Of a stretch of DNA of 64,000 bases, positions 1 through 64,000 are shown in pieces. The stretch covers positions 3,879 through 67,878 of the forward strand of contig CAYNND010000003.1 in assembly GCA_964398775.1 (NCBI GenBank), written 5' to 3'. The number at the start of each line of letters is the position of its first letter. The stretch's first letter is position 1. The notes beneath the pieces are model-generated. The model saw only the letters and a list, made by a program, of their open reading frames with translations, was not told the origin of the DNA and searched no databases. The DNA comes from an uncultured Candidatus Saccharibacteria bacterium. Lineage in GTDB: Bacteria > Patescibacteriota > Minisyncoccia > Phycocordibacterales > UBA2100. The translations under genes and the position numbers were made by a program.

Positions 1-664
1 GTGCCGCGCGCTTCATTAAAGCGCCTACTTGCGAAGTTCCGTGCTGCTTTGTAAATGCACGGGCAAAATCTTGAGTGGTGCCACAATACGGAGTAATCGC
101 ACCCGCACCTCCTGGATGCCATGGGATAATCGATGTAATGTCATATATAACACCTTGGTACACGACCCAACAATCTGTTGCACTCGCGTGTTTCTGCACT
201 ACAGATACAGGCAACATCTGTAAGGATGTGGCTGTGGGAAGTAATTGTTGTTTCGTTGCGGGTGTTACGACGGCTGTATTATTACTGCGATGCTCCCGTC
301 CTCTTCGTTCCTCGCGCTCATCACCTTCTTCATCCTCGTCGTCTTCCCATTCATCTCGCTCATCTTCAACTTCCCATTCATCTTCATCATCATCTTCATT
401 ATTTCGTGAGCGAATATTTTGCAGTTCTGTCGCACTATCATCAAACGCTATATCGTCAACATCGAAAAATCTTGGCTCCCGCTCTATGTCTCTCATAATA
501 TCTTCAATATCATCTGGTCTGTCGGTATGATCATCGAAGCGAACATCACCATCTTCATGGCGAGTATCTTGTACGCGCTGTGATGGTGGGGCTTGTTGTA
601 TTCCAACTAAGGTCGCCGTCGTCCCGAGTAATGCAGCGATTATACTGTATAGGTAGTCAAACAT
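1..664 (-). CDS. Cytochrome b5-like heme-binding domain protein with N-terminal TM anchor and acidic disordered linker (partial; C-terminus runs off window start)
   Basis: Manual translation of the minus strand from ATG at 664 is open to position 1. N-terminal hydrophobic stretch MFDYLYSIIAALLGTTATLVGI, then an E/D-rich low-complexity region. The C-terminal region carries the cytochrome b5 signature DCWVVYQGVIYDITSIIPWHPGG. This ORF is absent from the track because it has no stop inside the window. Confidence 0.6.
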   Translation of the reverse strand, partial: MFDYLYSIIAALLGTTATLVGIQQAPPSQRVQDTRHEDGDVRFDDHTDRPDDIEDIMRDIEREPRFFDVDDIAFDDSATELQNIRSRNNEDDDEDEWEVEDERDEWEDDEDEEGDEREERRGREHRSNNTAVVTPATKQQLLPTATSLQMLPVSVVQKHASATDCWVVYQGVIYDITSIIPWHPGGAGAITPYCGTTQDFARAFTKQHGTSQVGALMKRAA

Positions 665-781
665 GAGTTGGTGTTTTATCGTCAATATGATGTGATGGTA
701 TCACGTTTCTGTAATGACGTTCTGAAGCAGGTATTCTTACTAGATTGACAAAACACCACTTTCCCCTGAATATACGGCCTT

Positions 782-869
782 GGAGGAGTCGCATAGTGGT
801 TTAGTGCACCTGTCTTGAAAACAGGAGACTCGCAAGGGTCCGCGAGTTCGAATCTCGCCTCCTCCGCCA
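782..869 (+). tRNA. tRNA-Ser (anticodon TGA), 3' CCA encoded
   Basis: Cloverleaf by eye. Acceptor stem GGAGGAG/CTCCTCC. Anticodon stem CCTGT/ACAGG with loop CTTGAAA, giving anticodon UGA. Long variable arm. T-arm GAGTTCGAATCTC. Discriminator G followed by CCA. Confidence 0.85.
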
Positions 870-877
870 GTACAAAA

Positions 878-902
878 TACCGCCGCAAGGCGGATATTTT
901 TT
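878..902 (+). terminator. Rho-independent terminator downstream of tRNA-Ser
   Basis: Hairpin CCGCC-GCAA-GGCGG followed by ATATTTTTT. Confidence 0.45.
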
Positions 903-1002
903 GACTGAAAAGAGCACGACACCTGCGTGTCGTGTGTGCGAGATTCAAACGGCGAAAGGCTGCGAAGTAGACTGTAATCAGCCGAGCACTTCGCACCCAA
1001 TA

Positions 1003-1557
1003 CTACACTCGAACATTATTACGCTCATGAATTATTTGCCGTAACTCTCCTTCATATGAGCGCAACAAATCCATTCTCCGGCGAAACACAACGCTGTATT
1101 CTGGTTCAAAGAGTTGCAATGCGACTCCGACATATGCTGCTCCTGCAGCCATGGTACCCCCAAGGAGCATGAGCGCTCCAGGTGTATTTTTCTCCACAAA
1201 GAAAAGAGCGGCCGCACCAAGATAGCTTGCGGCAGTTACCCCTAGCCATTTTTTTATAAAGGCTTCTTTGTGCTCTGCACGTGTGACCTCTCCTACTTCT
1301 GGGTGCTGTCTTGCCTCATCTTCCCATGCGAGATAGTCGGCCGCAGAATTATTCATCGCTTTCAAAAATGAGTCGAGCGCTTCTTGATATTGTTCAATTT
1401 CACTAAGAGACATCGCGTCAATATGCTTCATGCGTTCGGCGTACATGCGGTCAAATTCTTTTTCAGCCGAAAGGAGTGTGTCACGTATATCAATACTGAC
1501 AAAAGGTAGTCCCTGTTCTGCGCTTGCAGCTTTATAGTGCTCGATGCCGTTTGTCAT
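1003..1557 (-). CDS. Hypothetical membrane protein (soluble N-terminal half, C-terminal hydrophobic helices)
   Basis: 184-aa ORF. C-terminal segments LGAAALFFV and LLGGTMAAGAAYVGVAL are hydrophobic. Last gene of the co-directional aromatic operon. No recognisable family. Confidence 0.45.
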   Translation of the reverse strand: MTNGIEHYKAASAEQGLPFVSIDIRDTLLSAEKEFDRMYAERMKHIDAMSLSEIEQYQEALDSFLKAMNNSAADYLAWEDEARQHPEVGEVTRAEHKEAFIKKWLGVTAASYLGAAALFFVEKNTPGALMLLGGTMAAGAAYVGVALQLFEPEYSVVFRRRMDLLRSYEGELRQIIHERNNVRV

Positions 1558-1562
1558 ATATT

Positions 1563-2702
1563 TTAAAAATAAGAATTAATCGCGTCAATGTTCACACATA
1601 TACTCACGCGCACATATCGCTCACCCCCAGAACCAAATGCAGAACCTGGGGTTATAAGTATCTGTCGCTCTTCAAGGAGCTTCATGCAAAAGTCTTCTGA
1701 AGAAACAGCGCTTTCAGGTATTTTTGCCCAAATGTAGAGTCCTGCGCGAGGAAGGTCGAAGGTGAGTCCGAGTGTTTTCAGTTTTTCAGCAATGATGTCA
1801 CGACGTCGTGTGTACTCGCGTATCATTGACTGCTGCCATGCCATGTCTGTTTCTGTAAGCGCGGCAACGGCGAGCGCCTGTAGTGGCAAGGACATCCCAG
1901 AATCAACCTGAGATTTCACCTGCAGTAACGCCTTGCAAACATCAGCGTTCCCCACCATCCACCCCATACGATACCCAGCAAAGGAATACGTTTTTGAAAA
2001 TGAACCGAACTCAACTGCAACGTCTTTTGCTCCAGGAATTTCTAAAATGCTTGGGGCGACGTATCCATCGAAAGCAATCTCAGCGTATGCATTGTCATAC
2101 ACAAGTACAATATTGTGTTTTTTTGCAAGAGCAACAACAGCAGTCAGCTCCTCGCGAGTTGCAACCTGCCCTGTTGGGTTTGAAGGAAAATTGACGATGA
2201 TAGCCTTTGTGCGTTCTGTAACGAGCGGTTCAATAGCAGCAACATCAAGTCTGCACTCAGCTGTCAGTGGGTAGTACACTGGTTTCATACCATACATGAC
2301 AAGTGGACCAGAGAAGCCAGGATAGCCAGGGTTTGGGATAAGCATCTCATCACCATCATCAAGGAGTGCGAGCGGCAGATGACTTGTTCCATCTTTTGCA
2401 CCAAGTAACGGCACTATTTCAGTACGTTCGAGAGTTACGCCAAAACGTTTTGAATACCACCCAATCAGAGCATCAGCAAAAGCGGGCGTTGCTCCATACC
2501 CTGGATACAGGTGCGCTTTCTCATCCTGGATTGCAGCCGCAAATGCTGCAAGGTATTTTTCGCTCGGTCGTATATCTGGCGAACCAGCACCAAAACCGAG
2601 CACTTTTCTTCCTGTCTTCCGTTCCACTTCTGCTACGCGTTTCGCGAGCCGAGCAAATACATACTCTGAAAATCGATTCAAGCGTTCTGCTGGTTTAGGC
2701 AT
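1563..2702 (-). CDS. Class I/II (fold-type I) PLP aminotransferase, probably aromatic/prephenate or aspartate aminotransferase
   Basis: 379-aa ORF with the aminotransferase class-I signature around the PLP lysine, SFSKTYSFAGYRMGW. Sits immediately downstream of chorismate mutase in the same operon. Confidence 0.8.
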   Translation of the reverse strand: MPKPAERLNRFSEYVFARLAKRVAEVERKTGRKVLGFGAGSPDIRPSEKYLAAFAAAIQDEKAHLYPGYGATPAFADALIGWYSKRFGVTLERTEIVPLLGAKDGTSHLPLALLDDGDEMLIPNPGYPGFSGPLVMYGMKPVYYPLTAECRLDVAAIEPLVTERTKAIIVNFPSNPTGQVATREELTAVVALAKKHNIVLVYDNAYAEIAFDGYVAPSILEIPGAKDVAVEFGSFSKTYSFAGYRMGWMVGNADVCKALLQVKSQVDSGMSLPLQALAVAALTETDMAWQQSMIREYTRRRDIIAEKLKTLGLTFDLPRAGLYIWAKIPESAVSSEDFCMKLLEERQILITPGSAFGSGGERYVRVSICVNIDAINSYF

Positions 2703-2967
2703 GTCGTGTTTCTTCTATGTGTAATGCATACTCATGAATGAGGTGATAGAGCTTTTCGATATACTCAGGAGAAAGCCCGAGTGCGCTCCCAATTGCAGTA
2801 CGTGTCTCAACGATTTTCTTAAAACGACTTGGGTCAAATGATTCAATGTGTTGCGCACGCTTTAATTCACCAATCTCCTCGACAACGCGCATACGCTCCG
2901 CAAGCGCCTCCAAAAGCTTCATATCTGCCTTATCAATTGCCTCACGTAAGTGTTCAAGTGTATGCAT
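2695..2967 (-). CDS. Chorismate mutase, AroQ class (monofunctional)
   Basis: 90-aa ORF. LREAIDKADMKLLEALAERMRVVEEIGELK fits the AroQ helical chorismate-mutase pattern. Overlaps the downstream aminotransferase by 8 nt. Confidence 0.75.
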   Translation of the reverse strand: MHTLEHLREAIDKADMKLLEALAERMRVVEEIGELKRAQHIESFDPSRFKKIVETRTAIGSALGLSPEYIEKLYHLIHEYALHIEETRHA

Positions 2968-2969
2968 AG

Positions 2970-4052
2970 TTACGAAAGTGATTGTTGTCTAAGTAGATGG
3001 TCCATAAGCACGAGCGCAGTCATCGCATCGACGATTGGGACCGCTCGCGGCAATACACAAGGGTCATGTCTCCCTGTGCCTTCAATTGTCACGACACTTC
3101 CATCCTCATGAACAGTTTCTTGTGACTTTCGGATTGTAGAAACTGGCTTAAACGCAGTCCTAAACATGAGCGGTGCCCCTGTTGAAATACCTCCGAGAAC
3201 ACCTCCCGCGTGGTTTGTCGCAAGGTGTACAGTACCATCTGAATGTGTAACAAATAGATCATTATGAGTACTCCCACGCAAAGAGACACCAGCAAACCCA
3301 GAACCAATTTCAAAGCCTTTCACGGCGTTAATTGAGAGCATACCTTTTCCCAAATCTGCATGAAGTTTATCGAACACAGGCTCACCAAGACCCGCAGGAA
3401 CATTGCGGACAACGGTACGTATAACTCCACCAACTGAATCACCAGCATCTCGGACAGACTCTACAAGTTCAATCATCTTTTGTGCCGTAGCACCATCAGG
3501 GCAGCGAATATCATTCACCTCACAGGCGTCTCGACTCACCGCATCAAGGTCGACGGTCGCACTAATGTCCCCAACAGTTTCTACAAAACTAACAATCTCA
3601 ATGTTGTACTTCTCACGAAGATACTTTTGTGCAATTGCACCTGCTGCAACACGCGCAAGCGTCTCGCGCGCTGATGCACGTCCACTTCCCCGCCAATCTC
3701 GAAACCCGTACTTTTGTATGTACGTATAGTCTGCATGTCCTGGTCGAAATGCATGATTCATATGATGATAGTCCTCTGAGCGTGTGTCTGTGTTGTACGC
3801 GCACATCATAAGTGGCGTTCCGGTCGTCTTGCCTTCAAAATATCCAGACAGTATATGTATTTCGTCTGCTTCTTTGCGCGGTGTTGTAATCGCGCTCTGC
3901 CCAGGGCGGCGTCTATCGAGCTCCTTTTGAATTTCCGCTTGAGTAATCGAGATACCAGGAGGGCATCCGTCCACAACAACACCGACAGCACCGCCATGTG
4001 ACTCTCCGAAGGTAGTTATACGAAATAATTGTCCAAATGAGTTTCCTGCCAT
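2970..4052 (-). CDS. aroC: Chorismate synthase
   Basis: 360-aa ORF. N-terminus FGESHGGAVGVVVDGCPPG plus conserved RRPGQS and GRHDPCV segments typical of AroC. Confidence 0.9.
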   Translation of the reverse strand: MAGNSFGQLFRITTFGESHGGAVGVVVDGCPPGISITQAEIQKELDRRRPGQSAITTPRKEADEIHILSGYFEGKTTGTPLMMCAYNTDTRSEDYHHMNHAFRPGHADYTYIQKYGFRDWRGSGRASARETLARVAAGAIAQKYLREKYNIEIVSFVETVGDISATVDLDAVSRDACEVNDIRCPDGATAQKMIELVESVRDAGDSVGGVIRTVVRNVPAGLGEPVFDKLHADLGKGMLSINAVKGFEIGSGFAGVSLRGSTHNDLFVTHSDGTVHLATNHAGGVLGGISTGAPLMFRTAFKPVSTIRKSQETVHEDGSVVTIEGTGRHDPCVLPRAVPIVDAMTALVLMDHLLRQQSLS

Positions 4053-4061
4053 AGGGGTAGA

Positions 4062-5858
4062 TTAGGTGATTTTTGAAAATAATCCAGTATTGAGCACTGC
4101 GTCAACAACCTCTTCGACGCTCATAGTGTGGGTCTCAAAGCGCATATCAGCGAGTGCGGTATAAAATTCACCACGCTCGTCGCGGACACGATCGAGCTCC
4201 TGCTCAAGTGACTGTTCAGTGGTCAGACGAGGGCGATTCGTGTCGTGTCTGATGCGCGCCGCAAGCTGTTCCGTAGGAGCATCGAGGAGCACTACGATGC
4301 CTTTTTGCAAAAGATTTCTATTCTCTTCTTTTAAAACCACGCCGCCGCCAGTTGCGATAATCGACGCATCCTTCGCAACAGCTGAACGCAGCGCATCGTG
4401 TTCGAGTCGCCGAAAATGTTCCCAGCCATGAGCAGAGACAATCTCAGGAATACTCTTGCCTTCATTCCACACTATCAACTCATCTGTTTCAATGAAAGGT
4501 CGGTTTAAGCGCTGTGCGAGCACTTTCCCTATTGTTGACTTACCAGAGCCACGCATCCCAATCAGGAAAATATGCTTCTCAATTGCGTTTGTATGTGTGA
4601 GTCCGATCTGAGTTGCCGCTGTAAAAAATGTTGGGAATGTTTTATCAACAACTTCAGGATGTTCAATTTCAAGTCCGCGCAGAAGTGCTCCAGCTACCGC
4701 AAACGACATCGCCATTCGGTGGTCACCATATGTTGAAATACGTGCTGGTCGAGGATTGCCACCGTATATTGTGAGGGTATCTTGAGTGCTTTCAGTTCGG
4801 ATACCCATCTTCAGCAGCTCTGCTTCAAGTGCTTTTACTCGCTCTGTCTCTTTCACGCGCAGTGACTGAACATTGCGAAGCACTGTCTTCCCGTGGGCAA
4901 ACGCGGCAACGACTGCGAGTGTCTGCGCCTGGTCAGGGAACTCAAGCATATCGATTTCCATGGGGACGATCCCGGCACCCTGTATTGTGACAGAGCGCTC
5001 ACCGAATGTTACTTGTGCGCCCATCGCTGTACAGACATCGAGTATCTTTTTATCAGGCTGCAATGAAGTCTCTGTCAGGTTATGTAACACGAGCTCTGAA
5101 CGTGTCAGTGCAGCAAGCGCAAAAAAATAGCCAGCACTTGAGTAGTCCCCTTCAACCTGATATGCAGTCGCAGTATATGCGCCCTGTGCTGTATATGTTG
5201 CCGCAACGGCATCATATGTGGTAGTGACGCCGAAGTGCTTCATTGTATCTATCGTCATATCAACATATGGCTTTGAAACCAGATTTCCCTCGATGTGGAT
5301 GCCGTATCCACCACAAACAGGTGCTGACATGAGCAGTGCTGAAAGGTACTGACTGCTTGTATCCCCTTTCACACTACATATATTTTTCTTAAGTGTTGTA
5401 GTGCCCTGTATCCGTAGTGGTGGATACCCTTCGATACCAGAGTACGAGATATCTGCACCCAACTCTCTGAGTGCATCGACGAGATCTTTGATGGGGCGCT
5501 TATTAAGACCCGCCTCACCAGTTACATGTTTTACACCTGGAGTAAATGCAAGAAGTGGCAGAATGAACCTAATTGTTGTTCCTGAAAGCCGCGCATTGAG
5601 GGTGTATTCTTTGTCTACGATGTCTGCGTATGAGCCCTGTATGATGATTGCGCCATCTTCAGAGGTGACTTGTATGCCGAGTGCTCGGAGACAGTCTATC
5701 ATCGCCTCAATGTCGTCACTCATGAGAGGCGACTCGACGCGGACAAACCCTTTCGTGAGTGCTGCGAGCAGAAGTGCACGATTCGTATAGCTCTTTGAGC
5801 CGGGAATAGTGACTGCACCTTGTATAGTGCCGCCGTGTATTTCAATTGAGTTATTCAT
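4062..5858 (-). CDS. aroA-aroK: Bifunctional 3-phosphoshikimate 1-carboxyvinyltransferase (EPSP synthase) / shikimate kinase fusion
   Basis: 598 aa. N-terminal ~430 aa carry AroA motifs (PGSKSYTNRALLLAAL, RVKETERV, GDHRMAMSFAVAG). C-terminal ~165 aa carry a shikimate kinase P-loop (IFLIGMRGSGKSTIGKVLAQRL), plus GGGVV and a LID region. Confidence 0.85.
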   Translation of the reverse strand: MNNSIEIHGGTIQGAVTIPGSKSYTNRALLLAALTKGFVRVESPLMSDDIEAMIDCLRALGIQVTSEDGAIIIQGSYADIVDKEYTLNARLSGTTIRFILPLLAFTPGVKHVTGEAGLNKRPIKDLVDALRELGADISYSGIEGYPPLRIQGTTTLKKNICSVKGDTSSQYLSALLMSAPVCGGYGIHIEGNLVSKPYVDMTIDTMKHFGVTTTYDAVAATYTAQGAYTATAYQVEGDYSSAGYFFALAALTRSELVLHNLTETSLQPDKKILDVCTAMGAQVTFGERSVTIQGAGIVPMEIDMLEFPDQAQTLAVVAAFAHGKTVLRNVQSLRVKETERVKALEAELLKMGIRTESTQDTLTIYGGNPRPARISTYGDHRMAMSFAVAGALLRGLEIEHPEVVDKTFPTFFTAATQIGLTHTNAIEKHIFLIGMRGSGKSTIGKVLAQRLNRPFIETDELIVWNEGKSIPEIVSAHGWEHFRRLEHDALRSAVAKDASIIATGGGVVLKEENRNLLQKGIVVLLDAPTEQLAARIRHDTNRPRLTTEQSLEQELDRVRDERGEFYTALADMRFETHTMSVEEVVDAVLNTGLFSKIT

Positions 5859-5885
5859 TGTGTATGCAGTGTATCAAAAAGGCTC

Positions 5886-5923
5886 GGGAAACCCAGCAGT
5901 GCGCGTGCACGGCTGGGTTTCCC
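5886..5923. terminator. Perfect 12-bp GC-rich hairpin with flanking T-run (terminator/attenuator) between small gene B and aroA-aroK
   Basis: GGGAAACCCAGC-(14 nt)-GCTGGGTTTCCC. On the minus strand it is followed by GAGCCTTTTT and ends about 25 nt before the aroA-aroK ATG. Confidence 0.55.
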
Positions 5924-5931
5924 AGAGGAAG

Positions 5932-6129
5932 TCATTGTTGCTGTGCAGCAGCGTACTCAGCGCGTACTTCAAGCCAGAACCTGCACGACTCAAGTTCACT
6001 CATTTCCAAGTCTTCAAACATGCCTGGATAGAGCTTCCCTGATTCCCGCGCGAACTTTCGTTCGGCATCTGTGACTGGGTTTGCATTGATTTCCGCGATT
6101 GCGTCCACTTCTACATCGGAAGCAGCCAT
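5932..6129 (-). CDS. Small acidic hypothetical protein (65 aa), paralog B of a tandem pair
   Basis: Internal ATG at 6129 is preceded by a strong SD (GGAGAGGAGAG). Shares the core ...PVTDAERKF...YPGMFEDLE...ELE... with the 6261..6449 product. The longer ORF-track version (to 6495) reads through the structured leader and is unlikely. Confidence 0.5.
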   Translation of the reverse strand: MAASDVEVDAIAEINANPVTDAERKFARESGKLYPGMFEDLEMSELESCRFWLEVRAEYAAAQQQ

Positions 6130-6260
6130 GATTCTCTCCTCTCCGGTCCCTTGGTGGCCGGTGTATATATTTTTTTGAATACATACATCGAACACAAAGA
6201 TAAAATGGGCTGAGCGCTCCGCCGAAGCGAAGCGCCAGCCAAGTCGAAGGAGTCGCTGCG

Positions 6261-6449
6261 TCACTTTGTCGCGTCGGATTGCCAATCCTTGCGTGCCAAA
6301 CGAATCATCTCGTCGAGCTCCCCGGGCTCGAGGTCGGGGAAACGTTCCCCCCGTGCGTGCGCTTCGTCGCGGAATCGCTCCCGCTCCTTGTCGCTCACTG
6401 GGGTATCGTCCACAACGGCAGTGACTGCAGTTTCTGTAGTAGTGGCCAT
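6261..6449 (-). CDS. Small acidic hypothetical protein (62 aa), paralog A of a tandem pair
   Basis: ATG at 6449 preceded by SD GGAGAAGGAGG. Product MATTTETAVTAVVDDTPVSDKERERFRDEAHARGERFPDLEPGELDEMIRLARKDWQSDATK aligns with paralog B. Local GC content is clearly above the window average. Confidence 0.5.
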   Translation of the reverse strand: MATTTETAVTAVVDDTPVSDKERERFRDEAHARGERFPDLEPGELDEMIRLARKDWQSDATK

Positions 6450-6660
6450 AGGCCCTCCTTCTCCGGTCCATGAGCGGCCGGAGTAAAATGACCATATCAT
6501 CTTACTCCGACAACCCACGACCCATACCGCCGGTATGCCCCCAGAGGAGGAAACTGAACTCTCGTGAATACAGTTTCCTACGCTGGACCCTACTCTTTTA
6601 CGCTCATAAGTAAAGTGGCCGTGGGCGTCTCGCACGAGACGCCCTTGGCCAAACCCTCGT
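6450..6660 (-). promoter_or_regulatory. Highly structured GC-rich 5' leader of small gene A (three hairpins plus a 15-bp perfect palindrome)
   Basis: Hairpin GGGCGTCTCG-CAC-CGAGACGCCC (6611-6635). Hairpin AGGAAACTG..CAGTTTCCT (6551-6596). Palindrome CATACCGGCGGTATG (6523-6537). Hairpin CGGAGTAAG..TTACTCCG (6483-6515) lies immediately 5' of the SD. Confidence 0.4.
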
Positions 6661-6904
6661 CAGCCGAAGACGCTTCCATCCGTTGGGCGTGGAATCTTGT
6701 CGATATCCACTGCCCCGTCGGTAAATCGTTCATCTGCTGTTTTGGGCTGCGCACTCACAGCGGGTCTCTCATCCTTGCTGACGCCAGGCTTTGAGACGAA
6801 TGATGCGTTCCCACCATCCATAGTGCGACGTTTTTTCTTGGTCATGAGCGCCCTCGTAGACCTTGAAAGGTTCCCATCTATTACATTCCTGCTGGTCTGT
6901 AACT

Positions 6905-6940
6905 GAAAACCCCCTCCGGACGGAGGGGGTTGGGTTTTAG
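6905..6940. terminator. Bidirectional rho-independent terminator (downstream of rpsT)
   Basis: AAAA-CCCCCTCC-GGAC-GGAGGGGG-TTGGGTTTT. The 8-bp GC stem has a T-run on both strands. Confidence 0.7.
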
Positions 6941-7022
6941 AATTTTTACTCTACAACACAATCCTCTCCGTCTTCGGGGTTGTAAAATAAAAGAAGAAGT
7001 ATGTGTGTCCGCCTGTCATGGT

Positions 7023-7271
7023 CTATTTCTTAGACTTACCTGCAAGGAGCTTCGCAACTTGTGATTTCTTGCGAGCACCAGCATTTGCCTTAATGACACC
7101 GCGTTTAACGGCCTTATCAATAGCTTGGTATGCTTTATTGAGGTTTTCTTGAGTTGGCTGTGCTTTAGCCTCCTTAGTGAGGTCCTTCATTGCCTTGCGG
7201 CGGCGGTCATTAAAGACGCGCTTGCGAGACGAGTTTCGAATAGCTTCTTTTGCTGAACGTGTGATTGGCAT
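7023..7271 (-). CDS. rpsT: 30S ribosomal protein S20
   Basis: Internal start MPITRSAKEAIRNSSRKRVF... (82 aa). Basic, and it matches the S20 pattern (SAKKRxxxSxKRRxxN...AxxAIDKAxxKGxIHxNKAARxKS). The ORF-track N-terminal extension is unlikely. Confidence 0.8.
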   Translation of the reverse strand: MPITRSAKEAIRNSSRKRVFNDRRRKAMKDLTKEAKAQPTQENLNKAYQAIDKAVKRGVIKANAGARKKSQVAKLLAGKSKK

Positions 7272-7465
7272 AAAGAGGGATATTACCAAAGAAATCCAAA
7301 ACTGCAACTATCGCCCACTACTTCTGCCGAGATGGAGGTCAATCATGTCTTTTATAAAAGGTCTGAGCTTCTGCTCAAGGGTACTGTCGGTCTGCTCTGG
7401 TGAACTCATAGCGACTCGTTCCATTACTACATACTACCACAGACCCCTCATGCTACAATGCATAT

Positions 7466-8035
7466 ATGATTGCGCATATTGCAGGCACTGTCACTTCAGT
7501 CTCACTCACACACACCGTTCTTGATGTTCACGGTGTCGGTTATCTCATTGCCGCACCTCAATCAACACTCGCAACGCTCATCGTAGGAAAAAATGCATCA
7601 CTCAAGACATACCTAGTTGTTCGCGAGGATGCACTCGACTTATATGGGTTCGGGGAAGAACGTGAGCGTGATTTTTTCATACTCTTGCAGACTGTTTCAG
7701 GTGTTGGCCCAAAGTCAGCTCTTGGCATTATGGACAAAGGACACTTCGCACGAACACGAAGTGCCATCGCCCAAGGAGATGTCACCTATCTTGTCAAAGT
7801 ACTTGGCATTGGTAATAAAACAGCACAGAAACTCATTGTTGAGCTGCGTGACAAACTTGGTGCAGAAGTACTCGACGCAACTGCTCCAACTGACGCAGAT
7901 GCGCTTGAAGCACTGACTGTCCTCGGGTATTCACTTGATGAAGCACGAGCGGCACTCAACGCAGTTGAATCAAATATAGAAGGCACCGAGTCACGCATAA
8001 AAGCAGCATTGAAAAATTTAAATAGACGAATATGA
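7466..8035 (+). CDS. ruvA: Holliday junction DNA helicase RuvA
   Basis: 189 aa. N-terminus MIAHIAGTVTSVSLTHTVLDVHGVGYLIAAP (OB fold). Tandem HhH region (GVGPKSALGIM, GIGNKTAQKLIVEL) and a C-terminal RuvB-binding domain. Confidence 0.85.
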   Translation: MIAHIAGTVTSVSLTHTVLDVHGVGYLIAAPQSTLATLIVGKNASLKTYLVVREDALDLYGFGEERERDFFILLQTVSGVGPKSALGIMDKGHFARTRSAIAQGDVTYLVKVLGIGNKTAQKLIVELRDKLGAEVLDATAPTDADALEALTVLGYSLDEARAALNAVESNIEGTESRIKAALKNLNRRI

Positions 8036-9282
8036 AGCAGCATATAAAAAAAGCACTGAAGCCATTCCTCCCGTGGTACCACTGGGCGCTCCCGCGCATC
8101 GGTGCCCTGCGCTACGGGTTCCCGGCACGCAACATACACATCATTGCGGTGACAGGTACTAAAGGTAAATCGACAACCACAGAACTCATCGCAGCAATCC
8201 TCCGTGCAAGCGGTGCAAGGGTTGCTGTTTCAAACTCGGTTCGCTTTTCGATTGCAGATACTACCGTCAGCAATACCATGCGCATGTCCACACCCGGCAG
8301 ATTCTTTCTTCAGAAATTTCTCCGTGACGCACACTGCGCGGGATGTACCTATGCGGTCATTGAAACAACATCAGAAGGTGCTCGGTTTTTCAGACACCAT
8401 GCTCTCTCGATGAATGCGCTTGTTTTCACAAACCTTGCCCCAGAACACATCGAATCCCACGGCTCATTTGAGCACTACAAGCAGGCAAAACTCTCAATTG
8501 TCCGCGAGCTTGCTCGTTCTGCTGAGCGTCCTCGTATACTTGTCGTAAACGGTGATGACCCACACGCTTCAGATTTTTTGAACTTTCCAGTTGATATAAA
8601 GAAAACATATTCCCTGCGCGATGTACCTGGATATGAAGCTGATGATTGCCATATACGTTTTGCATGGGGAGACGCAACCATCGAGAGTATCCTTCCCGGT
8701 GAATTTAATCTGTATAACATGCTCGCAGCAGCAACACTCGCGCGCGAACTACACATTCCCGATGAAACAATCGCAAAAGGTATATCTTCAGTGGAAGAGA
8801 TACCCGGACGTTCACAGTTTGTGAGAGAAGGACAAGCATTTGATGTTGTAGTTGATTATGCGCATACAGTTGAATCACTTGATGCGCTTTACCGCGCATT
8901 TGGTACTCGTCGAAAGATTGCGGTGCTCGGTAAGTGTGGCGGTCACCGCGATAAAGCGACTCGCCCACTCATGGCCGCTAAAGCAGAAGAGTATTGTGAC
9001 GTAGTCATTCTGACTGATGAAGACCCTTATGATGAAGACCCGCGTACAATCGTCGACGATATGGCTGCGGGGATGAAATCGAAGCCAGTTATTATCATGA
9101 ACCGCCGCGAAGCAATTGCCCATGCGATTTCAATTGCACAACCAGGAGATGCGATACTCCTCACCGGAAAAGGAACGGACCCTTCAATCTGCCGTGCAAA
9201 TGGTACAGAAGAGCCATGGAATGAATTTGCAATTGCCCGCGAGCTGGTCAGTGCACATCTCAAACAGCATCCCCGTGCATAG
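8032..9282 (+). CDS. Mur ligase family protein (MurE/MurF-like) lacking the usual N-terminal domain
   Basis: 416 aa. P-loop IAVTGTKGKSTTTELIAAIL only ~40 aa from the N-terminus. Mur-ligase middle-domain region VIETTSEGARFFRHHALSMNALVFTNLAPEHIESHGSFEHY resembles MurE. Start ATGA overlaps the ruvA stop. Confidence 0.65.
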   Translation: MKQHIKKALKPFLPWYHWALPRIGALRYGFPARNIHIIAVTGTKGKSTTTELIAAILRASGARVAVSNSVRFSIADTTVSNTMRMSTPGRFFLQKFLRDAHCAGCTYAVIETTSEGARFFRHHALSMNALVFTNLAPEHIESHGSFEHYKQAKLSIVRELARSAERPRILVVNGDDPHASDFLNFPVDIKKTYSLRDVPGYEADDCHIRFAWGDATIESILPGEFNLYNMLAAATLARELHIPDETIAKGISSVEEIPGRSQFVREGQAFDVVVDYAHTVESLDALYRAFGTRRKIAVLGKCGGHRDKATRPLMAAKAEEYCDVVILTDEDPYDEDPRTIVDDMAAGMKSKPVIIMNRREAIAHAISIAQPGDAILLTGKGTDPSICRANGTEEPWNEFAIARELVSAHLKQHPRA

Positions 9283-9322
9283 TGCGCTTTTCCTTGATGC
9301 TTTTGCACCGTATACTGCATAG

Positions 9323-10225
9323 GTGAAAGACTTTCTCGCCGCAGTCTTTGTAGTCATAGTACTAATAGTTATTTTCATTGTGCTTGGCGGTGCCATGAGC
9401 TCGCTTGGATCTACATTTTCTCTTGGTGGCTGGTACCACAAATGGTCAGTCTCCCAGCCAGGAGGTGGAACACATCTAACTATCAGCGTCTCAGAAGAAG
9501 AGCTGTGGACTCCAGCTACAAAAGGAATTACGGGTATATCACCGTTCAAAAACAAAGTCGCTTTTGACACGATTGATCATGACCCGCAGCATGAAAACCC
9601 TCATGAGGAATACCTCACCATTCGTGCAAGCGTGCAAAATGAAGGGACTATTTCGTTACGTGGCTGGTCTATTGAAAGTTATGTATCACGGACGCGCATA
9701 CCACTCCCGAAAGGAGTCCTACTCTTTGCACTTGGTAGAACAAATGCAGTCGTGCATCCGGTACTTGCACCAGGTGAGTTTGCATACATAGTAACTGGCA
9801 ACTCGCCACTTGGGGACTCATTTCATACAAACTCGTGTACTGGGCAACTTGCTACATATGCGCCATTTACTCCCCCACTTTCACAAGTGTGCCCCGCGGT
9901 CGGAGATGTTGTACCACCTACTGTCGAAAATTTGCGCGTCTATGGCGAGCAGTGTATTGAGTACCTCCAGTCGCTGAGTTCTTGTGAAATCCCTGGGAAG
10001 AATGTGCCGAAGGATTTACTCCCACTCTGCCGTGCGCTTATTGAAAAAGAGATTACTTATAATCGCTGCATTGAACGAGAATACAAAAAGTATGGTTTTA
10101 AAGTGTTTAACCTCGGTGGATGGTATCTCTATCTAGAAAGCCCTGCGGAAGTGTGGAGGAATAAGTACGATGTGATTCGACTACTTGACGCTGATGGTCG
10201 CGTCGTCGACGTACTATCGTATTAG
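9323..10225 (+). CDS. Hypothetical membrane-anchored extracytoplasmic protein (possible lamin-tail-like beta-sandwich segment)
   Basis: 300 aa. N-terminal TM helix AAVFVVIVLIVIFIVLGGA. The segment ISLRGWSIESY...LAPGEFAYIVTGNSP loosely resembles lamin-tail domains. No firm family assignment. Confidence 0.4.
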   Translation: MKDFLAAVFVVIVLIVIFIVLGGAMSSLGSTFSLGGWYHKWSVSQPGGGTHLTISVSEEELWTPATKGITGISPFKNKVAFDTIDHDPQHENPHEEYLTIRASVQNEGTISLRGWSIESYVSRTRIPLPKGVLLFALGRTNAVVHPVLAPGEFAYIVTGNSPLGDSFHTNSCTGQLATYAPFTPPLSQVCPAVGDVVPPTVENLRVYGEQCIEYLQSLSSCEIPGKNVPKDLLPLCRALIEKEITYNRCIEREYKKYGFKVFNLGGWYLYLESPAEVWRNKYDVIRLLDADGRVVDVLSY

Positions 10226-10238
10226 TTCGATTTCTGTA

Positions 10239-10706
10239 TTATATTTTCGCAAGTGCGAACAAGCCAATCCCAAATGCAGTTGCTACATTGAGTGACTCTT
10301 TTACCCCCCTGAGCGGAATCTCGACGATACAATCGGCCTTTTTGAGAATTGGAGCATCGACTCCAGTAACCTCATTCCCAACAATCAATGCAAACTTTTT
10401 CCCAACTTTTGCTTTTCTGTAGTGCACCGATGTTGCATGCTGCTCGAGAGCTACAATCGTATACCCTTCACGCTTAAGCCGAGCAATGAGTGTGTGCACG
10501 GAACGAGGATGCTCCCAAGCAATACTTGCTTCTGCACCGAGCGCAGCTTTAGCAATCTCTTTTTGGGGGAAACCGAAGCGATTGACTGGGTCAGGAGTAT
10601 AGCCAGTCAAAAACATTTTTGTAACACCTGCTCCATCTGCGGTGCGAAACATAGCCCCGACATTGTGGGTACTCCGAATATTATGCAAGATACAGACAAC
10701 GTCCAT
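10239..10706 (-). CDS. trmL: SpoU/TrmH-family RNA 2'-O-methyltransferase (TrmL-like)
   Basis: 155 aa. SPOUT motifs IVGNEVTGV and LNVATAFGIGLFAL. Size typical of TrmL/CspR. Confidence 0.7.
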   Translation of the reverse strand: MDVVCILHNIRSTHNVGAMFRTADGAGVTKMFLTGYTPDPVNRFGFPQKEIAKAALGAEASIAWEHPRSVHTLIARLKREGYTIVALEQHATSVHYRKAKVGKKFALIVGNEVTGVDAPILKKADCIVEIPLRGVKESLNVATAFGIGLFALAKI

Positions 10707-10764
10707 GGGTCGAGCCTATCATATCCTTGGTGTTTTGTAATTCTGTGGTATATTCTTGACGTTT

Positions 10765-10837
10765 CCCTCTATAGCTCAGTTGGTAGAGCAGCTGCCTTTT
10801 AAGCAGTTGGTCGTAGGTTCGATCCCTACTGGAGGGA
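10765..10837 (+). tRNA. tRNA-Lys (anticodon TTT), no encoded CCA
   Basis: Acceptor CCCTCTA/TGGAGGG. D-arm GCTC-AGTTGGTA-GAGC. Anticodon stem GCTGC/GCAGT with loop CTTTTAA. T-arm GTAGG-TTCGATC-CCTAC. Discriminator A. Confidence 0.85.
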
Positions 10838-10844
10838 CATGAGG

Positions 10845-10870
10845 AAAGAGTCGCGTGAGCGACTCTTTTA
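10845..10870. terminator. Rho-independent terminator between tRNA-Lys and the guaA 3' end
   Basis: AAAGAGTCGC-GTGA-GCGACTCTTT followed by TA. A-rich/T-rich flanks make it usable on both strands. Confidence 0.6.
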
Positions 10871-10885
10871 GTATAACGGAACATC

Positions 10886-12460
10886 TTACTCTGGCTCAGT
10901 TGTTGCAGGCGGCTTATCTGTTTCATTAAAGAGCACGGTACCAATTTTTTTATGCCGACAAAGCTGCTGTGTAATCTCTTTTCTGACCAGCGCAGGAAAT
11001 TGGACTCCTTCTGCTGTCATAAAATCTATTGTTTTTACAGCGCGTACAACAACTGGTGCCAAATACACACGCTCATCTCCTTTTACTCCAACATGCATAA
11101 CTCCAGCGGCAAGGCTAACAACAAGTTGTGACACGACCACACCTTCTTGTTTCAGAAGTGCATCGTGATGTTTCAGTACGTCGCGAACGACTGTATCCGC
11201 GTGTCGTACTATGTCGAGTCGTTCTTTTGTGACTGGCGCTCCATTGACTCGAAGGAGCAACCCAGGACCTGGAAACGGTTCGCGAGCTGCAATTGCTGCT
11301 GGGAGTCCAAGGCTTTCGGCAAGTGCACGTACTTCATATTTGAACAAATCTCTGAGTGGATGAATTTGCTCGACAGAAAAACGGAGTCCAACATTGTGAT
11401 GTGTTTTGATTTTCACACTTTCACCTCCCGCACCAGACTCAATAAGGTCAGTCGCGAGTGTCCCTTGTGCAATGCAGAGCGCTGACTTTTTCCCGCCAAT
11501 TTTTTGTACCGCACGGGCAAAGGAGCGCTTATATACTTCACGGAAAGCCGCTCGCTTCGCCTCTGCGTCAGTAGTCTTTTTGAGGGTATTGAGCATTTCT
11601 TTTTCAACATTCATGATAGTCAACGTGACGCCCGCAGCTTTTGCTGCTGCCTTCACGTGCGCTATCTCTCCCTCGCGAAACTGTCCTGCATCAATACATA
11701 CAGGAAATACTCGTTTCGGCCCAACCGCGCGTCGAATAAGCGCCGTTAACGTAGTCGAGTCGACACCACCACTAAACCCTATGATGACGCGCTTATCTGC
11801 AGTATCTGCTGCGATTCCTTTGATTATCCCTTCTTTAAATGCGTCAGCATCCCAATCTCGCGCACAACCTGCAATATTTTTCAGGAAATTACTGAGTATG
11901 GTTTTCCCCTCCGGGGTATGTGTTACTTCAGGATGAAATTGCACTGCGTACAATTTTTTATCAGCGTTTTGAATAGCCGCACATGAGTACGTATCAGCAG
12001 CAGCAATTGCCTCAAAACCTTTTGGAAGTTTTTGAGGCGTATCGCCGTGACTCGCCCAGACACTTTGTTCTGCGGCAGTATTCTTAAAAAGTTCTACGTC
12101 TTTTGTGATTTTGATTTTCGCTGGACCATATTCTGCATGCTCACGAACATGTGCGACAACACCCCCAAAATACTTAACCATGTATTGCATGCCATAGCAG
12201 ATACCAAGCACTGGGACCCCCTTCTTCCATAGTGATGCTGGTGGTTGCGGTGCTTGCGGGTCGTTAACACTTGCATCACCTCCCGAAAGGATGATTGCAT
12301 CTACTGCATATGTTTTAAGCCAGCGTTCAGCTTGGTGTGGATTGAGTACTGCTGAACGAAAGCCAAGCTCACGGAGGGTACGGGCAATGACGAGTGTGTA
12401 CTGCGAACCGAGGTCGATAATAAGAATGCGGGGATGTACTCCCTGTGTATGACCCTTCAT
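10886..12460 (-). CDS. guaA: GMP synthase (glutamine-hydrolysing)
   Basis: 524 aa. N-terminal class-I glutamine amidotransferase domain (GICYGMQ catalytic Cys region, HPEV). Followed by an ATP pyrophosphatase domain (SGGVDSTT P-loop) and a C-terminal dimerisation domain. Confidence 0.9.
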   Translation of the reverse strand: MKGHTQGVHPRILIIDLGSQYTLVIARTLRELGFRSAVLNPHQAERWLKTYAVDAIILSGGDASVNDPQAPQPPASLWKKGVPVLGICYGMQYMVKYFGGVVAHVREHAEYGPAKIKITKDVELFKNTAAEQSVWASHGDTPQKLPKGFEAIAAADTYSCAAIQNADKKLYAVQFHPEVTHTPEGKTILSNFLKNIAGCARDWDADAFKEGIIKGIAADTADKRVIIGFSGGVDSTTLTALIRRAVGPKRVFPVCIDAGQFREGEIAHVKAAAKAAGVTLTIMNVEKEMLNTLKKTTDAEAKRAAFREVYKRSFARAVQKIGGKKSALCIAQGTLATDLIESGAGGESVKIKTHHNVGLRFSVEQIHPLRDLFKYEVRALAESLGLPAAIAAREPFPGPGLLLRVNGAPVTKERLDIVRHADTVVRDVLKHHDALLKQEGVVVSQLVVSLAAGVMHVGVKGDERVYLAPVVVRAVKTIDFMTAEGVQFPALVRKEITQQLCRHKKIGTVLFNETDKPPATTEPE

Positions 12461-12469
12461 CGGTCTATA

Positions 12470-13720
12470 CTACCACAGGCACGTTTTGAAAATACAGAGC
12501 GATGTACCTGTCTCATCAGCTTGGTTTGTGATGCGAAAGCCGTCTGTATCAGGAGTTTTTTTCGGCTTAAATATACAACTTGCACGCGCAACGACTTTGC
12601 GACTTGCATAACAGTCAATAGCAAAGACCGTCGAACGGAGTGGTAGTTTCACCTCCACAGTTCCAAGTGGCAGCTTTCGAGAATTAAACCCCCTCCCTTC
12701 TGTGGTCATTTTACCGCTGTACATATTTCCACATGACCACTCGATGGTAACCGTATGTGCGTCACTACGCTGCACGCAGCGCATCATTGGTTTTTTTCGC
12801 TCTGGTTCCTCTTCCTCAGTAAGAGTATCATCTACATACAAATCGGCCGCGGTCTTGGCATTTGATACTCCTGACTGCACCCCAGTATTCATCCCAGTAG
12901 CGCTCGTACTTATGCTATTTGTAGTTGGATATTGTTGTTGTGTGTACGGGTTTTGCTGTGGCTGTGTTTGATACTGTGGTGATTGTTGCATCTGCTGTTG
13001 CGTTTGGGGTTGCTGATACTGTTGCGCTGGTGTAGTCGCCCATTGTCCATCTTCTTGTGCGCCTGTCGGCATGATGTTTTGGACAACACCTTCAAGTGGT
13101 GTCCCACGAGCTGCTTCTTGAAGTATTTGACCTGTCGCAGTATGCAAAACTCCTCCAGGTGTTTGTATATTGGCGCCATTCTTGAGGAACGTCTGCAACA
13201 TGGTACGGACGCCAGGGTCAGTAATCTGCGCAATACCTGAACTTGAGTAGCCAGGACCCCATGCTGCGACTGCTTGTCGATTATCGACATGAAACTTATT
13301 TCCATTGTAGTATCCGAGTCCACCAATGCAGCGATTCTTGCAGCAGAGCCCTGCAAGCAGTAGCTGCCCAAAACGTTGTGCATTTCCTTTGACGACAACA
13401 TCAACTGCCCGCCCCTGCATGTGCTGGCTTTGTGATGCACCTCCAACTGAGGCGTTGTGCTGCGGTGAACGATATCCTGAGGTTACAGTGCATGCAGTAT
13501 TTTGGTTTGTGCGAATAAGCTGCTGAACATCTCCTCCCATCGCTGCGCATGCATTTATAACAATATCTGACGTGTACGTGTCGGCACCTAGCAACTTAGC
13601 TCCGTGCGTACCAGAAACTTCTTGCGGGCATGCAGGATTTTGAGCAGACCCAGCAGCATAGGCAACAGAAGTTGAGTTGAGCGCGAAAAATACTAGTACA
13701 AATATTGATTTCATATGCAA
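12470..13720 (-). CDS. Secreted Peptidase_M15_3 (MepK/YcbK-like LAS metallopeptidase) with Q-rich linker and one copy of shared C-terminal domain A
   Basis: 416 aa. Signal peptide MHMKSIFVLVFFALNSTSVAYA. LAS motifs SGYRSPQHNASVGGASQSQHMQGRAVDVVV and GLGYYNGNKFHVDNR. Linker QQYQQPQTQQQMQQSPQYQTQPQQ. C-terminal MMRCVQRSDAHTVTIEWSCG...FAIDCY...ASC is domain A of the paralog family. Confidence 0.75.
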   Translation of the reverse strand: MHMKSIFVLVFFALNSTSVAYAAGSAQNPACPQEVSGTHGAKLLGADTYTSDIVINACAAMGGDVQQLIRTNQNTACTVTSGYRSPQHNASVGGASQSQHMQGRAVDVVVKGNAQRFGQLLLAGLCCKNRCIGGLGYYNGNKFHVDNRQAVAAWGPGYSSSGIAQITDPGVRTMLQTFLKNGANIQTPGGVLHTATGQILQEAARGTPLEGVVQNIMPTGAQEDGQWATTPAQQYQQPQTQQQMQQSPQYQTQPQQNPYTQQQYPTTNSISTSATGMNTGVQSGVSNAKTAADLYVDDTLTEEEEPERKKPMMRCVQRSDAHTVTIEWSCGNMYSGKMTTEGRGFNSRKLPLGTVEVKLPLRSTVFAIDCYASRKVVARASCIFKPKKTPDTDGFRITNQADETGTSLCIFKTCLW

Positions 13721-15246
13721 AAGTTAAATACGCACAGTTTTCGCGGCGCTTCAGTGGCGCCTGTTTTTTGCGCCCCGGTGACAAATGACTCATCTGCTGG
13801 TTTTTCTGCAGAGACAGTTATCGTGCACTGCGCTCTCCCGATGAGCGTTTCACCATCATAGCAGTTAATACCGAGCATCGTTGTTTTTGCAGGACGGACG
13901 CGAATTGAGCCCAGAGTATTACCTTTCGAAGAGAACCCTATACCTTCACTTCGGGTTGCCGTTCGGCCGCACGACCATGCAAGTGTTGGGGCCGCACCTC
14001 GCAGTATCTTCAGCGGAACACAGCGGATTTTTGCATCACCAAATGTTTTTATCGTACTTTTTTTCTTTTCAGTCGACGTTTCGTCATCTTTTACTCCAGA
14101 AACACTCCCCCCAAGAGGATCATAAAATGTAGTGTCTTTATTCTCTCCCGTTGCGCCTATTACTTTCTGCTCAGCTTTCTTTTGTGCCGTCACTTGTTTC
14201 TTTTTTTCTTCTTCCTTCCACGCATCATCCTTGGCGAATGGATTCTTCCCGCCATCTTTTGGAAGTGGCTTGTTTGGGTCTAGAAATGAAGGTTTTGCAT
14301 CTTTTTGGAGCCGGTCAAAATCTGATTGCTTCCATTGACTTGCTCCTGGGTTGTAATTGCTACTTTGTACGCCGGTCGGACTTCCTGATTGACCACTGCT
14401 TGGTTGTTGCGATTGACCGCTTTGCTGATAGGGCTGCTGCCCTTGCCCGAGAGCTGCAATTTGCTCTGCTGTTGGGCCTTGACCAGGGGCTAAGTTGCTC
14501 CCATCAACACAAATTGAACCGACTTGGGTAGCAGCACGAACAGCTCGCCTGTTTGGAATGAGCATCCCAGCTCCTTTCAACTGCTGAGCAGCTTGTGCCA
14601 TCTTGGCAGCACTCACAGAATCTTGATACTCTGCAGCAACGACAGGAATACCCTGCTGCACAAAATAATTATACTTACCGCAATCTCCATTTTTTGCGCA
14701 ATCTTCTTCGAGAACCATTGCTATATTTTGTCTGTACTGCGGATACTGTTGCAATAATTTTACCCATGCACCTTCATCGTTTTTTATGACAACCTTGAGG
14801 CCATATTTCTGCCCCATATCGACCATGAAGCGTAAATCTTCGGGGGTTACTTTCTCTGCAGTATTGTCCGGTTCAAATGCTTTAAATCCTCTTTGTGCAG
14901 CTTGTTGCAATAATCGCTCAGTTCGAGCTCTGCCAGCAGGATGCCGCGCGAAATCTACCCATGGCTCGTTCCAGCCACCTTCACTTGCAGAACCACGATT
15001 TCCAGTCGCTCCTGCAGGACAATCACCCTGACATCGACCAATGTTTGTATACGCGACAGGGAAGACTCCTGACGGTGCATTACACTTCGATGAGTCGACA
15101 CTGCATGCCGCAGTTGCACCCGCACAGTCGCACCCACCAAGGTTCCACCCAAATGAGCCACATTTATTTCCTGCAGGAGTATTTGCTGCATATGCAGGCA
15201 GTATGATGCATATGCTGAGCAGACATGCACTGACAAGCAATTTCAT
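13711..15246 (-). CDS. Secreted protein with TIM-barrel glycoside-hydrolase-like domain (tentatively GH114-like), S/Q/G-rich linker and shared C-terminal domain A
   Basis: 511 aa. Signal peptide MKLLVSACLLSICIILPAYA. Central region with FEPDN, KVVIKNDEG and VVAAEY segments, tentatively hydrolase-like. Low-complexity linker QGQQPYQQSGQSQQPSSGQSGSP. C-terminal KIRCVPLKILRGAAPTLAWSCG...GINCY...AQC is domain A. Confidence 0.55.
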   Translation of the reverse strand: MKLLVSACLLSICIILPAYAANTPAGNKCGSFGWNLGGCDCAGATAACSVDSSKCNAPSGVFPVAYTNIGRCQGDCPAGATGNRGSASEGGWNEPWVDFARHPAGRARTERLLQQAAQRGFKAFEPDNTAEKVTPEDLRFMVDMGQKYGLKVVIKNDEGAWVKLLQQYPQYRQNIAMVLEEDCAKNGDCGKYNYFVQQGIPVVAAEYQDSVSAAKMAQAAQQLKGAGMLIPNRRAVRAATQVGSICVDGSNLAPGQGPTAEQIAALGQGQQPYQQSGQSQQPSSGQSGSPTGVQSSNYNPGASQWKQSDFDRLQKDAKPSFLDPNKPLPKDGGKNPFAKDDAWKEEEKKKQVTAQKKAEQKVIGATGENKDTTFYDPLGGSVSGVKDDETSTEKKKSTIKTFGDAKIRCVPLKILRGAAPTLAWSCGRTATRSEGIGFSSKGNTLGSIRVRPAKTTMLGINCYDGETLIGRAQCTITVSAEKPADESFVTGAQKTGATEAPRKLCVFNFCI

Positions 15247-15301
15247 TACTCTATTCTATCGTGTTTTTTACTCTAGCTGACCATCCGTCCACATCCAACA
15301 C

Positions 15302-16735
15302 TTATATTTCATCAAGAGGATCTTCGAAGATTGTCTGTACTTGGTTTGTTTGTCCTGTATTATTTTTTTGTTTTGCTTCATCATACAATACATCCTCTTC
15401 GATAAGTGTTACCGTCTCTGTTTTTGTGAAAACGTCAGTACCAGTTTTTGCTTTACACTTTATCGTAAATGTTTCTTCATTATCAATGGACGCAGATGAT
15501 ACTCGCCCACTCTTATCCGAAGAAGCGACTCCAGGACCTGTCACTGTACAGGAGCGCGCGTTTTGTGATGACCATACAACCTCTACAGTCTCTCCTGGAT
15601 ATACCTCTTGTGGCTCTACACTGAAACGCACAGATAACTTGGCGGTTGGTTTTGCTACTTGTATTTCGCAGGATTGCTTACCGACGACAACCGCACCTTT
15701 TTTACACTGGACGGTGTAGCGAGTTTTTTGTTGCGGTTTTACAACTGAAGAACCACTTGCTTCACCCTTTGTGTTAAGCGGCGCAAATGAGTTTGAAGAA
15801 CTCCCTACTGAGCGTGTCCCTGCAGGACACTCCCATTCAATACTTACTGATTCTCCTTTCGTAACTGACTCGGGATCACAAGTAAGCGTTATGCCACCTT
15901 CTGCTCCAGGGTCAGTAATTGCTGACTCCTCAGGTTTTTTTTGAAATGGATCTTGTTGCTTCATCTCAGGTGGCATACCTTGTTCCCCAGAGCCAGCCCC
16001 AGGCTGTCCTCCTCCGCTTGGTTGTTGTCCCGTCTGTGGACTGCCTTGCTGGTCTTGACCGCCTGGTGGTTGCTGCCCACCTCCTGGTGGTTGCTGCCCG
16101 CCCTGTCCTGGGTCTGCAATCGGACCACCACCTTTACACGGTGGAGTAGAAGGACTGCATGCCGCCTGACGATGTTCAATACACTGAATATGAGGACCCC
16201 AGTACGGGAAATGGAGCTGGTATTGCCCGGCAAGTCGCTTCAACACATCAACGCAGTTAACGTCAACTGCAAGTCCGTACTGATGGCAGGACTTCCCCGC
16301 AGGAGCACAACCACTCCTTCCACCACCACACATAGATGCCTGTTTTGCAGCACTTCGATAGGCACTGTTTATGCGAGGCGAGCAGCCAGAACGTGCTGCT
16401 GCATCGAAAAGCTTTGAAAGTCTGCACGCCAGACCTGAGTTGATTCCCCCTTGCCCATTCGGACCTGAAGGTACGCATTCGTTTTGTCGAGTGCATCCAT
16501 ATTTTGCGAGTGCTTGGAAGGGGTCTGTATCGCAACCACCATTTAAAATTCCCTTGTCTGAGGCTGTCGCATTGCTCATATCAATTCCCATTGAATTTAC
16601 TTGCGCGGTCTGCATTGATTCATCAGAAAACTCTTGAGTGAGGGTCACCAAAGATACGTCACCTCGAAGTGAGGCCGCGCCAACGACAAGCACTATTGCG
16701 AGCGTCGAAAAAAACCATGCGGTTTTATGCATCAC
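15302..16735 (-). CDS. Secreted VanY/M15B-like D,D-peptidase domain protein with G/Q/P linker and C-terminal A+B module
   Basis: 477 aa. Signal peptide MMHKTAWFFSTLAIVLVVGAASL. Motifs SAYRSAAKQ, SCHQYGLAVDV and LHFPYWGPH. Linker GGQQPPGGGQQPPGGQDQQGSP. C-terminal LTCDPESVTKGESVSIEWECP...YTVQCKK...QSC plus LSVRFSVEPQEVYPGETVEVVWSSQNARSCTV...FTIKC. Confidence 0.7.
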   Translation of the reverse strand: MMHKTAWFFSTLAIVLVVGAASLRGDVSLVTLTQEFSDESMQTAQVNSMGIDMSNATASDKGILNGGCDTDPFQALAKYGCTRQNECVPSGPNGQGGINSGLACRLSKLFDAAARSGCSPRINSAYRSAAKQASMCGGGRSGCAPAGKSCHQYGLAVDVNCVDVLKRLAGQYQLHFPYWGPHIQCIEHRQAACSPSTPPCKGGGPIADPGQGGQQPPGGGQQPPGGQDQQGSPQTGQQPSGGGQPGAGSGEQGMPPEMKQQDPFQKKPEESAITDPGAEGGITLTCDPESVTKGESVSIEWECPAGTRSVGSSSNSFAPLNTKGEASGSSVVKPQQKTRYTVQCKKGAVVVGKQSCEIQVAKPTAKLSVRFSVEPQEVYPGETVEVVWSSQNARSCTVTGPGVASSDKSGRVSSASIDNEETFTIKCKAKTGTDVFTKTETVTLIEEDVLYDEAKQKNNTGQTNQVQTIFEDPLDEI

Positions 16736-16780
16736 TCTATTCTACCAAGTATTTATCGTCCTGCGTCGACATACCCACAG

Positions 16781-18082
16781 CTACAATGCATCTGCAGGGT
16801 ATTCACTGTCTTGCGTATCTGTGTAAAAACGAACTGTCGCTGTCCGTGTAATCTTCTGTTGTTTTTGCTGACCAATACAAGTCAGTGTATATGTGACGTC
16901 GCGAGTAATCTCTTCCGTCGTGACACGACCTGACATGTCTTGCGAAGACACATCAGGGCCAGACAATGTACAGCTTTTTGCGTTAGCACTACTCCATGTT
17001 AGCTCAACGCGCTCTCCCGGACGAACCTCACTTGGGCGGGCCGATAGTCTGACACTCAGTGTTTGTTTTTGAGCGATGACCGGTATCGTACATGAACCTG
17101 TCGCTACTACTTTATTTGCCTTCACACAGGAAATGGTAAATGTTGTTTTTGATTTTGGCGCAACCTTCAAAACACCTTCCATTTTATTTTTTGTGTTGAA
17201 TGATGCCAGGTTCGGCTGAGCATGACTTCGTGATTGAGAAGCAGCGGGACACTTCCATGAAATTGAGGCTGAACTCCCCGGTGTAATTGTTGCAGGGGTG
17301 CACTCTATTTCAATATCGCCGCTCTCCTCTACAGGCGCTTTTGATTCAGCAACATCAGAGGCTTTCCCGTTTTGAGACGCAAGGAAATTATTTGGATTCT
17401 GACCAAATGATGTGCCCTGGCCTTGTTGAGTACCAGTTTGCTGTTGCGGCGTTTGCCCTGAAGCGGGAGGCTGCCCTTGCTGGCCTGTCGCATCCTGACC
17501 TTGTCCAAAGGATGCAGTATCTTGACCAGATGGAGGTGTCTGTGCCTGACATGCTGCATCGCAGCTACCCATTTGAAAATGCACTGGATCTCTCCCTCGA
17601 ATAGTAGGTGGATTAAAAATGCCGTACTGCGAACTAATTTGGTGTAGTTTTGTATAAATAGCAGCAGGACCTACATCTACTGCGAGACCTCTTCCATGAT
17701 ATGAACGGCCAGGTGGGGCTGCCAAACCACCACCGTTTTGATACCGCGCATACGCAGCGGCTTGTTCTTGAACACTTCGAAACGAATCATTTATGCGCGC
17801 ACGCACTCCTGTTTGCTGTTCTGCTGCTTGAATAGCTTGCATGACACGTTGACCAAACTGAGGGTTAAGTTGACGCATACGTCCGCATGAGCGACCACCG
17901 CATCGCGATTCAAGAAATTGAATCCAGTCTCCGTTTTGCGCGCCGAGCAGGTTCGTATCGCCTTGCATGAGAATTGTATCTTTGGGCAAGTTCAATGATT
18001 TAATTATTTCTGCGTGCGCAAAAGAAGAGGATATACACGCAATGCAAACAAATATTGATATATACGCAGTGGTGTATTTCAT
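16781..18082 (-). CDS. Secreted VanY/M15B-like D,D-peptidase domain protein with Q/G/T linker and C-terminal A+B module
   Basis: 433 aa. Signal peptide MKYTTAYISIFVCIACISSSFAHA. Motifs NDSFRSVQEQ, SYHGRGLAVDV and DPVHFQMG. Linker QGQDATGQQGQPPASGQTPQQQTGTQQGQG. C-terminal IECTPATITPGSSASISWKCP...FTISCVK...GSC plus LSVRLSARPSEVRPGERVELTWSSANAKSCTL...YTLTC. Confidence 0.7.
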   Translation of the reverse strand: MKYTTAYISIFVCIACISSSFAHAEIIKSLNLPKDTILMQGDTNLLGAQNGDWIQFLESRCGGRSCGRMRQLNPQFGQRVMQAIQAAEQQTGVRARINDSFRSVQEQAAAYARYQNGGGLAAPPGRSYHGRGLAVDVGPAAIYTKLHQISSQYGIFNPPTIRGRDPVHFQMGSCDAACQAQTPPSGQDTASFGQGQDATGQQGQPPASGQTPQQQTGTQQGQGTSFGQNPNNFLASQNGKASDVAESKAPVEESGDIEIECTPATITPGSSASISWKCPAASQSRSHAQPNLASFNTKNKMEGVLKVAPKSKTTFTISCVKANKVVATGSCTIPVIAQKQTLSVRLSARPSEVRPGERVELTWSSANAKSCTLSGPDVSSQDMSGRVTTEEITRDVTYTLTCIGQQKQQKITRTATVRFYTDTQDSEYPADAL

Positions 18083-18085
18083 AAG

Positions 18086-19630
18086 TTATTCGACAGTTAG
18101 TTCTGCTTCTTGTATAGCACGCGCACCGGAATCAGTTATGCACGAAAGTGTAAACGTGTGTGTGCCGCGCAGCGCAAGTGGTGGCGTCTCAATACTTCCC
18201 TCTATTCCTTCTTCTTTAAAACCTCGTGCGCGAAGCTCGCACGATTCGACCCTAACAGCACTCCATTCAATGAACGCAGTTTCTCCTCGGCTCACAACAC
18301 TCGGTTCAATGCGCAGAGATAACACTGGAGCTGCAGTGTTTTTTTGTTGCTTTTTCCCGGGGATGCGCGGCACATACTCGCATGTCGCCTGGTCAATGAT
18401 ACGTTGATTACGAAGACATTGTACAGTGTAGACAGTTTTCTTTTTTGCACTGACAAGCGATGTACCTACAAGCGAGCCGCGTGTTGAGAACTTACTGTCA
18501 TGCGGTGCTGAAAGTGCACGCGAAGTTGAACTGCCTGTACACGACCAGGATACAGAAGTTTCTCCGCATTCGATAGTTGCGTATGATTCCTCTTCAGCAA
18601 CAGCTCTATCTGTGACATTAAAGAAGCCATTTTGAGTGTTATATGCTTGCGCGGCTGGTTGGTCTTGATACTGAGGAAATCCCGATGTCTGCTGAGGAGA
18701 TTGCTGCTGTGATGGCGTTTGCTGTTGTGATGTCTGTTGTGATGATGGTGACTGCTGCCCACCCCAAGAACCTGGCTGCGCAGTATCCCAAGAACCTGGC
18801 TGTGATGCGTATTGGTTTAAAGTACTTTGGTATGCCTGCTGGTTGAGCGAACCATCAGGGTTAAATACATTTGTTGCAAGCGTCCCAAAGCCTGATGTTG
18901 CAAAAGAGGAAGTCAGCGAACCAGGAAGTGGCGGGCGTGTCCCGAGAGCAACAGCAACCCCGCGCTGTAGTGCAGGATATCCACGCACCATGAGGTTTAC
19001 TGCATCGGCACCTGTTGAGCCGCACTGAACCGGAACTTTGTTTACCGAAAGCGCCCAAACTGCACCACGACCAGCACATGAAAGTTGCATGCTAAACACA
19101 GACGAAGGATCCGCCGAGAGCAGAGCTCTGTGTGTTTGCGATGGCATGAGTTGTAACAACATCCCAATCGCAGCCTGTCTATATGAATCTGAAGTTGCAC
19201 GTTCAATTGGGTTTAAAAAACGAGCATTGTTTCCATACCATGCTGCAGCGCTCAACATATGACTTCCTCTTCCAAGTGAACCGGGTAATCGCCTGGTTTC
19301 TGCTTGGAGCACCTCAAAGAGGACCGGGTCATGCTGGCGGGCAATAGGAAGATACGCAGCAATACCGCGGTTAAATTGTTCTTCACTCAGCGCATATGAA
19401 CCTTTATATGCTGCGGCGTGGCCATTACAATTTGGTCGTGCTCCGCACTCTTGATGGAATACAGCGATTCCGACCAAACTTGCTGTGCGTTGCTGACAGT
19501 TGTATTGCTTACATGCCACACCGCCCACATACTGGATTTGCTGAATAGGGTCTTGCGAGAGTGTATTTGCCGAGAGCTGTCCGATACTCAAAAAAAAGTA
19601 CGCCACACAGATAGAAACGAGTAGTCTCAT
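18086..19630 (-). CDS. Secreted protein with unknown N-terminal domain, S/Q-rich linker and C-terminal A+B module
   Basis: 514 aa. Signal peptide MRLLVSICVAYFFLSIGQLSA. N-terminal domain of ~300 aa with no recognised motif. Linker SQQTSQQQTPSQQQSPQQTSG. C-terminal TIECGETSVSWSCTG...YTVQCLRNQRIIDQATC plus LSLRIEPSVVSRGETAFIEWSAVRVESCEL...FTLSC. Confidence 0.6.
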   Translation of the reverse strand: MRLLVSICVAYFFLSIGQLSANTLSQDPIQQIQYVGGVACKQYNCQQRTASLVGIAVFHQECGARPNCNGHAAAYKGSYALSEEQFNRGIAAYLPIARQHDPVLFEVLQAETRRLPGSLGRGSHMLSAAAWYGNNARFLNPIERATSDSYRQAAIGMLLQLMPSQTHRALLSADPSSVFSMQLSCAGRGAVWALSVNKVPVQCGSTGADAVNLMVRGYPALQRGVAVALGTRPPLPGSLTSSFATSGFGTLATNVFNPDGSLNQQAYQSTLNQYASQPGSWDTAQPGSWGGQQSPSSQQTSQQQTPSQQQSPQQTSGFPQYQDQPAAQAYNTQNGFFNVTDRAVAEEESYATIECGETSVSWSCTGSSTSRALSAPHDSKFSTRGSLVGTSLVSAKKKTVYTVQCLRNQRIIDQATCEYVPRIPGKKQQKNTAAPVLSLRIEPSVVSRGETAFIEWSAVRVESCELRARGFKEEGIEGSIETPPLALRGTHTFTLSCITDSGARAIQEAELTVE

Positions 19631-19655
19631 TCGAAAAGTATACCATCCAAAAGTA

Positions 19656-20912
19656 TCACTCGACGTATATCTCCTTCTCTATATGCACTTCTGAATCATC
19701 CAGCGCTTTGCAACGTAGCTGTATGCGCGAACGTCCTCGTATCAATAGTGACTCAGTGTCAACAGAACCCACAGGGCCTTTTTCTGAAATACCTTGTCCA
19801 CTGACGACACACTGCTTCACCTTGTATGCTGACCATGTCACATGCACATGCCCCCCACGTCGCACGCTCTCTGTGCTTATTTCAAGCTTAAGCTGCGGTC
19901 TGTTGATTGTGCTTTGTATTGCGCCAGGAATAACACATGATGCAAATGCCACCTTTTTATTTTGTGTGTAGCACTCGATTGTGTACATAGTCTTTACTCG
20001 AGGAGTCACTTGAATCTCACCGCGTACCGCAACTGCACCTCTGAGCGCTCTGCTGAGTGGTTTCGAACGCCCTCGCGCTGATGTAGTTCCTGTACCACAT
20101 GACCACTGGATAGATGTTTTAGTACAGATAAGCGATAGTTTTTCTGGCGCATCATCCTCACCTGTTGAGTCCTCGGGGACAAAAGGTCCTTTAGGATTTT
20201 TTGTGTCAGTTACACCGGTCGGTCGAGTTTCGCCTGGCTGTTTTTCTTTTCCTGGCTGCTGCGTATTTTGCAGTGGTGTACTGCCCGTTGAACCAGCACT
20301 TCCGCTTTGCACACCAGTTGCAGCAGTACCTGCCCCATCTTGAGCATTCCCCGTGAGCACATTGCCATACCCTGTATTTCCATTTCCTGCAGGATCAACA
20401 AGACCTTGATTTGACGGCGTAAAGCTTACATTTTTCCCTGAAGCGAGTGCACTCGCTTGGGCGTCAGTGCAGCTACTGCAGATCGTTGTATTTACATCAA
20501 GTTTTTGAGGCCTCCCTCGAAATGCCCCGCCCGTGTCATGCACATATCCAATCACATTTTGTACTGTATGTTTTTGCCTATCGAGCGCTGAAGTATATGT
20601 AATTGTACCGAGATTGAAATACTTACCATAGTTACTTGAGTCAGATGCGAGCGTCACATATTTTGAACGACCTGAACGCACATCATCGAGCGAACGCGGA
20701 ACTCGCTGCCCATCAAGTCCTGGGCGAGATGTTTCAACACAGCCTTCCATAGAGGTGCGGCACCCCGGAGCGTTGTGGGGTACATAAAAAGTTATGATTC
20801 TATCTGATGCTGTACAGGGCGCCGCTTGTGTACAAGCGTGTACAGACTGCGGAAGCAGTACTGCAAGAATGAGAGCAGAAAGGACGGCGCTCATGCGTAC
20901 AGTATACTTCAT
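19656..20912 (-). CDS. Secreted 3D-domain (MltA/Rpf-like lytic-transglycosylase-associated) protein with G/T-rich linker and C-terminal A+B module
   Basis: 418 aa. Signal peptide MKYTVRMSAVLSALILAVLLPQSVHA. 3D-domain signature GYVHDTGGAFRGRPQKLDV preceded by Asp-containing strands. Linker GNGNTGYGNVLTGNAQDGAGTAATGVQSGSAGSTGS. C-terminal LICTKTSIQWSCG...YTIECYTQNKKVAFASC plus LKLEISTESVRRGGHVHVTWSAYKVKQCVV...IQLRC. Confidence 0.7.
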   Translation of the reverse strand: MKYTVRMSAVLSALILAVLLPQSVHACTQAAPCTASDRIITFYVPHNAPGCRTSMEGCVETSRPGLDGQRVPRSLDDVRSGRSKYVTLASDSSNYGKYFNLGTITYTSALDRQKHTVQNVIGYVHDTGGAFRGRPQKLDVNTTICSSCTDAQASALASGKNVSFTPSNQGLVDPAGNGNTGYGNVLTGNAQDGAGTAATGVQSGSAGSTGSTPLQNTQQPGKEKQPGETRPTGVTDTKNPKGPFVPEDSTGEDDAPEKLSLICTKTSIQWSCGTGTTSARGRSKPLSRALRGAVAVRGEIQVTPRVKTMYTIECYTQNKKVAFASCVIPGAIQSTINRPQLKLEISTESVRRGGHVHVTWSAYKVKQCVVSGQGISEKGPVGSVDTESLLIRGRSRIQLRCKALDDSEVHIEKEIYVE

Positions 20913-20916
20913 ATGT

Positions 20917-22398
20917 TTATCGTACTTCTACTTGGACAGATTTTGAAATCGTATCTCCGTCTGTGGTTCTGCACTCGAGCACATACTCTGCTGTTCCTCG
21001 TGTATAGAGTTCATCAGTACTCGCAGAACCTTCGGTCCCCTCTTCAGAAAGGCCTTCGCCGAACACGACACATGAGTCAACACGGACAGCGGCCCAAGAA
21101 ATCATCGCCGACTTCCCCCTTCGAACCTCTGTGGTATCGGCATTTATTGTCAAAACTGGTTTTATTGTTGTTCCAGCGCTCGGTGCAGTTTTTTGAGGAG
21201 TAAAAACACACGATGCTTCACTAATAATGGATTGTCTTTTTAAACACTGTACGGTGTATGTTGTTTTTCGTGAAGGTGCAACTGCAAGTGATCCGATGAG
21301 TGCACCACGTGTTTTAAATTGTGCATCTACAGGCTTTGAAATACCTCGAGAAAGTGTTGCGTCACTCGGGCAACTCCATTCAACAAGCTTGTCTTCACAC
21401 GTAAGCAAATCATCGTCAGAGACTGTTTCATCTTCTGAAACTACTTCAGTATTCTGAAACGGAGTTTGCTGAGAAGGGTTTGTTGGTTGAAATGGGTTCT
21501 GGTACGGATTTTGCATAAATGGCTGGCTTGGTTGTTGCTGCCCTGCTTGTTGCGTACCGCTTTGTTGTGACCCTGTCTGGGGTGACGGTTGTGCCCACTG
21601 GCCTTGTGATGCAAATGGATTTTGCCCTTGATTGTCCTGTGGGTTACCTCCCATACCTTGGATTAGGCCGCCGAGTGGGCTATTGTTCCCCTCTATTGCT
21701 GTGCCGAGACTTTTCAATTGTCCCACATCGGCTGGAACTGAGCCTGGAGGGATTTGCCCATACGCCATGGCTGTTCCCTGGGCGAGTTGTTCGCATGTGT
21801 AGTTTACGAAGCCAACTTCAATACGTGCAGAAGAGAGCGCGATCTTCGCCATCATATCCTTATCATTTGGGTTAAATACCTGATTGGGCTGAATTCCGAC
21901 CCAGCTCGCTACGGTGTTTGCATAACTTGTCGGATTATTTCCACCATGACATGAAGGTGCCCACACTTGTTTTAATTCAATTAGCGTACACCGCGGTCGG
22001 GAACCGCCACCCCTATTGCATGCATCTGGTCTTCCTCGAGTACACATATCTCGAATGAGTGCGACATGCGCTGCAATTCCGTGCACAACAGAGGGAAAAA
22101 TTGCTGTACGATTGTTATTACTAAAACCTTGGCTTCCGAATTGCCGTGCAATAGGATTGTATACTTGCGCACCTGGGTTACGCGTCTCACATGCAAGCTT
22201 GCATTGCCCATTTCCTCTTTTTGTTGCCATGAATTGCTGACACCACTGCATGAACGCAGGAGACAACCCTGCGACATCTTGATTTGCTGCATGTACTGGC
22301 GTCACATAAAACGCACCAAAAAACAGACATGCGACAAAAATAGAACATGCGATCGCAGTTCGCTGCACTACGACGTATTGTGTGCGCAGCGTGTTCAT
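20917..22398 (-). CDS. Secreted protein with unknown Cys-containing N-terminal domain, Q/P-rich linker and C-terminal A+B module
   Basis: 493 aa. Signal peptide ...AIACSIFVACLFFGAFYVTPVHA. N domain of ~230 aa with no recognised motif. Linker QGQWAQPSPQTGSQQSGTQQAGQQQPSQPFMQNPYQNPFQP. C-terminal LLTCEDKLVEWSCPS...YTVQCLKRQSIISEASC plus LTINADTTEVRRGKSAMISWAAVRVDSCVV...YVLEC. Confidence 0.6.
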   Translation of the reverse strand: MNTLRTQYVVVQRTAIACSIFVACLFFGAFYVTPVHAANQDVAGLSPAFMQWCQQFMATKRGNGQCKLACETRNPGAQVYNPIARQFGSQGFSNNNRTAIFPSVVHGIAAHVALIRDMCTRGRPDACNRGGGSRPRCTLIELKQVWAPSCHGGNNPTSYANTVASWVGIQPNQVFNPNDKDMMAKIALSSARIEVGFVNYTCEQLAQGTAMAYGQIPPGSVPADVGQLKSLGTAIEGNNSPLGGLIQGMGGNPQDNQGQNPFASQGQWAQPSPQTGSQQSGTQQAGQQQPSQPFMQNPYQNPFQPTNPSQQTPFQNTEVVSEDETVSDDDLLTCEDKLVEWSCPSDATLSRGISKPVDAQFKTRGALIGSLAVAPSRKTTYTVQCLKRQSIISEASCVFTPQKTAPSAGTTIKPVLTINADTTEVRRGKSAMISWAAVRVDSCVVFGEGLSEEGTEGSASTDELYTRGTAEYVLECRTTDGDTISKSVQVEVR

Positions 22399-22401
22399 AT
22401 A

Positions 22402-25400
22402 TTACTCACCTACGTATTCTTCTCCTGGAGCCTCCTCCGTGCCATCACTTGACACTTCGATAGTAACAGAGTCTGACGCGCGAGTTTTTCTATCTGGTGC
22501 AATACACTCAACGCGGAACTGACTAGTCTCGTATAGATTACCAGTGACATAGCCTGAGCGTCCGACCTCTTTGAAACATTTCGGACTGTCTTTACCAAAC
22601 GTGTCACATCCCGGTCCGTAGACTACACATGATGCAGTGTTTTGACTTCTCCATGTAACTTTTACTGAAGTACCTTTCGGTGCTGCAGGCGGTTCGGCGG
22701 AAATTGATACAGTTGGACGAGCTCCTGAGGTCGTTGTTGTCGTAGTACTAACACCGTTCACCTCAACTCGGCACGAGCTTCGTGCAATTTCTTTGTTGAA
22801 CTTGTCTCGGCAGCGAACGACATAGGTAGCATCACGGATTGGCTTAACATTTGCAGACCCCTCGGCATCTCCACCCGTTCCAAACTCACCATCTTCAGTA
22901 CTTGTTCCAACAGACTTTTCTGTTTTCGCTGGGCATGACCAAACGACAGCTGCTTCTTCACCAGCTTTAATGGTCTCTGGATCACACGACATATCAGCCT
23001 CACCAACTTCTGTCGTATCATCTTCCTCTTCCTCGTCCTCTTCATCAGCAGGTTTTACGAAAACTTTTACAGGCGGCGTACAGACATTTGTTCCAATTTC
23101 ATTCGCCACCTTTATCGTATACGTAGTTGTACGCTCAGGAGACACATCAACAGAGCCCCCATCGACGACCCCGAGACTTCCTTTTTCGGGCGCGCCTTTT
23201 TCATCGGTCGTTGTAAAGTTGATGATAGTTTTTAGTGTTCCCTTACCAGTGACGTCCCATGTAATTGTCGCACTCTCTCCAGACTTGATCGTCTTTGGAG
23301 TGATAGATACAGAATCTTCAGTACACTTTGGTGCTTCAGTCGGCGTGTTCTTTCCATAGAGATCATCCCACCACCATGGCTTCTGGTTTTGGTTGTTATT
23401 ATTATTTTGCGGTTGCTGTTGCTGCTGAGCAAGTGCTTTAGCAATTTCTCCAAGCGCTTTACTTGGGTCTCCACCGCCGCCACCAGGTGGGCTGCCACCG
23501 CCTGGAGGATTACCCCCTCCTGGAGGGTTCCCGCCACCTGGTGGTTGGTTTCCAGGAGGAGTGTTCCCTGGAGGAGTTGCTGGTGCTGCCTTACAATTAC
23601 CTTGTCCAGGGGTATCACATGGGTTCCCCTTATCATCAACACCTTTCTCTTTTGCTTTTTCTTGATCTTCTTTTCGGCAGACCATGACCGATTGTCTACC
23701 CTCACCAGATTCAACCGCACAGACTGTATAACCTTTTGTCTTTATAGCACTGATATCTTCCTGGTTCATCACAGGAACAGTACTGTATCCCATACGCTTA
23801 CACATATCGTGGCATTTTTTTCTGGCTTCAAGTGCCTTATCCTTACTCTGGCATTCACCATTGGTTTTATCGGCTTTAGTCTTGTCTTCACCAGTAACTT
23901 TTGGGGTATACACACCCCACTCTACTGGCATAACAGAATCTTTGTGTGTTCTGTCTTCAAACTGCTTTACACATTTTGGATCAAGTTTTGGTTTTGCGAC
24001 AGCACCACCAGAAGTTGTCTTGCACTTTTCTTCCATGATTTTCTTGTTCTCTTGATCACAACGGCCTGTCAAAGTATCTGCCGTTTTTGTGACAGGAGTT
24101 TTAGTTTTGTCTGGCGCTGGTTTTGGGCACTCTTTTGGTTGACCCGGAAGACCTGCAACACATACTGCTGCAACTTGTCTACTGCCAATTGAAACCCTGT
24201 CAACAGCACACCAGAAACAGAATGTGTTTCTGAGCCAAGAACCAAAACGATTGAAAAATCCTTGTCGCTCTTTCGGAACACGCTCACTGCCGCCAATTAT
24301 ATCTTCTGTAAGACCTCCAGTGACGGACTCACGAGGTCGATTCCAGAGATTTCGGACCTCATCAGGTGTCAGGTCATTCATATTCTCGATTCGATACCCG
24401 CGCTTTATATTTGCACGCGCCTCTGCTTCTCGCGCTGCGCGCTCCAGAGTCTCCATATCTTCCTTTGAATAGACTCCGTCTTTGCCGAGTTCATCTGCAA
24501 GCTGGTCAAACGCTTCATCGACCTCAAGATCTTCCACACCAAATGCATTTGGGTCTGCTTTCAGAGCATTTGGGTCATTTTGAAATGCGTCTGGATCACT
24601 TTCCAAATCTTCTTTCTCACCGTATTTTCCGATAAAGCCATCGTAGTTCAAAGCTCCGGTACCCGTTGCAGTCTTTGATCCTCTCTTTAAATCAGTATTT
24701 GTGTTCGTGTCTGTCGTCTTGCCGCTTCCATCACCGAGTGGATTCTCGAGTGACTCATCGTTACCTCCTTCATCTGAAGTTGTATCACTGTCATCAGTCT
24801 CTCCATCGTCTTCACCATTAGATACATCTGAATAATCACCATTTACATTTACAAAAACTTTTGTTTTACATGTACTAAATCCACTTCTATTTTCGACTTT
24901 CAACGTATAGGTAGTCGTCTTCGTGGGAGAAACGGTTGCTGTACTGCCCGTTGCCTCACCTACTCCAGGACTAATAGTCACGCCACCTGGGGCACCCTGC
25001 CCACCTGAGGCTTCTGGTGTTCCTTCTGAGACAAGCCAAGAAAGTGTTGTTGATTCGCCACTTTTTACTGGCTTTGTGCCTGACGCTGCAGAAAAGTCAC
25101 TGCACTTCGGCACCTTTGTGTATCGAGGGTCCACGTACGGAGGAGTATCCCCACTGCCACCCTGATCACCACCACCTCCTCCGCCACCACCAAGTGCCTT
25201 AAGCATCTGACCAATCGCATCCATAAGTCCACCGGCACCACCTGCGAGACCCTGTGCTGCAGGTTTAATCATACAAGTCTGTCCACCTTCTGCATTCGCG
25301 AAGCATGATATTGGTGTACACGTTTTCTTTTGTTCTTTTGTTGCTTCGGTTTCAACACCAATAGAACCACCAGTTGAGAATGAGTTTTTATCACATGCCG

Positions 25401-25578
25401 CACCAGTTACTGATTGCGCAACTTGTCGCGTCATAGACCGAGGCATCCCTGCTGTCTGGTCTATTGCTCCGATAATGAGTACGAGAAGTACCATGAGACC
25501 GCCGAGCTGCGCGCCATGTCTGAGCGCAGCGCTCGTTTGGCTCTGTGATGAGTCTGACATAATGTAATAGTAACGCAC
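22402..25578 (-). CDS. Giant membrane-anchored surface protein with Gly-rich segments, two PKD/Big-like beta-sandwich repeats, Cys-rich central region, PPGx repeats and C-terminal A+B module
   Basis: 1058 aa. N-terminal TM LGGLMVLLVLIIGAI with no cleavable signal. Two repeats of the type SGES.T.SW.V....TTTY(T/I)(L/I)KV.N..G...C...V.V. Cys-rich block CHDMCKRMGY...VCAVESGEG...VCRKED. Repeats PPGNTPPGNQPPGGGNPPGGGNPPGGGSPPGGGGG. C-terminal DMSCDPETIKAGEEAAVVWSCP...YVVRC...SSC plus VSISAEPPAAPKGTSVKVTWRSQNTASCVV...FRVEC. Confidence 0.65.
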   Translation of the reverse strand: MRYYYIMSDSSQSQTSAALRHGAQLGGLMVLLVLIIGAIDQTAGMPRSMTRQVAQSVTGAACDKNSFSTGGSIGVETEATKEQKKTCTPISCFANAEGGQTCMIKPAAQGLAGGAGGLMDAIGQMLKALGGGGGGGGDQGGSGDTPPYVDPRYTKVPKCSDFSAASGTKPVKSGESTTLSWLVSEGTPEASGGQGAPGGVTISPGVGEATGSTATVSPTKTTTYTLKVENRSGFSTCKTKVFVNVNGDYSDVSNGEDDGETDDSDTTSDEGGNDESLENPLGDGSGKTTDTNTNTDLKRGSKTATGTGALNYDGFIGKYGEKEDLESDPDAFQNDPNALKADPNAFGVEDLEVDEAFDQLADELGKDGVYSKEDMETLERAAREAEARANIKRGYRIENMNDLTPDEVRNLWNRPRESVTGGLTEDIIGGSERVPKERQGFFNRFGSWLRNTFCFWCAVDRVSIGSRQVAAVCVAGLPGQPKECPKPAPDKTKTPVTKTADTLTGRCDQENKKIMEEKCKTTSGGAVAKPKLDPKCVKQFEDRTHKDSVMPVEWGVYTPKVTGEDKTKADKTNGECQSKDKALEARKKCHDMCKRMGYSTVPVMNQEDISAIKTKGYTVCAVESGEGRQSVMVCRKEDQEKAKEKGVDDKGNPCDTPGQGNCKAAPATPPGNTPPGNQPPGGGNPPGGGNPPGGGSPPGGGGGDPSKALGEIAKALAQQQQQPQNNNNNQNQKPWWWDDLYGKNTPTEAPKCTEDSVSITPKTIKSGESATITWDVTGKGTLKTIINFTTTDEKGAPEKGSLGVVDGGSVDVSPERTTTYTIKVANEIGTNVCTPPVKVFVKPADEEDEEEEDDTTEVGEADMSCDPETIKAGEEAAVVWSCPAKTEKSVGTSTEDGEFGTGGDAEGSANVKPIRDATYVVRCRDKFNKEIARSSCRVEVNGVSTTTTTTSGARPTVSISAEPPAAPKGTSVKVTWRSQNTASCVVYGPGCDTFGKDSPKCFKEVGRSGYVTGNLYETSQFRVECIAPDRKTRASDSVTIEVSSDGTEEAPGEEYVGE

Positions 25579-25621
25579 GCTCTAAAAAAAGCACGCGATT
25601 ATGCACCAATACTGTGTAGAA

Positions 25622-28012
25622 TTATTGAACGTCTACCTTTACAGAACGGGTGCGTGTCTCAGAACCTTTTTTACACGTGAGCGTGAATACAAGCGGCCCA
25701 GGTTTATCAGAAGTACCGGACACTTTTCCTTCATTTGTATCCTGTTTAAATCCGTTTGGACCAACCACCGAGCATGAGTCAACGTTTGCCGTCCTCCAGT
25801 TAATGGTCACTTCCTGCGTCCCGACGGCAATTTTTGCTGGTTCTGCAACAATTGAAAGTTTCATGTCTGTGCTTGTCGCAGCAGTGGGTGCGCGTTTTAC
25901 AGCAGTGGGACGCTGTGTTTGAGTGCTCCTCGGGACAACACGAACACTGCAAGAGCTCGTAGCTGAACGCTTTGCCTTTGTGCTAATGCAGCGTACTGCA
26001 TAGACCGTAGATGATTGCGGAGTTACCTTTAAACTCCCCGATGTTTTCCCTTCAACATAGAACGATTCCATCTCAGAGAGTGGCGTCCCGTTCAGATGCT
26101 TAGCAAGTGACGTGGCACGACGTGAGTTATCAGGGCATGACCACACGATAGTCGCACTCTTCCCATCTTCGACATCTTTGGGTGAGCATCGTATTTCTGG
26201 CTCAAGTGTCGTATAGTCCTCCTCTGCCTCTTCCTCCTCTTCCTCAGCAACGACGACATCTCGCTGGATTATCTTTCTTGGTTTTACAGAGATGGTTATC
26301 GGGCCGCAACATGCAGCGCCCGGGATCCCACAACTTTGCTGTTGTGGTTGTGTGTACTGAGGGTAGCTCTGTTGCGCGTAGGCATTTCCATTTATTGGCG
26401 AGCCGTCGAGTGCGGTTCCTGTGTCGTACTGTCCCATTGTTTGCTGCCCGTACGAGCCGTACCCACCCATCGTTTGCCCAGCTCCAGGAATACCGTAACC
26501 CACAACACTATATGCTGTCGTTTCTTTTGGACGAACTGTCACACTACTACCATTAATATTCCCAGAACCACCACGAAGTTCATACCGAATAGCATATGGG
26601 ATATTCCATTGAATCGTCACCTGCTCTCCCTCGGTTATTTCGCGTTTGTTAGCGTTAATACCGGCACAGTACGGAGCTGGCATATTTGGCTGCTGCAGTT
26701 GTTGATTTTGCTGAGGCTGCTGATTTTGCTGAGGCTGTGAGCCCTGTTTTGGCTGCTCTTTTGGATTACTACTTGAAGATGTTGGTCTAAATCCGCTACC
26801 ATCGTTGGTCGGTTGCTGTGGAGGCCTCTCGGGGCCTGGTGCTGGTGTAGGGTTTTTGTTTTTATCTTTTTCGGAATCAGGGGGTGTATTCCCAGATCCT
26901 CGGTGTGGGTTTGTCTGAGCAACTCGGTCAAAAGCCTCTGCAGAATTAATTTTTTTCAATTCATCGTCTAGCTTGTCTTTTTCAACACTCACAGGATTTG
27001 ACTTCGGCACCCACTCACCCTGCTCATTTTTTACAAACGTTTGATACTGACATTTACCTTGGGCATCACACGTCGCAACAATCCGTCGATTATCATCGAT
27101 ATCATGTCGAAATTCTTTTCCTGGTTCTGACTGCGCCTTTTTTGCTAACTCTGCTTGGCTTCCGGTGGCCGTTGCCGTATTTGGATTTAAGTCAGGCTTC
27201 GGACGAAGCTCTTCCTGAAGCTTTTCTGCATCAGCCTTTGTGCAAGCAACATGCCACCTCCCTTTAAACATTGGTAAGTCTTCGCGAGTTTTTCCTGTTT
27301 TCTTTTCAGCCTCAGTAAGCACGCGAGGGCGAGACTGGTCGTACCAAAATACAACTGCTGTGTTACCGCTCTTTAGTTCAGTTATCGGGCATTCTTTACG
27401 CTCAGCAACAACAGCATTCTTGAATCGAAGTTGTACGTTCAGACTCGTATTCTGATGGCATACTGCATTCATTGAAAAGCGTTGTGTCTCACCTTGAGGC
27501 TGCTGATACCCAAGTGTCATGAATGGGACAGTAATGCTCGCACCACCGCATGAGACCGCTTGCCCATCATTTGCGCTGCCATTCGTACAATTTAGTGTTG
27601 TTTGGGTACCATCTGGACAGGTTTTCTTTCCAAATATGCCCTCGCCTGTTTGGAGTGCTGTTTGACACGCATGACTCTGGGCACCACCTCCCATCTGCTG
27701 ACAAGTCGCCTGGACACTTTGGCATTGCTTCTGCGCATCTCCGAGTTTGTAACATGCTTGCGTAGCTCCATTTTCGCGAGAAGTTGTTATGTCTGCACAT
27801 TTTGGTGTACTCGAATCTGTCTGCTGTCGCTCACATGCTTGCATGACCGTCCTCCCGTTACGCTGCACCATTTTGTATTCAACTGCAGCTTCCGCAAAAC
27901 TGAGTGCGCTGAGTAAAAAAAGTGAGCAGATGAATAGAGTACGCATAGTGAGCCGCTGTATCATGGGGTAAGTGTACCACTTGGATAGACACGAGTACCA
28001 AGCATTATGCAC
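25622..28012 (-). CDS. Large secreted protein with Cys-rich N-terminal region, Q/P-rich linker and C-terminal A+B module (true start probably an internal Met near 27964/27946)
   Basis: 796 aa ORF. Signal-like MRTLFICSLFLLSALSFAEA after an internal Met. Cys-rich N region with no recognised motif. Linker QGSQPQQNQQPQQNQQLQQP. Acidic stretch VVVAEEEEEEAEEDY. C-terminal EIRCSPKDVEDGKSATIVWSCP...YAVRC...SSC plus LSIVAEPAKIAVGTQEVTINWRTANVDSCSV...FTLTC. Confidence 0.6.
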   Translation of the reverse strand: MHNAWYSCLSKWYTYPMIQRLTMRTLFICSLFLLSALSFAEAAVEYKMVQRNGRTVMQACERQQTDSSTPKCADITTSRENGATQACYKLGDAQKQCQSVQATCQQMGGGAQSHACQTALQTGEGIFGKKTCPDGTQTTLNCTNGSANDGQAVSCGGASITVPFMTLGYQQPQGETQRFSMNAVCHQNTSLNVQLRFKNAVVAERKECPITELKSGNTAVVFWYDQSRPRVLTEAEKKTGKTREDLPMFKGRWHVACTKADAEKLQEELRPKPDLNPNTATATGSQAELAKKAQSEPGKEFRHDIDDNRRIVATCDAQGKCQYQTFVKNEQGEWVPKSNPVSVEKDKLDDELKKINSAEAFDRVAQTNPHRGSGNTPPDSEKDKNKNPTPAPGPERPPQQPTNDGSGFRPTSSSSNPKEQPKQGSQPQQNQQPQQNQQLQQPNMPAPYCAGINANKREITEGEQVTIQWNIPYAIRYELRGGSGNINGSSVTVRPKETTAYSVVGYGIPGAGQTMGGYGSYGQQTMGQYDTGTALDGSPINGNAYAQQSYPQYTQPQQQSCGIPGAACCGPITISVKPRKIIQRDVVVAEEEEEEAEEDYTTLEPEIRCSPKDVEDGKSATIVWSCPDNSRRATSLAKHLNGTPLSEMESFYVEGKTSGSLKVTPQSSTVYAVRCISTKAKRSATSSCSVRVVPRSTQTQRPTAVKRAPTAATSTDMKLSIVAEPAKIAVGTQEVTINWRTANVDSCSVVGPNGFKQDTNEGKVSGTSDKPGPLVFTLTCKKGSETRTRSVKVDVQ

Positions 28013-28718
28013 AGAGTCGCATCATACTCCGCTCAAGCTCATCGTACCCATCGCGCCCCCGTGTTCGCGCTCGGTGGAGTAGATATGCAGACTCACGCAC
28101 AAGTTCTGCAAGCGCAACACCCCACTGCTTTGCACCAGTGCGTGCTTTATTGTATACAAACGGCTTCAAGCCTGAAGATGCAGGACTCTCGCTGTGAGCT
28201 GCAATATACATTGCTTTTGCTGCCCACAATAACAAACCCACTATCGACTCAACTTCATCGCCACGCAGTCGCGCTTCTTCTATTCGAATAAAGAGCTGCT
28301 TTGCATCTCTTGCGTAGAGTGCATCTGCAAGTGCGAATGGATTGTATGCTTGACTTGAGACCTCTTTCAAAGAAGATTCTACAATAGTGTGTGCATACTT
28401 TTTCAGTATATTTTTTTCTGCTGCCTTTAGTTCTCCATCAATGACAATCACGATGTGCTCGCTTTCAGCAAAGTGTTGTGTGTGCTCACTATATTCTTGT
28501 GCCTCTGGAGATGAAAAAATGCCATTGAGCGTAATAATCATCTTGTCTTTAAATAAACCCTGTGTTGCGAGAATATCACCAATGTGTGCCCCTGCGATTG
28601 TTTCGCTGTTTAAGGAAACTCGCGTTGCAAATGGCTCTCTCTCAAGAAGCCGATTTACACATACACGTGCTTTTTCTGCGCTTGTTTTCTGATCTGATCC
28701 GATAAAGACGTACAGCAT
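28005..28718 (-). CDS. DNA polymerase III delta subunit-like protein (HolA-like, short)
   Basis: 237 aa. N-terminus MLYVFIGSDQKTSAEKARVCV... resembles the HolA N-terminal domain. Sits immediately downstream of polA. Short for HolA, so the assignment is tentative. Confidence 0.4.
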   Translation of the reverse strand: MLYVFIGSDQKTSAEKARVCVNRLLEREPFATRVSLNSETIAGAHIGDILATQGLFKDKMIITLNGIFSSPEAQEYSEHTQHFAESEHIVIVIDGELKAAEKNILKKYAHTIVESSLKEVSSQAYNPFALADALYARDAKQLFIRIEEARLRGDEVESIVGLLLWAAKAMYIAAHSESPASSGLKPFVYNKARTGAKQWGVALAELVRESAYLLHRARTRGRDGYDELERSMMRLCA

Positions 28719-28723
28719 AGTAT

Positions 28724-31102
28724 TTATTTAAGCGCCCCCCAGTGTGGGCCAATTGCATATGCTGCGATAAGTGGGATACCCGCAGTCTCAGACGGTGGCA
28801 GTACATCTTCCATGATTTTTTGTATATGCTTTGCAAATGTTTCCGCGTGCGCTTCATCCACCTCATACACCAACTCATCATGAACCTGCAACACAAGGTC
28901 AACATGCTTTCTGAGTTTCTGCGCTTCAATGTATTCATCAGCTTCGACCATCGCACGTTTAATGAGGTCAGCCTGTGTGCCCTGTATCGGCGCGTTTACT
29001 GCCATGCGTTCTGCAGCAGCGCGAATAAAAGGGAGTGGTGACGCAAAACCCTCAAAATATCTTCTTCTTCCAAAGAGTGTTGTAGTGTACCCAAGTCGCT
29101 TTGCCTCTGACTTTGTTGTATCTATCCAGGACGCGAGCGTGCTGTATGTAGCAAAATAAGCGTCAAGATATGAACGCGCTTCTTTTTGAGATACATTTTC
29201 TCCGAGCGTTTGCCTCAGGGCATTTACACCCATGCCATAGAGAATGCCGAAATTTATTACTTTGGCTTTCCGCCGCATGTCTGAGGTGACAGCGGTACGC
29301 TCAACTTGAAAAACATCAGCTGCAACTGCAGTATGCACATCAACTCCATCGACAAATGCTTTGGTGAGGAGCGGGTCTTTTGATAAGAGTGCGGCAATGC
29401 GGAGCTCAACCTGCGCATAATCGAGCGCAATGAGCAAGCGCCCTTTTCGAGCAACAAATGCATTTCTGATCCGCTTACCGAGCTCAGTCTTGATTGGGAT
29501 ATTTTGCAGATTCGGGTTGATTGAAGACAGTCTTCCAGTCGTTGTTCCTGTCTGCTGAAACGTTGTGTGGAGTCTCCCTTGTCTGTCGATTTGTGTTGGG
29601 AGGGTATCAATATATGTAGAGAGCAGCTTTTGCAACTCACGATACTCAAGAATCAGTTTGATGATTGGGTGCGCGTCAAATATTTTTTGCAAGTCTGACT
29701 CCTTTGTAGAGCGAGCACCTGTTGGTGTTTTTGCCCGCCCGATAGGTTTAATCTGCAAGGTATCATACAGAATATCTCCGAGCTGTTTTGGTGAATTAAT
29801 ATTGAATGTTGTGCCAGCGCATGCATATATTTTCTCTGAAAGCGCATCAAGCTCAGTATGGTATTCAGTTGAAAGTTTTGCGAGATACTCTGTGTCGAGC
29901 TGTACCCCTACTGCATTCATCCGTTCAACAACTGGCGTCAGTGGTTCCTCAATTTCAGTGAACACCCGCTGCAAACCACGCGACTCAATAAGCCCTTTGA
30001 GGATGGGGTACGCAGCTTCAGTATCATGTGTCTTTGTTATGGTGAAAATATCTTCTACCGTTGGCTCAGTCACCTCTGAACGGAGCAGCCACACCATGAG
30101 TAACATTTGTTTTATGTGTGGACTCGTGTGCATCTTTTTTTCGCTTGTACCTTTCTCGATCGTTTCTACACTACTGTTGTTTGGTGATGCCTGAGTTCGA
30201 TTTCTAAGGCGCTGTGTGAGCGAGCGAAACTCATAGTGTTCACAGAGGGCAAGGACGCCTGGTAATGCTTGTTCAAATACAAAGGGGCGATGTGTATCTA
30301 TTACAACGGGAGCATCAGTGCGAATAGTAGCGAGCATTTTTGAAAACTGCGCCTCTTCTTCTCCGTGTGAAATTAATTCACAGGCACGCGGCTTGAAACC
30401 AGCCTTTTTAAGTACTTCGCTATCTTTTTTAAGAGCTGCGTATACACCATCAACCCCACCAAATTGCTTAATAAGCTCAGTAGCTGTTTTTTCTCCTATA
30501 CCCTTAATGCCGGGGATATTGTCAGAACTGTCCCCCGCAAAACCCTTATAATCAGGTATCTGCTTTGGGGTAAACCCGAAACGCGCCTCAACAGCGGCGG
30601 CATCGTACATAACGGTGTCTTGTATCCCCTTTCGTAAGGTAAACACTTTTACGCGCGTACCATCGATGAGCTGCATCGTGTCCATATCCCCTGACGCAAT
30701 AATCACTTCAATATCTTTTTCTTTTTTTGTGTGTTCTACGATTGTCCCCAAGATATCGTCCGCCTCAAACCCCGGACAATCAAGTATGGGAATTTGAAAT
30801 GCGGCAAACACATTGCGTGAAGTGGCGAGTTGCATAACGAGTGCATCGTCTCCTTTTTTTCTTGTACCTTTGTATGCCTCGTAGATGTCGTGGCGGTGCG
30901 TTTTGTGTGGTAAGTCATAACAGGCAATAAGCACATCTGGAGATAGCTCATCGATTATTCGGACAAGCATATTACAGAGTCCATAAAGAGCTCCCGTGGG
31001 CTCGCCCTTGCTTGAAGAAAACTCTGGGAGCGCGTGATATGCGCGGTGTATGATGGCATGCGCATCAAGCAAAACTATCCTTCGGTGCTGACCTTTTTTC
31101 AT
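28724..31102 (-). CDS. polA: DNA polymerase I
   Basis: 792 aa. N-terminal 5'-3' exonuclease domain (VLLDAHAIIHRAYHAL, GIPGIKGIGEKTA). C-terminal family-A polymerase motifs (DYSQIELRI-like DYAQVELRIAA, RRKAKVINFGILYG, QVHDELV). Confidence 0.9.
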   Translation of the reverse strand: MKKGQHRRIVLLDAHAIIHRAYHALPEFSSSKGEPTGALYGLCNMLVRIIDELSPDVLIACYDLPHKTHRHDIYEAYKGTRKKGDDALVMQLATSRNVFAAFQIPILDCPGFEADDILGTIVEHTKKEKDIEVIIASGDMDTMQLIDGTRVKVFTLRKGIQDTVMYDAAAVEARFGFTPKQIPDYKGFAGDSSDNIPGIKGIGEKTATELIKQFGGVDGVYAALKKDSEVLKKAGFKPRACELISHGEEEAQFSKMLATIRTDAPVVIDTHRPFVFEQALPGVLALCEHYEFRSLTQRLRNRTQASPNNSSVETIEKGTSEKKMHTSPHIKQMLLMVWLLRSEVTEPTVEDIFTITKTHDTEAAYPILKGLIESRGLQRVFTEIEEPLTPVVERMNAVGVQLDTEYLAKLSTEYHTELDALSEKIYACAGTTFNINSPKQLGDILYDTLQIKPIGRAKTPTGARSTKESDLQKIFDAHPIIKLILEYRELQKLLSTYIDTLPTQIDRQGRLHTTFQQTGTTTGRLSSINPNLQNIPIKTELGKRIRNAFVARKGRLLIALDYAQVELRIAALLSKDPLLTKAFVDGVDVHTAVAADVFQVERTAVTSDMRRKAKVINFGILYGMGVNALRQTLGENVSQKEARSYLDAYFATYSTLASWIDTTKSEAKRLGYTTTLFGRRRYFEGFASPLPFIRAAAERMAVNAPIQGTQADLIKRAMVEADEYIEAQKLRKHVDLVLQVHDELVYEVDEAHAETFAKHIQKIMEDVLPPSETAGIPLIAAYAIGPHWGALK

Positions 31103-31518
31103 AGGCCAATGATACCGCGTTTGTCCTCACTCACATAGGAAAGCTCGATTCTGACGAGTTCCTGTGGTAATGCGCCCTGCAAACGCTCCGGCCATTCGAT
31201 ACACATGAAGCAATCTGTATTTCGCTCAAGTTGGAGCCCTCGAGCCTCTGCCTCACTCTCGATGCGATACGCATCACAGTGCACGAACGTCTGCCATTCA
31301 ACGTCACGCGTCTGATACACCTTCATAAGAATGAACGTAGGAGAAATCATCTGGTCAGTCACCCCCAATGCTTTACCGAGCGCTTGCGCAAGCGTTGTTT
31401 TGCCCGCACCCAAGTTTCCTGAAAGTGCAACGCCGCGTGCATGCAGCTCACGTACCCGGTCAATAATACGCGCGGCTATAGAATCGATTGCATCGATAGA
31501 AAAAACCTCCATGTGCAT
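31099..31518 (-). CDS. tsaE: tRNA threonylcarbamoyladenosine biosynthesis ATPase TsaE (YjeE)
   Basis: 139 aa. P-loop GNLGAGKTTLAQALGKALGV. SPTF and HCDAYRI motifs of the YjeE family. Overlaps the polA start by 4 nt. Confidence 0.8.
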   Translation of the reverse strand: MHMEVFSIDAIDSIAARIIDRVRELHARGVALSGNLGAGKTTLAQALGKALGVTDQMISPTFILMKVYQTRDVEWQTFVHCDAYRIESEAEARGLQLERNTDCFMCIEWPERLQGALPQELVRIELSYVSEDKRGIIGL

Positions 31519-31558
31519 AGTCTACCAAACATTCACGAAGAGGCGCTATACTGGCACT

Positions 31559-33259
31559 ATGACTGTGCAATTCAACGACGCAAAACCTGCCGAACGCCTT
31601 GAGGAGTTGCGCCTGATTGAAGAAGAGGAGCTCGCAAAAGTACTCGCAAAACGCTACGCCGCAAAGTATGTTGACCTGACCCGTATCGGAGTCGAGACCG
31701 ATGCACTTGCACTTGTACCTGAGGCAGAGGCAAAAGCTTCTGAAATCGCTGCGTTTAAAAAGATGGGTAAACGCTTGCTTGTTGCTATGCGCGCACCGTC
31801 CCGCCCGGACTCGCTTGAATCACTGAAGAAACTTGAGCGACTCGGATACACAACTGAGACATACATGGTCTCTCGCGCAAGCTTGAAGCATGCATGGGAG
31901 CGATATGCAGATATTTCATTCGCTACAGCAAGTGAAGGTGGTGTGCTCAATCTCTCAAACGAAACCATCGCAAAGATGAAGGATGAATTGAAAACAATAA
32001 ATGATGTACGCATTGCGATAGATACCGCAATGCAAGGAAACAAAATACACCACGTATCGCGCGTGCTTGAGATTTTAGTAGGTGGAGCACTCGCTCTCGA
32101 TGCATCTGATATACACATTGAGCCAGAGGATACATATGTGCATGTACGCTTTCGTATTGATGGTGTATTGACCGAAGCTGCTACAACTGATGGTGCCACA
32201 TACCACCTCCTTCGTTCACGCATAAAATTGCTCTCAGGTATGAAGTTAAACGTCTCGAGTGCGGCTCAAGATGGACGTTTTAGTATAAAAGTCGGAGATA
32301 AGGAGATTGAAATTCGTACTTCGCTTATTCCGGGCTCATACGGTGAATCTATCGTAACTCGTATTCTTGACCCGCACACTATCGGACTTCCTCTTGAGGC
32401 GCTTGGTATGGATAAGTACCTGATGGAAATCTTCAAAAATGAAATCAGTAAACCAAATGGAATGTTGCTGAACACCGGGCCGACAGGTTCTGGAAAAACT
32501 ACAACACTGTATGCCTTTCTAAAAGCAGTACACACTCCTGATGTGAAGATAATCACTCTTGAAAACCCGGTTGAATATCACCTTGATGGAATCGTGCAAA
32601 CGCAAATCACCAGAGACTATACTTTTGCCCAAGGATTGCGTGCGATTCTCCGACAAGACCCTGATGTAATCATGGTGGGAGAGATTCGAGACCCAGAAGT
32701 TGCTTCAACTGCCGTGAACGCCGCCCTGACTGGTCACTTAGTGTTTTCAACACTACACACAAACAACGCTGCAGGTACCTTCCCTCGTATTATTGACCTT
32801 GGTATTTCTCCTGAGATTATCGGGGCATCACTGACTGTATCTATGGCACAGCGCCTCACACGAAAACTTTGTGGGTACTGCAAAAAAGAGGTTGAATGTG
32901 CTGGAGCAGATAAAGAAATCATAGATAAGTATTTGAAGTACATGCCACACCAAGAAGACCTTCCTGAAAACCGCACCAAAATGTGGCTCGCGCAAGGTTG
33001 TGAAAAATGTGCCAATACAGGATACAAAGGGCGAATCGCGGTGCTTGAGGCTGTGCTCGTTGACCACTTTATTGAAGAAGTGGTTCGACAAAACCCTACA
33101 GAAGCAGATATCTGGCGCGCATCTGCGCAGCAGAATATTCGACGCATGGCTGAAGATGGAATTTGTAAAATACTAAAAGGTGTCACATCATTGGATGAGC
33201 TTGGACGTGTGGTTGACCTAAAGGATGAGATGTTTCGTGACCCCACTCGAGCAGCGTAG
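31559..33259 (+). CDS. pilB: Type II/IV secretion / type IV pilus assembly ATPase (GspE/PilB family)
   Basis: Start at ATG 31559 (MTVQFNDAKPAERLEELRLIEEEELAK, a T2SSE_N-like N-terminus). The upstream part of the track ORF overlaps tsaE. Walker A LLNTGPTGSGKTT. Also VGEIRD, the Asp box and a tetracysteine CGYC...CEKC. Confidence 0.85.
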   Translation: MTVQFNDAKPAERLEELRLIEEEELAKVLAKRYAAKYVDLTRIGVETDALALVPEAEAKASEIAAFKKMGKRLLVAMRAPSRPDSLESLKKLERLGYTTETYMVSRASLKHAWERYADISFATASEGGVLNLSNETIAKMKDELKTINDVRIAIDTAMQGNKIHHVSRVLEILVGGALALDASDIHIEPEDTYVHVRFRIDGVLTEAATTDGATYHLLRSRIKLLSGMKLNVSSAAQDGRFSIKVGDKEIEIRTSLIPGSYGESIVTRILDPHTIGLPLEALGMDKYLMEIFKNEISKPNGMLLNTGPTGSGKTTTLYAFLKAVHTPDVKIITLENPVEYHLDGIVQTQITRDYTFAQGLRAILRQDPDVIMVGEIRDPEVASTAVNAALTGHLVFSTLHTNNAAGTFPRIIDLGISPEIIGASLTVSMAQRLTRKLCGYCKKEVECAGADKEIIDKYLKYMPHQEDLPENRTKMWLAQGCEKCANTGYKGRIAVLEAVLVDHFIEEVVRQNPTEADIWRASAQQNIRRMAEDGICKILKGVTSLDELGRVVDLKDEMFRDPTRAA

Positions 33260-33303
33260 ATATGCTACTATGCGCTAAGCACCAATGGTGGTGCAGTGGT
33301 ATG

Positions 33304-33430
33304 CAAAATCCTCCAAACAAGCCTTTCTGAACCCCGCAAGGTAATGAAAGTCGTAGGAACACTGTGGTGTTGTCTAGCCTAAACCGGACAATCCATGTGG
33401 GACTACACTGATCTCGTTTAGAGGATTTTG
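33304..33430 (+). ncRNA. Candidate structured RNA / long imperfect inverted repeat in the pilB-ruvB intergenic region
   Basis: CAAAATCCTCCAAAC (33304-33318) pairs with GTTTAGAGGATTTTG (33416-33430), 14 of 15 bp, enclosing ~97 nt. No cloverleaf. The class cannot be assigned by eye, and strand is unknown. Confidence 0.2.
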
Positions 33431-33480
33431 ACCCCGAGCTGTTTCTCAGGATTTATATATACTAGCATACTTATTTACAA

Positions 33481-34524
33481 ATGTCAATACCTCATGCAAA
33501 AGGCACCGGACAAAAAAGCGCTGAGGGCGGAAGTGGGCATGATGCTGCATTTCTGGATAAAACACTCCGACCGCAACAATGGGATGAGTACATAGGGCAG
33601 GAACGTGTAAAAGAGAACCTCCGCATTCTCCTCTCAGCTGCAAAAAAAAGAGGACAGCCACCGGAGCATATGCTGTTTTATGGGCCACCAGGGGTTGGAA
33701 AGACTACCCTCTGCTACCTCATCGCGAAAGAGCTTGGCACAAACATGAAAGTCACCTCAGGCCCCGCTATAGAGCGTGTCGGTGACCTCGCTTCACTCAT
33801 CACAAACCTCGAGAAGGGTGACGTACTTTTTATAGATGAAATCCATCGCCTCAACAAGAGCATAGAGGAAGTTCTCTACCCTGCCATGGAGTCTGGCGTG
33901 CTTGATATCATCATTGGGAAAGGTCCTTCTGCGCGCTCAATTCAACTTGAACTCCCACCGTTTACACTCGTCGCAGCAACTACGCTATATGCTGAAATAT
34001 CTGCTCCATTACGTTCACGTTTTTCAGGCGGCACATATCACCTCGCTCACTATAGTGAAACTGAAATCGAAACAATCATCGCGCGCTCTGCTCATATCCT
34101 CGGTGTGTCTGTAGATGCATCTGGAGTCAGGGAAATCGCACGACGGAGTCGCTACACCCCCCGAACAGCAAATAGACTTTTGAAACGTTGCCGTGATTTC
34201 GCTGAGGTACATGAGCGCCAACTTGATTCTACGGTAGTTGTTGAAGCGCTTGAATTACTTGGTATTGATGCCCTTGGCCTTGATGACAGAGACCGACAAA
34301 TCCTCACAACAATAATCGATACATTTAATGGAGGTCCGGTAGGGCTGAAGACTATTGCGGCTGCACTCTCTGAAGAGGAGCGAACGATAGAAGATGTGCA
34401 TGAGCCATTTCTCATCCAGGCAGGACTTATTGAGCGTACTCCCCGCGGTCGCTCTGTGACTGTGCGTGGATATGAACATGTACAAAAGAGCCCTCGCGCA
34501 GGAAACACTCAGAGACTTATCTAG
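33481..34524 (+). CDS. ruvB: Holliday junction branch-migration ATPase RuvB
   Basis: 347 aa. AAA+ Walker [23 protein letters not shown] and Walker [11 protein letters not shown]. Sensor and winged-helix C-terminus typical of RuvB. Confidence 0.9.
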
Positions 34525-34532
34525 AGCACCCC

Positions 34533-37073
34533 TTACTGCGTCGGCACAGTGACCACGTCACTAAACACACCTCCCGAGAATTTTGCATGCCCGATTGCGC
34601 GTATTGTCACCTCAGGCCCTGAGTCAGGAACAACCGTGATCGAGAATGGCTCACTATTGGAAGCTCCCATAAACACACCATTTACATGGTACTCAACTTT
34701 TTCGAGTGGCTGTGGCCCTGTGTGGCGTACGGTGATTGTAAGGGGTTGTCCCACTTTTATACTTGCCCCTCGTGCCGGGTTTACAATCGCAAAGCTGTGC
34801 TGTTGTGTTGATTGTGAAGCGCCTGCACCAGTTGGTTGAATGATGAGCGCGGCCTGAGCAGCTTCTGAACCTGGCTCGGCACCATCTGGAGTTGCGAGTC
34901 CATTCTGTGCAACCCATGCCTGCACCCCGTATTCCCAATGTCCGAATTGCTGATCTGCATTTGGATTGGCTGGCGCTGGACCTCGTGGGTTATCCTTCGA
35001 TACGTACATCAAAATCGAATGCGCACCTTTATTTCCATTACTCCAGTCCCCATTCAAGACTGGCTGCAATGTGTCGTACGGTATAGGGTCAGGACGCTCA
35101 AACTTTTCATGTGCTACATACTTCAATGCTTCGTTCATATATGCGCGCCACATCGGAGCGATGACATACCCAGCAACCTTATGAACGATTGGAGTATTGT
35201 CATTGTTACCAGCCCATGTTCCAACAGCAATTGTTGGGGTATATCCCACGACCCAAACGTCACGATAATCGTTTGTTGTACCAGTTTTACCAGCAACATC
35301 TATGTCACCAAAATTAAGGAATGAGCGCACACCATATGAAGGAGCGCGTGCAGCGTTATCTGAAAGCACATCAGTCGTTAATCGGGCAGCTTGTGAATCA
35401 ACCGCACGAATTTCCTTTGGTTCAAACTTTGAAATTACAGTTCCTTGCGCATCTTTTATTTCAAGCACGCCCACAATTGGGTTTCGAACACCCTGGTTTG
35501 CAATGGTAGCGTACGCCCCAGTCAGCTCAAGCAATGATACTTCCCCACCACCAAGCACCAGTGAGAACCCGTAGTGATTTGCATTCTGTGTGAGCGTTGT
35601 GATACCAAGACTTTTTGCTGTATTAATAACATTCTGCAGTCCAGCAAGGTAAAGCACCTTAACAGCGGGTATGTTAATCGATTGGGCAAGTGCATTTCGC
35701 AATGTCATCGGACCTCTAAACTTGTCATCGTAGTTTTGTGGTGAATAGCAGTTTTCTTTTGTCTCAAACTCTTCTTTTGGGCAATTTACTGAAAATTGTG
35801 TTGGCACATCGAAGACAACAGTCTCAGGAGTGAAGCCCTTTTCAAAAGCTGCTGTATATGCAATCGGTTTGAATGTTGATCCAGGCTGTCTGAGTGCTGT
35901 TGCAATATTATACTTTCCATCAATTTTTTCATCGAAGTAGTCTCGGGAACCAACCATTGCAAGAATCTGACCTGTTTTTGGGTCTATCGCGACAAGTGCC
36001 GCGTTTTCAGCATTAAAGTCAGTCTCGTTTTTGAGCGCAAATTTCTTTATAATTTCTTCACCAGCTGATTGCAATCTCCAATCGATTGTTGTGATTACAC
36101 TGAGGCCGCCATTGTAGACTGCGTCTGTTCCGTATTTCTGTTCGAGAAACTCGCGAACATAAAATACAAAGTGAGGGGCTTTGATGTTTTTTTCAGAAAA
36201 AGGTAGAAATGCAACCACTTCTTCTTTTGCTGTAGCGTACTCTTCATCGGTAATAAATCCTTCTTCTCGCATTCGCTTCAAGACAAGGTTCTTTCTGTCC
36301 GCAAGCTCAGTGAGATGCTCACCAAATGGTGAGTAGTATGTCGGAGCCTGAGGTAAGGCAGCGATATATGCAGCCTCAGCAAGTGTCACCTCGGCTGATG
36401 TCTTGCCAAAAAAGCGCTTTGATGCCTCTTCTACGCCATATATATTCCCTCCATACGGCATTTCATTGAGATAGATTGAGAGGATCTCATCCTTAGTCAG
36501 CCTACGCTCAAGAGTGAGAGAGAGTATCCATTCTTTCAGTTTTCTTGAGATTGTTTTTTCACCAGTTAGGAGTGTGTTCTTCACCACCTGCTGAGTAATC
36601 GTAGATCCTCCTTGGCTATATGACCCAGAAATTATGTTTGCATAAACTGCACGGAGAATGGCTGTCGGCTTGATACCTTTATGTTGATAAAATTCTGTGT
36701 CTTCAATTGCGACTGTTGCGTTTTTCAGATGTCGAGAAATATCTTCGAAAGGTACGATTGTTCGCTGTACTTCATTATGGACATTAAAAAGGAGCACCTT
36801 ACCGGTGCGATCGAAGATTTTTGTTGACTGGGATACTGGCCTATCCTTAAAACCATCGACAGATGGCAACTCTACACGTGTCGCCCAAGCAAATACACCA
36901 ATAACAGCAAGTGATACACCGACACCTACAACAGCAAGAAAATACCATACATAGAGTGATGCTCGCTTGATGCGGTACATCATTTTCATAAACATATTCC
37001 AAAGGTTTTTTGACCTATCAGTGAGTGGTGTTCCCATGAAAACGCACAGTACCACAAAACCGAGTAAATTCAA
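34533..37073 (-). CDS. Class A penicillin-binding protein (bifunctional glycosyltransferase/transpeptidase, PBP1A-like)
   Basis: 846 aa. N-terminal TM helix. GT51 motifs (EDTEFYQHKGI, QGGSTITQQVVKN). Transpeptidase SxxK (PGSTFKP), SxN and KTGT motifs. C-terminal extension of ~150 aa. Confidence 0.85.
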   Translation of the reverse strand: MNLLGFVVLCVFMGTPLTDRSKNLWNMFMKMMYRIKRASLYVWYFLAVVGVGVSLAVIGVFAWATRVELPSVDGFKDRPVSQSTKIFDRTGKVLLFNVHNEVQRTIVPFEDISRHLKNATVAIEDTEFYQHKGIKPTAILRAVYANIISGSYSQGGSTITQQVVKNTLLTGEKTISRKLKEWILSLTLERRLTKDEILSIYLNEMPYGGNIYGVEEASKRFFGKTSAEVTLAEAAYIAALPQAPTYYSPFGEHLTELADRKNLVLKRMREEGFITDEEYATAKEEVVAFLPFSEKNIKAPHFVFYVREFLEQKYGTDAVYNGGLSVITTIDWRLQSAGEEIIKKFALKNETDFNAENAALVAIDPKTGQILAMVGSRDYFDEKIDGKYNIATALRQPGSTFKPIAYTAAFEKGFTPETVVFDVPTQFSVNCPKEEFETKENCYSPQNYDDKFRGPMTLRNALAQSINIPAVKVLYLAGLQNVINTAKSLGITTLTQNANHYGFSLVLGGGEVSLLELTGAYATIANQGVRNPIVGVLEIKDAQGTVISKFEPKEIRAVDSQAARLTTDVLSDNAARAPSYGVRSFLNFGDIDVAGKTGTTNDYRDVWVVGYTPTIAVGTWAGNNDNTPIVHKVAGYVIAPMWRAYMNEALKYVAHEKFERPDPIPYDTLQPVLNGDWSNGNKGAHSILMYVSKDNPRGPAPANPNADQQFGHWEYGVQAWVAQNGLATPDGAEPGSEAAQAALIIQPTGAGASQSTQQHSFAIVNPARGASIKVGQPLTITVRHTGPQPLEKVEYHVNGVFMGASNSEPFSITVVPDSGPEVTIRAIGHAKFSGGVFSDVVTVPTQ

Positions 37074-37079
37074 CCATTT

Positions 37080-37562
37080 CTAGTGCATTCCCCTCATACT
37101 CGCAAGATGGGTAAGCCCAATTGCAATCGCATCATATTCGTCATCATGGTGTGGTCGGTGCAGGATGGTGATAAGGAGTGGCAGCATTCTCTGGATATCG
37201 GACTTAGAAGCGCGGCCATTTCCTGCAACTGCGACTTTGATTTGGGATGGTGTGTACTCATGCACAGGAAGGTTATGACTGGTCGCAAGTTGTATGAGCA
37301 TCCCTCGAACCTCGGCGACGCGCATTGCAGTACGCTGGTTGTTTGTAAAAAAAAGGCGTTCAAGCGCTACAGACGCAGGTTTATACTTTTGGATTACCGT
37401 ATCACATTCTGTATAAATACAATTAAGCCGTGCCTCGAAAGAATCAGTCTTTTTTGTTGTAGCACAACCCGAGAAGAGTAAGGTGTGTTTTTGTCCTGAC
37501 CCTTTTTCAATAACTGCGATTCCGCATCTATCATATCCAGGGTCTATCGCGAAAATGTTCAT
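37080..37562 (-). CDS. ruvC: Crossover junction endodeoxyribonuclease RuvC
   Basis: 160 aa. MNIFAIDPGYDRCGIAVIE carries the catalytic Asp. RNase H-like fold length and acidic residues fit RuvC. Confidence 0.85.
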   Translation of the reverse strand: MNIFAIDPGYDRCGIAVIEKGSGQKHTLLFSGCATTKKTDSFEARLNCIYTECDTVIQKYKPASVALERLFFTNNQRTAMRVAEVRGMLIQLATSHNLPVHEYTPSQIKVAVAGNGRASKSDIQRMLPLLITILHRPHHDDEYDAIAIGLTHLASMRGMH

Positions 37563-38098
37563 ACTTCAAGTCGTGCTACGTACACAGAATCAATATCCTC
37601 GCGTTCATATAAATCTTCAAGGAGGGAATCGAGCGCTTCGGCAGCTTCACCCTCTACAAGTTGTGGAGCGAATGGATGATATGTGCCGTCATGTTTCTTC
37701 TCAAAAGCCCATAATGCAGATCCACTCAAACCTATGGAACACTCATATTCAGAGAGGAGGTGTTTCAACTCCTGTACAGTCCTATTTCTTGAGTCAGTGA
37801 TTGCACTAATAAGGCACGCAACTCCTCCAGGCGCAAAAAGTTCAAATAATAATGTTTCCATTTGAGCCGCACCAATTCCTTGCCCTTTCTCAATCGCACG
37901 CTCTATATTATCTTTCGGCATATCTGCAGCTCGTGCACGCTCAAGTACCCCCTGTACATTCGTTGCGTTTTCATCACCATGCGCTGCTCTTACCGCATTA
38001 GTGATTGCGCGCGCCATTTTCCCAAACAATGCTCCACGCTTAGCATCAGCTGCTGCTTTTTTATGTTTTATTTGTTTCCATTTACTATGTCCTGCCAT
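37559..38098 (-). CDS. yebC: YebC/PmpR-family probable transcriptional regulator (short)
   Basis: 179 aa. MAGHSKWKQIKHKKAAADAKRGALFGK is the hallmark YebC N-terminus. C-terminus is shorter than the typical ~240 aa. Confidence 0.7.
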   Translation of the reverse strand: MAGHSKWKQIKHKKAAADAKRGALFGKMARAITNAVRAAHGDENATNVQGVLERARAADMPKDNIERAIEKGQGIGAAQMETLLFELFAPGGVACLISAITDSRNRTVQELKHLLSEYECSIGLSGSALWAFEKKHDGTYHPFAPQLVEGEAAEALDSLLEDLYEREDIDSVYVARLEV

Positions 38099-38107
38099 AA
38101 AAAAATT

Positions 38108-38368
38108 TTATACAATATCAATGAGTATATTGTGCGGTCCCATTTCCATATTTATTTCAGAGAGAATTTCTTTTTTTTGTTCATGGAGTGCATACCGAGC
38201 TGCTGCTGGGAGGTGCACCCGCGCACGGTTCTCCTTTATGGTGATAGATGAGGTATGTATTGTGACACCAAATGTTTTTTGTAACACTTTCTGAATTATT
38301 TCTTTTCTGTATCTCTCAGAAACCCCTATATTAGTGTACCGACTTAGTAAAGCCTTTAAATCCTGCAT
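38108..38368 (-). CDS. DUF721-like small protein of the dnaA-dnaN locus
   Basis: 86 aa. Located directly downstream of dnaN, as is typical for DUF721 genes. Weak sequence-level support. Confidence 0.4.
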   Translation of the reverse strand: MQDLKALLSRYTNIGVSERYRKEIIQKVLQKTFGVTIHTSSITIKENRARVHLPAAARYALHEQKKEILSEINMEMGPHNILIDIV

Positions 38369-38369
38369 A

Positions 38370-39479
38370 CTATTTATTCATTGGCATGACTACATAGAGA
38401 AAGGAGCCGTCGGAAACACCTTGAATAATAAGTGGCTTACTTGGGCCAGCAAATGACAACTTGACACTATCAACTGGAATCGATTGAAAACAATCAATCA
38501 TATACTTTTGATTGAAGTTTAGAGAAAGTGACTGACCTTCAATTGTTGCTGTAATACCCTCACTCATCTCACCCGTTGTTGAGTTTTTTGATGTACATAC
38601 AACACTTTTTTCCTCAAGCTGCACAGCAATAGTGACTTGCTTTGAGGCATCTGAAACTACTGCAGCTTTTTTTAACACACCAACAACATCTTCTTTTAAG
38701 GCAATACATTCTGTGTGGAATTGCTTCGGAATAATTTTTCTATATTCAGGAAATGTACCTGATGTTAGACGTGAAGAAAGTGTTATTGTGCCGGTTGTGA
38801 ATACACACATATCCTCATCTACAATACACGAGATTGAATCATTTTTTGAATTCTGAAGAAAAGATATTATCTCTTGTGCATTTTTTACTGGTATAAGTGT
38901 GGTTGGGAATTCATCTTCAGATATAAATGGAATTTTTTTTTCAGCAAGACGGAAAGAGTCAGTAGCCACAAAGACTAACGAAGAACCTTCTGTATACACC
39001 AAAACACTTGCAAGTTCAGGTTTTATTGTTGAGTTTGATGCTGCATATACCACCGATTGAACCCCTTGTATAAACAACTCTTTCGGAAGAGAATATTGTA
39101 TCTTAGATTGAGCTTGTGGAAGTGGAGGGAAATCTTGCGTAGGAAGTAGTGTGAGTTGCACAGTACCTTTTTTTGTTTGAATTGAGCATGTGGTGTTTGT
39201 GAATGACAACACAACCTCACCAGTATGTAGTAGTTTTACTACATCATAAAAAACACGAGCTGGAATAACAAACGAAGTGTCCTGTTGTATATCTTCTGAT
39301 TCGCCTGGTGTACGAACTTCAACACTCATCTCTATGTTTGTTGCTTGAAATATAACTAAGTGTGGCTTTACAGAGACACGAACACCTTGCAAGGTTTGAT
39401 TTTGATGATTTGGTTGCGCAACTCTTGTTATATCTGAGAGTGCTTGTTCTAAGTGTTCTTTTTGAATATATATTTTCAT
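38370..39479 (-). CDS. dnaN: DNA polymerase III beta sliding clamp
   Basis: 369 aa. Three-domain clamp length. Position immediately downstream of dnaA. N-terminal MKIYIQKEHLEQALSDITRV resembles DnaN starts. Confidence 0.85.
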   Translation of the reverse strand: MKIYIQKEHLEQALSDITRVAQPNHQNQTLQGVRVSVKPHLVIFQATNIEMSVEVRTPGESEDIQQDTSFVIPARVFYDVVKLLHTGEVVLSFTNTTCSIQTKKGTVQLTLLPTQDFPPLPQAQSKIQYSLPKELFIQGVQSVVYAASNSTIKPELASVLVYTEGSSLVFVATDSFRLAEKKIPFISEDEFPTTLIPVKNAQEIISFLQNSKNDSISCIVDEDMCVFTTGTITLSSRLTSGTFPEYRKIIPKQFHTECIALKEDVVGVLKKAAVVSDASKQVTIAVQLEEKSVVCTSKNSTTGEMSEGITATIEGQSLSLNFNQKYMIDCFQSIPVDSVKLSFAGPSKPLIIQGVSDGSFLYVVMPMNK

Positions 39480-39645
39480 ATGTCTTATATTAAGGAGTTT
39501 TTATGTGGATATGTGATTATATGAATCTATACATAGTTTTTTTATACACACATTTTGATGAATATATATCTATATTCTTACTATATTTTCTAAGAAAGAA
39601 CAATCCAACAATCTACGCACACACTATACACATCTATCCCCACAC
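39480..39645. promoter_or_regulatory. AT-rich putative DNA-unwinding element plus DnaA-box-like motifs between dnaA and dnaN (part of oriC)
   Basis: The 166-bp intergenic region is strongly AT-rich (ATATATATCTATATTCTTACTATATTTTC). It carries ATGTGGATAT at 39503-39512 (8/9 to TGTGGATAA). Degenerate boxes CTATCCCCA and CTTATCCCC lie at 39634-39653. Confidence 0.5.
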
Positions 39646-40998
39646 TTATCCCCGTAGTAATACACGGATTTGATCAATCTCTTGTGCGAGGGTTTGGTCA
39701 CGCTCAATCATTTCTCGAATTTTCTCACATGAGTGAATAACAGTGGTATGGTCTCTTCCTCCTAATCTATCCCCTATACTTGGATATGAAACACCTAAAT
39801 CTTCACGCATAAGAAACATAGCTATTTGTCGTGGTTTTACTACATCTTTCTTTCGTGTTTTTTCATATATAGCAGATTCAGGTATCTCATAATATTGAGA
39901 TACAGAGCGTAGTACTTCTTCCGGAGACACACTCTTCGATGGTCGTGTGTTGTGTTGAATAATCGAACGAATCTCAGGAAGGGTTAAATCTCTTCCCTTA
40001 ATGTTTGTGTTACAAAAAACTGCGTTTAGAATACCCTCAAGTTCTCGGATATTTCCACGCACTTCTTTTGCAATATATTCAATCGTCTCATTTCCTATCA
40101 TAAATTGCTGTTGAGCCACCTTTTCTCGAATTATTGAGATACGAGAGTCCATATCTGGTTCTGGGATCTCTGCGGTGAGTCCAGCACTAAATCGTCCCTT
40201 AAGGCGATCCTCAAGCCCTTGCAAAGTTTGTGGATGTTTATCAGATGAGAAAATAATCTGCTTGTTATTATCAAAGAGATAATTAAAGAGGTGAAAAAGC
40301 TCTTCCTGTGTTCTTTCTTTATCTGCGATAAATTGTACGTCATCCATTATAAGAACGTCGTATTGGCGGTATTTATCCTTAAATTGATTGGCGCGACCTG
40401 CACGAACTGCGTTGTAGTAGTCAACAGCAAACTGCTCGGATGTGCAGTACAGCACTTTCTTATTTGGGTATACTTTCTTGAACTGATTACCAATTGCCTG
40501 CACGAGGTGTGTTTTTCCATGCCCTGTAGAGCCGTATACGAAGAGAGGGTTGTATGCAAGTGCTGGGTTTTGTAGTACTGCGAGCGCAGCAGCGTGTGCA
40601 AGTTGGTTGAATGGACCTACAACAAACGTGTCGAATGTATACCGCGGATTCAAGTTGTCTCGTTTATCAACATATAACTGATCAATCCCGAGTGAGCCGT
40701 TTGTACTCTGGGCTGGTTTTTCTGGGTTCAGTTTTTTCATCGCGGTGACTTTTGCGACTGTGTACTCCACGTTACGCACACTGTGGTCAACTTCCCGGAG
40801 TGTCTTTAAGATAATGGTGTGGTATTTCTCCGCGATCCAATCGCGCGCCATTCGATTTGGGGTACCTACGTAAATAATCCCCTCATCTCTACGTACAATA
40901 CCAGTATCTTTAAACCATGTTTTGTAGTTTGCTTCTGATATTGAGCGCTCGACTGTTGCAAGTACGGTATCCCATAGGCTTTTTTGTTCTCCAGTCAT
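39646..40998 (-). CDS. dnaA: Chromosomal replication initiator DnaA
   Basis: 450 aa. AAA+ Walker A VYGSTGHGKTHLVQAIGN and Walker B ILIMDDVQF. C-terminal DNA-binding domain with the DnaA signature (IGDRLGGRDHTTVIHSCEKI). Confidence 0.9.
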   Translation of the reverse strand: MTGEQKSLWDTVLATVERSISEANYKTWFKDTGIVRRDEGIIYVGTPNRMARDWIAEKYHTIILKTLREVDHSVRNVEYTVAKVTAMKKLNPEKPAQSTNGSLGIDQLYVDKRDNLNPRYTFDTFVVGPFNQLAHAAALAVLQNPALAYNPLFVYGSTGHGKTHLVQAIGNQFKKVYPNKKVLYCTSEQFAVDYYNAVRAGRANQFKDKYRQYDVLIMDDVQFIADKERTQEELFHLFNYLFDNNKQIIFSSDKHPQTLQGLEDRLKGRFSAGLTAEIPEPDMDSRISIIREKVAQQQFMIGNETIEYIAKEVRGNIRELEGILNAVFCNTNIKGRDLTLPEIRSIIQHNTRPSKSVSPEEVLRSVSQYYEIPESAIYEKTRKKDVVKPRQIAMFLMREDLGVSYPSIGDRLGGRDHTTVIHSCEKIREMIERDQTLAQEIDQIRVLLRG

Positions 40999-41150
40999 GC
41001 GAAAATGATTATCGGGTAAGTAGGTGCATTATACAGACGAGAATGGTTCCCGCATCTCTCCCCTACGTGGGGATTGAGTGTATAACATGTGGATATCCTA
41101 AGTTAAGCCATATCCGTTGATTTTTTATACATTCCATGCCATAGTACCGC
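40999..41150. promoter_or_regulatory. dnaA-rpmH divergent intergenic region with DnaA-box-like 10-mer (oriC/dnaA promoter region)
   Basis: ATGTGGATAT at 41087-41096 is identical to the 10-mer in the dnaA-dnaN spacer. The embedded palindrome GGATATCC is present. The region is flanked by divergent dnaA and rpmH. Confidence 0.45.
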
Positions 41151-41286
41151 CATGAAACGAACGTACCAGCCAAAAAAGCGCAAACGAGCGCGAACACACG
41201 GCTTTCTCAAGCGAACAAAAACAGCTTCAGGAAAGCGCGTCTTGAAGGCCCGACGCCGCAAGGGGCGAGCGAAGCTCTCAGCGTAA
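41151..41286 (+). CDS. rpmH: 50S ribosomal protein L34 with apparent +1 frameshift (extra A in the A6 run 41216-41221); effectively a pseudogene as written
   Basis: Frame 1 from ATG 41151 gives [23 protein letters not shown]. After the A6 run the L34 C-terminus [21 protein letters not shown]-stop continues in the +1 frame to TAA 41284-41286. An A5 run would restore a canonical 44-aa L34. Confidence 0.6.
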
Positions 41287-41290
41287 GTGA

Positions 41291-41605
41291 ATGCTTAAGA
41301 AACAAAACCGCCTCAGAAGGCTTGATGTTGAAAAAACGTTTAAGAACGGCTCTTTTTTCCGTGGAAAGGCCTGCATAATACGTGCCCTCCCTTCCCCAAT
41401 CACTCGTGCAGCGATAGCAGTTCCCAAAAAGGTCGCAAAAACTGCTGTAGTAAGAAATAAGCTCCGAAGATATATATATACTCTGTGCGAAAGAAATCCC
41501 AAATTTCCGCTCTTGCAAAAAGACATAGTTTTTGCAGTAACAGGAACTGACACTGCGACGATACAGAATGATATTGATTCGTATTTTGAACAGTTGACGA
41601 AGTAA
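41291..41605 (+). CDS. rnpA: Ribonuclease P protein component
   Basis: 104 aa. Basic, MLKKQNRLRRLDVEKTFKNG...RNKLRRYIY (RNR motif region). Canonical position after rpmH. Confidence 0.8.
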   Translation: MLKKQNRLRRLDVEKTFKNGSFFRGKACIIRALPSPITRAAIAVPKKVAKTAVVRNKLRRYIYTLCERNPKFPLLQKDIVFAVTGTDTATIQNDIDSYFEQLTK

Positions 41606-41627
41606 AGAGTCAGCGTATGATGCAGCG

Positions 41628-42332
41628 ATGTATTCACTATTCATACAAGCAGTTTATATCCCGATATATTCCGCCCTCGTCTTTGTAATTGATTTAGTTC
41701 CTGGCGGTGACGTTGGTATAGCATTGGTAATTGTTACGATTGTTGTACGCTCCCTGCTGCTCCCTCTCGCGCTTAAAACAAGTCGTGCTCAGAAGGTGCT
41801 CCGTGAGATACAGCCAAAACTCGACGAGATTAAGAAAAAATATACTGATCAAAGAGAGATGGCTGAGAAAACGATGGCTTTGTATCGAGAAAATAATGTC
41901 AGCCCGTTTTCCGCAATTCTTATACCACTGGTTCAAATACCAGTGATTATTGGGCTCTATGTCGTGTTTGCAAATGGCGGGCTCCCAACCATTACTCCTG
42001 AGTACCTGTATTCATTCGTTCCAATACCTGAAGCAGTTAACATGCACTTTCTCGGGATCATAGACATGGCTTCAAAGAGCCTTATTCTTGCAATTGTAGC
42101 GGGTATTACACAATACATATACGCACAAGCAATGCCGAAGCCTCAAGAGCAGGCAGAACCATCATTTGCCGGAGACTTCGCAAAAGGTATGCATGTACAA
42201 ATAACATACGTACTCCCTTTTATAATAGGCTTTGTTGCCTATTCAATCTCGGCCGCAGTAGCTCTTTACCTCATCGTTGGAAATGTGTTCTCGTTCTGCT
42301 CTGAGTTGTACACTCGCCGCTCTGTGAAGTAG
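41628..42332 (+). CDS. yidC: Membrane protein insertase YidC/Oxa1 (short form)
   Basis: 234 aa. Multiple TM segments and the conserved PLALKTSRAQKVLREIQPKLDEIKKKY region. Canonical rnpA-yidC-jag order. Confidence 0.8.
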   Translation: MYSLFIQAVYIPIYSALVFVIDLVPGGDVGIALVIVTIVVRSLLLPLALKTSRAQKVLREIQPKLDEIKKKYTDQREMAEKTMALYRENNVSPFSAILIPLVQIPVIIGLYVVFANGGLPTITPEYLYSFVPIPEAVNMHFLGIIDMASKSLILAIVAGITQYIYAQAMPKPQEQAEPSFAGDFAKGMHVQITYVLPFIIGFVAYSISAAVALYLIVGNVFSFCSELYTRRSVK

Positions 42333-42344
42333 TATTAGTCTACC

Positions 42345-42794
42345 ATGAACGAAGTACGTACTATTGTATCTGACATACTAAAAACATTCGGAGTCGAAGC
42401 TCAGTTTGAGGAGCGTTCGTTTGCGGAGCAGCCGGTGCTTGCGATTACAGTTGCAGATGGGCAACTACTTATCGGTTCACAAGGTGACCGTCTCCGTGCG
42501 CTCAACACCCTTGTTCGTATGATTGCTGAAAAAAGAGGTGTAACTGAAAGGTTTACTGTAGATATAAATAACTATCAACACGATGCTGTAGTGCAGTTAC
42601 AAAATACTGCTAAAACACTTGCTGAGCGCGCTCGCACACTAAAATATGATGTTGAGTTAAACCCAATGCGCCCATTCGAGCGCATGATTGTACATGCGGC
42701 GCTCTCCACAGAGCCTCACATCAAAACAGAGTCAATTGGCGAAGGTAGAGATCGCCGTATTGTAATCAAATACATAGAAGCACCAGCTGCTTAA
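42345..42794 (+). CDS. jag: Jag/KhpB-like RNA-binding protein (KH + R3H domains)
   Basis: 149 aa. C-terminal R3H motif ELNPMRPFERMIVHAAL...GEGRDRRIVI. Located after yidC. Confidence 0.7.
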   Translation: MNEVRTIVSDILKTFGVEAQFEERSFAEQPVLAITVADGQLLIGSQGDRLRALNTLVRMIAEKRGVTERFTVDINNYQHDAVVQLQNTAKTLAERARTLKYDVELNPMRPFERMIVHAALSTEPHIKTESIGEGRDRRIVIKYIEAPAA

Positions 42795-43231
42795 GGGCAA
42801 CCATTTGGGTCAGTGCAGGTGGTGCCGCCACCGGTAGTACCACCACCTCGTTGTGTCTGCGGGAGCTGCTCAAGGTTCACATTTAAGTTGAGCAAATCTG
42901 GGTTGATTTGATTAAATATAACGTATGTAGAGAGTAGCATAATGAGCCCAAGGAGTGCGTTCTGCATTCTATCTTTTGACTCACCCATCTGGACGGCACC
43001 TGACTCCGTCATCATGTACACTATTCCACCGTACACAAATTGCGCCACGGCAACAACAGCACCTATTGAGATGGTCATTTTAAATGCGGCATTCACAAAG
43101 GCGCCAAGGTTGTCATATGATTCATAGATTGATACACCACCAATCAATAGCGAATCACCAAGAAGTCCCTTAAAGCCCGCTGCTTGGGCTGCCTGGTGAG
43201 CTATGAAGCTTATGTCATTCAATAAATCCAT
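42791..43231 (-). CDS. Candidate VirB2/TrbC-like pilin (two-TM hairpin), first gene of the T4SS-like cluster
   Basis: Start taken at the internal ATG 43231 (MDLLND...). The track ORF extends to 43276 and overlaps its upstream neighbour. Two hydrophobic segments (ISIGAVVAVAQFVYGGIVYMM and ALLGLIMLLSTYVIF) separated by a short polar loop. Gly/Thr-rich tail. Confidence 0.3.
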   Translation of the reverse strand: MDLLNDISFIAHQAAQAAGFKGLLGDSLLIGGVSIYESYDNLGAFVNAAFKMTISIGAVVAVAQFVYGGIVYMMTESGAVQMGESKDRMQNALLGLIMLLSTYVIFNQINPDLLNLNVNLEQLPQTQRGGGTTGGGTTCTDPNGCP

Positions 43232-43232
43232 A

Positions 43233-44603
43233 TTATTCAAGAGATAGTCCCCACAGTGTAGCAGTTGTTTTATCAATGAATAGTAGTAGTTTTCCGTCAG
43301 CTGAATAGTATGCTGCTGTCACGTCGAGACCATCAGGGCTTCCCTTCACTGTTTCAATCACAACACTCTCTTCGCCGGTGCGAGGATTAATTTTTACAAT
43401 GGTATCAGCATATATACGTGCACCCTGCATCCACATATCTGGGTATGACAACCCAATGGTATCAACAGGAATTCCACAGTATAAGTATTCCTGTGTAGAC
43501 CACGTACATTTTTCTGGGAACACTGCTCGCTTCAGTCGTACTGGCTTACCATTCTTTTGGTAGATAAAGGATGTGTAACCTTCAGAAGAGCTCAGTGTCT
43601 TCAGAATGAATGCAGCAGTACCACTCTCGAGGCTTGTTATGCCAGGCTCGTCACCAAAGACTTTTTCCAAAGTGTTTTTTGTAAGTGATACTCTGTACAC
43701 ATAACCAGGCATTCCAAGTGATGGGCGCTGATTCACCAGTATGTGTGTAGTGCCCTCCCCGCTCCATGCGATGTTCCATCCATGAAGTGGTGATTTCCAT
43801 ACTCGCTTTGTCCGCTCACCCTTGAGGTTTGTTGTCGCCACACTCAGAGTACCATCCTCCTGTATTGTTGAAAAAAGAATAGTCTCCCCACGCACCAGCA
43901 TCGATTGAATGTTTACTGGAAGATATGATCCGATAGTGCTTGCCTGCTCACCTTCCTTTTTCTCACTAAGCTCAGAAACAGGAGTGCTGAGGGTTAGTAT
44001 AGAGTCATCGGTATCAAGGTGCTGGAGGACAACATGGGTGCCTTTCTCGGTAAAGAATGCTTTCTGTACCCCAAGAATAGTGCTATTTGTAACTCGCTCT
44101 ACTTTCAAAGTAGCAACAGGTATGTCTATGATATTACCGCGTTGACGTTCTGCGAGGCGAATAATTTGCTCTTTCTTTTCATTTTCAAACATCGTAAAGC
44201 CTGCCACTGGCCCCTCATACAGTTTATACAGCTGCACTCCTTTTTTTATGGCAGGGTTTTTTGTTGTGTCAGTTCCGTTTACTGGAGGCTCTCCAGTTGG
44301 GTTCTGTCCCGTGTCGCTACCCCCTGTTTTTGTCGCGTCCGTGCTTTGCTCATCGGTGTTGTTTTCTACAGTCTCCCCATCAGTTCCTGTCTTCTCTTTC
44401 AGTGTTTTTTCGGTAATTTCATCGTTGTTAAAAACCCCTAAGTCAGAACCACCAGCACCAGGTACTACCAATGGGTCAAATGTTTTAGTCCGTGAGCCTT
44501 CAACTGAACGCTTCGTTAAGTATGCATACCACACTGCAAGCGCAGTAGCCGCAAGGAGGATTATCAAGGCAAGTGATGCGTATAGTGTGTTCTTGTTGTT
44601 CAT
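43233..44603 (-). CDS. Hypothetical secreted/membrane-anchored protein (T4SS-like cluster)
   Basis: 456 aa. N-terminal anchor LYASLALIILLAATALAVWYAYL. T/G/E-rich low-complexity segment. No recognised family. Confidence 0.4.
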   Translation of the reverse strand: MNNKNTLYASLALIILLAATALAVWYAYLTKRSVEGSRTKTFDPLVVPGAGGSDLGVFNNDEITEKTLKEKTGTDGETVENNTDEQSTDATKTGGSDTGQNPTGEPPVNGTDTTKNPAIKKGVQLYKLYEGPVAGFTMFENEKKEQIIRLAERQRGNIIDIPVATLKVERVTNSTILGVQKAFFTEKGTHVVLQHLDTDDSILTLSTPVSELSEKKEGEQASTIGSYLPVNIQSMLVRGETILFSTIQEDGTLSVATTNLKGERTKRVWKSPLHGWNIAWSGEGTTHILVNQRPSLGMPGYVYRVSLTKNTLEKVFGDEPGITSLESGTAAFILKTLSSSEGYTSFIYQKNGKPVRLKRAVFPEKCTWSTQEYLYCGIPVDTIGLSYPDMWMQGARIYADTIVKINPRTGEESVVIETVKGSPDGLDVTAAYYSADGKLLLFIDKTTATLWGLSLE

Positions 44604-45562
44604 ATACCAAAGAGTGATGATTCGGTTGTCGTACCGATGCGTGTTTTGATTGTTGCGTCTTGCAGTAGCTTGCTTCCATGATTTACATCAACTGTGACAA
44701 TGCCTGCAGGCAGGCGAGGTGTGTATGTTGCTCTCCCTTGTGGCTCTACAGCAACCTCTCCGGTCGCACTCTTCCAATCGAACCGTACCTTGGAAAGGTT
44801 CGTGCCATCTATGTGGTACGGAATCAGCCGAAGTGTTGTGACACCATCAAGTCCTTTCATGAATCCAACAACTGTATTTGTCCAGAGTCCAACAAGTGTT
44901 TTTTGCTGGTACATACGCAAAACTATCGGAGTTGGGCGTATGCGAATACCATTTCCACCGACGTATTCATTATTTAGATTTTTTACTTCAACACTGATGA
45001 GTGTGTCATCTCCAAAAGCTGGCATCTGTATTTGCACTGTTTGTTTACCAAAGCCTGACTGTTTCCCAAGCAGTGTTCCGTTCTGGTACCATGAATATAT
45101 GAGCGTATCGCTCGAGCCTAGGTTAGTGTGAGGAACGGCTGAAACAGTCACTCGTCCACCAGCAGCAACGAGCGCACGGCCACTGTAAAAAGGAGGTGTA
45201 TATGAAGCTCCTTCCCAGAGTAAGTCAACATCTGAGGGTTGCAGTAGCTGTGAAAGCTTCATTTCCGTACCATCTCTTTCAACGACAGTTACGTCGAGTG
45301 TGCTTGTCGTGCGCTCCGTAAGGGTAATTTCTGTTTCAGTAACACCAATTCCCTGGCTCAACACAACACCATTCAGTTTCCATACAACAAGTGCGGTAGA
45401 TATATCAATCGCCGGACTTTTGAGTTCTGCGGCGATGCGAGTGTTGAGCTGTAATAGCGGCGGATTGAATGTAACACTAAGAGTTTTTTCTACCTGAGCA
45501 TATGCAGGACTACTTACCCCCATCAAGACTGCTATGAAAAGTATTGCGTACAATGCGCGCAT
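44600..45562 (-). CDS. Hypothetical secreted protein (T4SS-like cluster)
   Basis: 320 aa. Signal peptide MRALYAILFIAVLMGVSSPAYA. No recognised family. Confidence 0.4.
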   Translation of the reverse strand: MRALYAILFIAVLMGVSSPAYAQVEKTLSVTFNPPLLQLNTRIAAELKSPAIDISTALVVWKLNGVVLSQGIGVTETEITLTERTTSTLDVTVVERDGTEMKLSQLLQPSDVDLLWEGASYTPPFYSGRALVAAGGRVTVSAVPHTNLGSSDTLIYSWYQNGTLLGKQSGFGKQTVQIQMPAFGDDTLISVEVKNLNNEYVGGNGIRIRPTPIVLRMYQQKTLVGLWTNTVVGFMKGLDGVTTLRLIPYHIDGTNLSKVRFDWKSATGEVAVEPQGRATYTPRLPAGIVTVDVNHGSKLLQDATIKTRIGTTTESSLFGI

Positions 45563-45639
45563 CTGTCTATTGTAGCAGGTTTTTAGATTCGCGTAGCCGT
45601 GGATGTCAAAAACACATTCCCCACACTTTCTGCGTTGTG

Positions 45640-47487
45640 TTACTTCAATATGGCATCATCTCCCGATGCTGATTCTGCAGCCTCCAGGTCTTTTTTCGCT
45701 TTTCTGATAGCCAAGATTTGAGATGGGTCTGAGGTTATTATTTGGTCTTCAGTGTAGGAAGCGATAACTTTAATTGCAACGTGCTTCAAGCCGGCGAAGA
45801 AGATCCCCTCCCCCACATCTGATTCAAGGAGAAGATATTTCTCTTCATCTGAAAGCTTGAAGGTTTCTTGCACAAGGTCAATCGATGTTGGTGACTGTCG
45901 CAGCAAAATTTGAATTGAAGAGTTGGTGAGCATCGCTTTACCATAGGGTGATTGCAAAAAGTCACCAACGTCTTGAGTAATTGTCGCTAGTCCAAGATAA
46001 TATTTACGGCCACGTTTTGCGATTCCATACAAGAATGAAGCCGTATCTTCAGACTTCATCATCCACCAAGCCTCATCAATCACAAGGAGTCGTTTTCTGA
46101 GCTCTTTTCTGACCATGTTCCATATGTGGTGCGTCACAATATACATCGCGACCGGCTTAAGCTCGTCTTCCATGTCTCGGATTGAGAACACAACCAACCG
46201 CTTGTTCATATCAACGTTTGTTGGTTTGTTGATGAACCCAGACCAAGTTCCGTGAGTGTACTTAGAAAGTCTCTGCACAAGTGACTCAGAGCCTTCCATG
46301 CCGGAGAGTACGAGCTCAAAGTCTGACAGAAGCGGCGGCTCGATGTTGGCAAAGTCTGACTGTTCATTGATATCCTTAAGGGCGTACGTTTCTGTGATTG
46401 CCTTATCGATAATCGCGTCTTCTTCAGGGGTTAACCCACCCAACATGATGCGAAAGAGTCCAACAAGTGTGATGATGTTTGAACGGAGCACGTCGGCCGG
46501 GTTCTCGTCTTCTCGCGGCACTGGAAGATCAAAAGGATTGATGTGGTTTTCGGACGAGAGTGTGATGTTAAAGTAACGTCCACCAGTAGTTTCAGCCAAG
46601 TACTCATATTCACGTTCAGGGTCAATGACAATAACGTCCGCGTCAAACATCAATGAACGAAGAATCTCTAACTTCGTAAAGTATGATTTACCAGATCCCG
46701 ACTTGGCAAAGAGTACCGAGTTATAGTTTTCGAGAGAAAATCTATCAAAAAGCACAAGAGATGAGTTGTGTCTATTGATACCGTAGAGGATACCCCTGTC
46801 AGACGTAAGGTCGAACGATATAAATGGAAACGTAGAAGAGAGTGGCTCAGAATTGAGCTTCGAGTGAACAGCAAGTTGGTCATCAGCAATCGGCATCACA
46901 CTCTTAAATCCTTGTTCTTGTTGGAACAGTGTTGGCTTTATGTATACCAGTCGCGCCTCGAGAATTGAGCGTACTTCAGTCTCAGCCTTGTCGAGCTCTT
47001 CTTCAGTTTGCCCGTATATGGTGATATACAACCCAACCTCAAACATTTTTTCCTGTGCTTGCTGGAGTCGGTCACGGAGATACTCAAGATCAGAATAGGC
47101 TGTATCAAGCTGCGGGTCACGCACGAGCCCCTTCTCCTCTCTAATTTGTATCTGACTTTCTACCTCCGCAACTCTTTTTTGGAATTGACGAAGGATTGCA
47201 GTAGTGTCGACTGGGTGAATATGCATTGCAGCATCAAACATCTTGTCGAGGTTGATGATAGGCGCAAACCAACCAGTTGTAAGGAAGCGCGGGTATGAAA
47301 TGACAAAAAATGTTCGTGCTATCTTATCTCCAATGTTGAGTTGTTTCGGGGTAATCTGAAGAGCAGATGGTGCAAGGATATCTTGCAGTTCGAGTACGCC
47401 TCGTGCGTAAATTTCCTGAGGGAGTACCGGCACAACAGGTCGCTCTGCTGTTTCATTGCCCTTCGAGAAAAGTGAAAAAAGACCCAT
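45640..47487 (-). CDS. VirB4/TrbE/PrgJ-family conjugation ATPase, C-terminal ~615 aa (ATPase domain)
   Basis: Walker A LFAKSGSGKSYFTKLEI. DPEREY motif. Walker B LLVIDEAWWMM (the DEAW of VirB4). RGRKYYLGLATITQ motif. Confidence 0.7.
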   Translation of the reverse strand: MGLFSLFSKGNETAERPVVPVLPQEIYARGVLELQDILAPSALQITPKQLNIGDKIARTFFVISYPRFLTTGWFAPIINLDKMFDAAMHIHPVDTTAILRQFQKRVAEVESQIQIREEKGLVRDPQLDTAYSDLEYLRDRLQQAQEKMFEVGLYITIYGQTEEELDKAETEVRSILEARLVYIKPTLFQQEQGFKSVMPIADDQLAVHSKLNSEPLSSTFPFISFDLTSDRGILYGINRHNSSLVLFDRFSLENYNSVLFAKSGSGKSYFTKLEILRSLMFDADVIVIDPEREYEYLAETTGGRYFNITLSSENHINPFDLPVPREDENPADVLRSNIITLVGLFRIMLGGLTPEEDAIIDKAITETYALKDINEQSDFANIEPPLLSDFELVLSGMEGSESLVQRLSKYTHGTWSGFINKPTNVDMNKRLVVFSIRDMEDELKPVAMYIVTHHIWNMVRKELRKRLLVIDEAWWMMKSEDTASFLYGIAKRGRKYYLGLATITQDVGDFLQSPYGKAMLTNSSIQILLRQSPTSIDLVQETFKLSDEEKYLLLESDVGEGIFFAGLKHVAIKVIASYTEDQIITSDPSQILAIRKAKKDLEAAESASGDDAILK

Positions 47488-47491
47488 AGTA

Positions 47492-48160
47492 TTATTGGTT
47501 ATTTGCGCCCTTCATTGGGTTGTCCTGCTCGCCTGGATTAAAGATGCGATAGAGAAGCTCGATGACCTCTTCCGTGCCAAGTTGTACAGAGCGGATACCG
47601 GTGCGGACAAGTCCTTGTTGTACAATTGATATTCGCTGCTCTATCTGTGAAATGTTTTCTTCGAAAGCGCTTTTCCCTCCTTCCACTTTCTCACTCGCAC
47701 GTTGAGATTTTCCAAATGGTAAGGGTATTTTTGATAGTGGGCCACTTTCAAGTGCTGCATTTGGTGGCAAATATGGCACCACAACAAAGAAGTGTTTTGT
47801 CATAATATTTGCCGCCTCTGTAAAGCTTCTGATGAAGTTGATGTACTCTCGTATTTGAATACGCATGAGTTCATCAAGAGTATTTTTCTGCGCTTCTTCG
47901 AGTGTCATGAGGTATGGGCGAATATCGAGTTTACGAGATTGTATGAAAATTTGGATATGGAAGTCGAGCGAGTTGAGGAGGTTTTGAAATTGCATCAAGA
48001 ATGCGTTCTGCTCGTCATCAGACTTCAAAGCAAAGTTGAGTGATGAACACATAAGTACTGCTTTCATGCTGCCATCATTCATGATGATAACCCCATCACG
48101 AACTTCCTTAACTGGAACAAAGTCTTGTGAAGGTGTTGCGTTTCGTGCGTCTACTACCAT
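47492..48160 (-). CDS. VirB4/PrgJ N-terminal-domain-like protein (222 aa), likely the detached N-terminus of the downstream VirB4 ATPase
   Basis: FVPVKEVRDGVIIMNDGSMKAVLMCSSLNFALKSDDEQNAFLMQFQNLLNSLDFHIQIFIQSRKLDI matches the conserved N-terminal pattern of VirB4/TcpF/PrgJ proteins. Stop TAA, then 4 nt, then the ATG of the 615-aa ORF. 222+615 = 837 aa, about the size of a VirB4. Confidence 0.5.
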   Translation of the reverse strand: MVVDARNATPSQDFVPVKEVRDGVIIMNDGSMKAVLMCSSLNFALKSDDEQNAFLMQFQNLLNSLDFHIQIFIQSRKLDIRPYLMTLEEAQKNTLDELMRIQIREYINFIRSFTEAANIMTKHFFVVVPYLPPNAALESGPLSKIPLPFGKSQRASEKVEGGKSAFEENISQIEQRISIVQQGLVRTGIRSVQLGTEEVIELLYRIFNPGEQDNPMKGANNQ

Positions 48161-48163
48161 AGC

Positions 48164-48601
48164 TTATCGTCTTAGTTTTGTTACTCCTTTCCCTGCGTCA
48201 TCCACATACTCATTGATATCAAGCGACCATGATATGTCCTTCAATTTACTATCTGAAAGTGAGGGGAGTTCCGAATTCTTTTTTGCAGCCATATCGTCTT
48301 TTTTCTCAGATTCCTTCACTTTATCTACGTGCTTCCACAAAAACAGTTTACCACGAATTGAGTAGTAAAATGCACTTTCAAGTACAACCAAGAATGGTCG
48401 GTCATTGATTTTATAAAAAGCAAGGGCGAGCGAAAAGCCCATGACAGGGAGCATCGCAACGAGCGCAATCTTTTGCGGGAGCAGTGAGTACACAAAGTAG
48501 GAAAGACCAGCGCCACCAACAATAAAAATGAATTGTTTGAACGTGAATGGTCCAAAAATTTTATCTTCCACCTCGATGAATTGTGGAACAGAGAATTGCA
48601 T
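48164..48601 (-). CDS. VirB3/PrgI-like small membrane protein
   Basis: 145 aa. Two TM segments (FKQFIFIVGGAGLSYFVYSL and IALVAMLPVMGFSLALAF) near the N-terminus. Sits immediately upstream of VirB4, as VirB3/PrgI does. Confidence 0.4.
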   Translation of the reverse strand: MQFSVPQFIEVEDKIFGPFTFKQFIFIVGGAGLSYFVYSLLPQKIALVAMLPVMGFSLALAFYKINDRPFLVVLESAFYYSIRGKLFLWKHVDKVKESEKKDDMAAKKNSELPSLSDSKLKDISWSLDINEYVDDAGKGVTKLRR

Positions 48602-48653
48602 ATGCTCAGTATATCAGGTGAGGGTCATATTGCGTCTACTGTATACACAGAGC

Positions 48654-49220
48654 TTACAGTGCCGCTTCTCGGTACGGATCGTTCTGTATCGTGGTTCTCT
48701 GCGCCTCAGAATCGCCAGCTGTGTTTAGTGGTTTGTTTTGTGCAGTATCTGCTTGGCCATTGAGTCTCCGTTTGATTATGTCAGTGAGTGCCTTTGTTGA
48801 ACTTTCAGCAGCAGCTCCTGCTGGGGTTGCTACACCCATCTCGTCCATTACTTTCTGTTGTTCGATGGGTACCACTGGAACTTTTCTGCCCGCCTTTTCT
48901 GCTGCTATGGTGTCCTGAAGTTGTTTGTGTATCGGTTCAAAGATAATCTCAACAGCAGCGTTGTTGATCTGTACCGCTTCTTCTCTGCTGAGCCCTACGT
49001 GCTGCACTATGTTGTCGGGCAAATCTTCCGGTGCAGTGATACCAAATAGCGCATACGTAATTTCATTCTCAAGAAGTGTCCATTTATCAAGATGGATTTT
49101 ATGTTTTTCTGCGAGTGTGCGCATTTTCTGTTCGAGCTCAGATGATAGTATTGCACGCTGCACAACTGCGGGCAGTGCGTTAAATGCATCTATAAGGATT
49201 TGCTGGGTAGTTGATTCCAT
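48654..49220 (-). CDS. Hypothetical soluble protein (T4SS-like cluster)
   Basis: 188-aa ORF with no TM and no recognisable motifs. Confidence 0.4.
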   Translation of the reverse strand: MESTTQQILIDAFNALPAVVQRAILSSELEQKMRTLAEKHKIHLDKWTLLENEITYALFGITAPEDLPDNIVQHVGLSREEAVQINNAAVEIIFEPIHKQLQDTIAAEKAGRKVPVVPIEQQKVMDEMGVATPAGAAAESSTKALTDIIKRRLNGQADTAQNKPLNTAGDSEAQRTTIQNDPYREAAL

Positions 49221-49231
49221 AGTTTTAAATT

Positions 49232-51481
49232 TTAGTGCGCTGCGTGGTCATCAGCTTTTGCAGCAGGTGCTGCTGGTGCAGCAGGTGCTGCTGGTGCTGC
49301 TGGGATGTTCTGTGCAAGTGTCTGGCCAAGTTGTGCTGTTCGCTGACTTTCACGCTGCATTCTCGCAATTTCTTGTGGAGATAGCGCCGCTCGAGCCATT
49401 CCGGCCTTCATCGCATCATCAGATAATTTTAGTTTATTATCCGTAACAAATTGCTTAAATGCTGACACAGAAGCTGTTTTTGCCTGCTCTCTTTCTGTTG
49501 CAAGTCGAATTTCGCGCGCCTGCTTCTTATTTTTTTCAACGTCAATCTGAATTTCTCGGTGCTCCTTTTCTTTCTGCTCTCTTTTCGCAGATGCCTCAGA
49601 AAGCTCGTCTCTGATGCGTTTGATATTTGCGTTCGCCTGTCTCATAGTAGCATCTGCGTCAGCGAGACTCTTTTCAACAGCTTTTTGCTTTACACCACCA
49701 GGATCAGAATTTGGGTTTTTCTGCATCTCAGCTTTGTATTCTTCAAGGGCTTTTGCAGCCGCTGCGTGGTTTTCGGTTGCCTGGGTAACAAGAGTCTCAG
49801 CCTTAGATACTTCTGTAGTCTTTGCCTGCACTGTCTCTTTAAGCCCATCTATTGCTTGCTTAAGCTCAGTAGATTTGACCTCTTTTGCGTTATGTTCCTC
49901 GAGAAATGCCGCACCTTCTTTCTTTTGCTTCTCAGCAACTTGTGCTTTTTGGAAGTCAGCCATACGCTCTCCCGTAGCTTTGTCTGTAGCACGCTTCGTG
50001 TCGATTGTTTTTTTAAGTGTTTCCTTTCCAGCTTTTCCAGTTTGGATACCAAGCTTTTGCAAGGCTTTCATAACAGCCGCGTCTCGGAAGTCACCACTAG
50101 TGTTGAGACGAGATTTGTATTTCTCAAGTTTTTCTCGTGCTTTCTCTTTCGACTCCGGTGTGTCATGAGGGCCATCGTGTGCCGCTTCAAGATTTTTCAG
50201 TTGTCGCTCAGCAAATGCAAGTCTACCTTTTCGCACACTGGCGGCTGCGCTGCCAAATGCTGCACCGGTTACCATCCCAAAGCCTCCTGAGAGCTTTGAT
50301 TTAACATCCGTTCCAAACATTTGGTTGCCTTTTTTTGCAAGCATGTCAGCAACTTTTACAGCAACAACAAAGAGTGTAACCATCACTGCATAGCGACCAA
50401 GTGCCCCGCCTGCATTTGTGATTGTCGGGTCAAATATACCTTCGACGCGCAGCCCAGGCGCAGGGCTTTTTGCAATGGCGTCCATAATCTGAATCACCGT
50501 CCAGAGCATAAGGAGGAGTAGTGGAGCAAAAAAAGCGTTTGCGAGTAGCGACGTCCTCCATTCGTTAAAATATTTTGAGAATGATGGGATGATGAGTGCA
50601 GCAGTTGCAAGCGAAGATGTTACCATGACGAGAATAAGCATTACAGCACGGACTGTAAGTAGCCATGCACAATAGAAGAATACAAACGCAGAAATCAAAA
50701 ATATAATTGCGATACCAATCGATGTAACAAGAAGTAGCCCCGGGCTACCTGGTCGCTCAGATTTTAATTTATCAACCAACTTACTCCAATCATTCAATTC
50801 CGTTATACCGAAGGCAGTTGATATTCTTTGTGATATGTTCGCTTGTCCTGAAGTAATGCCCGTTGCATCGGTTATTGCTGAACCCCCTACCCCAGCTATC
50901 CCTCGGTAGAACTGATAGGCAACAAAGTTTGAAACATCAATCACTGCCATTGAGAAGAAGAGACTGAAGTTCATGAAGAGTGCCACGAGAATCGCACGCA
51001 CAGCATGCTGCTTTATGCTGTACTCATGGTTATTAAGGATTATATTTATTGCGATAAATATAAAGAAGCCTATGAGTACAATCTGCGACAAATCGCGAAA
51101 TACTACCCAGATCCTTTGTATTGCCTCTATAACACCCCAAAACTGAAGTGTTCCAGTAAAGTTTGCCGCAAACGCCCAAATAGTATAGTCAAAAAGTACA
51201 CCTGCAAGTGCTAGAAACGTTGCTGCGAGTGTGATAAGTGCTGCCCCTATCCATGCTGCAACAGTCTCAATACCACTTTTTATCCAACTCCCACCTCCGT
51301 ACCAAGCAGCAATAGAGCCGAGAACTAGCCCACCTAAAATAAGCGGTGGCGCAGCCTCAGCTTTTTCTACGCTGATTGCTAGCGGGCTTGAGAGGGATGT
51401 CGTATCAATTGTGACTGAAAGTGGCGCGAGCATGACGCATAGCGATATCACAACCGAAATAGCTCGTCTCCACATACCCAC
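49232..51481 (-). CDS. VirB6/TrbL-like polytopic membrane protein with long C-terminal coiled-coil and PAA repeats
   Basis: 749 aa. At least 7 hydrophobic helices in the first ~420 aa. C-terminal K/E/A-rich coiled-coil. Tail PAAPAAPAAPAAPAAKADDHAAH is encoded by an 18-bp tandem DNA repeat at 49261-49304. Confidence 0.45.
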   Translation of the reverse strand: MGMWRRAISVVISLCVMLAPLSVTIDTTSLSSPLAISVEKAEAAPPLILGGLVLGSIAAWYGGGSWIKSGIETVAAWIGAALITLAATFLALAGVLFDYTIWAFAANFTGTLQFWGVIEAIQRIWVVFRDLSQIVLIGFFIFIAINIILNNHEYSIKQHAVRAILVALFMNFSLFFSMAVIDVSNFVAYQFYRGIAGVGGSAITDATGITSGQANISQRISTAFGITELNDWSKLVDKLKSERPGSPGLLLVTSIGIAIIFLISAFVFFYCAWLLTVRAVMLILVMVTSSLATAALIIPSFSKYFNEWRTSLLANAFFAPLLLLMLWTVIQIMDAIAKSPAPGLRVEGIFDPTITNAGGALGRYAVMVTLFVVAVKVADMLAKKGNQMFGTDVKSKLSGGFGMVTGAAFGSAAASVRKGRLAFAERQLKNLEAAHDGPHDTPESKEKAREKLEKYKSRLNTSGDFRDAAVMKALQKLGIQTGKAGKETLKKTIDTKRATDKATGERMADFQKAQVAEKQKKEGAAFLEEHNAKEVKSTELKQAIDGLKETVQAKTTEVSKAETLVTQATENHAAAAKALEEYKAEMQKNPNSDPGGVKQKAVEKSLADADATMRQANANIKRIRDELSEASAKREQKEKEHREIQIDVEKNKKQAREIRLATEREQAKTASVSAFKQFVTDNKLKLSDDAMKAGMARAALSPQEIARMQRESQRTAQLGQTLAQNIPAAPAAPAAPAAPAAKADDHAAH

Positions 51482-51539
51482 AGTATATATGAAAAAACTA
51501 CTTTATCTTAGGCTCAAGAAAGTGAATGTGTATTGCCAG

Positions 51540-53321
51540 CTACAGCTTTAAATCTTGCCACTTTTCTGCCTTGCACCAGCTCGCAGTCCATGAATTTTGT
51601 GTTCGCTCGACAAGGTTCTGCAATATGTCCTTCAATTGGCTTTGTTTATCGCGTGCATTCGATACATGTGATGAATTGTGGAGCTTGCCTGCGTTAACAA
51701 GTTTTTCAAGCTGACCAATTACAAACTGTGCTGTTGCGGGGCTGCTGTCATTTTTCAACATATTCTCGAGTCCCTTGAGTACAGAAAGGGCACTATCCGA
51801 TGACTTGAGGTTTTCTGCGAATACTCTGCGAATCGGCTCTATGTCGTCCTTTATCACCTTGATTGAACGCTCGTTGGTCTTAAGCAAGGTAACGCTCTTT
51901 GTTACACCGCTTAGCTTAGCCGTTATCTTATATCGCTTTTTTGGACTCGCCTCGGTGCTGCCGGGGTCATCAGAAATATCCACAGTCACATCTGCAGTAC
52001 ATGATCCCATGTTGCCATCACCGGAGCAGACCTCATCCTCCACTTGTTTTTTCAAATCTTTCTTCGCCTGGTCAAGCATGTCGTCAAAGCACTTGTCCTC
52101 TCTTTGGACTAGAGTTGCCATTGTCGTATCAATAAGAGAAAGAGTAGTTTTAATTACTGCATTGTAGTCACCTTCAGTTTGGAGAGCTTTTTGCAGGGCA
52201 TCTTTACCGACATTTGTCGTCTCTCCTCGTGCGCGACCAAAGGCATCATCGACTGCACGGTCAAGGTATGAAGCGCCACTAGCGTTGTTTGTAGTTGATT
52301 GTAAGCCGCCAAACCCAGAGAGTACTTCAGTTTGGAGGTTAGTGATGAATGAGCCAAGGAGTTCGTCGATACTATCTGCCTGTTCAGTTTGGCGATGTCC
52401 AGTCTGCACCAAGAAGCTTGTCATATCGGCTATCACCTTTCCTGGGGTAACGATCTGACAGTCTTCCTCGTATCGGCCATTACCGACGGGCACTTGCTTA
52501 CATTCACGGTCAGAAAGGAAACCATTGCCCCAATCAAGCTCCTTTGCGAGCCTTCGTTGCTCCTCATCGATTGTCACTGTCGCTGTATCACGCAGATTCA
52601 TAAAAGCAGAGAGTTCATTGTTCCCTTCTTCAAATGACGATATAAAATTTCCCCACCCACTGTTTTCAAGGTCACCTCTCATCAGTGATGTATATTGCTG
52701 CTCAGTACCATTAAAACTACACGCATATGCAAGTTCTGGTTTTCTGGTTTTATTTACATAGTCTTGCACCAAATTTCGCTTCACACGTTCTCGGTACGGC
52801 GCACACATTTTTTGCAGTGATTCATGTTCCATGAATTTCTCCATAACTTCATCACGGAGTTGGGCTTGAAGCGCGCGCGGGTTCTGTGCATACTTTGCCT
52901 GGCCTTGTCTCCCTTCGTTTATTTGGCGAAGCGCTGCACGGGTGATTCCTGAAACTATGGCTTCACGCTGACGTATATTGAGTCCATCAAGTACACAAAA
53001 CTTGTTGACTAAAATGAATGTATTGAGTGCAATTGCCTCTTCAGAGACTGGGACAAATGTTCCCTGTGCGTGCTGCATTCCCACTGGACCCACTTCGCCA
53101 ATACCCTTACATCCATAGATGCCGTTGCGTACAAACTCATATGCGCTGGAGGTATTTCCTTCAGAATCTTTTACATTCAAGTTTTTCAAATCATTTTGGT
53201 ACTCCTTCAAAAAGTTTTCTATATCCTCGCTCGATTTTGTTTTTGTTTGACCATATGCAAATACACCCATAAACATGATTATGATTCCTAGAATCGACGC
53301 GATGTATCTGTGTCTTCTCAT
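51540..53321 (-). CDS. Hypothetical secreted protein, 593 aa (T4SS-like cluster)
   Basis: Signal/anchor IASILGIIIMFMGVFAYG. Several Cys. No recognised family. Confidence 0.4.
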   Translation of the reverse strand: MRRHRYIASILGIIIMFMGVFAYGQTKTKSSEDIENFLKEYQNDLKNLNVKDSEGNTSSAYEFVRNGIYGCKGIGEVGPVGMQHAQGTFVPVSEEAIALNTFILVNKFCVLDGLNIRQREAIVSGITRAALRQINEGRQGQAKYAQNPRALQAQLRDEVMEKFMEHESLQKMCAPYRERVKRNLVQDYVNKTRKPELAYACSFNGTEQQYTSLMRGDLENSGWGNFISSFEEGNNELSAFMNLRDTATVTIDEEQRRLAKELDWGNGFLSDRECKQVPVGNGRYEEDCQIVTPGKVIADMTSFLVQTGHRQTEQADSIDELLGSFITNLQTEVLSGFGGLQSTTNNASGASYLDRAVDDAFGRARGETTNVGKDALQKALQTEGDYNAVIKTTLSLIDTTMATLVQREDKCFDDMLDQAKKDLKKQVEDEVCSGDGNMGSCTADVTVDISDDPGSTEASPKKRYKITAKLSGVTKSVTLLKTNERSIKVIKDDIEPIRRVFAENLKSSDSALSVLKGLENMLKNDSSPATAQFVIGQLEKLVNAGKLHNSSHVSNARDKQSQLKDILQNLVERTQNSWTASWCKAEKWQDLKL

Positions 53322-53324
53322 AAA

Positions 53325-54275
53325 TTAAATAGTGTCAATATCATTAACTGCAAAATAGACACGAAGTGCCTCTTGTGCCATTTTAAGCTGTCGTTCAGCT
53401 TTTCCAAAATGTCCAAGTGCGCGGTAGCTGCCGATAATATCGTCGTACCCCTTGCTCATTCCCTCGAGTGCTGCACTTGTGTACATGAGGCCATTTATGA
53501 AATTGACATGATTTTCAACTGCATCGGTCGGCGTTTCAACATCAAGTAGCTTTTTTGCAACTACGACATATATTTTTGAGGCTTTGTTTAAGGCATCGAA
53601 GTCTTTTGGCTCATTTTTATCAACAGCACGAGCATATGTTTGCAGTTCATACTCAGGAATTTCCTTCAGCGGCTCAAGTGCTTTCTGAACTTGTGCACGA
53701 TATGTGAGTATGTGTTGTTTGGTTGAGTTAGTTTGACTGGCTATCTCTGCTGCTGTGTGTTGTGTGTACTTAAGCTCGCTCAGTGTTTTGATTGTGCTTT
53801 TGATGATAGCTTCCTTCTCTTTCTGCGTTACTTCACCGCTATTTGCTTGTTCCTGAAGGACATATGCCCCCACAAGTCTGTCAGCGGTTATTTCTGTAGT
53901 TGTTGTGCCAGCGGGGACGTTTCCATTTACTGCTTCAATAAAGCCTTTTTGGCGCTCCTTCTTCATTTCCTCAATCTCTGCTTTATCGTCAACTCCGTCG
54001 CCATCCGTATCTTTTTCCGATACGCTAGTCCCGTATAAGATTTCTTGCCAGTCCGGAGCTCCATCATTGTCAGCATCACCAGAGTCAGTTGGTGCAGGTT
54101 GCATATTTTTTGCCACTTCTGTTTGCGCCGCGACATCTTTCTTTTGAAAGTATGCAAAGATGCTACTCATGCTGATGACGGTGACTCCAGCTATAAGCGC
54201 GAGGACTACTTTTTGATGTTCTGACGCAAAGTGCATGGAGATAGTATAGCAGCCAATGCGCATTTCTTCGCACAA
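53325..54275 (-). CDS. Hypothetical membrane-anchored protein with acidic Ca-binding-like DxDxDG repeats
   Basis: 316 aa. TM VVLALIAGVTVISMSSIFAYF. DADNDGAPDWQE and DTDGDGVDDKAE segments resemble thrombospondin type-3 / calcium-binding loops. Confidence 0.4.
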   Translation of the reverse strand: MCEEMRIGCYTISMHFASEHQKVVLALIAGVTVISMSSIFAYFQKKDVAAQTEVAKNMQPAPTDSGDADNDGAPDWQEILYGTSVSEKDTDGDGVDDKAEIEEMKKERQKGFIEAVNGNVPAGTTTTEITADRLVGAYVLQEQANSGEVTQKEKEAIIKSTIKTLSELKYTQHTAAEIASQTNSTKQHILTYRAQVQKALEPLKEIPEYELQTYARAVDKNEPKDFDALNKASKIYVVVAKKLLDVETPTDAVENHVNFINGLMYTSAALEGMSKGYDDIIGSYRALGHFGKAERQLKMAQEALRVYFAVNDIDTI

Positions 54276-54299
54276 TAATGTGAGTAATTCTAGATGTGC

Positions 54300-55172
54300 C
54301 TACTGCCCAGTAACTGGTGGAGTAAATATCCCGCCCGGTTCATTTTCAGAAAATACAACGCCCTGGTCTTTAAACAAAAGAGCAAAAGTAATGAAGCTTG
54401 TTGCAAAGCCCTCTACGTTTGTATTGTAGGTGAGCATATTTTCATATGTACTCGAGTCGTCCGTCGAACGTTTCAAGACGCGTAAACCATCAGCAACACC
54501 TCTATACCCCGCGCTCAATGCATTTTTCTCCACTGAAAACACGTCAGGTCCATCAATCGCGTCAATATTTTTAGCAAGAATGTCGTAATCACTCGCAAGC
54601 TCATCTATATATGCTTTTCCTTCTGAGTCACGTGTCTGTGTAAACGCTCCAAGTTTGTCCGCTTGTTTGCTGTGAGCTAGTGTCAGCATCTGAATTTTCG
54701 TGCCTACAGCATTGCCAAATGCTCGGATTGCTTTCTTCGTCGCATCCTCCTCCTTGGGGGTATCCCAGGGGGTGAGCGTAATCTTTGTATTTGATTTCCA
54801 CATTTCACCAACGTTTACATACTCCGGTGTCGCAGTTGTCGTTTTTCCTGGCTGTTTTTTCGGAGTTTTTTCGTCTTCAGGCACTGTCTTAGGCTTGTAT
54901 TTTTCTGCCACTCCTTTGTCTTTTATAATTCCGTTCTCCCATGTATCACCAAATGCTTCCCTCTCAGATAATGAGCTGTCTTCGGGTCTCCATGGTGTGT
55001 ATTCACTTGTCGGAGTGTTTCCACCTACAATACCTCCGTCTTCGAATGTAAGTTCAGTATTCTTCTGTTCACTGAATTGCAATACTGCATATACAGTGAC
55101 CACTAGTATGGATGTCGCTGCTATACCTAAGTATCCAACCCATGTTCTCATAGTGGATAGTATATCTGACAA
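54300..55172 (-). CDS. Hypothetical membrane-anchored protein (last gene of T4SS-like cluster)
   Basis: 290 aa. N-terminal TM GYLGIAATSILVVTVYAVLQF. No recognised family. Confidence 0.4.
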   Translation of the reverse strand: MSDILSTMRTWVGYLGIAATSILVVTVYAVLQFSEQKNTELTFEDGGIVGGNTPTSEYTPWRPEDSSLSEREAFGDTWENGIIKDKGVAEKYKPKTVPEDEKTPKKQPGKTTTATPEYVNVGEMWKSNTKITLTPWDTPKEEDATKKAIRAFGNAVGTKIQMLTLAHSKQADKLGAFTQTRDSEGKAYIDELASDYDILAKNIDAIDGPDVFSVEKNALSAGYRGVADGLRVLKRSTDDSSTYENMLTYNTNVEGFATSFITFALLFKDQGVVFSENEPGGIFTPPVTGQ

Positions 55173-55195
55173 TTATCTATGCATGGTACACTATA

Positions 55196-55540
55196 TTGAT
55201 GAAGCAGTGCATATCTCGCCTTCTCGTTACTCTGTGCGTAGTCTCTACTTGCGTGACGGCAATGCCGCAGAAAACTGAGGCAGTTGTCTACTTTGGCGGG
55301 TCAATCGGTAGAATTATTTTTTGCATTAACAACGTTGTGTATGCAAACCTCGGAGCACCTCGTGGCGGTCCCTACCTCTGGTCACCAAAAGTAACAAAGA
55401 CATACCAATTTGGTCCACCGCGACGTTCTGGTCAGTGGCTCCTTGGTGCTGCGGGGCCAACATATTTCTGCATTGAATCAGTGCTTCCACTCATTGTGCA
55501 TCCCGGACTCCTCATTCTATTTATGGGCAGTAGCCAGTAA
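55196..55540 (+). CDS. Small secreted hydrophobic protein (114 aa), divergent from the T4SS-like cluster; second pilin-like candidate
   Basis: Signal peptide MMKQCISRLLVTLCVVSTCVTAMP. Two further hydrophobic stretches, the second C-terminal (VLPLIVHPGLLILFMG). Confidence 0.3.
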   Translation: MMKQCISRLLVTLCVVSTCVTAMPQKTEAVVYFGGSIGRIIFCINNVVYANLGAPRGGPYLWSPKVTKTYQFGPPRRSGQWLLGAAGPTYFCIESVLPLIVHPGLLILFMGSSQ

Positions 55541-55658
55541 TGAAAAGGCGCGAAGGCGCTTTCATACTAGACATTGAGTCGGAGCGTTATACGAACTTTG
55601 TGAGCGTAGTGAGGCGGGATTGCGACCGAGACGTTCGCGGGCGAATGCCAGTACTTTT

Positions 55659-56474
55659 CTATTTTCTCTTGAGTATCTGTGCAATACGAACCCACTGTTC
55701 ACAAGAAACATCTTCGCCGCGAATTGTATCAGTGAGGTCGCATGATTGTAGTGCGCTATCTATAGATGTTTGCGTGTATAGAGCTCGCAGGTTTCCTTTT
55801 AGTTGTTTTCTACGTGCAGCAAACCCAGCCTTTACTGCTGTAAAAAAATCTAATTCATCAAGTTCTTGAAATGCATTTTTGTGTATTGATCCAATATGTA
55901 GTATTGCTGAATCTACTGAAGGGGGTGGACTAAATGCACCAGCAGGAACGGTATCTATATATTGAGGTGTTCCGTATACTTTCACAGATAAAGAAAGAAT
56001 ACTTTCCTTTGGATCTCTCGCAATACGCTCTGCAACTTCTCGCTGCACAAGGAGTGTCATGCTGAGTGGCTGTGGTTCAATTGTAAGAAATTGTCTGATG
56101 ATTTCACCGGTAATGTAGTATGGAATATTTGCAATAACTTTGTATCGCTCACCAGCGCACAACGCCTCAAGCGTATCAGAGTCAAGTGCCCGAACATCGC
56201 CTGTAATCAGCACTAAACGTCCAGAACTAATCTCTGCACTGAAGCGCTCCGTTAGTACTGCTACCATATCCGCATCTTTTTCTATTGCAAGAACTCGAGC
56301 GCCTGTTGCAAGTAGTGGAGCAGTGAGTGCACCTCTTCCTGGGCCAATCTCGAGAACTGTGTCTTTTGTGTTTAACGAACCTGCAGTAACGATTTGTTTC
56401 AGTGCTTTTTCTGAAGTAAGGAAATGCTGCCCAAGACTTTTCTTTGCGTATACCATACTTATAGTATGTACCAC
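55659..56474 (-). CDS. rsmA: 16S rRNA (adenine1518/1519-N6)-dimethyltransferase
   Basis: 271 aa. KSLGQHFLTSEKALKQIV N-terminus. SAM-binding VLEIGPGRGALT. NIPYYIT motif of the KsgA/Dim1 family. Confidence 0.85.
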   Translation of the reverse strand: MVHTISMVYAKKSLGQHFLTSEKALKQIVTAGSLNTKDTVLEIGPGRGALTAPLLATGARVLAIEKDADMVAVLTERFSAEISSGRLVLITGDVRALDSDTLEALCAGERYKVIANIPYYITGEIIRQFLTIEPQPLSMTLLVQREVAERIARDPKESILSLSVKVYGTPQYIDTVPAGAFSPPPSVDSAILHIGSIHKNAFQELDELDFFTAVKAGFAARRKQLKGNLRALYTQTSIDSALQSCDLTDTIRGEDVSCEQWVRIAQILKRK

Positions 56475-56513
56475 TGAGCAAGTACATCCAAATACATTCC
56501 CAAATCTCTGGGC

Positions 56514-58454
56514 TTAGAAATCGATAAGGTCCATAGGCCCTCGCTCTCTTGAGCCAGAGCTGCGCTCGTCACTATAGATATGCTCCTCTGGGATATCGGA
56601 TATAAATTCAGAAGGAACAGTTACATGAGTTTGTCCATAGATGGTACGCATCATCGCATAAGATAGGTGGAGAACCTTTCTCGCGCGTGTTATTGCAACA
56701 TACATGAGTCTCCGCTCCTCTTCCTCGTCCCTATGCTCGTCACCGTGGTCGCTCGGAAACACTCCCTGCTCAAGCCCCACCAAAAAAACATGTTCAAACT
56801 CAAGTCCTTTTGCGGCATGTATGGTCATCAATTTTACAGTTGACTGCGTTGCTTCAAGGGAGTCTTGATCTGCGGCGAGCGCAGCGTCATCGAGAAAATG
56901 CATAATTCCTTCGGGGAGTGACTCGTTGTCATATTTTGTTGCGAGTGTAACCAATTCGCGCATGTTCTGTATGCGCTCTTCTCCATCCGTATCTTTCTTA
57001 TAGTGCATATCAAGACCACTTTCTTGAATTACAAAAGTAATCACATCAGAGGGTTTAAGTGTTGTGCACGCATGTCTGATACGACCAAGCAATGATTCAA
57101 ATCCTTCAACTTTCATGCGTAGTGCGGGAGTGAGTGATGCATGATCAGCCATCAACACTTTTGCGAGAGTTGTTTTTCCGATACCCCTCGGTGGTGTACT
57201 CGCTGCACGAGAATAGTCTCCTGGCGCAATTGTGTTTTGTGCTGCACGCACATACGAGATAACATCCTTTACTTCTTGTCGTTCAAAAAATCTTGTCCCA
57301 AGCACTTGATACGGAACGTCATGTCGCAAGCATGCGTCTTCAAGAGCGCGTGATAAAAAGTTCGCACGGTACAGTACTGCAATCTCAGATGCTGCTGTCC
57401 CTTCTTCAATTAATGTGCGCATTGATTCTGCAACGTAGCGCGCTTCATCGTCCCCTGTGTATGACTGGTGCAGTGTTATGTGCGCACCTTCAACATTTTT
57501 AGTAAATAATTGTTTTTCTTTTCGTTTTGCGTTTTTTGCAATTACTGCATTTGCAGCGTCGAGGATGCGTTGTGTTGAACGGTAGTTTTCTTCAAGGACT
57601 ATAACAGTTGTGTTCGGGAATTCTTTTTCAAATGACAGCAAATTTTCAAGCTGCGCCCCGCGCCATGAATAGATAAGCTGATCTGTATCGCCCACCGCAC
57701 AGATGTTATTACCAGGCCCAGTCAGCAATTGCGCAATTTGGAATTGTATTGCATTTGTATCTTGGTACTCATCAATATGTATGTAGCGCCATCTGCGGTG
57801 CAGAATCTCGCGCACTTCAGGATGTGTGAGTAACAAGTGTGCGGTTTTGGAAAGTAAATCATCAAAATCGAGCGCGTGCTCTTTTGAAAGTTTTAGGTCA
57901 TAGAGTCTCATGACTGCGCCTGCGAGTGTTTTCCATGGGTTGTGTGGATCGCGAACAAGGTGTTCATACGAGTGACCGTCACCTTTTGTGCGTGAAATGA
58001 TACTCAATATCTGCCGGGGCTCGTATGTTTTTGGATCATATCCAAGCTCAATGATTATTTCCTTTACCGCCCGCATACTCTCTGTTCGGTCATAGATTGT
58101 GAAGTGTCGGTGCAAACCAATAACATGTGAAAACTCTCTGAGTAGTGATACTCCCAATGAGTGAAAAGTCGACATAAACGGTCGTGTCATACCTGTTGCG
58201 AGCGCATCTACTGGGCGGTTGATGCTTGGGTCTTTTGCCAGTAGGTCCAGCACTCGTTCGCGCATCTCTTTTGCGGCTTTATTGGTAAACGTAATAGCAA
58301 GTATTTCATCTGGGGCGACCCCAGTGCGTATAAGTTGGACAATCCGTTCAGTGATTGTTCGTGTTTTGCCTGTCCCCGCCCCAGCAATAATAAGGAGTGG
58401 ACCATCTACATGTGTGACTGCGAGTTTCTGTGCATCGTTGAGTCCGTGAAGCAT
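56514..58454 (-). CDS. ATP-dependent DNA helicase, UvrD/PcrA/Rep superfamily 1
   Basis: 646 aa. Helicase motif I LLIIAGAGTGKTRTITERI. DEYQDTN. TFTNKAAKEM. TIHAAKGLEFEHVF. VAITRARK. Confidence 0.9.
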   Translation of the reverse strand: MLHGLNDAQKLAVTHVDGPLLIIAGAGTGKTRTITERIVQLIRTGVAPDEILAITFTNKAAKEMRERVLDLLAKDPSINRPVDALATGMTRPFMSTFHSLGVSLLREFSHVIGLHRHFTIYDRTESMRAVKEIIIELGYDPKTYEPRQILSIISRTKGDGHSYEHLVRDPHNPWKTLAGAVMRLYDLKLSKEHALDFDDLLSKTAHLLLTHPEVREILHRRWRYIHIDEYQDTNAIQFQIAQLLTGPGNNICAVGDTDQLIYSWRGAQLENLLSFEKEFPNTTVIVLEENYRSTQRILDAANAVIAKNAKRKEKQLFTKNVEGAHITLHQSYTGDDEARYVAESMRTLIEEGTAASEIAVLYRANFLSRALEDACLRHDVPYQVLGTRFFERQEVKDVISYVRAAQNTIAPGDYSRAASTPPRGIGKTTLAKVLMADHASLTPALRMKVEGFESLLGRIRHACTTLKPSDVITFVIQESGLDMHYKKDTDGEERIQNMRELVTLATKYDNESLPEGIMHFLDDAALAADQDSLEATQSTVKLMTIHAAKGLEFEHVFLVGLEQGVFPSDHGDEHRDEEEERRLMYVAITRARKVLHLSYAMMRTIYGQTHVTVPSEFISDIPEEHIYSDERSSGSRERGPMDLIDF

Positions 58455-58525
58455 CGCGGTACTGTACCACGCACCGCTCCCCCAAGGAATAAATCACTGG
58501 GGAACTCCACAGGGTATCTCATGTA

Positions 58526-58534
58526 TGATATAAT
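58526..58534 (+). promoter_or_regulatory. Extended -10 promoter (TGATATAAT) positioned for a leaderless HTH-murA transcript
   Basis: TGnTATAAT ends 6 nt before the ATG at 58541. The predicted TSS therefore coincides with or lies within 1-2 nt of the start codon. There is no SD. Confidence 0.45.
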
Positions 58535-58540
58535 GAGAAA

Positions 58541-60058
58541 ATGTCAAAACACAATCCTCATGAGCAAATCGCATTGCTTATTCGCGAGTTGCGACAAAAA
58601 AAAGGTTTAACCCAAAAAGAGTTTGCTGATAAGCTCAATACAAGTCAAAGCGCAGTCGCGCGCATCGAAAAAGGTGAGCAAAATTTATCTACAGCGCAGA
58701 TTGTGAAAATTAGTGATGTTTTGAATCATAAGATACTCTCCATCTCAAGAAGTACTGACTTTCGTATTGAGGGGGGGCACCAGCTCAAAGGTTCTGTGGC
58801 TACTAATACCTCAAAAAATGGTGCGCTCGGGCTACTCGCTGCATCACTGCTCAACAAGGGCACAACAATCCTTCATGGAATCCCTCGGATTGAAGAAGTT
58901 GCGCGCATGCTTGAAGTCCTCAAGAGTATCGGGGTTACGATAGAGCATCATGGTGAGCAGACAATCAAAATCATTCCGCCAAAAAAGTTTGCTCTCGAGT
59001 CAATTCTTGCCGAGTCTGCTAAACGCATGCGCTCAGTACTCATGCTTATCGGGCCCTTACTGCATCATGAGAAGAAGTTCGGTCTCCCACATGCAGGGGG
59101 GTGCAATATGGGAGAAAGAACAATCTCTGCGCACGAACATGGGCTGCAAGCGCTCGGGGTTACGATAGAGACCGCTGCGCATGAGTACGTCATAAGCCAT
59201 AAAAAGCTTGCCCCCGCTGAAATTATTATGTATGAAGCTAGTGACACCGCTGCAATTAATGTGTTACTTGCGGCAGCTCTCATACCCGGAACAACGGTCA
59301 TTAAGTATGCGCCACCAAACTATCAAGTGCAGGACGTATGCTTTTTCCTTGAACGCGCTGGTGTACGCATTGAGGGCATAGGTACAACCACGCTTACTGT
59401 GCACGGGGTATCCGAGATTGACGCTCACCTTGAGCACTATAATAGTGAAGACCCAATTGAATCCATGATGTTTATCGCGGCGGCCGCAACTACTCATTCG
59501 ACGCTCACCATCACCCGTGCTCCAATCGACTTTCTTGAGACTGAGCTATTGAAGCTTCAGTATATGGGCTTACAGACAACACTAGGTGCACCATACCTAT
59601 CAAAAAACGGTAGAACTAAGCTTGTTGATATTACAGTACATCCATCACACCTCGTGGCTTCTCCTGTAAAGATTCACCCGCTTCCATACCCAGGCTTAAA
59701 TATAGACAATCTCCCTTTCTTTGTGCCCATTGCCTCTCAGGCTGAAGGGACGACACTTATTCATGACTGGACGTGGGAAAATAGAGCTATATATTTCACT
59801 GAATTAAACCGATTGGGTGCGGACGTAAAGCTTGCCGACCCACACCGAGTATTCGTAACAGGACCAACCCCCCTCCGAGCTGCCCAGGTGGTTGCCCCCC
59901 CAGCACTTCGCCCCGCGATGATAGTTCTGATTGCCATGCTTGCCGCAAAAGGGACCTCAGTACTCCGAAATGTGTACTCGATTGAGCGCGGTTATGAACG
60001 CATCGCCGAGCGTCTCTCGGAGATAGGGGCAAAAGTTGACACATTGACGGATATATAG
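58541..60058 (+). CDS. murA: Fusion of an XRE-family helix-turn-helix domain with UDP-N-acetylglucosamine 1-carboxyvinyltransferase (MurA)
   Basis: 505 aa. Residues ~5-70 are a Cro/C1-type HTH (LTQKEFADKLNTSQSAVARIEKGEQNLSTAQIVKISDVL). The rest is MurA: GGHQLKGSVATNTSKNGALGLLAASLL, catalytic-Cys loop HAGGCNMGERT, and the two-domain inside-out alpha/beta fold length. Confidence 0.8.
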   Translation: MSKHNPHEQIALLIRELRQKKGLTQKEFADKLNTSQSAVARIEKGEQNLSTAQIVKISDVLNHKILSISRSTDFRIEGGHQLKGSVATNTSKNGALGLLAASLLNKGTTILHGIPRIEEVARMLEVLKSIGVTIEHHGEQTIKIIPPKKFALESILAESAKRMRSVLMLIGPLLHHEKKFGLPHAGGCNMGERTISAHEHGLQALGVTIETAAHEYVISHKKLAPAEIIMYEASDTAAINVLLAAALIPGTTVIKYAPPNYQVQDVCFFLERAGVRIEGIGTTTLTVHGVSEIDAHLEHYNSEDPIESMMFIAAAATTHSTLTITRAPIDFLETELLKLQYMGLQTTLGAPYLSKNGRTKLVDITVHPSHLVASPVKIHPLPYPGLNIDNLPFFVPIASQAEGTTLIHDWTWENRAIYFTELNRLGADVKLADPHRVFVTGPTPLRAAQVVAPPALRPAMIVLIAMLAAKGTSVLRNVYSIERGYERIAERLSEIGAKVDTLTDI

Positions 60059-60082
60059 TCGTGCATTTTTTCAGCAAAAACA

Positions 60083-60109
60083 AAAATGGCTTATAATAAA
60101 GCCATTTTT
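60083..60109 (+). terminator. Rho-independent terminator after HTH-murA
   Basis: AAAATGGCTT-ATAATA-AAGCCATTTT followed by TA. 10-bp AT-rich stem. Confidence 0.5.
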
Positions 60110-60375
60110 AGTAAAAAAAGTTGACAAATTGTTTTTTTATGTTTTTTGGTTGACAGTGTACCCTATCCACAGTACTCTTCCACACGCCCACTAATTGACC
60201 CTAAAGCAGGATACAATTGCGGGACGCGGGACCATTCCCGATAGAACCACCGAACGACACCCTGACAGAACGAGAGTTTACCCCTTAACACATACGTATA
60301 GAAACGAATAAAGTACATGGTAACGCTCAGCGGATACGCCGAAACGCGCTTATCCGATCGACTTGCATATCACTA
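60110..60375 (+). promoter_or_regulatory. Long non-coding 5' leader (~265 nt) upstream of the LysM-M23 peptidase gene; candidate riboswitch/attenuator
   Basis: No ORF over 60 aa in any frame. Two TTGACA hexamers (60121, 60150). Hairpin CGGATACGC-CGAAAC-GCGCTTATCCG (60331-60358) lies immediately 5' of the start. Upstream in-frame stop at 60286 and the first possible start is TTG 60376. Confidence 0.35.
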
Positions 60376-61359
60376 TTGTGTTTTGTAGTCGCAGCGCTTC
60401 CCCAACGCTCAGATGCTGCGATACTCAGTAAGATTTTGAGTGTTTTTAATGACGAGCCTATTGTGTATGAATCAGGTGAGGAGTATACATCTCAAACCAT
60501 CCCACTCCCTAAATCTAATAGAAATATTGACCCAAGTGGTGTCGGCGGAGGAGATATAACAGTCATGGGCTCAGCCCTTGTCTCGGATATGGGGCCTGCA
60601 GGTATCATCACTGACCTCACTGAGGGTACAAAGAACGGTGAAATTACCGTATATGTCGTACAAAAAGGTGATACTATCGAAGGAATTGCGAAGCAGTTCA
60701 ATGTCTCTAAAAATACAATTCGTTGGGCAAACGACCTGAAGAGTAATACTATAAAAATAGGTCAAAAGCTCGTCATTCTCCCAGTCTCTGGTATACGTTA
60801 TACAGTTAAACGAGGAGGTACTGTTCGAGATATCGTTAAGAAGTACGGTGGAGATATCGAAGAAGTTGCTTCATATAACGGAGTTGATGCTGATGAGGAG
60901 CTTGCGGCAGGCACTGAGGTTATCGTTCCACACGGTGAAATACCTGATGAACCAAAGAAATCAATAGCACGCAAGCCCGGAAAAGTTGTCGGTAAGGATG
61001 CACCTCGATACGCTGGCTTCTACACTCACCCTCTTGCGGGTCTCGGTGTCCGTACGCAAGGTCTTCATGGATATAATGCTGTAGATATCGGTGTGCCCGT
61101 TGGAACCCCAGTTGTTGCTGCGGCGGGAGGTGAAGTAATTCTTTCAAAGCCGCTTGCGTGGAATGGAGGCTATGGGTCATATATTGCGGTCAGACACAGC
61201 AATGGAACACAGACGCTCTATGCGCACCTCTCTCAAACATCAGTCCGTGTAGGCGACACTGTAGAACAGGGTGATCTGCTCGGCTACTCAGGAAACTCAG
61301 GGAAATCATCAGGTCCGCATCTGCACTTTGAGGTTCGTGGAGCGCAAAACCCATTCTAA
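60376..61359 (+). CDS. LysM-LysM-M23 (lysostaphin-like) peptidoglycan endopeptidase
   Basis: Two LysM repeats (VYVVQKGDTIEGIAKQFNVSKNTIRWANDL and YTVKRGGTVRDIVKKYGGDIEEVASYNGV). M23 motifs HxxxD region (GYNAVDIGVPVGTPV) and HLHFEV. The start codon is uncertain (TTG at 60376 is the first in-frame candidate). Confidence 0.8.
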   Translation: MCFVVAALPQRSDAAILSKILSVFNDEPIVYESGEEYTSQTIPLPKSNRNIDPSGVGGGDITVMGSALVSDMGPAGIITDLTEGTKNGEITVYVVQKGDTIEGIAKQFNVSKNTIRWANDLKSNTIKIGQKLVILPVSGIRYTVKRGGTVRDIVKKYGGDIEEVASYNGVDADEELAAGTEVIVPHGEIPDEPKKSIARKPGKVVGKDAPRYAGFYTHPLAGLGVRTQGLHGYNAVDIGVPVGTPVVAAAGGEVILSKPLAWNGGYGSYIAVRHSNGTQTLYAHLSQTSVRVGDTVEQGDLLGYSGNSGKSSGPHLHFEVRGAQNPF

Positions 61360-62912
61360 GTTTGCAGTTGAGCTCGGTACTGCAATGCTTCAAGTATGTG
61401 GGCATCGGTAATTTTGCTGCTCCCCTCTAAGTCTGCAATTGTGCGAGATACGCGCATAACTCGGTGTATTCCTCTCGGAGAAAGGTGGAGCCGGTCAGCA
61501 GCCTTTTTTAAAATACTTTTCTGATGCTCAGTAAGAGCTATGTGATTACTAAGCGTACGAGCACTCAGTTCACTATTTAAGAAAAACGTTTCTTGAGCAT
61601 ATCGCTGTTTCTGCAGTGCGCGTGCATGTTGTACATGTGTTCGAGCTTGTTCAGTCTCAATGCTCTCGTTTCGTCTGGTATCCATGAGAGCATCATGCGA
61701 AACAGGAAGAACTTCCACCCACATATCGATTCTATCCATAATTGGACCAGAGATTTTTCTTTGGTACTTTTGGATTGCATGTGCGCTACAGGTGCACCGA
61801 GGTCCTTCTCCGTGTCCACATGGGCAAGGGTTGAGTGCTGCAACTAAAATGAAGCGCGAAGGAAAGCGAACTGAGCCACGAGCGCGAGAAATCGTTACAA
61901 GCCCATCCTCAAGTGGCTGCCGCAATGAATTTATTACTTTCGGCTCAAATTCGGCAAACTCGTCAAGAAAAAGAACGCCCCGATGAGCGAGTGTTACCTC
62001 TCCTGGTTTTGGTATTGCACCACCACCGACGATTGAGACATACGAGCCGGTATGGTGAGGGGTCCGAAACGGTGGAGTGAGGTCGCCTGAGTCTCGGGCT
62101 ATTCCCGCGACTGAGTGTATGCTATGAACTGCGATTGCTTCTTCATCAGTAAGATCAGGAAGTATTGATGCAAGTGCTCGTGCGAGCATCGTCTTCCCTG
62201 TTCCTGGAGGGCCAAAGAATGCGATATTATGCCCACCAGCAGCAGCAATCATGAGCCCGCGCTTTGCATGATGTTGCCCGAGTATCTCATCAAGTGTATT
62301 ACCGGGCAGCACATCTTTCCTCTTGTTGCTTTTTTGTGTTGCTTTCTGTAAAACGGCCCCAGTTTGTATGTCTGAATCCTCTCGAGGTTTTGTATTTATG
62401 TGAGCTATGAGTTGCGCAAGTGACTCATATCCATAGACCGCAACTCCTGCAATACGAGCAGCCTCAGACACATTCTGCATGGGTACATATACCTCGTGTA
62501 TCCCAGCTTCTTGAGCTGAACGTGTTATTGGTAGTGCACCGTGGATTGCCCGAGCTGAGCCATCAAGGCCAAGCTCTCCAACAAAAAGCCGACTGCTTGC
62601 ATCAAACTCTATTTCCTCTGAAGCAAGTAGATACGAGAGTGCGATTGGTACATCAAATAGAGCTCCTTCTTTTTTGACCGATGCAGGTGCGAGTGAAATA
62701 ACAACCTTTTTGTTTGAATGCTTGGGTGATGAAAAACCTGAGTTCTTGAGTGCGGCCCCGACTCTGTCGCGAGCCTCCTCAACGGCCTTATCCGGTAAGC
62801 CAACAATTGAAAACGCATGTATTCCATGCGTGTAATCAGCTTCTACAGTAATAATATGTGCATCAAGTAGGTTTGGCTGCGCACTGAGCACTTTACCAAA
62901 GTGACGTATCAT
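61356..62912 (-). CDS. comM: YifB/ComM-family Mg-chelatase-like AAA+ ATPase
   Basis: 518 aa. N-terminal Lon-protease-like ChlI domain. Walker A IAFFGPPGTGKTMLARAL and Walker B VLFLDEFAEF. C-terminal Mg_chelatase_C. Confidence 0.85.
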   Translation of the reverse strand: MIRHFGKVLSAQPNLLDAHIITVEADYTHGIHAFSIVGLPDKAVEEARDRVGAALKNSGFSSPKHSNKKVVISLAPASVKKEGALFDVPIALSYLLASEEIEFDASSRLFVGELGLDGSARAIHGALPITRSAQEAGIHEVYVPMQNVSEAARIAGVAVYGYESLAQLIAHINTKPREDSDIQTGAVLQKATQKSNKRKDVLPGNTLDEILGQHHAKRGLMIAAAGGHNIAFFGPPGTGKTMLARALASILPDLTDEEAIAVHSIHSVAGIARDSGDLTPPFRTPHHTGSYVSIVGGGAIPKPGEVTLAHRGVLFLDEFAEFEPKVINSLRQPLEDGLVTISRARGSVRFPSRFILVAALNPCPCGHGEGPRCTCSAHAIQKYQRKISGPIMDRIDMWVEVLPVSHDALMDTRRNESIETEQARTHVQHARALQKQRYAQETFFLNSELSARTLSNHIALTEHQKSILKKAADRLHLSPRGIHRVMRVSRTIADLEGSSKITDAHILEALQYRAQLQT

Positions 62913-62956
62913 ACAATGAAGAGTATACCGTAGAGTTGTGTATCCTCATGACGACA

Positions 62957-63313
62957 CTATGCACAGTCCATGCACGTCTCGGCGCTCAAATACACAGCAA
63001 GTCGCTCCTTTTCTATATCTGCTCCACAAATTGAGCAGATGCCATAGGTTCCTTTTGCCACACGCTCAAGAGCACGTTCAATAGACTTCATTTGTGTTAC
63101 AAGCTCTATCGCCACTGCCTTGTTTGTTTCTTGCGCACTATCGAAATCACCCATCTCATTTAAATCTCCAGGTTCAGGATGTATATCAAGTGGTGCTCCT
63201 ACAAAACCTGTGCCGTCATGTGCATGAAGATATCCAATGTCAGTCAGTTCAAGCTCGATACGTGCAAGCTCGCGCTGGAGTAATTCTTGGATACTTCCCT
63301 GTTGATGCTTCAT
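62957..63313 (-). CDS. DksA/TraR-family C4 zinc-finger protein
   Basis: 118 aa. Coiled-coil N-terminus. C-terminal CSICGADIEKERLAVYLSAETCMDC (CxxC-x17-CxxC). Confidence 0.7.
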   Translation of the reverse strand: MKHQQGSIQELLQRELARIELELTDIGYLHAHDGTGFVGAPLDIHPEPGDLNEMGDFDSAQETNKAVAIELVTQMKSIERALERVAKGTYGICSICGADIEKERLAVYLSAETCMDCA

Positions 63314-63347
63314 AGTATTCTCAGTGTACCAGAATATATGCGCTTCA

Positions 63348-63881
63348 CTATATTCCTGTACCTCTCATGTTACTCGTGCGTGCATGAAGTCTTGCCGCCG
63401 CCTCTTTCAATGTGTAAATATTATTTGTGATGACAATTACGTTTTTTTCGAGAACGGCGTATAAAACACGGACTTTTTTGTTTGGAGCACGCAAGACACG
63501 CGCGTCGATGTTGTCCACTGCCATATCCTCAAACTTCGCACTTCCAGCGTTTAAGGCCGTTGCGCCTCTGCTCGGGAAAAACGGAGTTATATCTTGAGCT
63601 AAAGTTGGTTCCCATGCGAGCATTCCAGCAAATGCAGTATCATATGAATCAGCAACTAAAAATATCACAGGCGTGTTTTCTTCTGTCGTGTGTACTGCAA
63701 ACATGTATTCTTGATACAGTATTGTTGCAAGTTGTTTCGGGATACGTGGCTTCATTGTGTTCACGATATCTTGCAGTGTTGCATACCGTGTAAAATACTG
63801 TCCAGATGCCGCATCGTACGGTCTCAGTGTCATCTGGATGAGTGTAAATGAGCCTAGCGTAGCTGCAAGTTTTTCTCGCAA
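63348..63881 (-). CDS. Hypothetical protein
   Basis: 177-aa ORF with no recognised motif. Co-directional with the dksA-like gene. Confidence 0.4.
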   Translation of the reverse strand: MREKLAATLGSFTLIQMTLRPYDAASGQYFTRYATLQDIVNTMKPRIPKQLATILYQEYMFAVHTTEENTPVIFLVADSYDTAFAGMLAWEPTLAQDITPFFPSRGATALNAGSAKFEDMAVDNIDARVLRAPNKKVRVLYAVLEKNVIVITNNIYTLKEAAARLHARTSNMRGTGI

Positions 63882-64000
63882 CTGCGCAAGCCCACCTTTA
63901 AGCTCATATGGTTGTAAATCTGTTATGTCAAATTGCTGTTGATGTTCGTAGAAGACGATTGTGTTCTGACTTAAGAGTTGCTCACTTTCTACTTGCTCTT

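What the first reader, a model, noticed from the sequence alone, without database searches (positions are those of the whole stretch)
5860..6660. GC-rich insert with two tandem paralogous small acidic genes, each behind a strong SD and a hairpin-rich leader
Two ORFs of 62 and 65 aa share a core (PV(S/T)D.ER..F....G..(F/Y)P...(D/E)LE..EL(D/E)). Each follows a conserved CCGGCC...GGACCGGAGA(A/G)GAG(A/G)G SD region. They lie in a segment that is visibly more GC-rich than the rest of the window. The leader of gene A stacks three hairpins and a perfect 15-bp palindrome, CATACCGGCGGTATG, an operator-like site. Gene B is followed by a perfect 12-bp-stem terminator only ~25 nt before aroA-aroK. The function is unknown. 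The composition and strong SDs look foreign for this genome (rpsT, dnaA and others lack an SD).
Basis: seen in the sequence. Interest (0 to 1): 0.55.

Follow-up and report, generated by a model that had tools for sequence, protein, structure and literature searches.

The report
Swappable orphan mini-gene pair before aroA
Two real but orphan small acidic protein genes, with a strongly folded RNA leader, have replaced other genes in a variable slot between an aromatic-amino-acid attenuator and the shikimate-pathway operon of an uncultured ultra-small (CPR) bacterium; near-identical strains carry very different versions of them, and their function is unknown.

Summary
On the minus strand, gene A (6449..6261, 62 aa) and gene B (6129..5932, 65 aa) are paralogs (about 30% identity). 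They share a CCGGCC-N6-GGACCGGAGA 5'UTR motif with a strong SD. They lie in the most GC-rich kilobase of the window.

Both are protein-coding: purifying selection, and no stop codons in the sense frame only. Both are predicted as acidic three-helix proteins of about 7 kDa. Among 1.84 billion representative proteins, relatives occur only in this narrow Parcubacteria-like clade. No family, fold, phage or plasmid match was found.

The 758-nt module (6616..5859) is a lineage-specific replacement. Sister lineages carry an 80-aa and a 314-aa gene in the same slot.

The slot lies downstream of rpsT, a conserved aromatic leader-peptide attenuator (MTGGHTYFFFYFTTPKTERIVL plus antiterminator and terminator) and a third small gene, C0.

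The 216-nt leader of A forms five hairpins (z = -7.1), with structure-preserving substitutions.

Between strains whose flanks are 99-100% identical, the B body is 67% identical (dS saturated). A behaves likewise in another strain.

Host genes are leaderless and lack an SD. Other small genes in this slot are also SD-led and GC-rich, so those two traits do not prove foreign origin. Protein function remains unknown.

The parts
7023..7271 (-). rpsT (ribosomal protein S20). Leaderless: TGGTAATAT box at 7288..7280, 8 nt before the ATG.
   Evidence: Pfam Ribosomal_S20p on the identical or orthologous genes. Promoter spacing.
6951..7019 (-). Aromatic leader peptide ORF MTGGHTYFFFYFTTPKTERIVL. It starts 3 nt after the rpsT stop.
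   Evidence: Sub-threshold Rfam Phe_leader match, 32.5 bits, E = 4e-4. Homologous YF(W/F)FYF peptides lie upstream of aro operons in 7 other CPR loci. Nearly invariant in L012, L146 and L147.
6919..6972 (-). Antiterminator: arm 6972..6950 pairs with arm 6941..6919, which overlaps the 5' arm of the terminator.
   Evidence: Inverted repeat I1, 23 nt, 83% complementary. -23.9 kcal/mol.
6904..6931 (-). Attenuator terminator: stem 6931..6908 plus U4 at 6907..6904.
   Evidence: -20.1 kcal/mol.
6660..6845 (-). C0: a 61-aa basic (pI 9.6), low-complexity protein, SD-led. Older than the A-B module; a 71-aa homolog is present in L146.
   Evidence: omega 0.21 with third-position bias. Relatives only in this lineage. 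34% identity to the L146 71-aa ORF, E = 0.008.
6617..6650 (-). H1: terminator hairpin of C0. It is followed by T5-6 in L144 and L146, but by a degenerate ACTTTACTT here.
   Evidence: -28.9 kcal/mol, z = -4.9. Two double compensatory pairs against L146. Marks the end of homology with L144.
5859..6616 (-). Lineage-specific replacement module (758 nt): hairpins H2-H5, gene A, its terminator, gene B, its terminator, and the aroA promoter.
   Evidence: blastn window against L144: homology ends at 6617 and resumes at the aroAK start. L144 carries 1345 nt with an 80-aa and a 314-aa gene instead.
6465..6616 (-). Structured leader of A: H2 6616..6587, H3 6586..6541, H4 (palindrome) 6537..6523, H5 6522..6465.
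   Evidence: MFE -105.3, z = -7.1. L012 substitutions hit 12 of 146 paired against 12 of 42 unpaired columns (Fisher p = 0.0013). 9 of 10 affected pairs are kept, 2 by double changes. Coordinates.
6491..6499 (-). Candidate extended -10 promoter TGATATGGT for gene A, inside H5. It would give a 5'UTR of about 35 nt.
   Evidence: One of only three TGnTAnnnT matches on this strand in 5800..7400; the other two are the rpsT and aroA boxes. Function is inferred.
6454..6481 (-). 5'UTR motif of A: CCGGCC-N6-GGACCGG stem-loop, then the AAGGAGG SD.
   Evidence: -18.2 kcal/mol for the UTR.
6261..6449 (-). Gene A: 62 aa, pI 4.6, predicted three helices.
   Evidence: Window against L137: dS 0.71, dN 0.25, omega 0.35, no stops in the sense frame only. 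AlphaFold pLDDT 68. Homologs P0002, P0003, P0004.
6208..6240 (-). Terminator of A, with a U-rich tail to 6196.
   Evidence: -28.5 kcal/mol, z = -3.8.
6134..6161 (-). 5'UTR motif of B: CCGGCC-N6-GGACCGG, then the GAGGAGAG SD.
5932..6129 (-). Gene B: 65 aa, pI 4.2, predicted three helices. The window carries the divergent allele B1.
   Evidence: omega 0.08-0.15, third-position bias 15/15/37. AlphaFold pLDDT 81, pTM 0.67. Only 66.8% nt identity to L014-16 between flanks of 99-100%.
5876..5927 (-). Terminator of B: stem 5927..5883, U5 at 5880..5876.
   Evidence: -34.1 kcal/mol, z = -6.9.
5868..5876 (-). Extended -10 box TGATACACT, 9 nt before the aroA ATG. Gives aroAK its own, nearly leaderless, promoter.
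   Evidence: Same TGGTACACT-type box and spacing as other genes of the window. Inferred, not mapped.
4062..5858 (-). aroA-aroK fusion, first gene of the operon aroAK, aroC, chorismate mutase, aminotransferase.
   Evidence: Pfam on orthologs..

Best explanation
WHAT IT IS. The segment 6616..5859 is a lineage-specific accessory module. In one narrow clade of a Parcubacteria-like (CPR) bacterium it has replaced the genes that normally occupy a variable slot. That slot lies between the terminator of C0, itself just downstream of the aromatic-amino-acid leader-peptide attenuator, and the aroA-aroK operon.

The module holds two tandem paralogous cistrons, A and B. Each consists of:
- a short 5' stem-loop (CCGGCC..GGACCGG);
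- a strong Shine-Dalgarno sequence;
- an ORF for an acidic three-helix protein of about 7 kDa;
- an intrinsic-terminator-like hairpin.

A conserved array of hairpins (H2-H5) precedes the module.

HOW IT PROBABLY WORKS (inferred).
1. Unlike the leaderless host genes, A and B are translated from leadered, SD-dependent mRNAs.
2. They are transcribed from an extended -10 box embedded in H5, and/or by read-through from the rpsT, leader-peptide and C0 transcript. The U-tract of the C0 terminator has decayed in this lineage.
3. In the read-through case their expression would rise when Phe- or Tyr-tRNA is scarce.
4. The hairpins act as terminators or insulators and as mRNA end-protectors.
5. The last, very strong hairpin shields aroAK, which restarts from its own promoter.
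6. The proteins are too small for catalysis and show no DNA-binding fold. They most likely act by binding another protein. The target is unknown.

ALLELE EXCHANGE. The ORF bodies are exchanged between strains by homologous recombination anchored in the conserved flanks.
For: - Paralogy and the shared 5'UTR motif.
- Coding status: omega 0.08-0.35, third-position bias, open only in the sense frame.
- Same three-helix topology in both AlphaFold models, pLDDT 68 and 81.
- Family restricted to this clade among 5.8 billion clusters and 1.84 billion representatives.
- Replacement shown by a graded series of relatives. L147 (AroAK 59% identical): attenuator, 79-aa, 313-aa, aroAK. L146 (75%): rpsT, leader peptide, C0-like, 80-aa, 316-aa, aroAK. 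L144 (83%): C0, H1, 80-aa, 314-aa, aroAK. L012 (92%) and the window: C0, H1, H2-H5, A, B, aroAK.
- Structured leader with structure-preserving substitutions.
- Terminator hairpins.
- Leaderless host against SD-led module.
- Attenuator anatomy and conservation.
- Allele mosaic.
Against: - There is no expression data. Promoter, read-through and insulation roles are inferred from sequence only.
- B has no recognisable promoter of its own.
- No donor or relative was found outside the clade, so the origin (foreign or de novo) is unknown.
- Elevated GC and SD use are shared by native small genes in the same slot of sister lineages, which weakens the 'foreign' inference.
- omega for A between the window and L012 is only 0.54-0.58, based on 26 substitutions.
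- The allele mosaic rests on short metagenome contigs. Chimeric assembly is not formally excluded, although three independent assemblies agree.
- Nothing indicates what the proteins bind.
Confidence: 0.6

Rival explanations
1. A and B are regulators of aromatic amino-acid biosynthesis. They would sit under the Phe/Tyr leader-peptide attenuator and functionally replace the 80-aa and 314-aa genes that occupy the slot in sister lineages. They might, for example, bind and modulate AroAK or another shikimate-pathway enzyme.
For: - The position is directly downstream of a strongly conserved attenuator and upstream of aroAK.
- In relatives the slot genes are operon members; the 314-aa gene overlaps the aroAK start by ATGA.
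- The U-tract of the C0 terminator has decayed in the lineage with the module.
Against: - There is no sequence or profile similarity to the replaced genes (hhalign E = 0.62).
- Three terminator-like hairpins lie between the attenuator and aroA.
- aroA has its own promoter box.
- Very divergent alleles in near-identical strains are unusual for a housekeeping regulator.
Confidence: 0.15
2. The module is a selfish or conflict-related cassette. It could be a moron-like import from an unsampled CPR phage or plasmid, or an immunity, antitoxin or anti-defence type of small acidic protein kept polymorphic by frequency-dependent selection.
For: - A promoter-gene-terminator style unit with deviant composition.
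- An orphan family.
- Old, highly divergent alleles (B: dS saturated; A: 0.71) shuffled independently among strains with 99-100% identical flanks.
- Synonymous divergence of A between the window and L012 (0.24) is far below that of aroAK and aroC (about 1.0). This suggests spread between lineages after they split.
Against: - No hit in PADLOC, PHROGs, IMG/VR, INPHARED phages or PLSDB plasmids.
- No toxin-like partner, no integrase or transposase, and no flanking repeats.
- Purifying rather than positive selection within alleles (omega 0.1-0.4).
Confidence: 0.2
3. The region is a non-coding structured RNA, or terminator debris, and the ORFs are accidental.
For: Extreme folding energy and covariation in the 216-nt leader. 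A high GC content favours spurious ORFs on both strands.
Against: - A and B stay open in every strain despite 33-40% nucleotide divergence.
- They show third-position-biased substitution and omega well below 1 in the sense frame only.
- They have SD sequences at the correct spacing.
- They give confident helical models.
Confidence: 0.03

Closest known systems
Morons of temperate phages: autonomous promoter-gene-terminator units inserted between genes, with deviant base composition (from my own knowledge, Hendrix and colleagues)
   Same: - Small ORFs, each followed by an intrinsic-terminator-like hairpin.
- At least A is preceded by a promoter-like box.
- Composition differs from that of the neighbours.
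- Inserted between unrelated genes.
- Orphan function.
   Different: - Located in a chromosomal biosynthetic leader region, not in a prophage.
- No phage genes or phage homologs.
- Tandem paralogs.
- Preceded by a 150-nt hairpin array.
- B lacks an evident promoter.
Leader-peptide transcription attenuators of amino-acid operons (pheA/pheL type, Rfam RF01859). This applies to the upstream element 7019..6904, not to genes A and B.
   Same: - A short ORF with a run of regulatory codons (YFFFYF).
- 1:2, 2:3 and 3:4 alternative pairings.
- A terminator with a U-run.
- Placement upstream of aromatic biosynthesis genes.
   Different: - Below the Rfam gathering score (32.5 against 55).
- The leader ORF has no SD. 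It starts 3 nt after the rpsT stop in this lineage, after rplT in others, and directly behind a promoter in L004 and L007.
- Here the attenuator is separated from aroA by about 1.05 kb carrying three small genes.
The B. subtilis anti-TRAP (rtpA) unit: a small regulatory protein whose expression reports tRNA(Trp) charging through leader elements (from my own knowledge)
   Same: A small protein (53-65 aa) encoded behind an amino-acid-sensing leader and linked to aromatic amino-acid metabolism. It would be a conceptual analogue if the attenuator controls A and B.
   Different: - No sequence or fold relation.
- Anti-TRAP is Cys-rich and binds zinc, whereas A and B are acidic helical proteins.
- No TRAP and no T-box here (Rfam scans).
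- Regulation is untested.
Polymorphic cassette loci with conserved boundary sequences, such as mosaic modules of lambdoid phages and pherotype or immunity loci (from my own knowledge)
   Same: Sharply bounded, anciently diverged alleles lie between near-identical flanks, and the two genes assort independently.
   Different: - No secretion signal, receptor or toxin partner.
- Only two alleles of each gene are known so far.
- The mechanism of exchange is inferred from contigs.

Membership tests
Leader-peptide attenuator (Phe/aromatic type; the upstream element) | Short ORF with clustered codons of the regulating amino acid(s) | tested here: met
   MTGGHTYFFFYFTTPKTERIVL has 6 consecutive aromatic codons. 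Homologous peptides occur in L001, L002, L003, L004, L005, L007, L012 and L146. Only 1 trivial hit appeared in 120 unrelated control contigs.
Leader-peptide attenuator (Phe/aromatic type; the upstream element) | Intrinsic terminator, plus a mutually exclusive antiterminator that overlaps its 5' arm | tested here: met
   Terminator 6931..6908 with U4, -20.1 kcal/mol. Antiterminator 6972..6950 x 6941..6919, -23.9 kcal/mol. The Phe codons pair with region 2 in the MFE fold.
Leader-peptide attenuator (Phe/aromatic type; the upstream element) | Reaches the curated Rfam score for Phe_leader (RF01859) | tested here: not met
   32.5 bits against a gathering score of 55. It works like a Phe leader but is not a member of that gammaproteobacterial family.
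Leader-peptide attenuator (Phe/aromatic type; the upstream element) | Read-through responds to the charging of the cognate tRNA | not testable with these tools
   Needs in vitro or in vivo transcription assays.
Moron-like autonomous cassette | Own promoter upstream of the ORF | tested here: inconclusive
   A has a TGATATGGT extended -10 box at 6499..6491. B has no TGnTAnnnT or TAnnnT box in its 130-nt leader apart from one in the terminator tail. The sigma-70 consensus scan found nothing on this strand.
Moron-like autonomous cassette | Factor-independent terminator downstream of the ORF | tested here: met
   Hairpins after A (-28.5) and after B (-34.1, U5), with z = -3.8 and -6.9.
Moron-like autonomous cassette | Base composition differs from the neighbours | tested here: met
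   55% against 46% GC. GC3 up to 0.65 against 0.35-0.44. Native small genes in the slot share this trait.
Moron-like autonomous cassette | Resides in a prophage or phage genome | tested here: not met
   The neighbours are rpsT, ruvA and aro genes. No PHROG, IMG/VR or INPHARED match.
Type II antitoxin / toxin-antitoxin pair | Adjacent toxin gene and membership of a known antitoxin family or DNA-binding fold (RHH, HTH, Phd, AbrB) | tested here: not met
   No Pfam, NCBIfam or PADLOC hit at E <= 10. No PDB sequence or fold match. The neighbours are a paralog and aroA.
Diversity-generating retroelement target (to explain the hypervariable ORFs) | Variation confined to adenine positions of a nearby template repeat, with a reverse transcriptase nearby | tested here: not met
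   Substitutions are biased to the third codon position (15/15/37) with indels. There is no second copy of A or B in the 64 kb.
Known structured RNA family (leader of A) | Match to an Rfam covariance model | tested here: not met
   No hit above or near threshold in 5800..7050 other than Phe_leader. The rest are chance miRNA-model hits at hairpins.

The most novel reading that the evidence does not exclude
The interval between attenuator and aroA would be a dedicated cassette slot in these CPR bacteria. Small SD-led genes, framed by conserved hairpin boundary sequences, would be gained, replaced and allele-swapped by recombination. A and B would be a balanced polymorphism: ancient alleles kept by frequency-dependent selection, for example in phage or host-cell interaction. 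Their expression would be wired to aromatic amino-acid starvation through the leader-peptide attenuator. That would be a previously undescribed coupling of a metabolic sensor to a strain-variable small-protein locus.
Probability: 0.12. Interest if true: 0.75.

Novelty: new variant of a known kind. Interest (0 to 1): 0.5.

Why it matters
CPR (Patescibacteria) genomes are full of unannotated small genes, and almost nothing is known about how they are regulated. This locus offers four things.

1. A clean, datable gene replacement in a biosynthetic leader region, traced through four steps of relatedness.
2. An orphan family of small acidic helical proteins that is demonstrably under selection, yet carried as very different alleles by otherwise near-identical strains.
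3. A strongly structured 5' region with covariation in an organism whose ordinary genes have no 5'UTR at all.
4. As context, evidence that classical ribosome-mediated attenuation with an aromatic leader peptide is widespread in CPR aro operons. It is fed by translation re-initiation after ribosomal-protein genes, or by leaderless initiation.

The last point makes translation-transcription coupling in SD-poor, leaderless bacteria directly testable.

Tried and rejected
- Family searches for A, B and C0: Pfam, PHROGs, NCBIfam and PADLOC gave nothing at E <= 10.
- PDB sequence profile: nothing.
- Mobile-element searches: IMG/VR protein and DNA-pattern scans, INPHARED phages and PLSDB plasmids gave nothing.
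- Metagenome DNA scan with CCGGCC-N6-GGACCGGAGA: too unspecific. It returned 120 unrelated GC-rich contigs, none related by blastn or tblastn.
- Pseudogene debris: no remnant of aroF or aroB, or of the 80-aa or 314-aa genes, in the module.
- Origin of A and B from the C-terminus of the 314-aa protein (a weak BLAST hint around YPNLIAG..DE): not supported by hhalign, E = 0.62.
- C0 as a third paralog of A and B: not supported, E about 1.
- REP, MITE or other repeated element: no other copy of any hairpin in the 64 kb and no flanking direct or inverted repeats.
- DGR hypermutation: rejected by the substitution pattern.
- Silent donor copies of A or B for cassette switching: none in the window; the rest of the genome was not available.
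- Shared operator core ACCGGCGGT in the window and L146: within chance expectation.
- Literature: no paper combining leader-peptide attenuation with CPR was found.
Full report
**1. Observation.**
- Gene A is 6449..6261 (62 aa). Gene B is 6129..5932 (65 aa).
- A and B align over 45 residues at 33% identity, E = 3e-6. They share P17, R23, R27, F37, E41 and R53 across all alleles.
- The motif CCGGCC-N6-GGACCGGAGARGAGRG occurs only at the two gene fronts. Shuffled sequence gave no match.
- The stretch 5859..6899 has 54.8% GC against 46.3% for the window. It is the most GC-rich kilobase, z about 3.
- The palindrome CATACCGGCGGTATG (6537..6523) is unique in the window.
- A 12-bp perfect stem inside a hairpin of -34.1 kcal/mol (5927..5883) is followed by U5. 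It ends 17 nt before the aroA ATG.

**2. Are the ORFs genes?**
Related contigs were recovered through the two peptides:
- L012, about 87% nucleotide identity;
- L013, identical to the window;
- L014-L016 and L137, near-identical strains.

Codon-aware comparison shows purifying selection.
- For B (window against L014), dS is saturated, dN is 0.30-0.35 and omega is 0.08-0.15. Differences by codon position are 15/15/37.
- For A (window against L137), dS is 0.71, dN is 0.25 and omega is 0.35.
- Only the sense frames are free of stop codons.

A third ORF, C0 (6845..6660, 61 aa, pI 9.6), also looks coding, with omega 0.21 and a position pattern of 4/9/17. One antisense frame is not excluded for C0.

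AlphaFold gives the same three-helix topology for A (pLDDT 68) and B (pLDDT 81, pTM 0.67). Both are acidic, with pI 4.2-4.8, and hydrophilic.

**3. Distribution.**
- A profile search of 5.8 billion clusters, and an exhaustive HMMER search of 1.84 billion representatives, found only members of this clade. The two other hits were repeat artefacts.
- C0 is likewise restricted.
- Pfam, PHROGs, NCBIfam, PADLOC, PDB sequences, PDB and BFVD folds, IMG/VR, INPHARED and PLSDB gave no match.

**4. The host and its translation signals.**
The best AroAK relatives are Parcubacteria or Patescibacteria metagenome-assembled genomes.
- Of 53 long ORFs in the window, only one has a 5-mer SD core.
- Many ORFs instead have TGnTAnnnT ending 6-9 nt before the ATG. 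Sixteen sites sit at exactly 6 nt, where about 1.7 are expected. This is the signature of leaderless mRNAs.
- A, B and C0 are therefore exceptional in being leadered and SD-dependent.
- aroA has such a box, TGATACACT at 5876..5868, 9 nt before its ATG. So the hairpin after B need not silence it. This is an inference.

**5. What lies upstream.**
Three nucleotides after the rpsT stop begins a 22-codon ORF, MTGGHTYFFFYFTTPKTERIVL (7019..6951).
- Its Phe codons pair with a downstream GGAGAGG segment.
- That segment is also part of a 23-nt antiterminator (6972..6950 x 6941..6919, -23.9 kcal/mol).
- The antiterminator competes with a terminator (6931..6908, -20.1 kcal/mol, U4).
- Rfam's Phe_leader model matches below threshold, at 32.5 bits, E = 4e-4.

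Homologous peptides (YFWFYF and variants) with terminators lie just upstream of the first aro gene in L001-L005 and L007. They often follow rplT directly, or sit directly behind a promoter. A control set of 120 unrelated contigs gave only one trivial hit.

The element is almost invariant between the window, L012, L146 and L147, although their AroAK proteins are only 59-92% identical. This is a classical attenuator in a phylum where my literature search found none described.

**6. The module is a replacement.**
A graded series of relatives defines the slot between attenuator and aroAK:

| Locus | AroAK identity | Gene order in the slot |
|---|---|---|
| L147 | 59% | attenuator, 79-aa gene, 313-aa gene, aroAK |
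| L146 | 75% | rpsT, leader peptide, C0-like (71 aa), 80-aa type, 316-aa, aroAK |
| L144 | 83% | C0, H1 + T5, 80-aa, terminator, 314-aa, aroAK |
| L012 and window | 92% / 100% | C0, H1, H2-H5, A, B, aroAK |

- Nucleotide homology between the window and L144 ends at 6617, the end of H1, and resumes at the aroA start.
- So 758 nt (6616..5859) have replaced 1345 nt.
- The displaced genes have no Pfam family and are absent from the window.
- A and B are not detectably derived from them.
- C0 and the 80-aa genes of sister lineages are also SD-led and GC-rich: 49-57% GC, GC3 up to 0.69, against a backbone of 46-48%. GC and SD therefore characterise the slot rather than prove recent foreign origin.

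**7. Structured RNA.**
The 216 nt between the C0 stop and the A start fold into five consecutive hairpins: H1 6650..6617, H2 6616..6587, H3 6586..6541, H4 6537..6523 and H5 6522..6465.
- The fold is -105.3 kcal/mol against -72.6 +/- 4.6 for shuffles, z = -7.1.
- Against L012, substitutions hit 12 of 146 paired columns and 12 of 42 unpaired columns (p = 0.0013).
- 9 of 10 affected pairs remain paired, 2 of them through double changes.
- H1 also shows two double compensations against L146.
- H1 is the C0 terminator. Its U-tract is intact in L144 and L146 but degenerate here (ACUUUACUU).
- H5 contains the only extended -10 match in the leader (6499..6491).

No Rfam family matches, and no hairpin recurs elsewhere in the window.

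**8. Allele mosaic.**
Between the window and L014-L016:
- C0, both leaders, the B terminator and the aroA start are 98.6-100% identical;
- the B body is 66.8% identical, with indels.

In L137 the B body and all flanks match L014, but the A body (codons about 10-59) is only 61% identical in protein.

The alleles combine independently: A1B1 in the window, A1B2 in L014 and A2B2 in L137.

Divergence between the window and L012 is also uneven. dS is about 1.0 for aroAK and aroC, 0.4-0.5 for rpsT and C0, and 0.24 for A. The region is thus a recombination hot spot with an unsampled reservoir of alleles.

A diversity-generating retroelement is excluded by the codon-position pattern. One caveat remains: these are short metagenome contigs. 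However, three independent assemblies share A1B2, and two share A1B1.

**9. Mechanism.**
Shown by computation:
- the gene structure and coding status;
- the paralogy;
- the conserved secondary structures;
- the replacement boundaries;
- the allele mosaic.

Inferred:
- (a) A and B are translated from SD-led mRNAs that start at a promoter in H5 and/or continue from the attenuator-controlled rpsT, leader-peptide and C0 transcript.
- (b) The hairpins terminate or insulate transcription and protect the mRNA ends.
- (c) aroAK restarts at its own leaderless promoter.
- (d) The 7-kDa acidic helical proteins act by binding a partner.
- (e) Allele exchange occurs by homologous recombination in the conserved flanks.

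The biological role is unknown. I rate a conflict or selfish role at about 0.2 and an aro-regulatory role at about 0.15.

**10. Comparison with known systems.**
- The cassettes work like phage morons, as terminator-bounded units of odd composition, but they fail the prophage criterion.
- The upstream element works like a pheL-type attenuator but is not a member of Rfam RF01859.
- Antitoxin, DGR-target and repeated-element readings were tested and not met.

The family itself is new, but the kind of thing (a lineage-specific small accessory gene cassette) is known. Hence 'new variant of a known kind', with moderate interest. The attenuator and the leaderless context, noticed in passing, may be the more general result.

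Noticed in passing
window 7019..6904 (-); also L001 2952-3023, L005 2801-2878, L007 3771-3839, L004 3916-3981, L003 3700-3798 and 9392-9469, L002 1780-1845, L146 2229-2294: A conserved aromatic leader-peptide attenuator (YF[WF]FYF-type peptides with antiterminator and terminator) lies upstream of aro operons in many CPR lineages. The leader ORF has no SD. It starts a few nucleotides after a ribosomal-protein gene stop (rpsT or rplT), or right behind a promoter. My literature search found no description of this for CPR.
   Followed up: partly
whole window, e.g. 15302..16732, 25622..27964, 55199..55540, 62957..63313: Almost all genes lack an SD (1 of 53). They carry an extended -10 box (TGnTAnnnT) ending 6-9 nt before the ATG, which implies predominantly leaderless mRNAs in this genome.
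   Followed up: partly
L144 527-1471, L146 3036-3986, L147 487-1428; small partner genes L144 208-450, L146 2727-2968, L147 170-409: In sister lineages an uncharacterised 313-316-aa protein occupies the slot. It has no Pfam hit and its stop overlaps the aroAK start (ATGA). An acidic 80-aa protein with a conserved 5' hairpin and SD accompanies it. Both are absent from the 64-kb window. The larger protein could be an unrecognised shikimate-pathway component.
   Followed up: partly
window 6845..6660 (-); L146 2395-2610: C0 is a basic, low-complexity 61-aa protein (conserved N-terminus M-x-K-x-K-R-R ... N-x-ASFV). It is the first cistron after the attenuator and is older than the A-B module. It is absent in L147. 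Function unknown.
   Followed up: partly
window 6877..6842 (-): An 11-codon mini-ORF (MGTFQGLRGRS) has a stop that overlaps the C0 start (ATGA). It is kept with 2 amino-acid changes in L012, but not in this form in L146. It may be a re-initiation ramp or chance.
   Followed up: no
window against L012 (L012 856-5144): Synonymous divergence is very uneven along the locus: aroAK 1.08, aroC 0.91, rpsT 0.41, C0 0.52, A 0.24, B saturated. This indicates different histories, by recombination or strong RNA-level constraint, within 5 kb.
   Followed up: partly
L003 9392-9469: A second aromatic leader-like peptide (MNQQTQSYWFYFTSQPGRLRNGLES) lies about 2.7 kb downstream of the end of the aroAK match in the same contig. 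It may control another aromatic-pathway unit.
   Followed up: no
window 1003..1557 (-): A 184-aa ORF at the end of the aro operon, after the aminotransferase, has no Pfam hit. It is conserved in L144 (5766-6320).
   Followed up: no

Follow-up and report, generated by a model that had tools for sequence, protein, structure and literature searches.

Why does an uncultured Parcubacteria/Minisyncoccia (CPR) bacterium with a reduced genome keep nine consecutive genes for proteins that have varied N-terminal heads and the same C-terminal tail? The genes lie within a 64-kb stretch of DNA that was analysed as a whole and is called the window here. The initial annotation had described nine minus-strand genes, some only 3-4 nt apart or overlapping. 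All nine ORFs were found where it had placed them (12470-28012), tightly packed with intergenic gaps of 3-55 nt and with the stop of g2 and the start of g1 overlapping as ATGA (the genes are numbered g1 to g9 by ascending coordinate, and all features below are on the minus strand). Orthologues point to later ATG starts for g1 (13714), g8 (25560) and g9 (27964); with the last of these, the apparent overlap between g9 and holA disappears. As the gaps do not exceed 55 nt, there is no room for immunity genes within the array, and none is present there in the ORF list. A conventional LysM-M23 hydrolase is encoded elsewhere in the window.

polA, holA and guaA seem to belong to the same operon as the array. 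GC is uniform across the region and the same polA-holA...guaA/SpoU position is occupied in four relatives, in agreement with the early view that this is not an obvious island. The versions of the locus have 5, at least 6, 8 and 9 members; all of them include g8 and g9, and the accessory members g2, g4, g5 and g6 come and go. Such a distribution at a fixed position indicates vertical inheritance with gain and loss.

From N- to C-terminus, each of the nine proteins has a hydrophobic segment, a variable head, a linker rich in Q/P/G/S and the common tail; the signal or anchor and the linker first read in all nine are borne out. Signal peptides were judged from hydropathy and visual reading: there is exactly one hydrophobic segment per protein, always N-terminal, and AXA-like sites follow most of these segments by eye. 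Hydropathy and profile searches revealed no C-terminal hydrophobic or transmembrane segment and no sorting motif in the nine proteins. From these features we infer that the array proteins are exported by Sec, and disulfides are also expected in them. In g8, the hydrophobic segment (aa 21-45) lies behind a polar N-terminus and is probably an uncleaved membrane anchor. The linkers are flexible, 70-150 aa long, and end in an acidic patch.

The common C-terminal tail

That all nine proteins share one C-terminal unit, composed of a domain A and mostly a domain B, was a claim of the initial annotation that our analysis supports. Pairwise blastp alignments of the nine tails give E values from 1e-5 to 1e-19, and HMMs of A and B match only the nine array ORFs in a six-frame translation of the window. 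The same HMMs confirm A+B in seven of the nine genes and A alone in the two at 12470 and 13711 (g1 and g2). In the nine-tail alignment, the invariant residues are four Cys, Trp, Gly and Val in domain A and two Cys in domain B; these paralogue-invariant positions are structural, and a ligand-binding motif was not found in the tails. Profile searches showed that Pfam and NCBIfam hold no model for the tail, and the Big_2, CARDB and PKD models, named earlier as possible adhesin matches, do not hit it.

The tail had been considered unassignable by eye. When the tail of g4 was modelled with AlphaFold2 (pLDDT 92), it folded into two Ig-like sandwiches; as modelled, the tail is a tandem Ig-like beta-sandwich and so no new fold, and its structural matches are generic Ig/PKD/FN3-like modules. 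The statement that domain B is not a duplicated A is probably wrong, since the two profiles align by hhalign at E 3.8e-5 (probability 71%) and give weak HMM cross-hits both ways. On sequence grounds the two Ig-like domains are probably homologous, with A a four-Cys derivative.

Domain B matches a large family of two-Cys Ig-like repeats (10,355 protein clusters at E<=1e-3) with the Cys at the same positions, the repeat consensus being ...LxWxSxNAxSCxxSGxWxG...GSxxVxPxxTTTYTLTC... This unit is repeated 10-43 times in giant proteins, an arrangement typical of surface adhesin-like proteins, whereas in the array it is single-copy, C-terminal on enzymes and preceded by the four-Cys domain A. Among the best 150 proteins of the repeat family, the B profile beats A in 1,181 of 1,289 domain matches, and domain A is confined, among these best 150 hits, to seven orthologues of the array locus. 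The best BFVD matches of the tail are phage virion Ig-like decoration domains (Hoc-like and structural proteins; E 7e-9 to 1e-6), but at 13-23% identity common descent is not evident beyond the fold. Virion decoration domains of this kind are generally taken to give weak surface-glycan adhesion.

Variation among the tails bears on how the family grew. A common 8-aa deletion in domain A unites g5, g6 and g7, while g1 and g2 both have A without B and carry a C-terminal CxxxxC motif, which is kept in the g1 orthologues of L002, L004 and L006. These sub-families cut across unrelated heads, which backs head replacement and supports the proposal of tandem duplication and head shuffling around a common C-terminal module. 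The tail is kept in every member and every orthologue of the locus. Comparison of orthologues shows that the tails of the enzymes diverge faster than their own heads, and that conservation in g8 and g9 is highest in the tail (for g8, 87-92% against 61% for the head). Domain A has a net charge of +1 to +11 in eight of nine proteins and of -5 in g8.

The variable heads

The initial annotation counted three or four LAS metallopeptidases, of which three stand (M15_3 at 12470, VanY at 15302 and 16781) and the fourth does not. The g1 product (ORF 12470-13720) is predicted to be an exported M15_3/MepK-like LAS metallopeptidase with linker, domain A and CxxxxC motif; a 414-aa gene call for it is found on a Logan contig. 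Its head (M15_3 match aa 68-145; 13286-13519) matches Pfam PF08291 at 5.9e-15 (55.8 bits, cut-off 23.2) and the PHROG endolysin phrog_894 at 5.2e-18, and the motifs H100-x6-D107 and FHVD can be read in the sequence. Its tail comprises domain A (aa 309-389; 12554-12796; charge +11; domA hmmsearch 5.9e-28) and, replacing domain B, the hydrophobic Cys motif LCIFKTCLW (12473-12499). Both g3 (15302-16735) and g4 (16781-18082) encode predicted exported VanY-type LAS peptidases with linker and A+B, g3 having an additional acidic C-terminal extension. The g3 head (match aa 100-166; 16238-16438) reaches 8.1e-7 and 29.3 bits against Pfam VanY (cut-off 25) and 6.3e-6 against a PHROG endolysin, with the motifs SAYRS and HQYGLAVD; its tail (15407-15898; A 15647-15898, B 15407-15634) matches domA at 2e-32 and domB at 2.6e-30. 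As a full-length paralogue of g3 (33% identity, blastp 9e-48), g4 has a head (match aa 80-148; 17639-17845) that reaches 9.6e-8 and 32.3 bits against Pfam VanY, also matches a PHROG endolysin and carries HGRGLAVD and PVHFQ; its tail, the one modelled, is at 16829-17320 (A 17069-17320, B 16829-17056), and its orthologue is P0139.

Three further heads are likely to cut glycans. The TIM-barrel hydrolase-like head seen earlier in g2 (13711-15246) is a GH114 domain, although its family is PF03537 (1.1e-16, 61.2 bits, cut-off 27; aa 59-220, 14587-15072, profile positions 38-210 of 231) and not the suggested PF03659. GH114 is the endo-alpha-1,4-galactosaminidase family, and its target is an alpha-1,4-galactosamine polysaccharide and not peptidoglycan. 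The predicted exported g2 protein continues with a linker, domain A alone (aa 403-481; 13804-14040; domA 1.7e-27) and the C-terminal CxxxxC motif LCVFNFCI (13714-13737), and an orthologue in L002 has an identical architecture. In g6 (19656-20912; linker and A+B, tail 19665-20144, A 19914-20144, B 19665-19895), the proposed 3D domain, an MltA-like double-psi barrel, remains probable: Pfam 3D is the sole match of the head (aa 97-145; 20478-20624) and the best-supported one across three orthologues, with three invariant Asp (head positions 65, 100 and 113), but it is sub-threshold (E 0.02-0.05, 14.3 bits, cut-off 23.8). The head motifs of g1 to g4 were recovered by HMMs above curated cut-offs and that of g6 was not.

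The heads at 18086, 20917 and 25622 had been listed as unknown, and that at 20917 can now be assigned. The head profile of g7 (20917-22398; endolysin-like region aa 67-209, 21772-22200) matches PDB 7q47_A, the catalytic domain of the phage Enc34 endolysin (PHA02564 family), at E 8.4e-7, and PHROG searches give an endolysin (7.8e-11) and a tape-measure lytic domain (8.5e-10). Residues W146, Y159 and E194 align to W79, Y95 and the catalytic E131 of Enc34 and are invariant in 9 homologues. By sequence, the head is an Enc34/PHA02564-type lysozyme-like glycosidase that keeps the catalytic residues, with predicted activity. Unlike Enc34, which has a C-terminal two-helix membrane domain, g7 is chromosomal and has a signal peptide, a linker and the A+B tail (20926-21426; A 21187-21426, B 20926-21156), and its family has a ~20-aa insertion with extra Cys residues.

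No enzyme could be assigned to g5, g8 and g9. The head of g5 (18086-19630; aa 22-262, followed by linker and A+B) had no match in Pfam, NCBIfam, PHROG, PDB or phage searches and a pLDDT of 36 in a single-sequence AF2 model; an orthologue in L007 is 79% identical, and the tail is at 18095-18586 (A 18359-18586, B 18095-18325). The most conserved array member is g8 (22402-25578), an acidic, Cys-rich protein of ~1052 aa with the anchor, low-complexity tracts and A+B (22456-23004; A 22750-23004, B 22456-22713), whose orthologues are P0096 (81%) and P0135 (49%). Its head, with a net charge of -16, has no family match and PDB matches confined to Gly-rich linkers; aa 675-840 match a PHROG virion structural protein at 2.5e-8. 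Its domain A is the sole acidic one, and its domain B has an extra Cys pair insertion. The large, Cys-rich, predicted exported g9 (25622-28012) has Q-rich tracts, A+B (25631-26206; A 25928-26206, B 25631-25861) and no family match for its head in Pfam, NCBIfam and PHROG searches; its orthologue P0149 starts at an internal Met of the g9 ORF. Both proteins also have additional Ig-like copies ahead of the tail that were missed earlier: two in g8 (aa 170-241, 24856-25071, a weak domA match with iE 0.018; aa 756-836, 23071-23313, domA iE 1.2e-6) and a partial one in g9 (aa 454-503, 26504-26653; blastp against the g3 tail 8e-4, domA iE 0.035).

Related systems and possible function

Clustered, Sec-exported paralogues that combine a variable domain with a shared non-covalent anchoring module are known from the Cwp/CWB2 proteins of C. 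difficile, which include wall hydrolases, the lytic transglycosylase Cwp19 among them (PMC5842191, PMC6016235). The array module differs in having one or two Cys-stapled Ig-like sandwiches where Cwp proteins have three CWB2 repeats, it occurs in a CPR bacterium whose genome is reduced, and its binding is putative; the array proteins have no Pfam CWB2 match. Modular autolysins, endolysins and bacteriocins, as far as two accounts describe them (PMC8943055, PMC12356512), also have an N-terminal catalytic domain, a flexible linker and a C-terminal non-catalytic module, with a binding module shared among the enzymes of one organism and with catalytic and binding parts shuffled. The array departs from them in the Ig-like fold of its tail and in its contiguous genes. 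Examples of such proteins are the pneumococcal choline-binding LytA, LytB, LytC and CbpD, the Listeria GW proteins, and lysostaphin and zoocin A; CWB2, choline-binding, GW and SLH modules serve surface retention in Gram-positive surface-protein families. The array resembles these shared-anchor families, but its tail is uncatalogued in Pfam and NCBIfam, and LysM, SH3b, choline-binding, GW, SLH and PG_binding domains were not detected in it with either library.

We tentatively favour the reading that these are envelope hydrolases tethered at the surface, a family specific to the lineage whose members share a binding tail. The heads would cut different envelope bonds: peptide stems and cross-links by g1, g3 and g4 (M15_3 and VanY-type LAS zinc peptidases), glycan strands by g7 and probably g6, and an alpha-1,4-galactosamine exopolysaccharide by g2. 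The non-catalytic tail would hold the enzymes on the producer's envelope, and the long linker could give the head access both to the producer's own wall and to any wall in close contact with it. Structural or adhesive roles without enzyme activity may be played by g8 and g9, and the family would have grown by tandem duplication with head replacement, members being gained and lost between relatives. The peptidoglycan-hydrolase arsenal proposed in the initial annotation would survive as an exported envelope-hydrolase family, but g2 targets a galactosamine polymer and g5, g8 and g9 lack an enzyme match. That the tail binds, and where the enzymes act, we infer. A basic domain A would be expected of a module that binds an anionic polymer at the surface; on the other hand, g8, if already membrane-anchored, would not need its tail for retention, and the LysM-M23 hydrolase indicates that targeting the self wall does not require an Ig-like tail. 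The faster evolution of the enzyme tails would likewise be compatible with a passive spacer, or with a module that diversifies to recognise hosts.

The spacer is part of an unlikely alternative, in which the array is an ordinary autolysin set for housekeeping wall remodelling and its Ig-like tails have no specific ligand but act as inert spacers that resist proteases, or as folding aids. Glycosidases often contain Ig-like domains that serve only as spacers, and invariance at structural residues only, the generic structural matches and the conservation of the locus amid housekeeping genes are all consistent with this. However, a spacer at the extreme C-terminus, behind a long flexible linker, would space nothing, and neither the retention of the tail throughout, even in the variants that have A alone and conserve the terminal Cys motif, nor its being the most conserved part of g8 and g9, nor the basic domain A is expected of one. 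More improbable still, the basic A(+B) tails could dock on the anchored, acidic g8 (possibly also g9) and form a multi-enzyme wall-degrading complex, as dockerins and cohesins do in cellulosomes, where many hydrolases likewise carry one C-terminal module. The anchor, at least four Ig-like domains, acidic head and sole acidic A of g8, and the constant presence of g8 and g9 with tails under the strongest constraint, would suit a scaffold; yet charge complementarity is weak evidence, a Pfam search found no dockerin or cohesin signature, tandem Ig-like repeats are common in non-scaffolding adhesins, and an interaction between tail and g8 is purely hypothetical.

Less probable than the surface-tethered family that we favour, but to be taken more seriously than either of these, is a host-directed lytic kit, whose enzymes would be set free, or displayed where the two cells touch, so as to breach or trim a host bacterium's wall and matrix; the Ig-like tail would recognise the host surface as endolysins and bacteriocins do with their wall-binding domains. 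Several points argue against this: the locus is core and syntenic and seems to share an operon with housekeeping genes, it lacks immunity genes, peptidases of the VanY and M15 types typically serve maturation or remodelling and not killing, and no host is known for the lineage. The heads of g1, g3, g4 and g7 are nonetheless of phage-lysin type, the GH114 target is an exopolysaccharide, g2, g4, g5 and g6 are gained and lost between relatives, and tails that diverge faster than heads are expected with changing targets. Moreover, the LysM-M23 enzyme could serve the needs of the self wall, and CPR bacteria in cultivation are, as far as the available accounts describe them, obligate episymbionts. 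If the enzymes do act on a host, they would make its nutrients or wall precursors accessible.

The array and its common tail

Nine tandem minus-strand genes had been described in the initial annotation, and all nine open reading frames were found exactly where it had placed them: g1 (12470-13720), g2 (13711-15246), g3 (15302-16735), g4 (16781-18082), g5 (18086-19630), g6 (19656-20912), g7 (20917-22398), g8 (22402-25578) and g9 (25622-28012). The intergenic gaps are 3, 3, 4, 25, 43, 45 and 55 nt, and g2 overlaps with g1. For g1 (13714), g8 (25560) and g9 (27964), later ATG starts are suggested by orthologues and by a separate gene call. If these probable starts are used, the stop of g2 and the start of g1 overlap as ATGA, and g9 no longer seems to overlap the neighbouring putative holA. 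Since a scan for promoters and terminators gave site counts no higher than in shuffled controls, the operon structure was derived solely from the distances between the genes. The 43-nt gap between g9 and g8 holds a hairpin with a 10-bp stem followed by T-rich sequence (25574-25597, minus strand), which is the sole strong terminator-like site within the array.

Each array protein has one hydrophobic segment, located at the N-terminus, together with 12-30 cysteines and a stretch of 60-100 residues in which Q, P, G, S, T and N make up at least 70%. In most of them the 25 residues preceding the tail are acidic, with up to 12 Asp and Glu residues. All nine are predicted to be exported. A C-terminal or covalent sorting signal was excluded, as none of the nine proteins has a C-terminal hydrophobic segment and no sorting domain (LPXTG, PEP-CTERM, T9SS CTD and similar) was matched in NCBIfam. 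Known adhesin, dockerin or sorting domains were likewise rejected by the lack of profile matches and of a C-terminal transmembrane segment. Short acidic extensions follow the second tail domain at the C-termini of g3 (15302-15400, ...FEDPLDEI), g4 (16781-16825, ...EYPADAL) and g8 (22402-22450, ...EEYVGE); the orthologues P0138, P0139 and P0096 have kept them, and they are candidates for short linear motifs.

The C-terminal tails align significantly, pairing up at E-values of 1e-5 to 1e-19 when the C-terminal regions were compared all against all by blastp. As proposed earlier, seven of the nine proteins carry domains A and B, and g1 and g2 carry domain A only. The residues that do not vary in a MAFFT alignment of the nine tails are C7, W22, C24, G49, V53, C65 and C77 for domain A, with C117 and C148 for domain B. 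Where the other proteins have domain B, g1 and g2 have a spacer of ~25 residues and a hydrophobic terminal motif, [LF]C[IVL][FL]x[TFS]C (12473-12499 in g1 and 13714-13737 in g2, minus strand). This motif is also found in the orthologues at the related loci L002, L004 and L006, and is kept in orthologues with only ~40-50% overall identity. When the six-frame translation of the window was searched with HMMs of domains A and B, no open reading frame outside the array was matched, and the same HMMs match every array gene in the related loci.

AlphaFold2 modelling of the nine-sequence tail alignment gave two all-beta domains with a pLDDT of 92.2. Both are modelled as two-sheet Ig-like beta-sandwiches that match Ig, PKD and FN3 structures, and the best matches among viral models are Hoc-like capsid decorations and virion structural proteins. 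We infer that C24-C65 is the classical B-F disulfide, that C7-C77 ties the ends of domain A, and that C117-C148 is formed within domain B. Domain B had been described as not being a duplicate of domain A, and that view now looks doubtful: the two domains are probably homologous, as suggested by hhalign (E = 3.8e-5, probability 71%) and by reciprocal HMMs that weakly match the position of the other domain. These two lines of evidence speak against the alternative that A and B are unrelated.

The initial annotation could not assign the tail to a known family by eye. In the profile searches there was no Pfam match above the curated cut-off to Big_2, CARDB, PKD, He_PIG, FN3 or DUF7363, so that the tail is not one of the well-known adhesin domains; the nearest Pfam families, both below cut-off, are DUF7363 (0.03) and A2M_BRD (0.0018). 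Nothing was matched in NCBIfam, nor among PDB sequences at E≤1. A word-indexed homology search with the g4 tail returned nothing, and a look-up of the exact g4 sequence gave no record.

When 1.84 billion representative proteins were scanned in full by HMMER, the tail profile matched 10,355 clusters at E≤1e-3, of which 408 were at E≤1e-30. The top-scoring proteins are giants with 10-43 copies each; the names of their clusters are uninformative, and five that were scanned gave sub-threshold Ig-type matches only. Among the best 150 proteins, 1,181 domain matches are nearer to B and 108 nearer to A. The consensus of this two-Cys Ig-like repeat is LxWxSxNAxSC...TTYTLTC, and domain B has the cysteine pair of the repeat family, one after the W-x-S...C strand and one in the T-Y-T-L-x-C strand. 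From the scan and the B-fitting matches, domain B is identified as one copy of a two-Cys Ig-like repeat that is very common and for which Pfam has no model. Domain A departs from the family in having four cysteines at other positions. The four-Cys pattern was found in only seven of the best 150 proteins, all seven being orthologues of g3, g4, g7, g8 and g9. Judged from these sequences, domain A appears to be a lineage-specific derivative of the repeat and the real signature of the locus. The module, in which a canonical two-Cys unit comes after a four-Cys Ig-like domain, is new and is absent from Pfam and NCBIfam. Moreover, the scan makes visible a very large repeat family (>10,000 clusters) that is unmodelled in both databases, and the domain A HMM can be used to look for related surface proteins elsewhere, in other genomes.

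Predicted activities of the variable heads

The head of g1 had been described as M15_3 or MepK-like. It does match Peptidase_M15_3 (PF08291) at 55.8 bits against a curated cut-off of 23.2, with the zinc-ligand motifs HMQGRAVD (residues 100-107, H-x6-D) and a downstream FHVD intact as read from the sequence; however, it is not a MepK equivalog, as it scored 37.7 in NCBIfam where 185 is required. The VanY-like assignment of the g3 and g4 heads was confirmed at 29.3 and 32.3 bits, just above the cut-off of 25. Both keep the S-x-H-x-x-G-x-A-x-D zinc motif of the LAS metallopeptidases (HQYGLAVD in g3, HGRGLAVD in g4), and neither qualifies for the NCBIfam VanY resistance equivalog. In PHROGs, g1, g3 and g4 are labelled endolysin-like.

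For g2, GH71 (PF03659) had been suggested and was not matched at E≤0.1. Instead, the head is assigned by its profile match to Glyco_hydro_114 (PF03537), at 61.2 bits against a cut-off of 27 and over profile positions 38-210 of 231, and is thus a predicted GH114 member. GH114 enzymes are endo-alpha-1,4-galactosaminidases acting on galactosamine-rich exopolysaccharides (PMC12054363).

The head of g7, earlier listed as having no recognizable family, could be identified. A profile of nine homologues matched PDB 7q47_A at E = 8.4e-7 over residues 28-135 of 170. This structure is that of the catalytic domain in the endolysin of Hafnia phage Enc34, the founder of the PHA02564 family, which has an unusual lysozyme-like fold and is a proposed glucosaminidase (PMC8943055). 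The g7 residues that align with Trp79, Tyr95 and the catalytic Glu131 of Enc34, namely W146, Y159 and E194, do not vary in the alignment of nine homologues, and g7 also matches PHROGs of endolysins (7.8e-11) and of tape-measure lytic domains (8.5e-10). The g7 head is therefore assigned to the PHA02564/Enc34-type endolysin domains, with a predicted muralytic activity. The occurrence of such a putative lysin domain in a chromosomal protein that is predicted to be exported is new.

The 3D domain (PF06725) proposed for g6 remains the sole match to this head and the best-supported one across three orthologues, yet it stays below the cut-off (14.3 bits against 23.8, E 0.02-0.05). D65, D100 and D113 are invariant in the three orthologues and lie within the 3D-matched stretch or just upstream of it. 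A 3D domain is probable but not established in g6. Profile and sequence searches of the PDB with this head gave nothing meaningful, and no phage genome was matched by the g5 or g6 head in tblastn.

No family was detected for the g5, g8 and g9 heads in Pfam, NCBIfam, PHROG or PDB searches. PDB searches with the g5 head and with g9 returned nothing meaningful, and the matches of g8 were only to Gly-rich scFv linkers and were rejected. The single-sequence AlphaFold2 model of the g5 head had a pLDDT of 35.7 and was for that reason left out of the fold search; as the g5 head of locus L007 is 96% identical, it adds no profile depth. A relation between the g5 head and the g7 head family was not detected by hhalign (probability 0.8%), and by blastp g5 and g7 resemble each other only from the last part of the head through the linker to the tail. 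Read by eye, the g5 sequence HQECG...G.Y.LS..QF resembles a putative SLT/Rpf-like motif. Additional Ig-like domains are present in g8 (residues 170-241 and 756-836) and in g9 (residues 454-503).

Conservation of the locus and possible roles of the tail

Two of the related loci came from a GTDB scan and one from a metagenome scan. Four other genomes have the array at the same site, flanked by polA-holA and guaA/SpoU, with differing membership. The order in this window is g9 g8 g7 g6 g5 g4 g3 g2 g1. It is g8 g7 g6 g5 g3 g2 in L007 (~75-80% identity), where the contig ends inside the array, g9 g8 g7 g3 g1 in L004 and L006 (~70%), and g9 g8 g6 g7 VanY VanY g2 g1 in L002 (~45%). From this membership the core consists of g9, g8, g7, one VanY gene and g1. 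The locus appears to be old and vertically inherited, with gain and loss of members. That it is not an obvious island, as the initial annotation had held, agrees with a GC content of 0.46-0.50, as in the flanks, and with its identical position in the four other genomes; a mobile island or prophage was rejected on the grounds of uniform GC and conserved synteny. The gaps between the genes, of 55 nt or less, hold no small open reading frames. An effector-immunity locus of the polymorphic toxin type was rejected because there is no room for cognate immunity genes.

Clustering of the A domains gave four groups, {g1, g2}, {g3 and the VanY genes}, {g5, g6, g7} and {g8, g9}, the last with g4 loosely attached. 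An 8-residue deletion in domain A is common to g5, g6 and g7, whose heads are unrelated; similarly, g1, a peptidase by its profile, and g2, a glycosidase, have in common the A-only tail with the terminal Cys motif. Tail groups that cross unrelated heads give direct support for the replacement of heads on duplicated tails. In L002, the most distant relative, the g6 and g7 orthologues stand in inverted order (8549-11452 and 11427-14208). In a crude UPGMA of p-distances, the A domains of its g6 and g7 are nearest neighbours, as are those of its two VanY genes, and they lie closer to each other than to their own orthologues. This pattern would fit gene conversion or head swaps that occurred independently.

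In the enzymes, orthologues have kept the head better than the tail (97% vs 69% in g6, 96% vs 69% in g5 and 68% vs 48% in g1). Within g8 and g9, conservation is highest in the tail (87-92% vs 61% and 70% vs 40%). Eight of the nine A domains are basic, with net charges of +1 to +11; that of g8 alone is acidic (-5), and the g8 head has a net charge of -16.

The array comprises several paralogues, with export predicted, that have variable functional domains and one common module. It shares with modular wall hydrolases an exported catalytic domain, a long flexible linker and a C-terminal non-catalytic module. One module is common to many paralogues among the pneumococcal choline-binding proteins. 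C. difficile follows the same design in its Cwp/CWB2 family (PMC5842191, PMC6016235). The array resembles the Cwp/CWB2, choline-binding, GW and SLH families in design, but no Pfam match to CWB2, CW_binding, GW or SLH modules was found in the array. By analogy, it would work like these shared-anchor surface-protein families while being a member of none.

From this architecture and the Cwp/CWB2-type design, the tail is read as a common surface-binding module. Most likely, it would retain the enzymes on the envelope of the producer, where peptide stems, glycan strands and a galactosamine polymer, as far as the linker extends, would be the substrates of the heads; we favour this self-retained family tentatively, giving it somewhat less than an even chance. 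A basic domain A would fit non-covalent binding to a wall polymer but does no more than hint at it. A resident, housekeeping-type locus is supported by the conserved synteny, the apparent operon with polA, holA and guaA, the lack of room for immunity genes and the maturation-type VanY/M15 enzymes. A tail that targets the enzymes to a host is rather unlikely on our assessment. Such a host-directed role would fit the phage-lysin-type heads, the GH114 head of g2, the variable accessory members, the fast evolution of the enzyme tails, the separate LysM-M23 hydrolase elsewhere in the window and the episymbiotic way of life of cultivated CPR bacteria.

A tail that serves as a passive spacer we regard as improbable, and docking of the tails on g8 as more improbable still. 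In its fullest form, to which we give an equally small chance, the four-Cys domain A would be a lineage-specific docking module that assembles a changing set of wall- and matrix-cutting enzymes on the membrane-anchored, highly acidic g8 (with g9) into a cellulosome-like, multi-enzyme wall-opening complex where a Parcubacteria episymbiont touches its host. The tails could be used as affinity reagents for the binding partner, whether this is a wall polymer of the producer, a host surface or g8.

Exported hydrolases with a common binding module, grown by duplication and shuffling, are of a known kind. What is new is that the module is found on at least five different predicted enzyme folds in one contiguous conserved locus, and that the array has a CPR setting. 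Our literature searches found no description of the locus or the tail in the searchable literature. How CPR/Patescibacteria handle the host envelope and their own wall with reduced genomes is largely unknown, and the locus provides a compact, conserved candidate set of five to nine putatively exported enzymes with predicted bond specificities and one lineage-specific tail. Enc34-type and LAS-type heads from an unexplored phylum are also of possible interest for new lytic enzymes.

Chromosomal surroundings

By the names given to homologues and to related contigs, the window belongs to the Parcubacteria/Minisyncoccia, within CPR/Patescibacteria. The surroundings of the array are ordinary chromosome, with shikimate genes, RuvABC, a Mur ligase, the SpoU methylase, guaA, polA, a PilB-like ATPase, PBP1A and dnaN/dnaA as flanking genes. 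The putative holA (28005-28718, minus strand) has no Pfam match at E≤0.1 and is kept beside polA in relatives (35-64% identity). Two fusions were observed, one of EPSP synthase and shikimate kinase (AroA-AroK; 4062-5858, minus strand) and one of an HTH_3 domain and an EPSP-synthase-fold (MurA-like) enzyme (58541-60058, plus strand). A putative lamin-tail-domain (LTD) protein is encoded at 9323-10225 (plus strand). It has a hydrophobic segment at the N-terminus, and its C-terminal half is rich in Cys; its Pfam match is below cut-off (28.7 bits vs 34.3), and the gene adjoins the SpoU methylase also in L002 and L006.

At 60376-61359 (plus strand) lies the gene for a conventional wall hydrolase that combines two LysM domains with Peptidase_M23 (9.3e-30), so that the organism also uses a standard peptidoglycan-binding module, distinct from the tail of the array. 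A class A PBP (34533-37073, minus strand), with transglycosylase and transpeptidase domains, ends in a C-terminal Big_7 domain, another Ig-like module on a wall enzyme that by HMM is unrelated to the array tail.

A patescibacterial T4SS-like cluster (42791-55172, minus strand) adjoins dnaN (38370-39479) and dnaA (39646-40998). It includes a T4SS_pilin-like open reading frame (42791-43276, 5.7e-5), a VirB4/TraG P-loop ATPase (45640-47487) and a weakly TrbL/VirB6-like open reading frame (49232-51481), all on the minus strand, and several open reading frames without any match. Its position agrees with the T4SS near replication genes reported for Patescibacteria (PMC12102498). Around dnaN and the dnaN-dnaA spacer (38001-40000) the GC content falls to 0.365, compared with 0.44-0.50 elsewhere, and this region may be the neighbourhood of the replication origin.

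Follow-up and report, generated by a model that had tools for sequence, protein, structure and literature searches.

A vertically inherited nine-gene array of predicted envelope-degrading and associated proteins with common Ig-like tails in a CPR/Parcubacteria-like genome

The choline-binding proteins of pneumococci and the Cwp (CWB2) proteins of Clostridioides difficile are families of surface hydrolases with one common anchoring module, and the Cwp are partly clustered in one locus. MepK and the LdcB-type enzymes are autolytic or remodelling in model bacteria. In the barrel enzymes MltA and YuiC, the catalytic Asp is D308 and D162, respectively, and the sugar-binding Asp is D297 and D151 (PMC4499186), while the Enc34 endolysin has Trp79, Tyr95 and the catalytic Glu131 (PMC8943055). 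A secreted MltA-like enzyme of Bdellovibrio is described as cutting the prey septum (PMC10127604), an attack on the host wall has been proposed for the predicted secreted peptidoglycan hydrolases of Vampirococcus, a CPR predator (PMC8080830), and the epibiotic growth of Southlakia is cited as requiring peptidase and lysozyme homologues (work cited in PMC12102498).

Here we describe nine co-oriented genes, p1 to p9, on the minus strand at positions 12470–28012 of the window, namely the whole stretch of 64,000 nucleotides that was analysed (Table 1). The source genome is small and CPR/Parcubacteria-like, and the array is flanked by holA/polA and guaA. As read from the gene coordinates, neighbouring genes overlap or are separated by gaps of 3–55 nt. 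The order p8-p7-p6-p5-(p4)-p3-(p2)-p1 was kept in three related metagenomic genomes (L004, L006 and L010), with guaA next in L006, and the GC content of the array equals that of its flanks; thus the array is chromosomal and not mobile, and forms a tightly packed, vertically inherited unit. Within this order, p4 was absent from L004 and L010, p2 and p4 were present or absent variably between close relatives, and orthologues of p8 were found in L004 and L006. The start codon of p9 is likely M23 (nt 27946). A preliminary description had treated only four heads between 12470 and 20912; the motifs it quoted were all present, in minus-strand ORFs whose low-coordinate (3′) ends it had used as gene positions. 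The same segment also contains p2 and p5, and the array runs on to 28012.

Table 1. Positions and predicted features of the nine array products
Protein	Length (aa)	Position	Strand	Predicted features (N- to C-terminus)
p1	416	12470..13720	-	signal peptide; M15A-like LAS metallopeptidase head, aa 68-147; Q-rich linker; tail A, aa 310-385; C-terminal LCIF..C motif
p2	511	13711..15246	-	signal peptide; GH114 head, aa 59-220; long linker; tail A, aa 403-477; LCVF..C end
p3	477	15302..16735	-	signal peptide or anchor; VanY-type M15 head, aa 100-190; G/Q/P linker; tails A and B
p4	433	16781..18082	-	signal peptide; VanY-type M15 head, aa 80-170; linker; tails A and B
p5	514	18086..19630	-	signal peptide; orphan head, aa 21-260, partly helical; linker; tails A and B
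p6	418	19656..20912	-	signal peptide; MltA/YuiC-like double-psi beta-barrel head, aa 36-150; linker; tails A and B
p7	493	20917..22398	-	signal peptide; Enc34-type (PHA02564) lysozyme-fold head; linker; tails A and B
p8	1058	22402..25578	-	N-terminal membrane anchor; low-complexity and Cys-rich regions; four Ig-like modules
p9	796 (as listed)	25622..28012	-	signal peptide; Cys-rich orphan head; Q/P linker; three Ig-like modules

Every array product carries an N-terminal signal peptide or anchor (signal peptides were assigned by eye, not by a prediction tool), a variable head, a Q/P/G/S/T-rich linker (77–141 aa, measured for p1–p7) and a C-terminal Ig-like tail or tails, a Cys-braced Ig-like beta-sandwich occurring one to four times per protein. 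The tail HMMs matched all nine array proteins at 1e-23 to 1e-33 and no other protein in the window. In AF2 models the tails folded as two beta-sandwiches with a pLDDT of 96–98, and Foldseek searches with these models returned Ig/PKD/FN3 matches that were generically Ig-like, none of them with a known wall- or host-binding function. Modules related to tail B were also detected in other proteins with p6-type heads, including giants of 2–3.6 kaa (36 of 150 representatives), where they lay at the extreme C-terminus, mostly about 12 residues or less from the end.

The head of p1, first taken for a MepK-like LD-endopeptidase, contains the motifs SGYRS (aa 81–85), SQHMQGRAVDV (98–108) and FHVD (143–146). 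The predicted zinc ligands H100, D107 and H144, plus D146, show the H-x6-D pattern with a downstream His; the first three align with KSYHTKGQAMD and VHID of Escherichia coli MepK and are kept in two orthologues. Matches above the Pfam thresholds were obtained with Peptidase_M15_3 (5.9e-15, 55.8 bits vs a gathering threshold of 23.2) and Peptidase_M15_2 (1.7e-8, 34.8 bits vs 27), the best PHROG match was an endolysin family (5e-18), and BLASTP against E. coli MepK gave 1e-6 with 35% identity over 74 aa, all three motifs lying inside. The family and the MepK motifs were therefore upheld, but the specific enzyme name was not: p1 reached 37.7 bits on the NCBIfam MepK equivalog model, whose cut-off is 185, and also resembled the DD-carboxypeptidase of Streptomyces albus (1lbu, 4e-4).

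Two further heads had been described as VanY-type DD-carboxypeptidases. The motifs of p3 are SAYRS..Q (from aa 124), SCHQYGLAVDV (149–159) and LHF followed by GPHIQCIEHR (180–189), with R127, H151 and D158 as key residues and a third His that is ambiguous within GPHIQCIEHR; those of p4 are DSFRS..Q (from aa 99), SYHGRGLAVDV (127–137) and DPVHFQ (165–170), with R102, H129, D136 and D165-x-x-H168. Both exceeded the gathering score of 25 for Pfam VanY (PF02557), with 8.1e-7 and 29.3 bits for p3 and 9.6e-8 and 32.3 bits for p4, over only positions 6–81 of the 132-position profile for p3 and 6–86 for the two together; p4 also matched a PHROG endolysin family (1.3e-7). With 30% head identity, p3 and p4 are paralogues as judged from sequence. 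Their S-x-H-x-x-G-x-A-x-D motif, and with it the first two ligands, aligns with SEHQLGLAVD of 5hnm and its equivalents in 4mph and 4jid, and is invariant in five sequences. A p3/p4 profile matched VanY (1.6e-6), LdcB-type (2e-6), Ply500 (3.5e-6) and LysB4 (1.3e-5) structures at nearly equal E-values, so that bond specificity is not readable from these matches; the M15 heads appear about equally like DD-carboxypeptidases, LD-carboxypeptidases and L-Ala-D-Glu endopeptidases. Membership of the VanY family was upheld, but DD specificity was not, and scores from the NCBIfam VanY models (16.8 and 21.8 bits) lay far below the cut-off of 425. Towards the third ligand, where the alignments of both heads to solved structures stop short, p4 conserves D165-P-V-H168, an end that presumably corresponds to the D-x-x-H of L-Ala-D-Glu peptidases such as Ply500. 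In p3, three His are conserved (LHF, GPH and EH) with W/Y/S or C at −3, and the orthologue alignment showed no Asp or Glu three residues ahead of any candidate third His, which leaves the catalytic competence of p3 in doubt.

The p6 head, previously assigned to the 3D domain, carries HDTGGAF (125–131) and KLDV (137–140) along with T41, D91, D126 and D139. It scored below the Pfam 3D model (PF06725; E 0.039, 14.6 bits vs a gathering score of 23.8), so its placement rests on the fold: structural comparison identified a double-psi beta-barrel that superposes on both YuiC and MltA. In a weak hhalign alignment (E 0.05), D126 and D139 fell on D317 and D328 of the MltA precursor, i.e. D297 and D308 of the mature protein. 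These two residues are conserved in 100% and 94% of 124 sequences, and the first ‘3D’ aspartate, D91, in 63%. The family of p6-type heads comprises about 276 representative clusters with the signature TLDDVR..YVTLA..HDTGGAF; 3D was the only recurrent Pfam family among p6 relatives, with 8 of 36 matching, all below threshold. We conclude that the p6 head is probably a lytic-transglycosylase-type barrel of the MltA/YuiC kind.

For p7, matches were found to the endolysin family PHROG_873 (7.8e-11) and, by profile, to 7q47 (1.1e-4) and phage Gp29 (9vvp, 6.5e-4). W146, Y159 and E194 align with Trp79, Tyr95 and Glu131 of Enc34 and are kept in a homologue of 36% identity. The head of p2 matched Pfam Glyco_hydro_114 (1.1e-16, 61.2 bits vs a cut-off of 27; profile positions 38–210 of 231), as did its orthologue in L003/L004; by family, p2 would be an exopolysaccharide hydrolase and not a peptidoglycan enzyme.

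The remaining heads are orphans. No Pfam match at E≤10 and no PDB sequence match was obtained for p5, whose AF2 head had a pLDDT mostly below 50 against 96–98 for its tails. A stretch of p5, HQEC...YKGSYALSEEQF, has what we take to be a motif resemblance to SLT/Rpf domains; an SLT/GH23 or Rpf-like transglycosylase was considered and rejected, BLASTP against Slt70 not being significant. No enzyme domain was found in p8, whose Ig-like modules of the tail type occupy aa 170–237, 756–824, 860–938 and 954–1041; those of p9 occupy aa 454–503, 604–690 and 716–794.

Counted by family, at least six heads fall into groups of enzymes that cleave polymers of the cell envelope: one M15A-like, two M15B/C, one MltA/YuiC-like, one Enc34-type and one GH114. 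Heads were better conserved than tails across relatives: head identity to L010, L006 and L004 was 86–97, 76–89 and 55–80%, respectively, except for the p7 head in L004 (36%), and tail identity was 71–84, 46–77 and 39–82%. The predicted metal and catalytic residues were conserved in orthologues and family members.

We propose, at about even confidence, that the array is a surface or secreted envelope-degrading battery with a substrate leaning to foreign envelope. The proteins would cross the membrane by the Sec route and act on its outer side; flexible linkers would let the differing catalytic heads reach the substrate, and the Ig-like tails that all of them carry would tether the enzymes to a common surface or partner. 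In combination, the heads could cut the peptide and glycan parts of peptidoglycan, plus a matrix polymer of the alpha-1,4-galactosamine type. The main substrate would be the envelope or matrix of another cell, either a host or a neighbour, and not only the cell's own wall, both a host and an epibiotic lifestyle being assumed from the phylum. We lean to foreign envelope because of the exopolysaccharide hydrolase, the fast-evolving tails beside strongly conserved heads, and the epibiotic and predatory precedents.

The same enzymes could be housekeeping autolysins that remodel the cell's own wall for growth, septum splitting and the insertion of type IV pili or type IV secretion systems, the tails retaining them in the wall or surface layer. 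Since MurA, a MurE-like ligase and PBP1a are encoded in the window, the cell makes its own peptidoglycan and autolysin roles are entirely plausible; the genes stand in a housekeeping setting with stable synteny, pilB is found 3 kb from the array, a VirB4-like ATPase locus lies elsewhere in the window, and YuiC is autolytic or remodelling in model bacteria (PMC4499186). However, GH114 enzymes play no part in turning over peptidoglycan, about 15.5 kb would be a heavy outlay for a genome of reduced size, and core division enzymes would not usually show tails that diverge faster than heads, or the variability of p2 and p4 among close relatives. Septum splitting is classically the task of amidases, yet none was detected among the array heads. 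As the explanation of the array, housekeeping autolysis is somewhat unlikely.

Improbable is a role in scavenging, in which released enzymes would digest environmental or necromass peptidoglycan and exopolysaccharide to amino sugars, amino acids and muropeptides that would feed a cell of limited metabolism. The heads do cover glycan and peptide bonds, exopolysaccharide included, and CPR bacteria are generally described as limited in biosynthesis (PMC8080830; PMC12102498). However, no uptake or recycling genes (transporters, NagZ or AmpG-like) were seen adjoining the array, the Ig-like tails suggest tethering and not free diffusion, and the cell is not extremely auxotrophic, since aroA-aroK, chorismate synthase and guaA (aromatic amino-acid and nucleotide steps) are encoded in the window.

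The preliminary description had read its four heads as four different chemistries, an LD-endopeptidase for 3-3 cross-links, two DD-carboxypeptidases for D-Ala-D-Ala termini and a lytic transglycosylase, which would form a complete wall-dismantling kit and not redundant paralogues. The family-level matches are real, with p1, p3 and p4 above Pfam gathering scores, and unrelated M15A-like, M15B/C-like and MltA/YuiC-like domains do stand side by side. These are, however, three families, two of the four heads being paralogues; specificity is not assignable from the matches, carboxypeptidases shorten stem peptides without taking walls apart, and the general base of p3 is not evident. Five of the nine genes were left out, and the unit also has GH114, Enc34-like glycosidase and three orphan heads besides the Ig-like tail. 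We therefore regard the defined kit as decidedly improbable. A lysis or virion-lysin cassette of a prophage or mobile element is more improbable still, for although p1, p3, p4 and p7 have PHROG endolysin or tape-measure matches and an uncultured marine virus encodes a 1003-aa protein with a p6-type domain (E 1.3e-9), genes for phage structural proteins, integrases or holins are absent from the neighbourhood of the array, whose polA/holA and guaA flanks, flank-like GC content and conserved position argue against it.

Within the preferred reading of a battery directed at foreign envelope, a more specific and doubtful version is that the paired Ig-like modules serve Parcubacteria-type CPR as a lineage-specific device for display or targeting, arming swappable heads that breach a host's matrix and wall where the cells touch. 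The module might then be a sorting or anchoring signal or recognize the host surface; if so, the array would be a core episymbiosis locus with fast-evolving tails that track the host. The array is a candidate kit for working on the cell envelope, the cell's own or that of a host.

Compared with described enzymes, p1 shares SGYRS..N, S-x-H-x-x-G-x-A-x-D and H-x-D with MepK (YcbK) and M15_2/M15_3 members, and around the first two ligands is strongly similar to the zinc DD-carboxypeptidase (M15A) of S. albus G; it differs from MepK in falling below the equivalog cut-off and in being far larger, with a linker and Ig tail. The R..Q and S-x-H-x-x-G-L-A-V-D motifs of p3 and p4 are those of VanY/LdcB/Ply500-type M15B–M15C peptidases, from which they depart in matching about two-thirds of the VanY profile and in their fused linker and tails, and p3 additionally in GPHIQCIEHR without the acid at −3. 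Unlike YuiC (a Sps protein of Bacillus subtilis) and MltA (3D-domain/GH102), p6 belongs to a separate family with a sub-threshold 3D score and a poorly kept D91, and its domain is fused to Ig-like tails or embedded in proteins of 2–3.6 kaa. About 65 residues of p7 align with the Enc34 ORF39 endolysin (PHA02564; PDB 7q47), including the Trp, Tyr and catalytic Glu equivalents, whereas p7 is chromosomal and has a signal peptide, an extra Cys-rich N-terminal part and Ig tails in place of the C-terminal transmembrane domain. The common module of the array, a pair of Cys-containing Ig-like domains with a putative anchoring function, placed C-terminally after a low-complexity linker, is unlike those of the choline-binding and Cwp proteins. 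As in those families, differing catalytic domains are carried on one common module, which by analogy may serve in retention.

Based on ORF calling, six minus-strand ORFs were identified within 12470–20912, where the preliminary description had listed four genes, p2 and p5 being additional. All of the motifs quoted in that description were found in the ORFs, and the series of genes continued beyond its interval. Spacing between adjacent array genes, as read from the ORF listing, was 3–55 nt, or the genes overlapped. At the upstream end of the array p9 was overlapped by holA, and at the downstream end the start of guaA lay 9 nt past p1. A scan for promoters and terminators detected sites no more numerous than in shuffled sequence.

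Genes of the tandem array (window positions)
Gene	Position	Strand	Remark
p1	12470–13720	-	
p2	13711–15246	-	
p3	15302–16735	-	
p4	16781–18082	-	
p5	18086–19630	-	
p6	19656–20912	-	
p7	20917–22398	-	series continues beyond the interval first described
p8	22402–25578	-	series continues beyond the interval first described
p9	25622–28012	-	series continues beyond the interval first described

Each head (the variable N-terminal part of the protein) was compared with known enzymes. The p1 head matched Peptidase_M15_3 (5.9e-15) and Peptidase_M15_2 (1.7e-8) of Pfam, both above gathering, and showed 35% identity to Escherichia coli MepK by BLASTP (1e-6), in an alignment that takes in SGYRS, the H100-x6-D107 motif and H144-V-D146; the ligands were kept in two orthologues. 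The same region was at least as similar to the zinc DD-carboxypeptidase of Streptomyces albus (1lbu) as to MepK, the score on the MepK equivalog model was 37.7 bits, below the cut-off of 185, and the best PHROG was an endolysin family. Taken together, these matches and scores identify p1 as a LAS metallopeptidase of M15A type whose ligands are intact. Of the MepK-like assignment proposed earlier, the M15 family and the ligands stand, but the evidence falls short of an endopeptidase specific for 3-3 cross-links.

The p3 and p4 heads matched Pfam VanY (29.3 and 32.3 bits, respectively, against a cut-off of 25), each with coverage limited to the initial two thirds of the profile. A single-sequence PDB search with the p4 head gave no match. 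A profile built from p3, p4 and their orthologues matched VanY 5hnm (1.6e-6), the LdcB-type LD-carboxypeptidases 4mph and 4jid (2e-6), as well as 4ox3, 4ox5 and 4d0y, and the L-Ala-D-Glu peptidases Ply500 (2vo9, 3.5e-6) and LysB4. These alignments span the Arg/Gln motif and S-x-H-x-x-G-L-A-V-D, and end short of the third ligand. A conserved DPVHF, that is D-x-x-H, is present in p4, and a conserved LHFPY.GPHIQC[IV]EHR in p3, with no acid three residues ahead of any histidine there. The two had been described as VanY-type DD-carboxypeptidases; the VanY family is confirmed, but the DD specificity is not, because the profile also matches the LdcB-type enzymes, Ply500 and LysB4.

The p6 head, previously called a 3D domain, had no match at normal thresholds in Pfam, NCBIfam, PHROGs or the PDB sequence search; since its family profile gave only noise against PDB sequences, the fold was tested by structure. 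Word-indexed homology searches gave one match for the p6 head, one for the p5 head and six for the tails (the Cys-braced Ig-like C-terminal modules), while an exhaustive representative search with the p6 head gave 276 clusters at E<=1e-3, with the common signature T.Y.P...EG..TS.P...G....TLDDVR.G.S.YVTLA.D.S.YG...HDTG.AF.GRPDK.D. A weak hhalign alignment with E. coli MltA (E 0.05) lined up HDTGGAF..KLD of p6 with LDVGGAIKG..HFD, placing D126 and D139 on D297 and D308 of mature MltA, named in the YuiC paper as the sugar-binding and catalytic aspartates, respectively (PMC4499186). Among 124 family sequences, conservation was 100% at D126, 94% at D139 (the rest being gaps) and 98% at T41, but just 63% at the first aspartate, D91. 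The fold and active site of the 3D assignment were retained, whereas p6 is not a member of the Pfam 3D family by score; it represents an MltA/YuiC-like barrel family of approximately 276 clusters that is missed by current libraries. Of the 150 top-ranking p6-family representatives, 36 end in a module resembling tail B, which mostly lies no more than about 12 residues from the C-terminus; proteins of 1.7–3.6 kaa are among them. A Pfam scan of seven large p6-family proteins gave nothing useful.

Five heads were absent from the preliminary description. The p2 head belongs to GH114 (Pfam, 1.1e-16), a family named in Pfam and PDB descriptions as endo-alpha-1,4-polygalactosaminidases, which makes p2, by family, an exopolysaccharide rather than a peptidoglycan enzyme. 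The p7 head matched PHROG endolysin 873 (7.8e-11), and a three-sequence profile matched the Enc34 endolysin 7q47 (1.1e-4) and phage Gp29 (6.5e-4). The Enc34 endolysin paper names Trp79, Tyr95 and the catalytic Glu131 (PMC8943055). W146, Y159 and E194 of p7 line up with these residues, and are kept in a homologue of just 36% identity. Pfam (E<=10), PHROGs, NCBIfam and a PDB profile revealed no family for the p5 head, BLASTP comparisons of this head with Slt70 and with the p7 head were negative, and its AF2 model was of low confidence, the head alignment being too shallow. The HQEC...YKGSYALSEEQF stretch of p5 presumably resembles SLT/Rpf motifs. The searches revealed no enzyme domain in either p8 or p9.

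The C-terminal 200 residues of the nine proteins were then aligned. Tail A (C..W.C...G..V.P...T.Y...C....C) was found in all nine, and tail B (P..V..G..V...W.....C.V.G......G.....F.L.C) in p3–p9, its place in p1 and p2 being taken by a short LC[IV]F..C motif. The p1 end reads LCIFKTCLW (12470–12565) and the p2 end LCVFNFCI (13711–13815), and the Cys-containing motif is kept in orthologues (LCIFSHCLL, LCFLTFCL and WCIFTKCLW). The tail A and tail B HMMs matched each other's tails, indicating that the two are homologous; they also detected additional copies in p8 (four in total) and p9 (three), and none outside the array among six-frame ORFs of the window. Linkers between head and tail are 77–141 residues long, with 50–72% Q/P/G/S/T/N. 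By eye, the N-termini appear signal-peptide-like, and that of p8 signal-anchor-like. In an AlphaFold model of mature p5, based on an alignment of tails of paralogues and homologues, both tails formed beta-sandwiches (pLDDT 96–98). Foldseek of these tails against the PDB gave generic Ig/PKD/FN3-type matches only, the best being Ig repeats from the grappling-hook protein of Aureispira and a PKD domain of an archaeal S-layer. The tail module is a sequence family missed by current libraries.

Among species-representative genomes, the sole match was a Candidatus Kaiserbacteria MAG (56% identity to the p6 head), on which basis the window probably derives from a CPR bacterium of Parcubacteria type. 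In this MAG the p6 homologue has a different, non-Ig C-terminus, and the adjoining gene (2804–4543 of its locus) encodes a 579-aa protein with an SLT-like motif (MESGGRYGINTNAGNG..GAYQM, by eye) and a C-terminal tail-B-like module. In JGI metagenome contigs and one GenBank metagenome contig the array recurs with its gene order unchanged; p4 was absent from contigs L004 and L010, and p2 from L006. Regional identities to the window sequence for p1–p7 were 86–97% (heads), 71–84% (tails) and 60–71% (linkers) in L010, 76–89, 46–77 and 37–50% in L006, and 55–80 (p7 head, 36%), 39–82 and 38–57% in L004. Judged from these sequence identities, constraint is stronger on heads than on tails. Public gene calls of several array orthologues (contigs L003/L004 and L006) are N-terminally truncated, for example that of p6, called from MEGCVETS, and tblastn detected intact heads upstream of the truncated starts; precomputed annotations thus under-report the enzyme domains of the array.

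The window is chromosomal. It carries dnaA, dnaN, ruvABC, polA, guaA, aro genes, MurA, a MurE-like ligase and PBP1a, with no change in GC content along the array. A GC low of 0.365 at 38000–41700, adjoining dnaN and dnaA, is likely the replication origin, which would place the array only about 10–25 kb from it. Other genes include an AroA–AroK (EPSP synthase–shikimate kinase) fusion (4062–5858, -), a truncated YebC/TACO1 homologue of 179 aa (37559–38098, -) and a protein, secreted or in the membrane, whose lamin-tail domain scores below threshold (28.7 against 34.3 bits; 9323–10225, +). The position of this last protein relative to the array is kept in L003. The MurE-type ligase (8032–9282, +) is without about 75 positions at the start of the profile, and its highest score, on the equivalog model for meso-DAP addition, lies under the cut-off of that model; the class A PBP (34533–37073, -) has a C-terminal Big_7 Ig domain. 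These two genes show that peptidoglycan is synthesized by the organism itself. MurA (UDP-GlcNAc 1-carboxyvinyltransferase, 2e-100; 58541–60058, +) carries an N-terminal HTH_3 DNA-binding domain, an unusual fusion. An ATPase resembling VirB4 (monoderm CD1110 family, 369 bits, above the cut-off of 325; 45640–47487, -) lies in a co-oriented minus-strand ORF run at 42791–55172, about 18 kb from the array. No Pfam family was found in its seven largest neighbours; the run is probably a type IV secretion locus of the Patescibacteria type.

The architecture and the family and fold assignments of the heads were demonstrated here. The array enzymes would be Sec-exported and act extracellularly as a battery on envelope polymers, and the common tails may provide retention or targeting. 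We give about an even chance to a mainly foreign envelope as the target, and lean towards it over autolysins acting on the organism's own wall, which we consider less probable; the GH114 head, the patchy occurrence of array members in close relatives, the faster evolution of the tails and published precedents favour the foreign target. A polymorphic-toxin system was set aside, as the variable part is N-terminal, small immunity-like ORFs are absent between array genes and no domain for toxin delivery was noted. A prophage origin is very unlikely, given the genomic context and synteny.

A lifestyle of attachment to other microbes is assumed for most CPR/Patescibacteria, but outside Saccharibacteria few of the molecules that open the partner's envelope are known. 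This compact conserved locus combines six or more distinct envelope-cutting domains with a single shared tail, and supplies expressible candidates from a probable Parcubacteria-type lineage, with heads for bond-specificity assays and tails for binding assays. Even as ordinary autolysins, they would illustrate how a reduced genome organizes wall remodelling. In the literature searched, we found no description of the tail module, the p6-type family or such tandem organization in a CPR genome. The parts of the array are known families or folds, and the joining of different hydrolase heads to one anchoring module is a well-known logic in Firmicutes.
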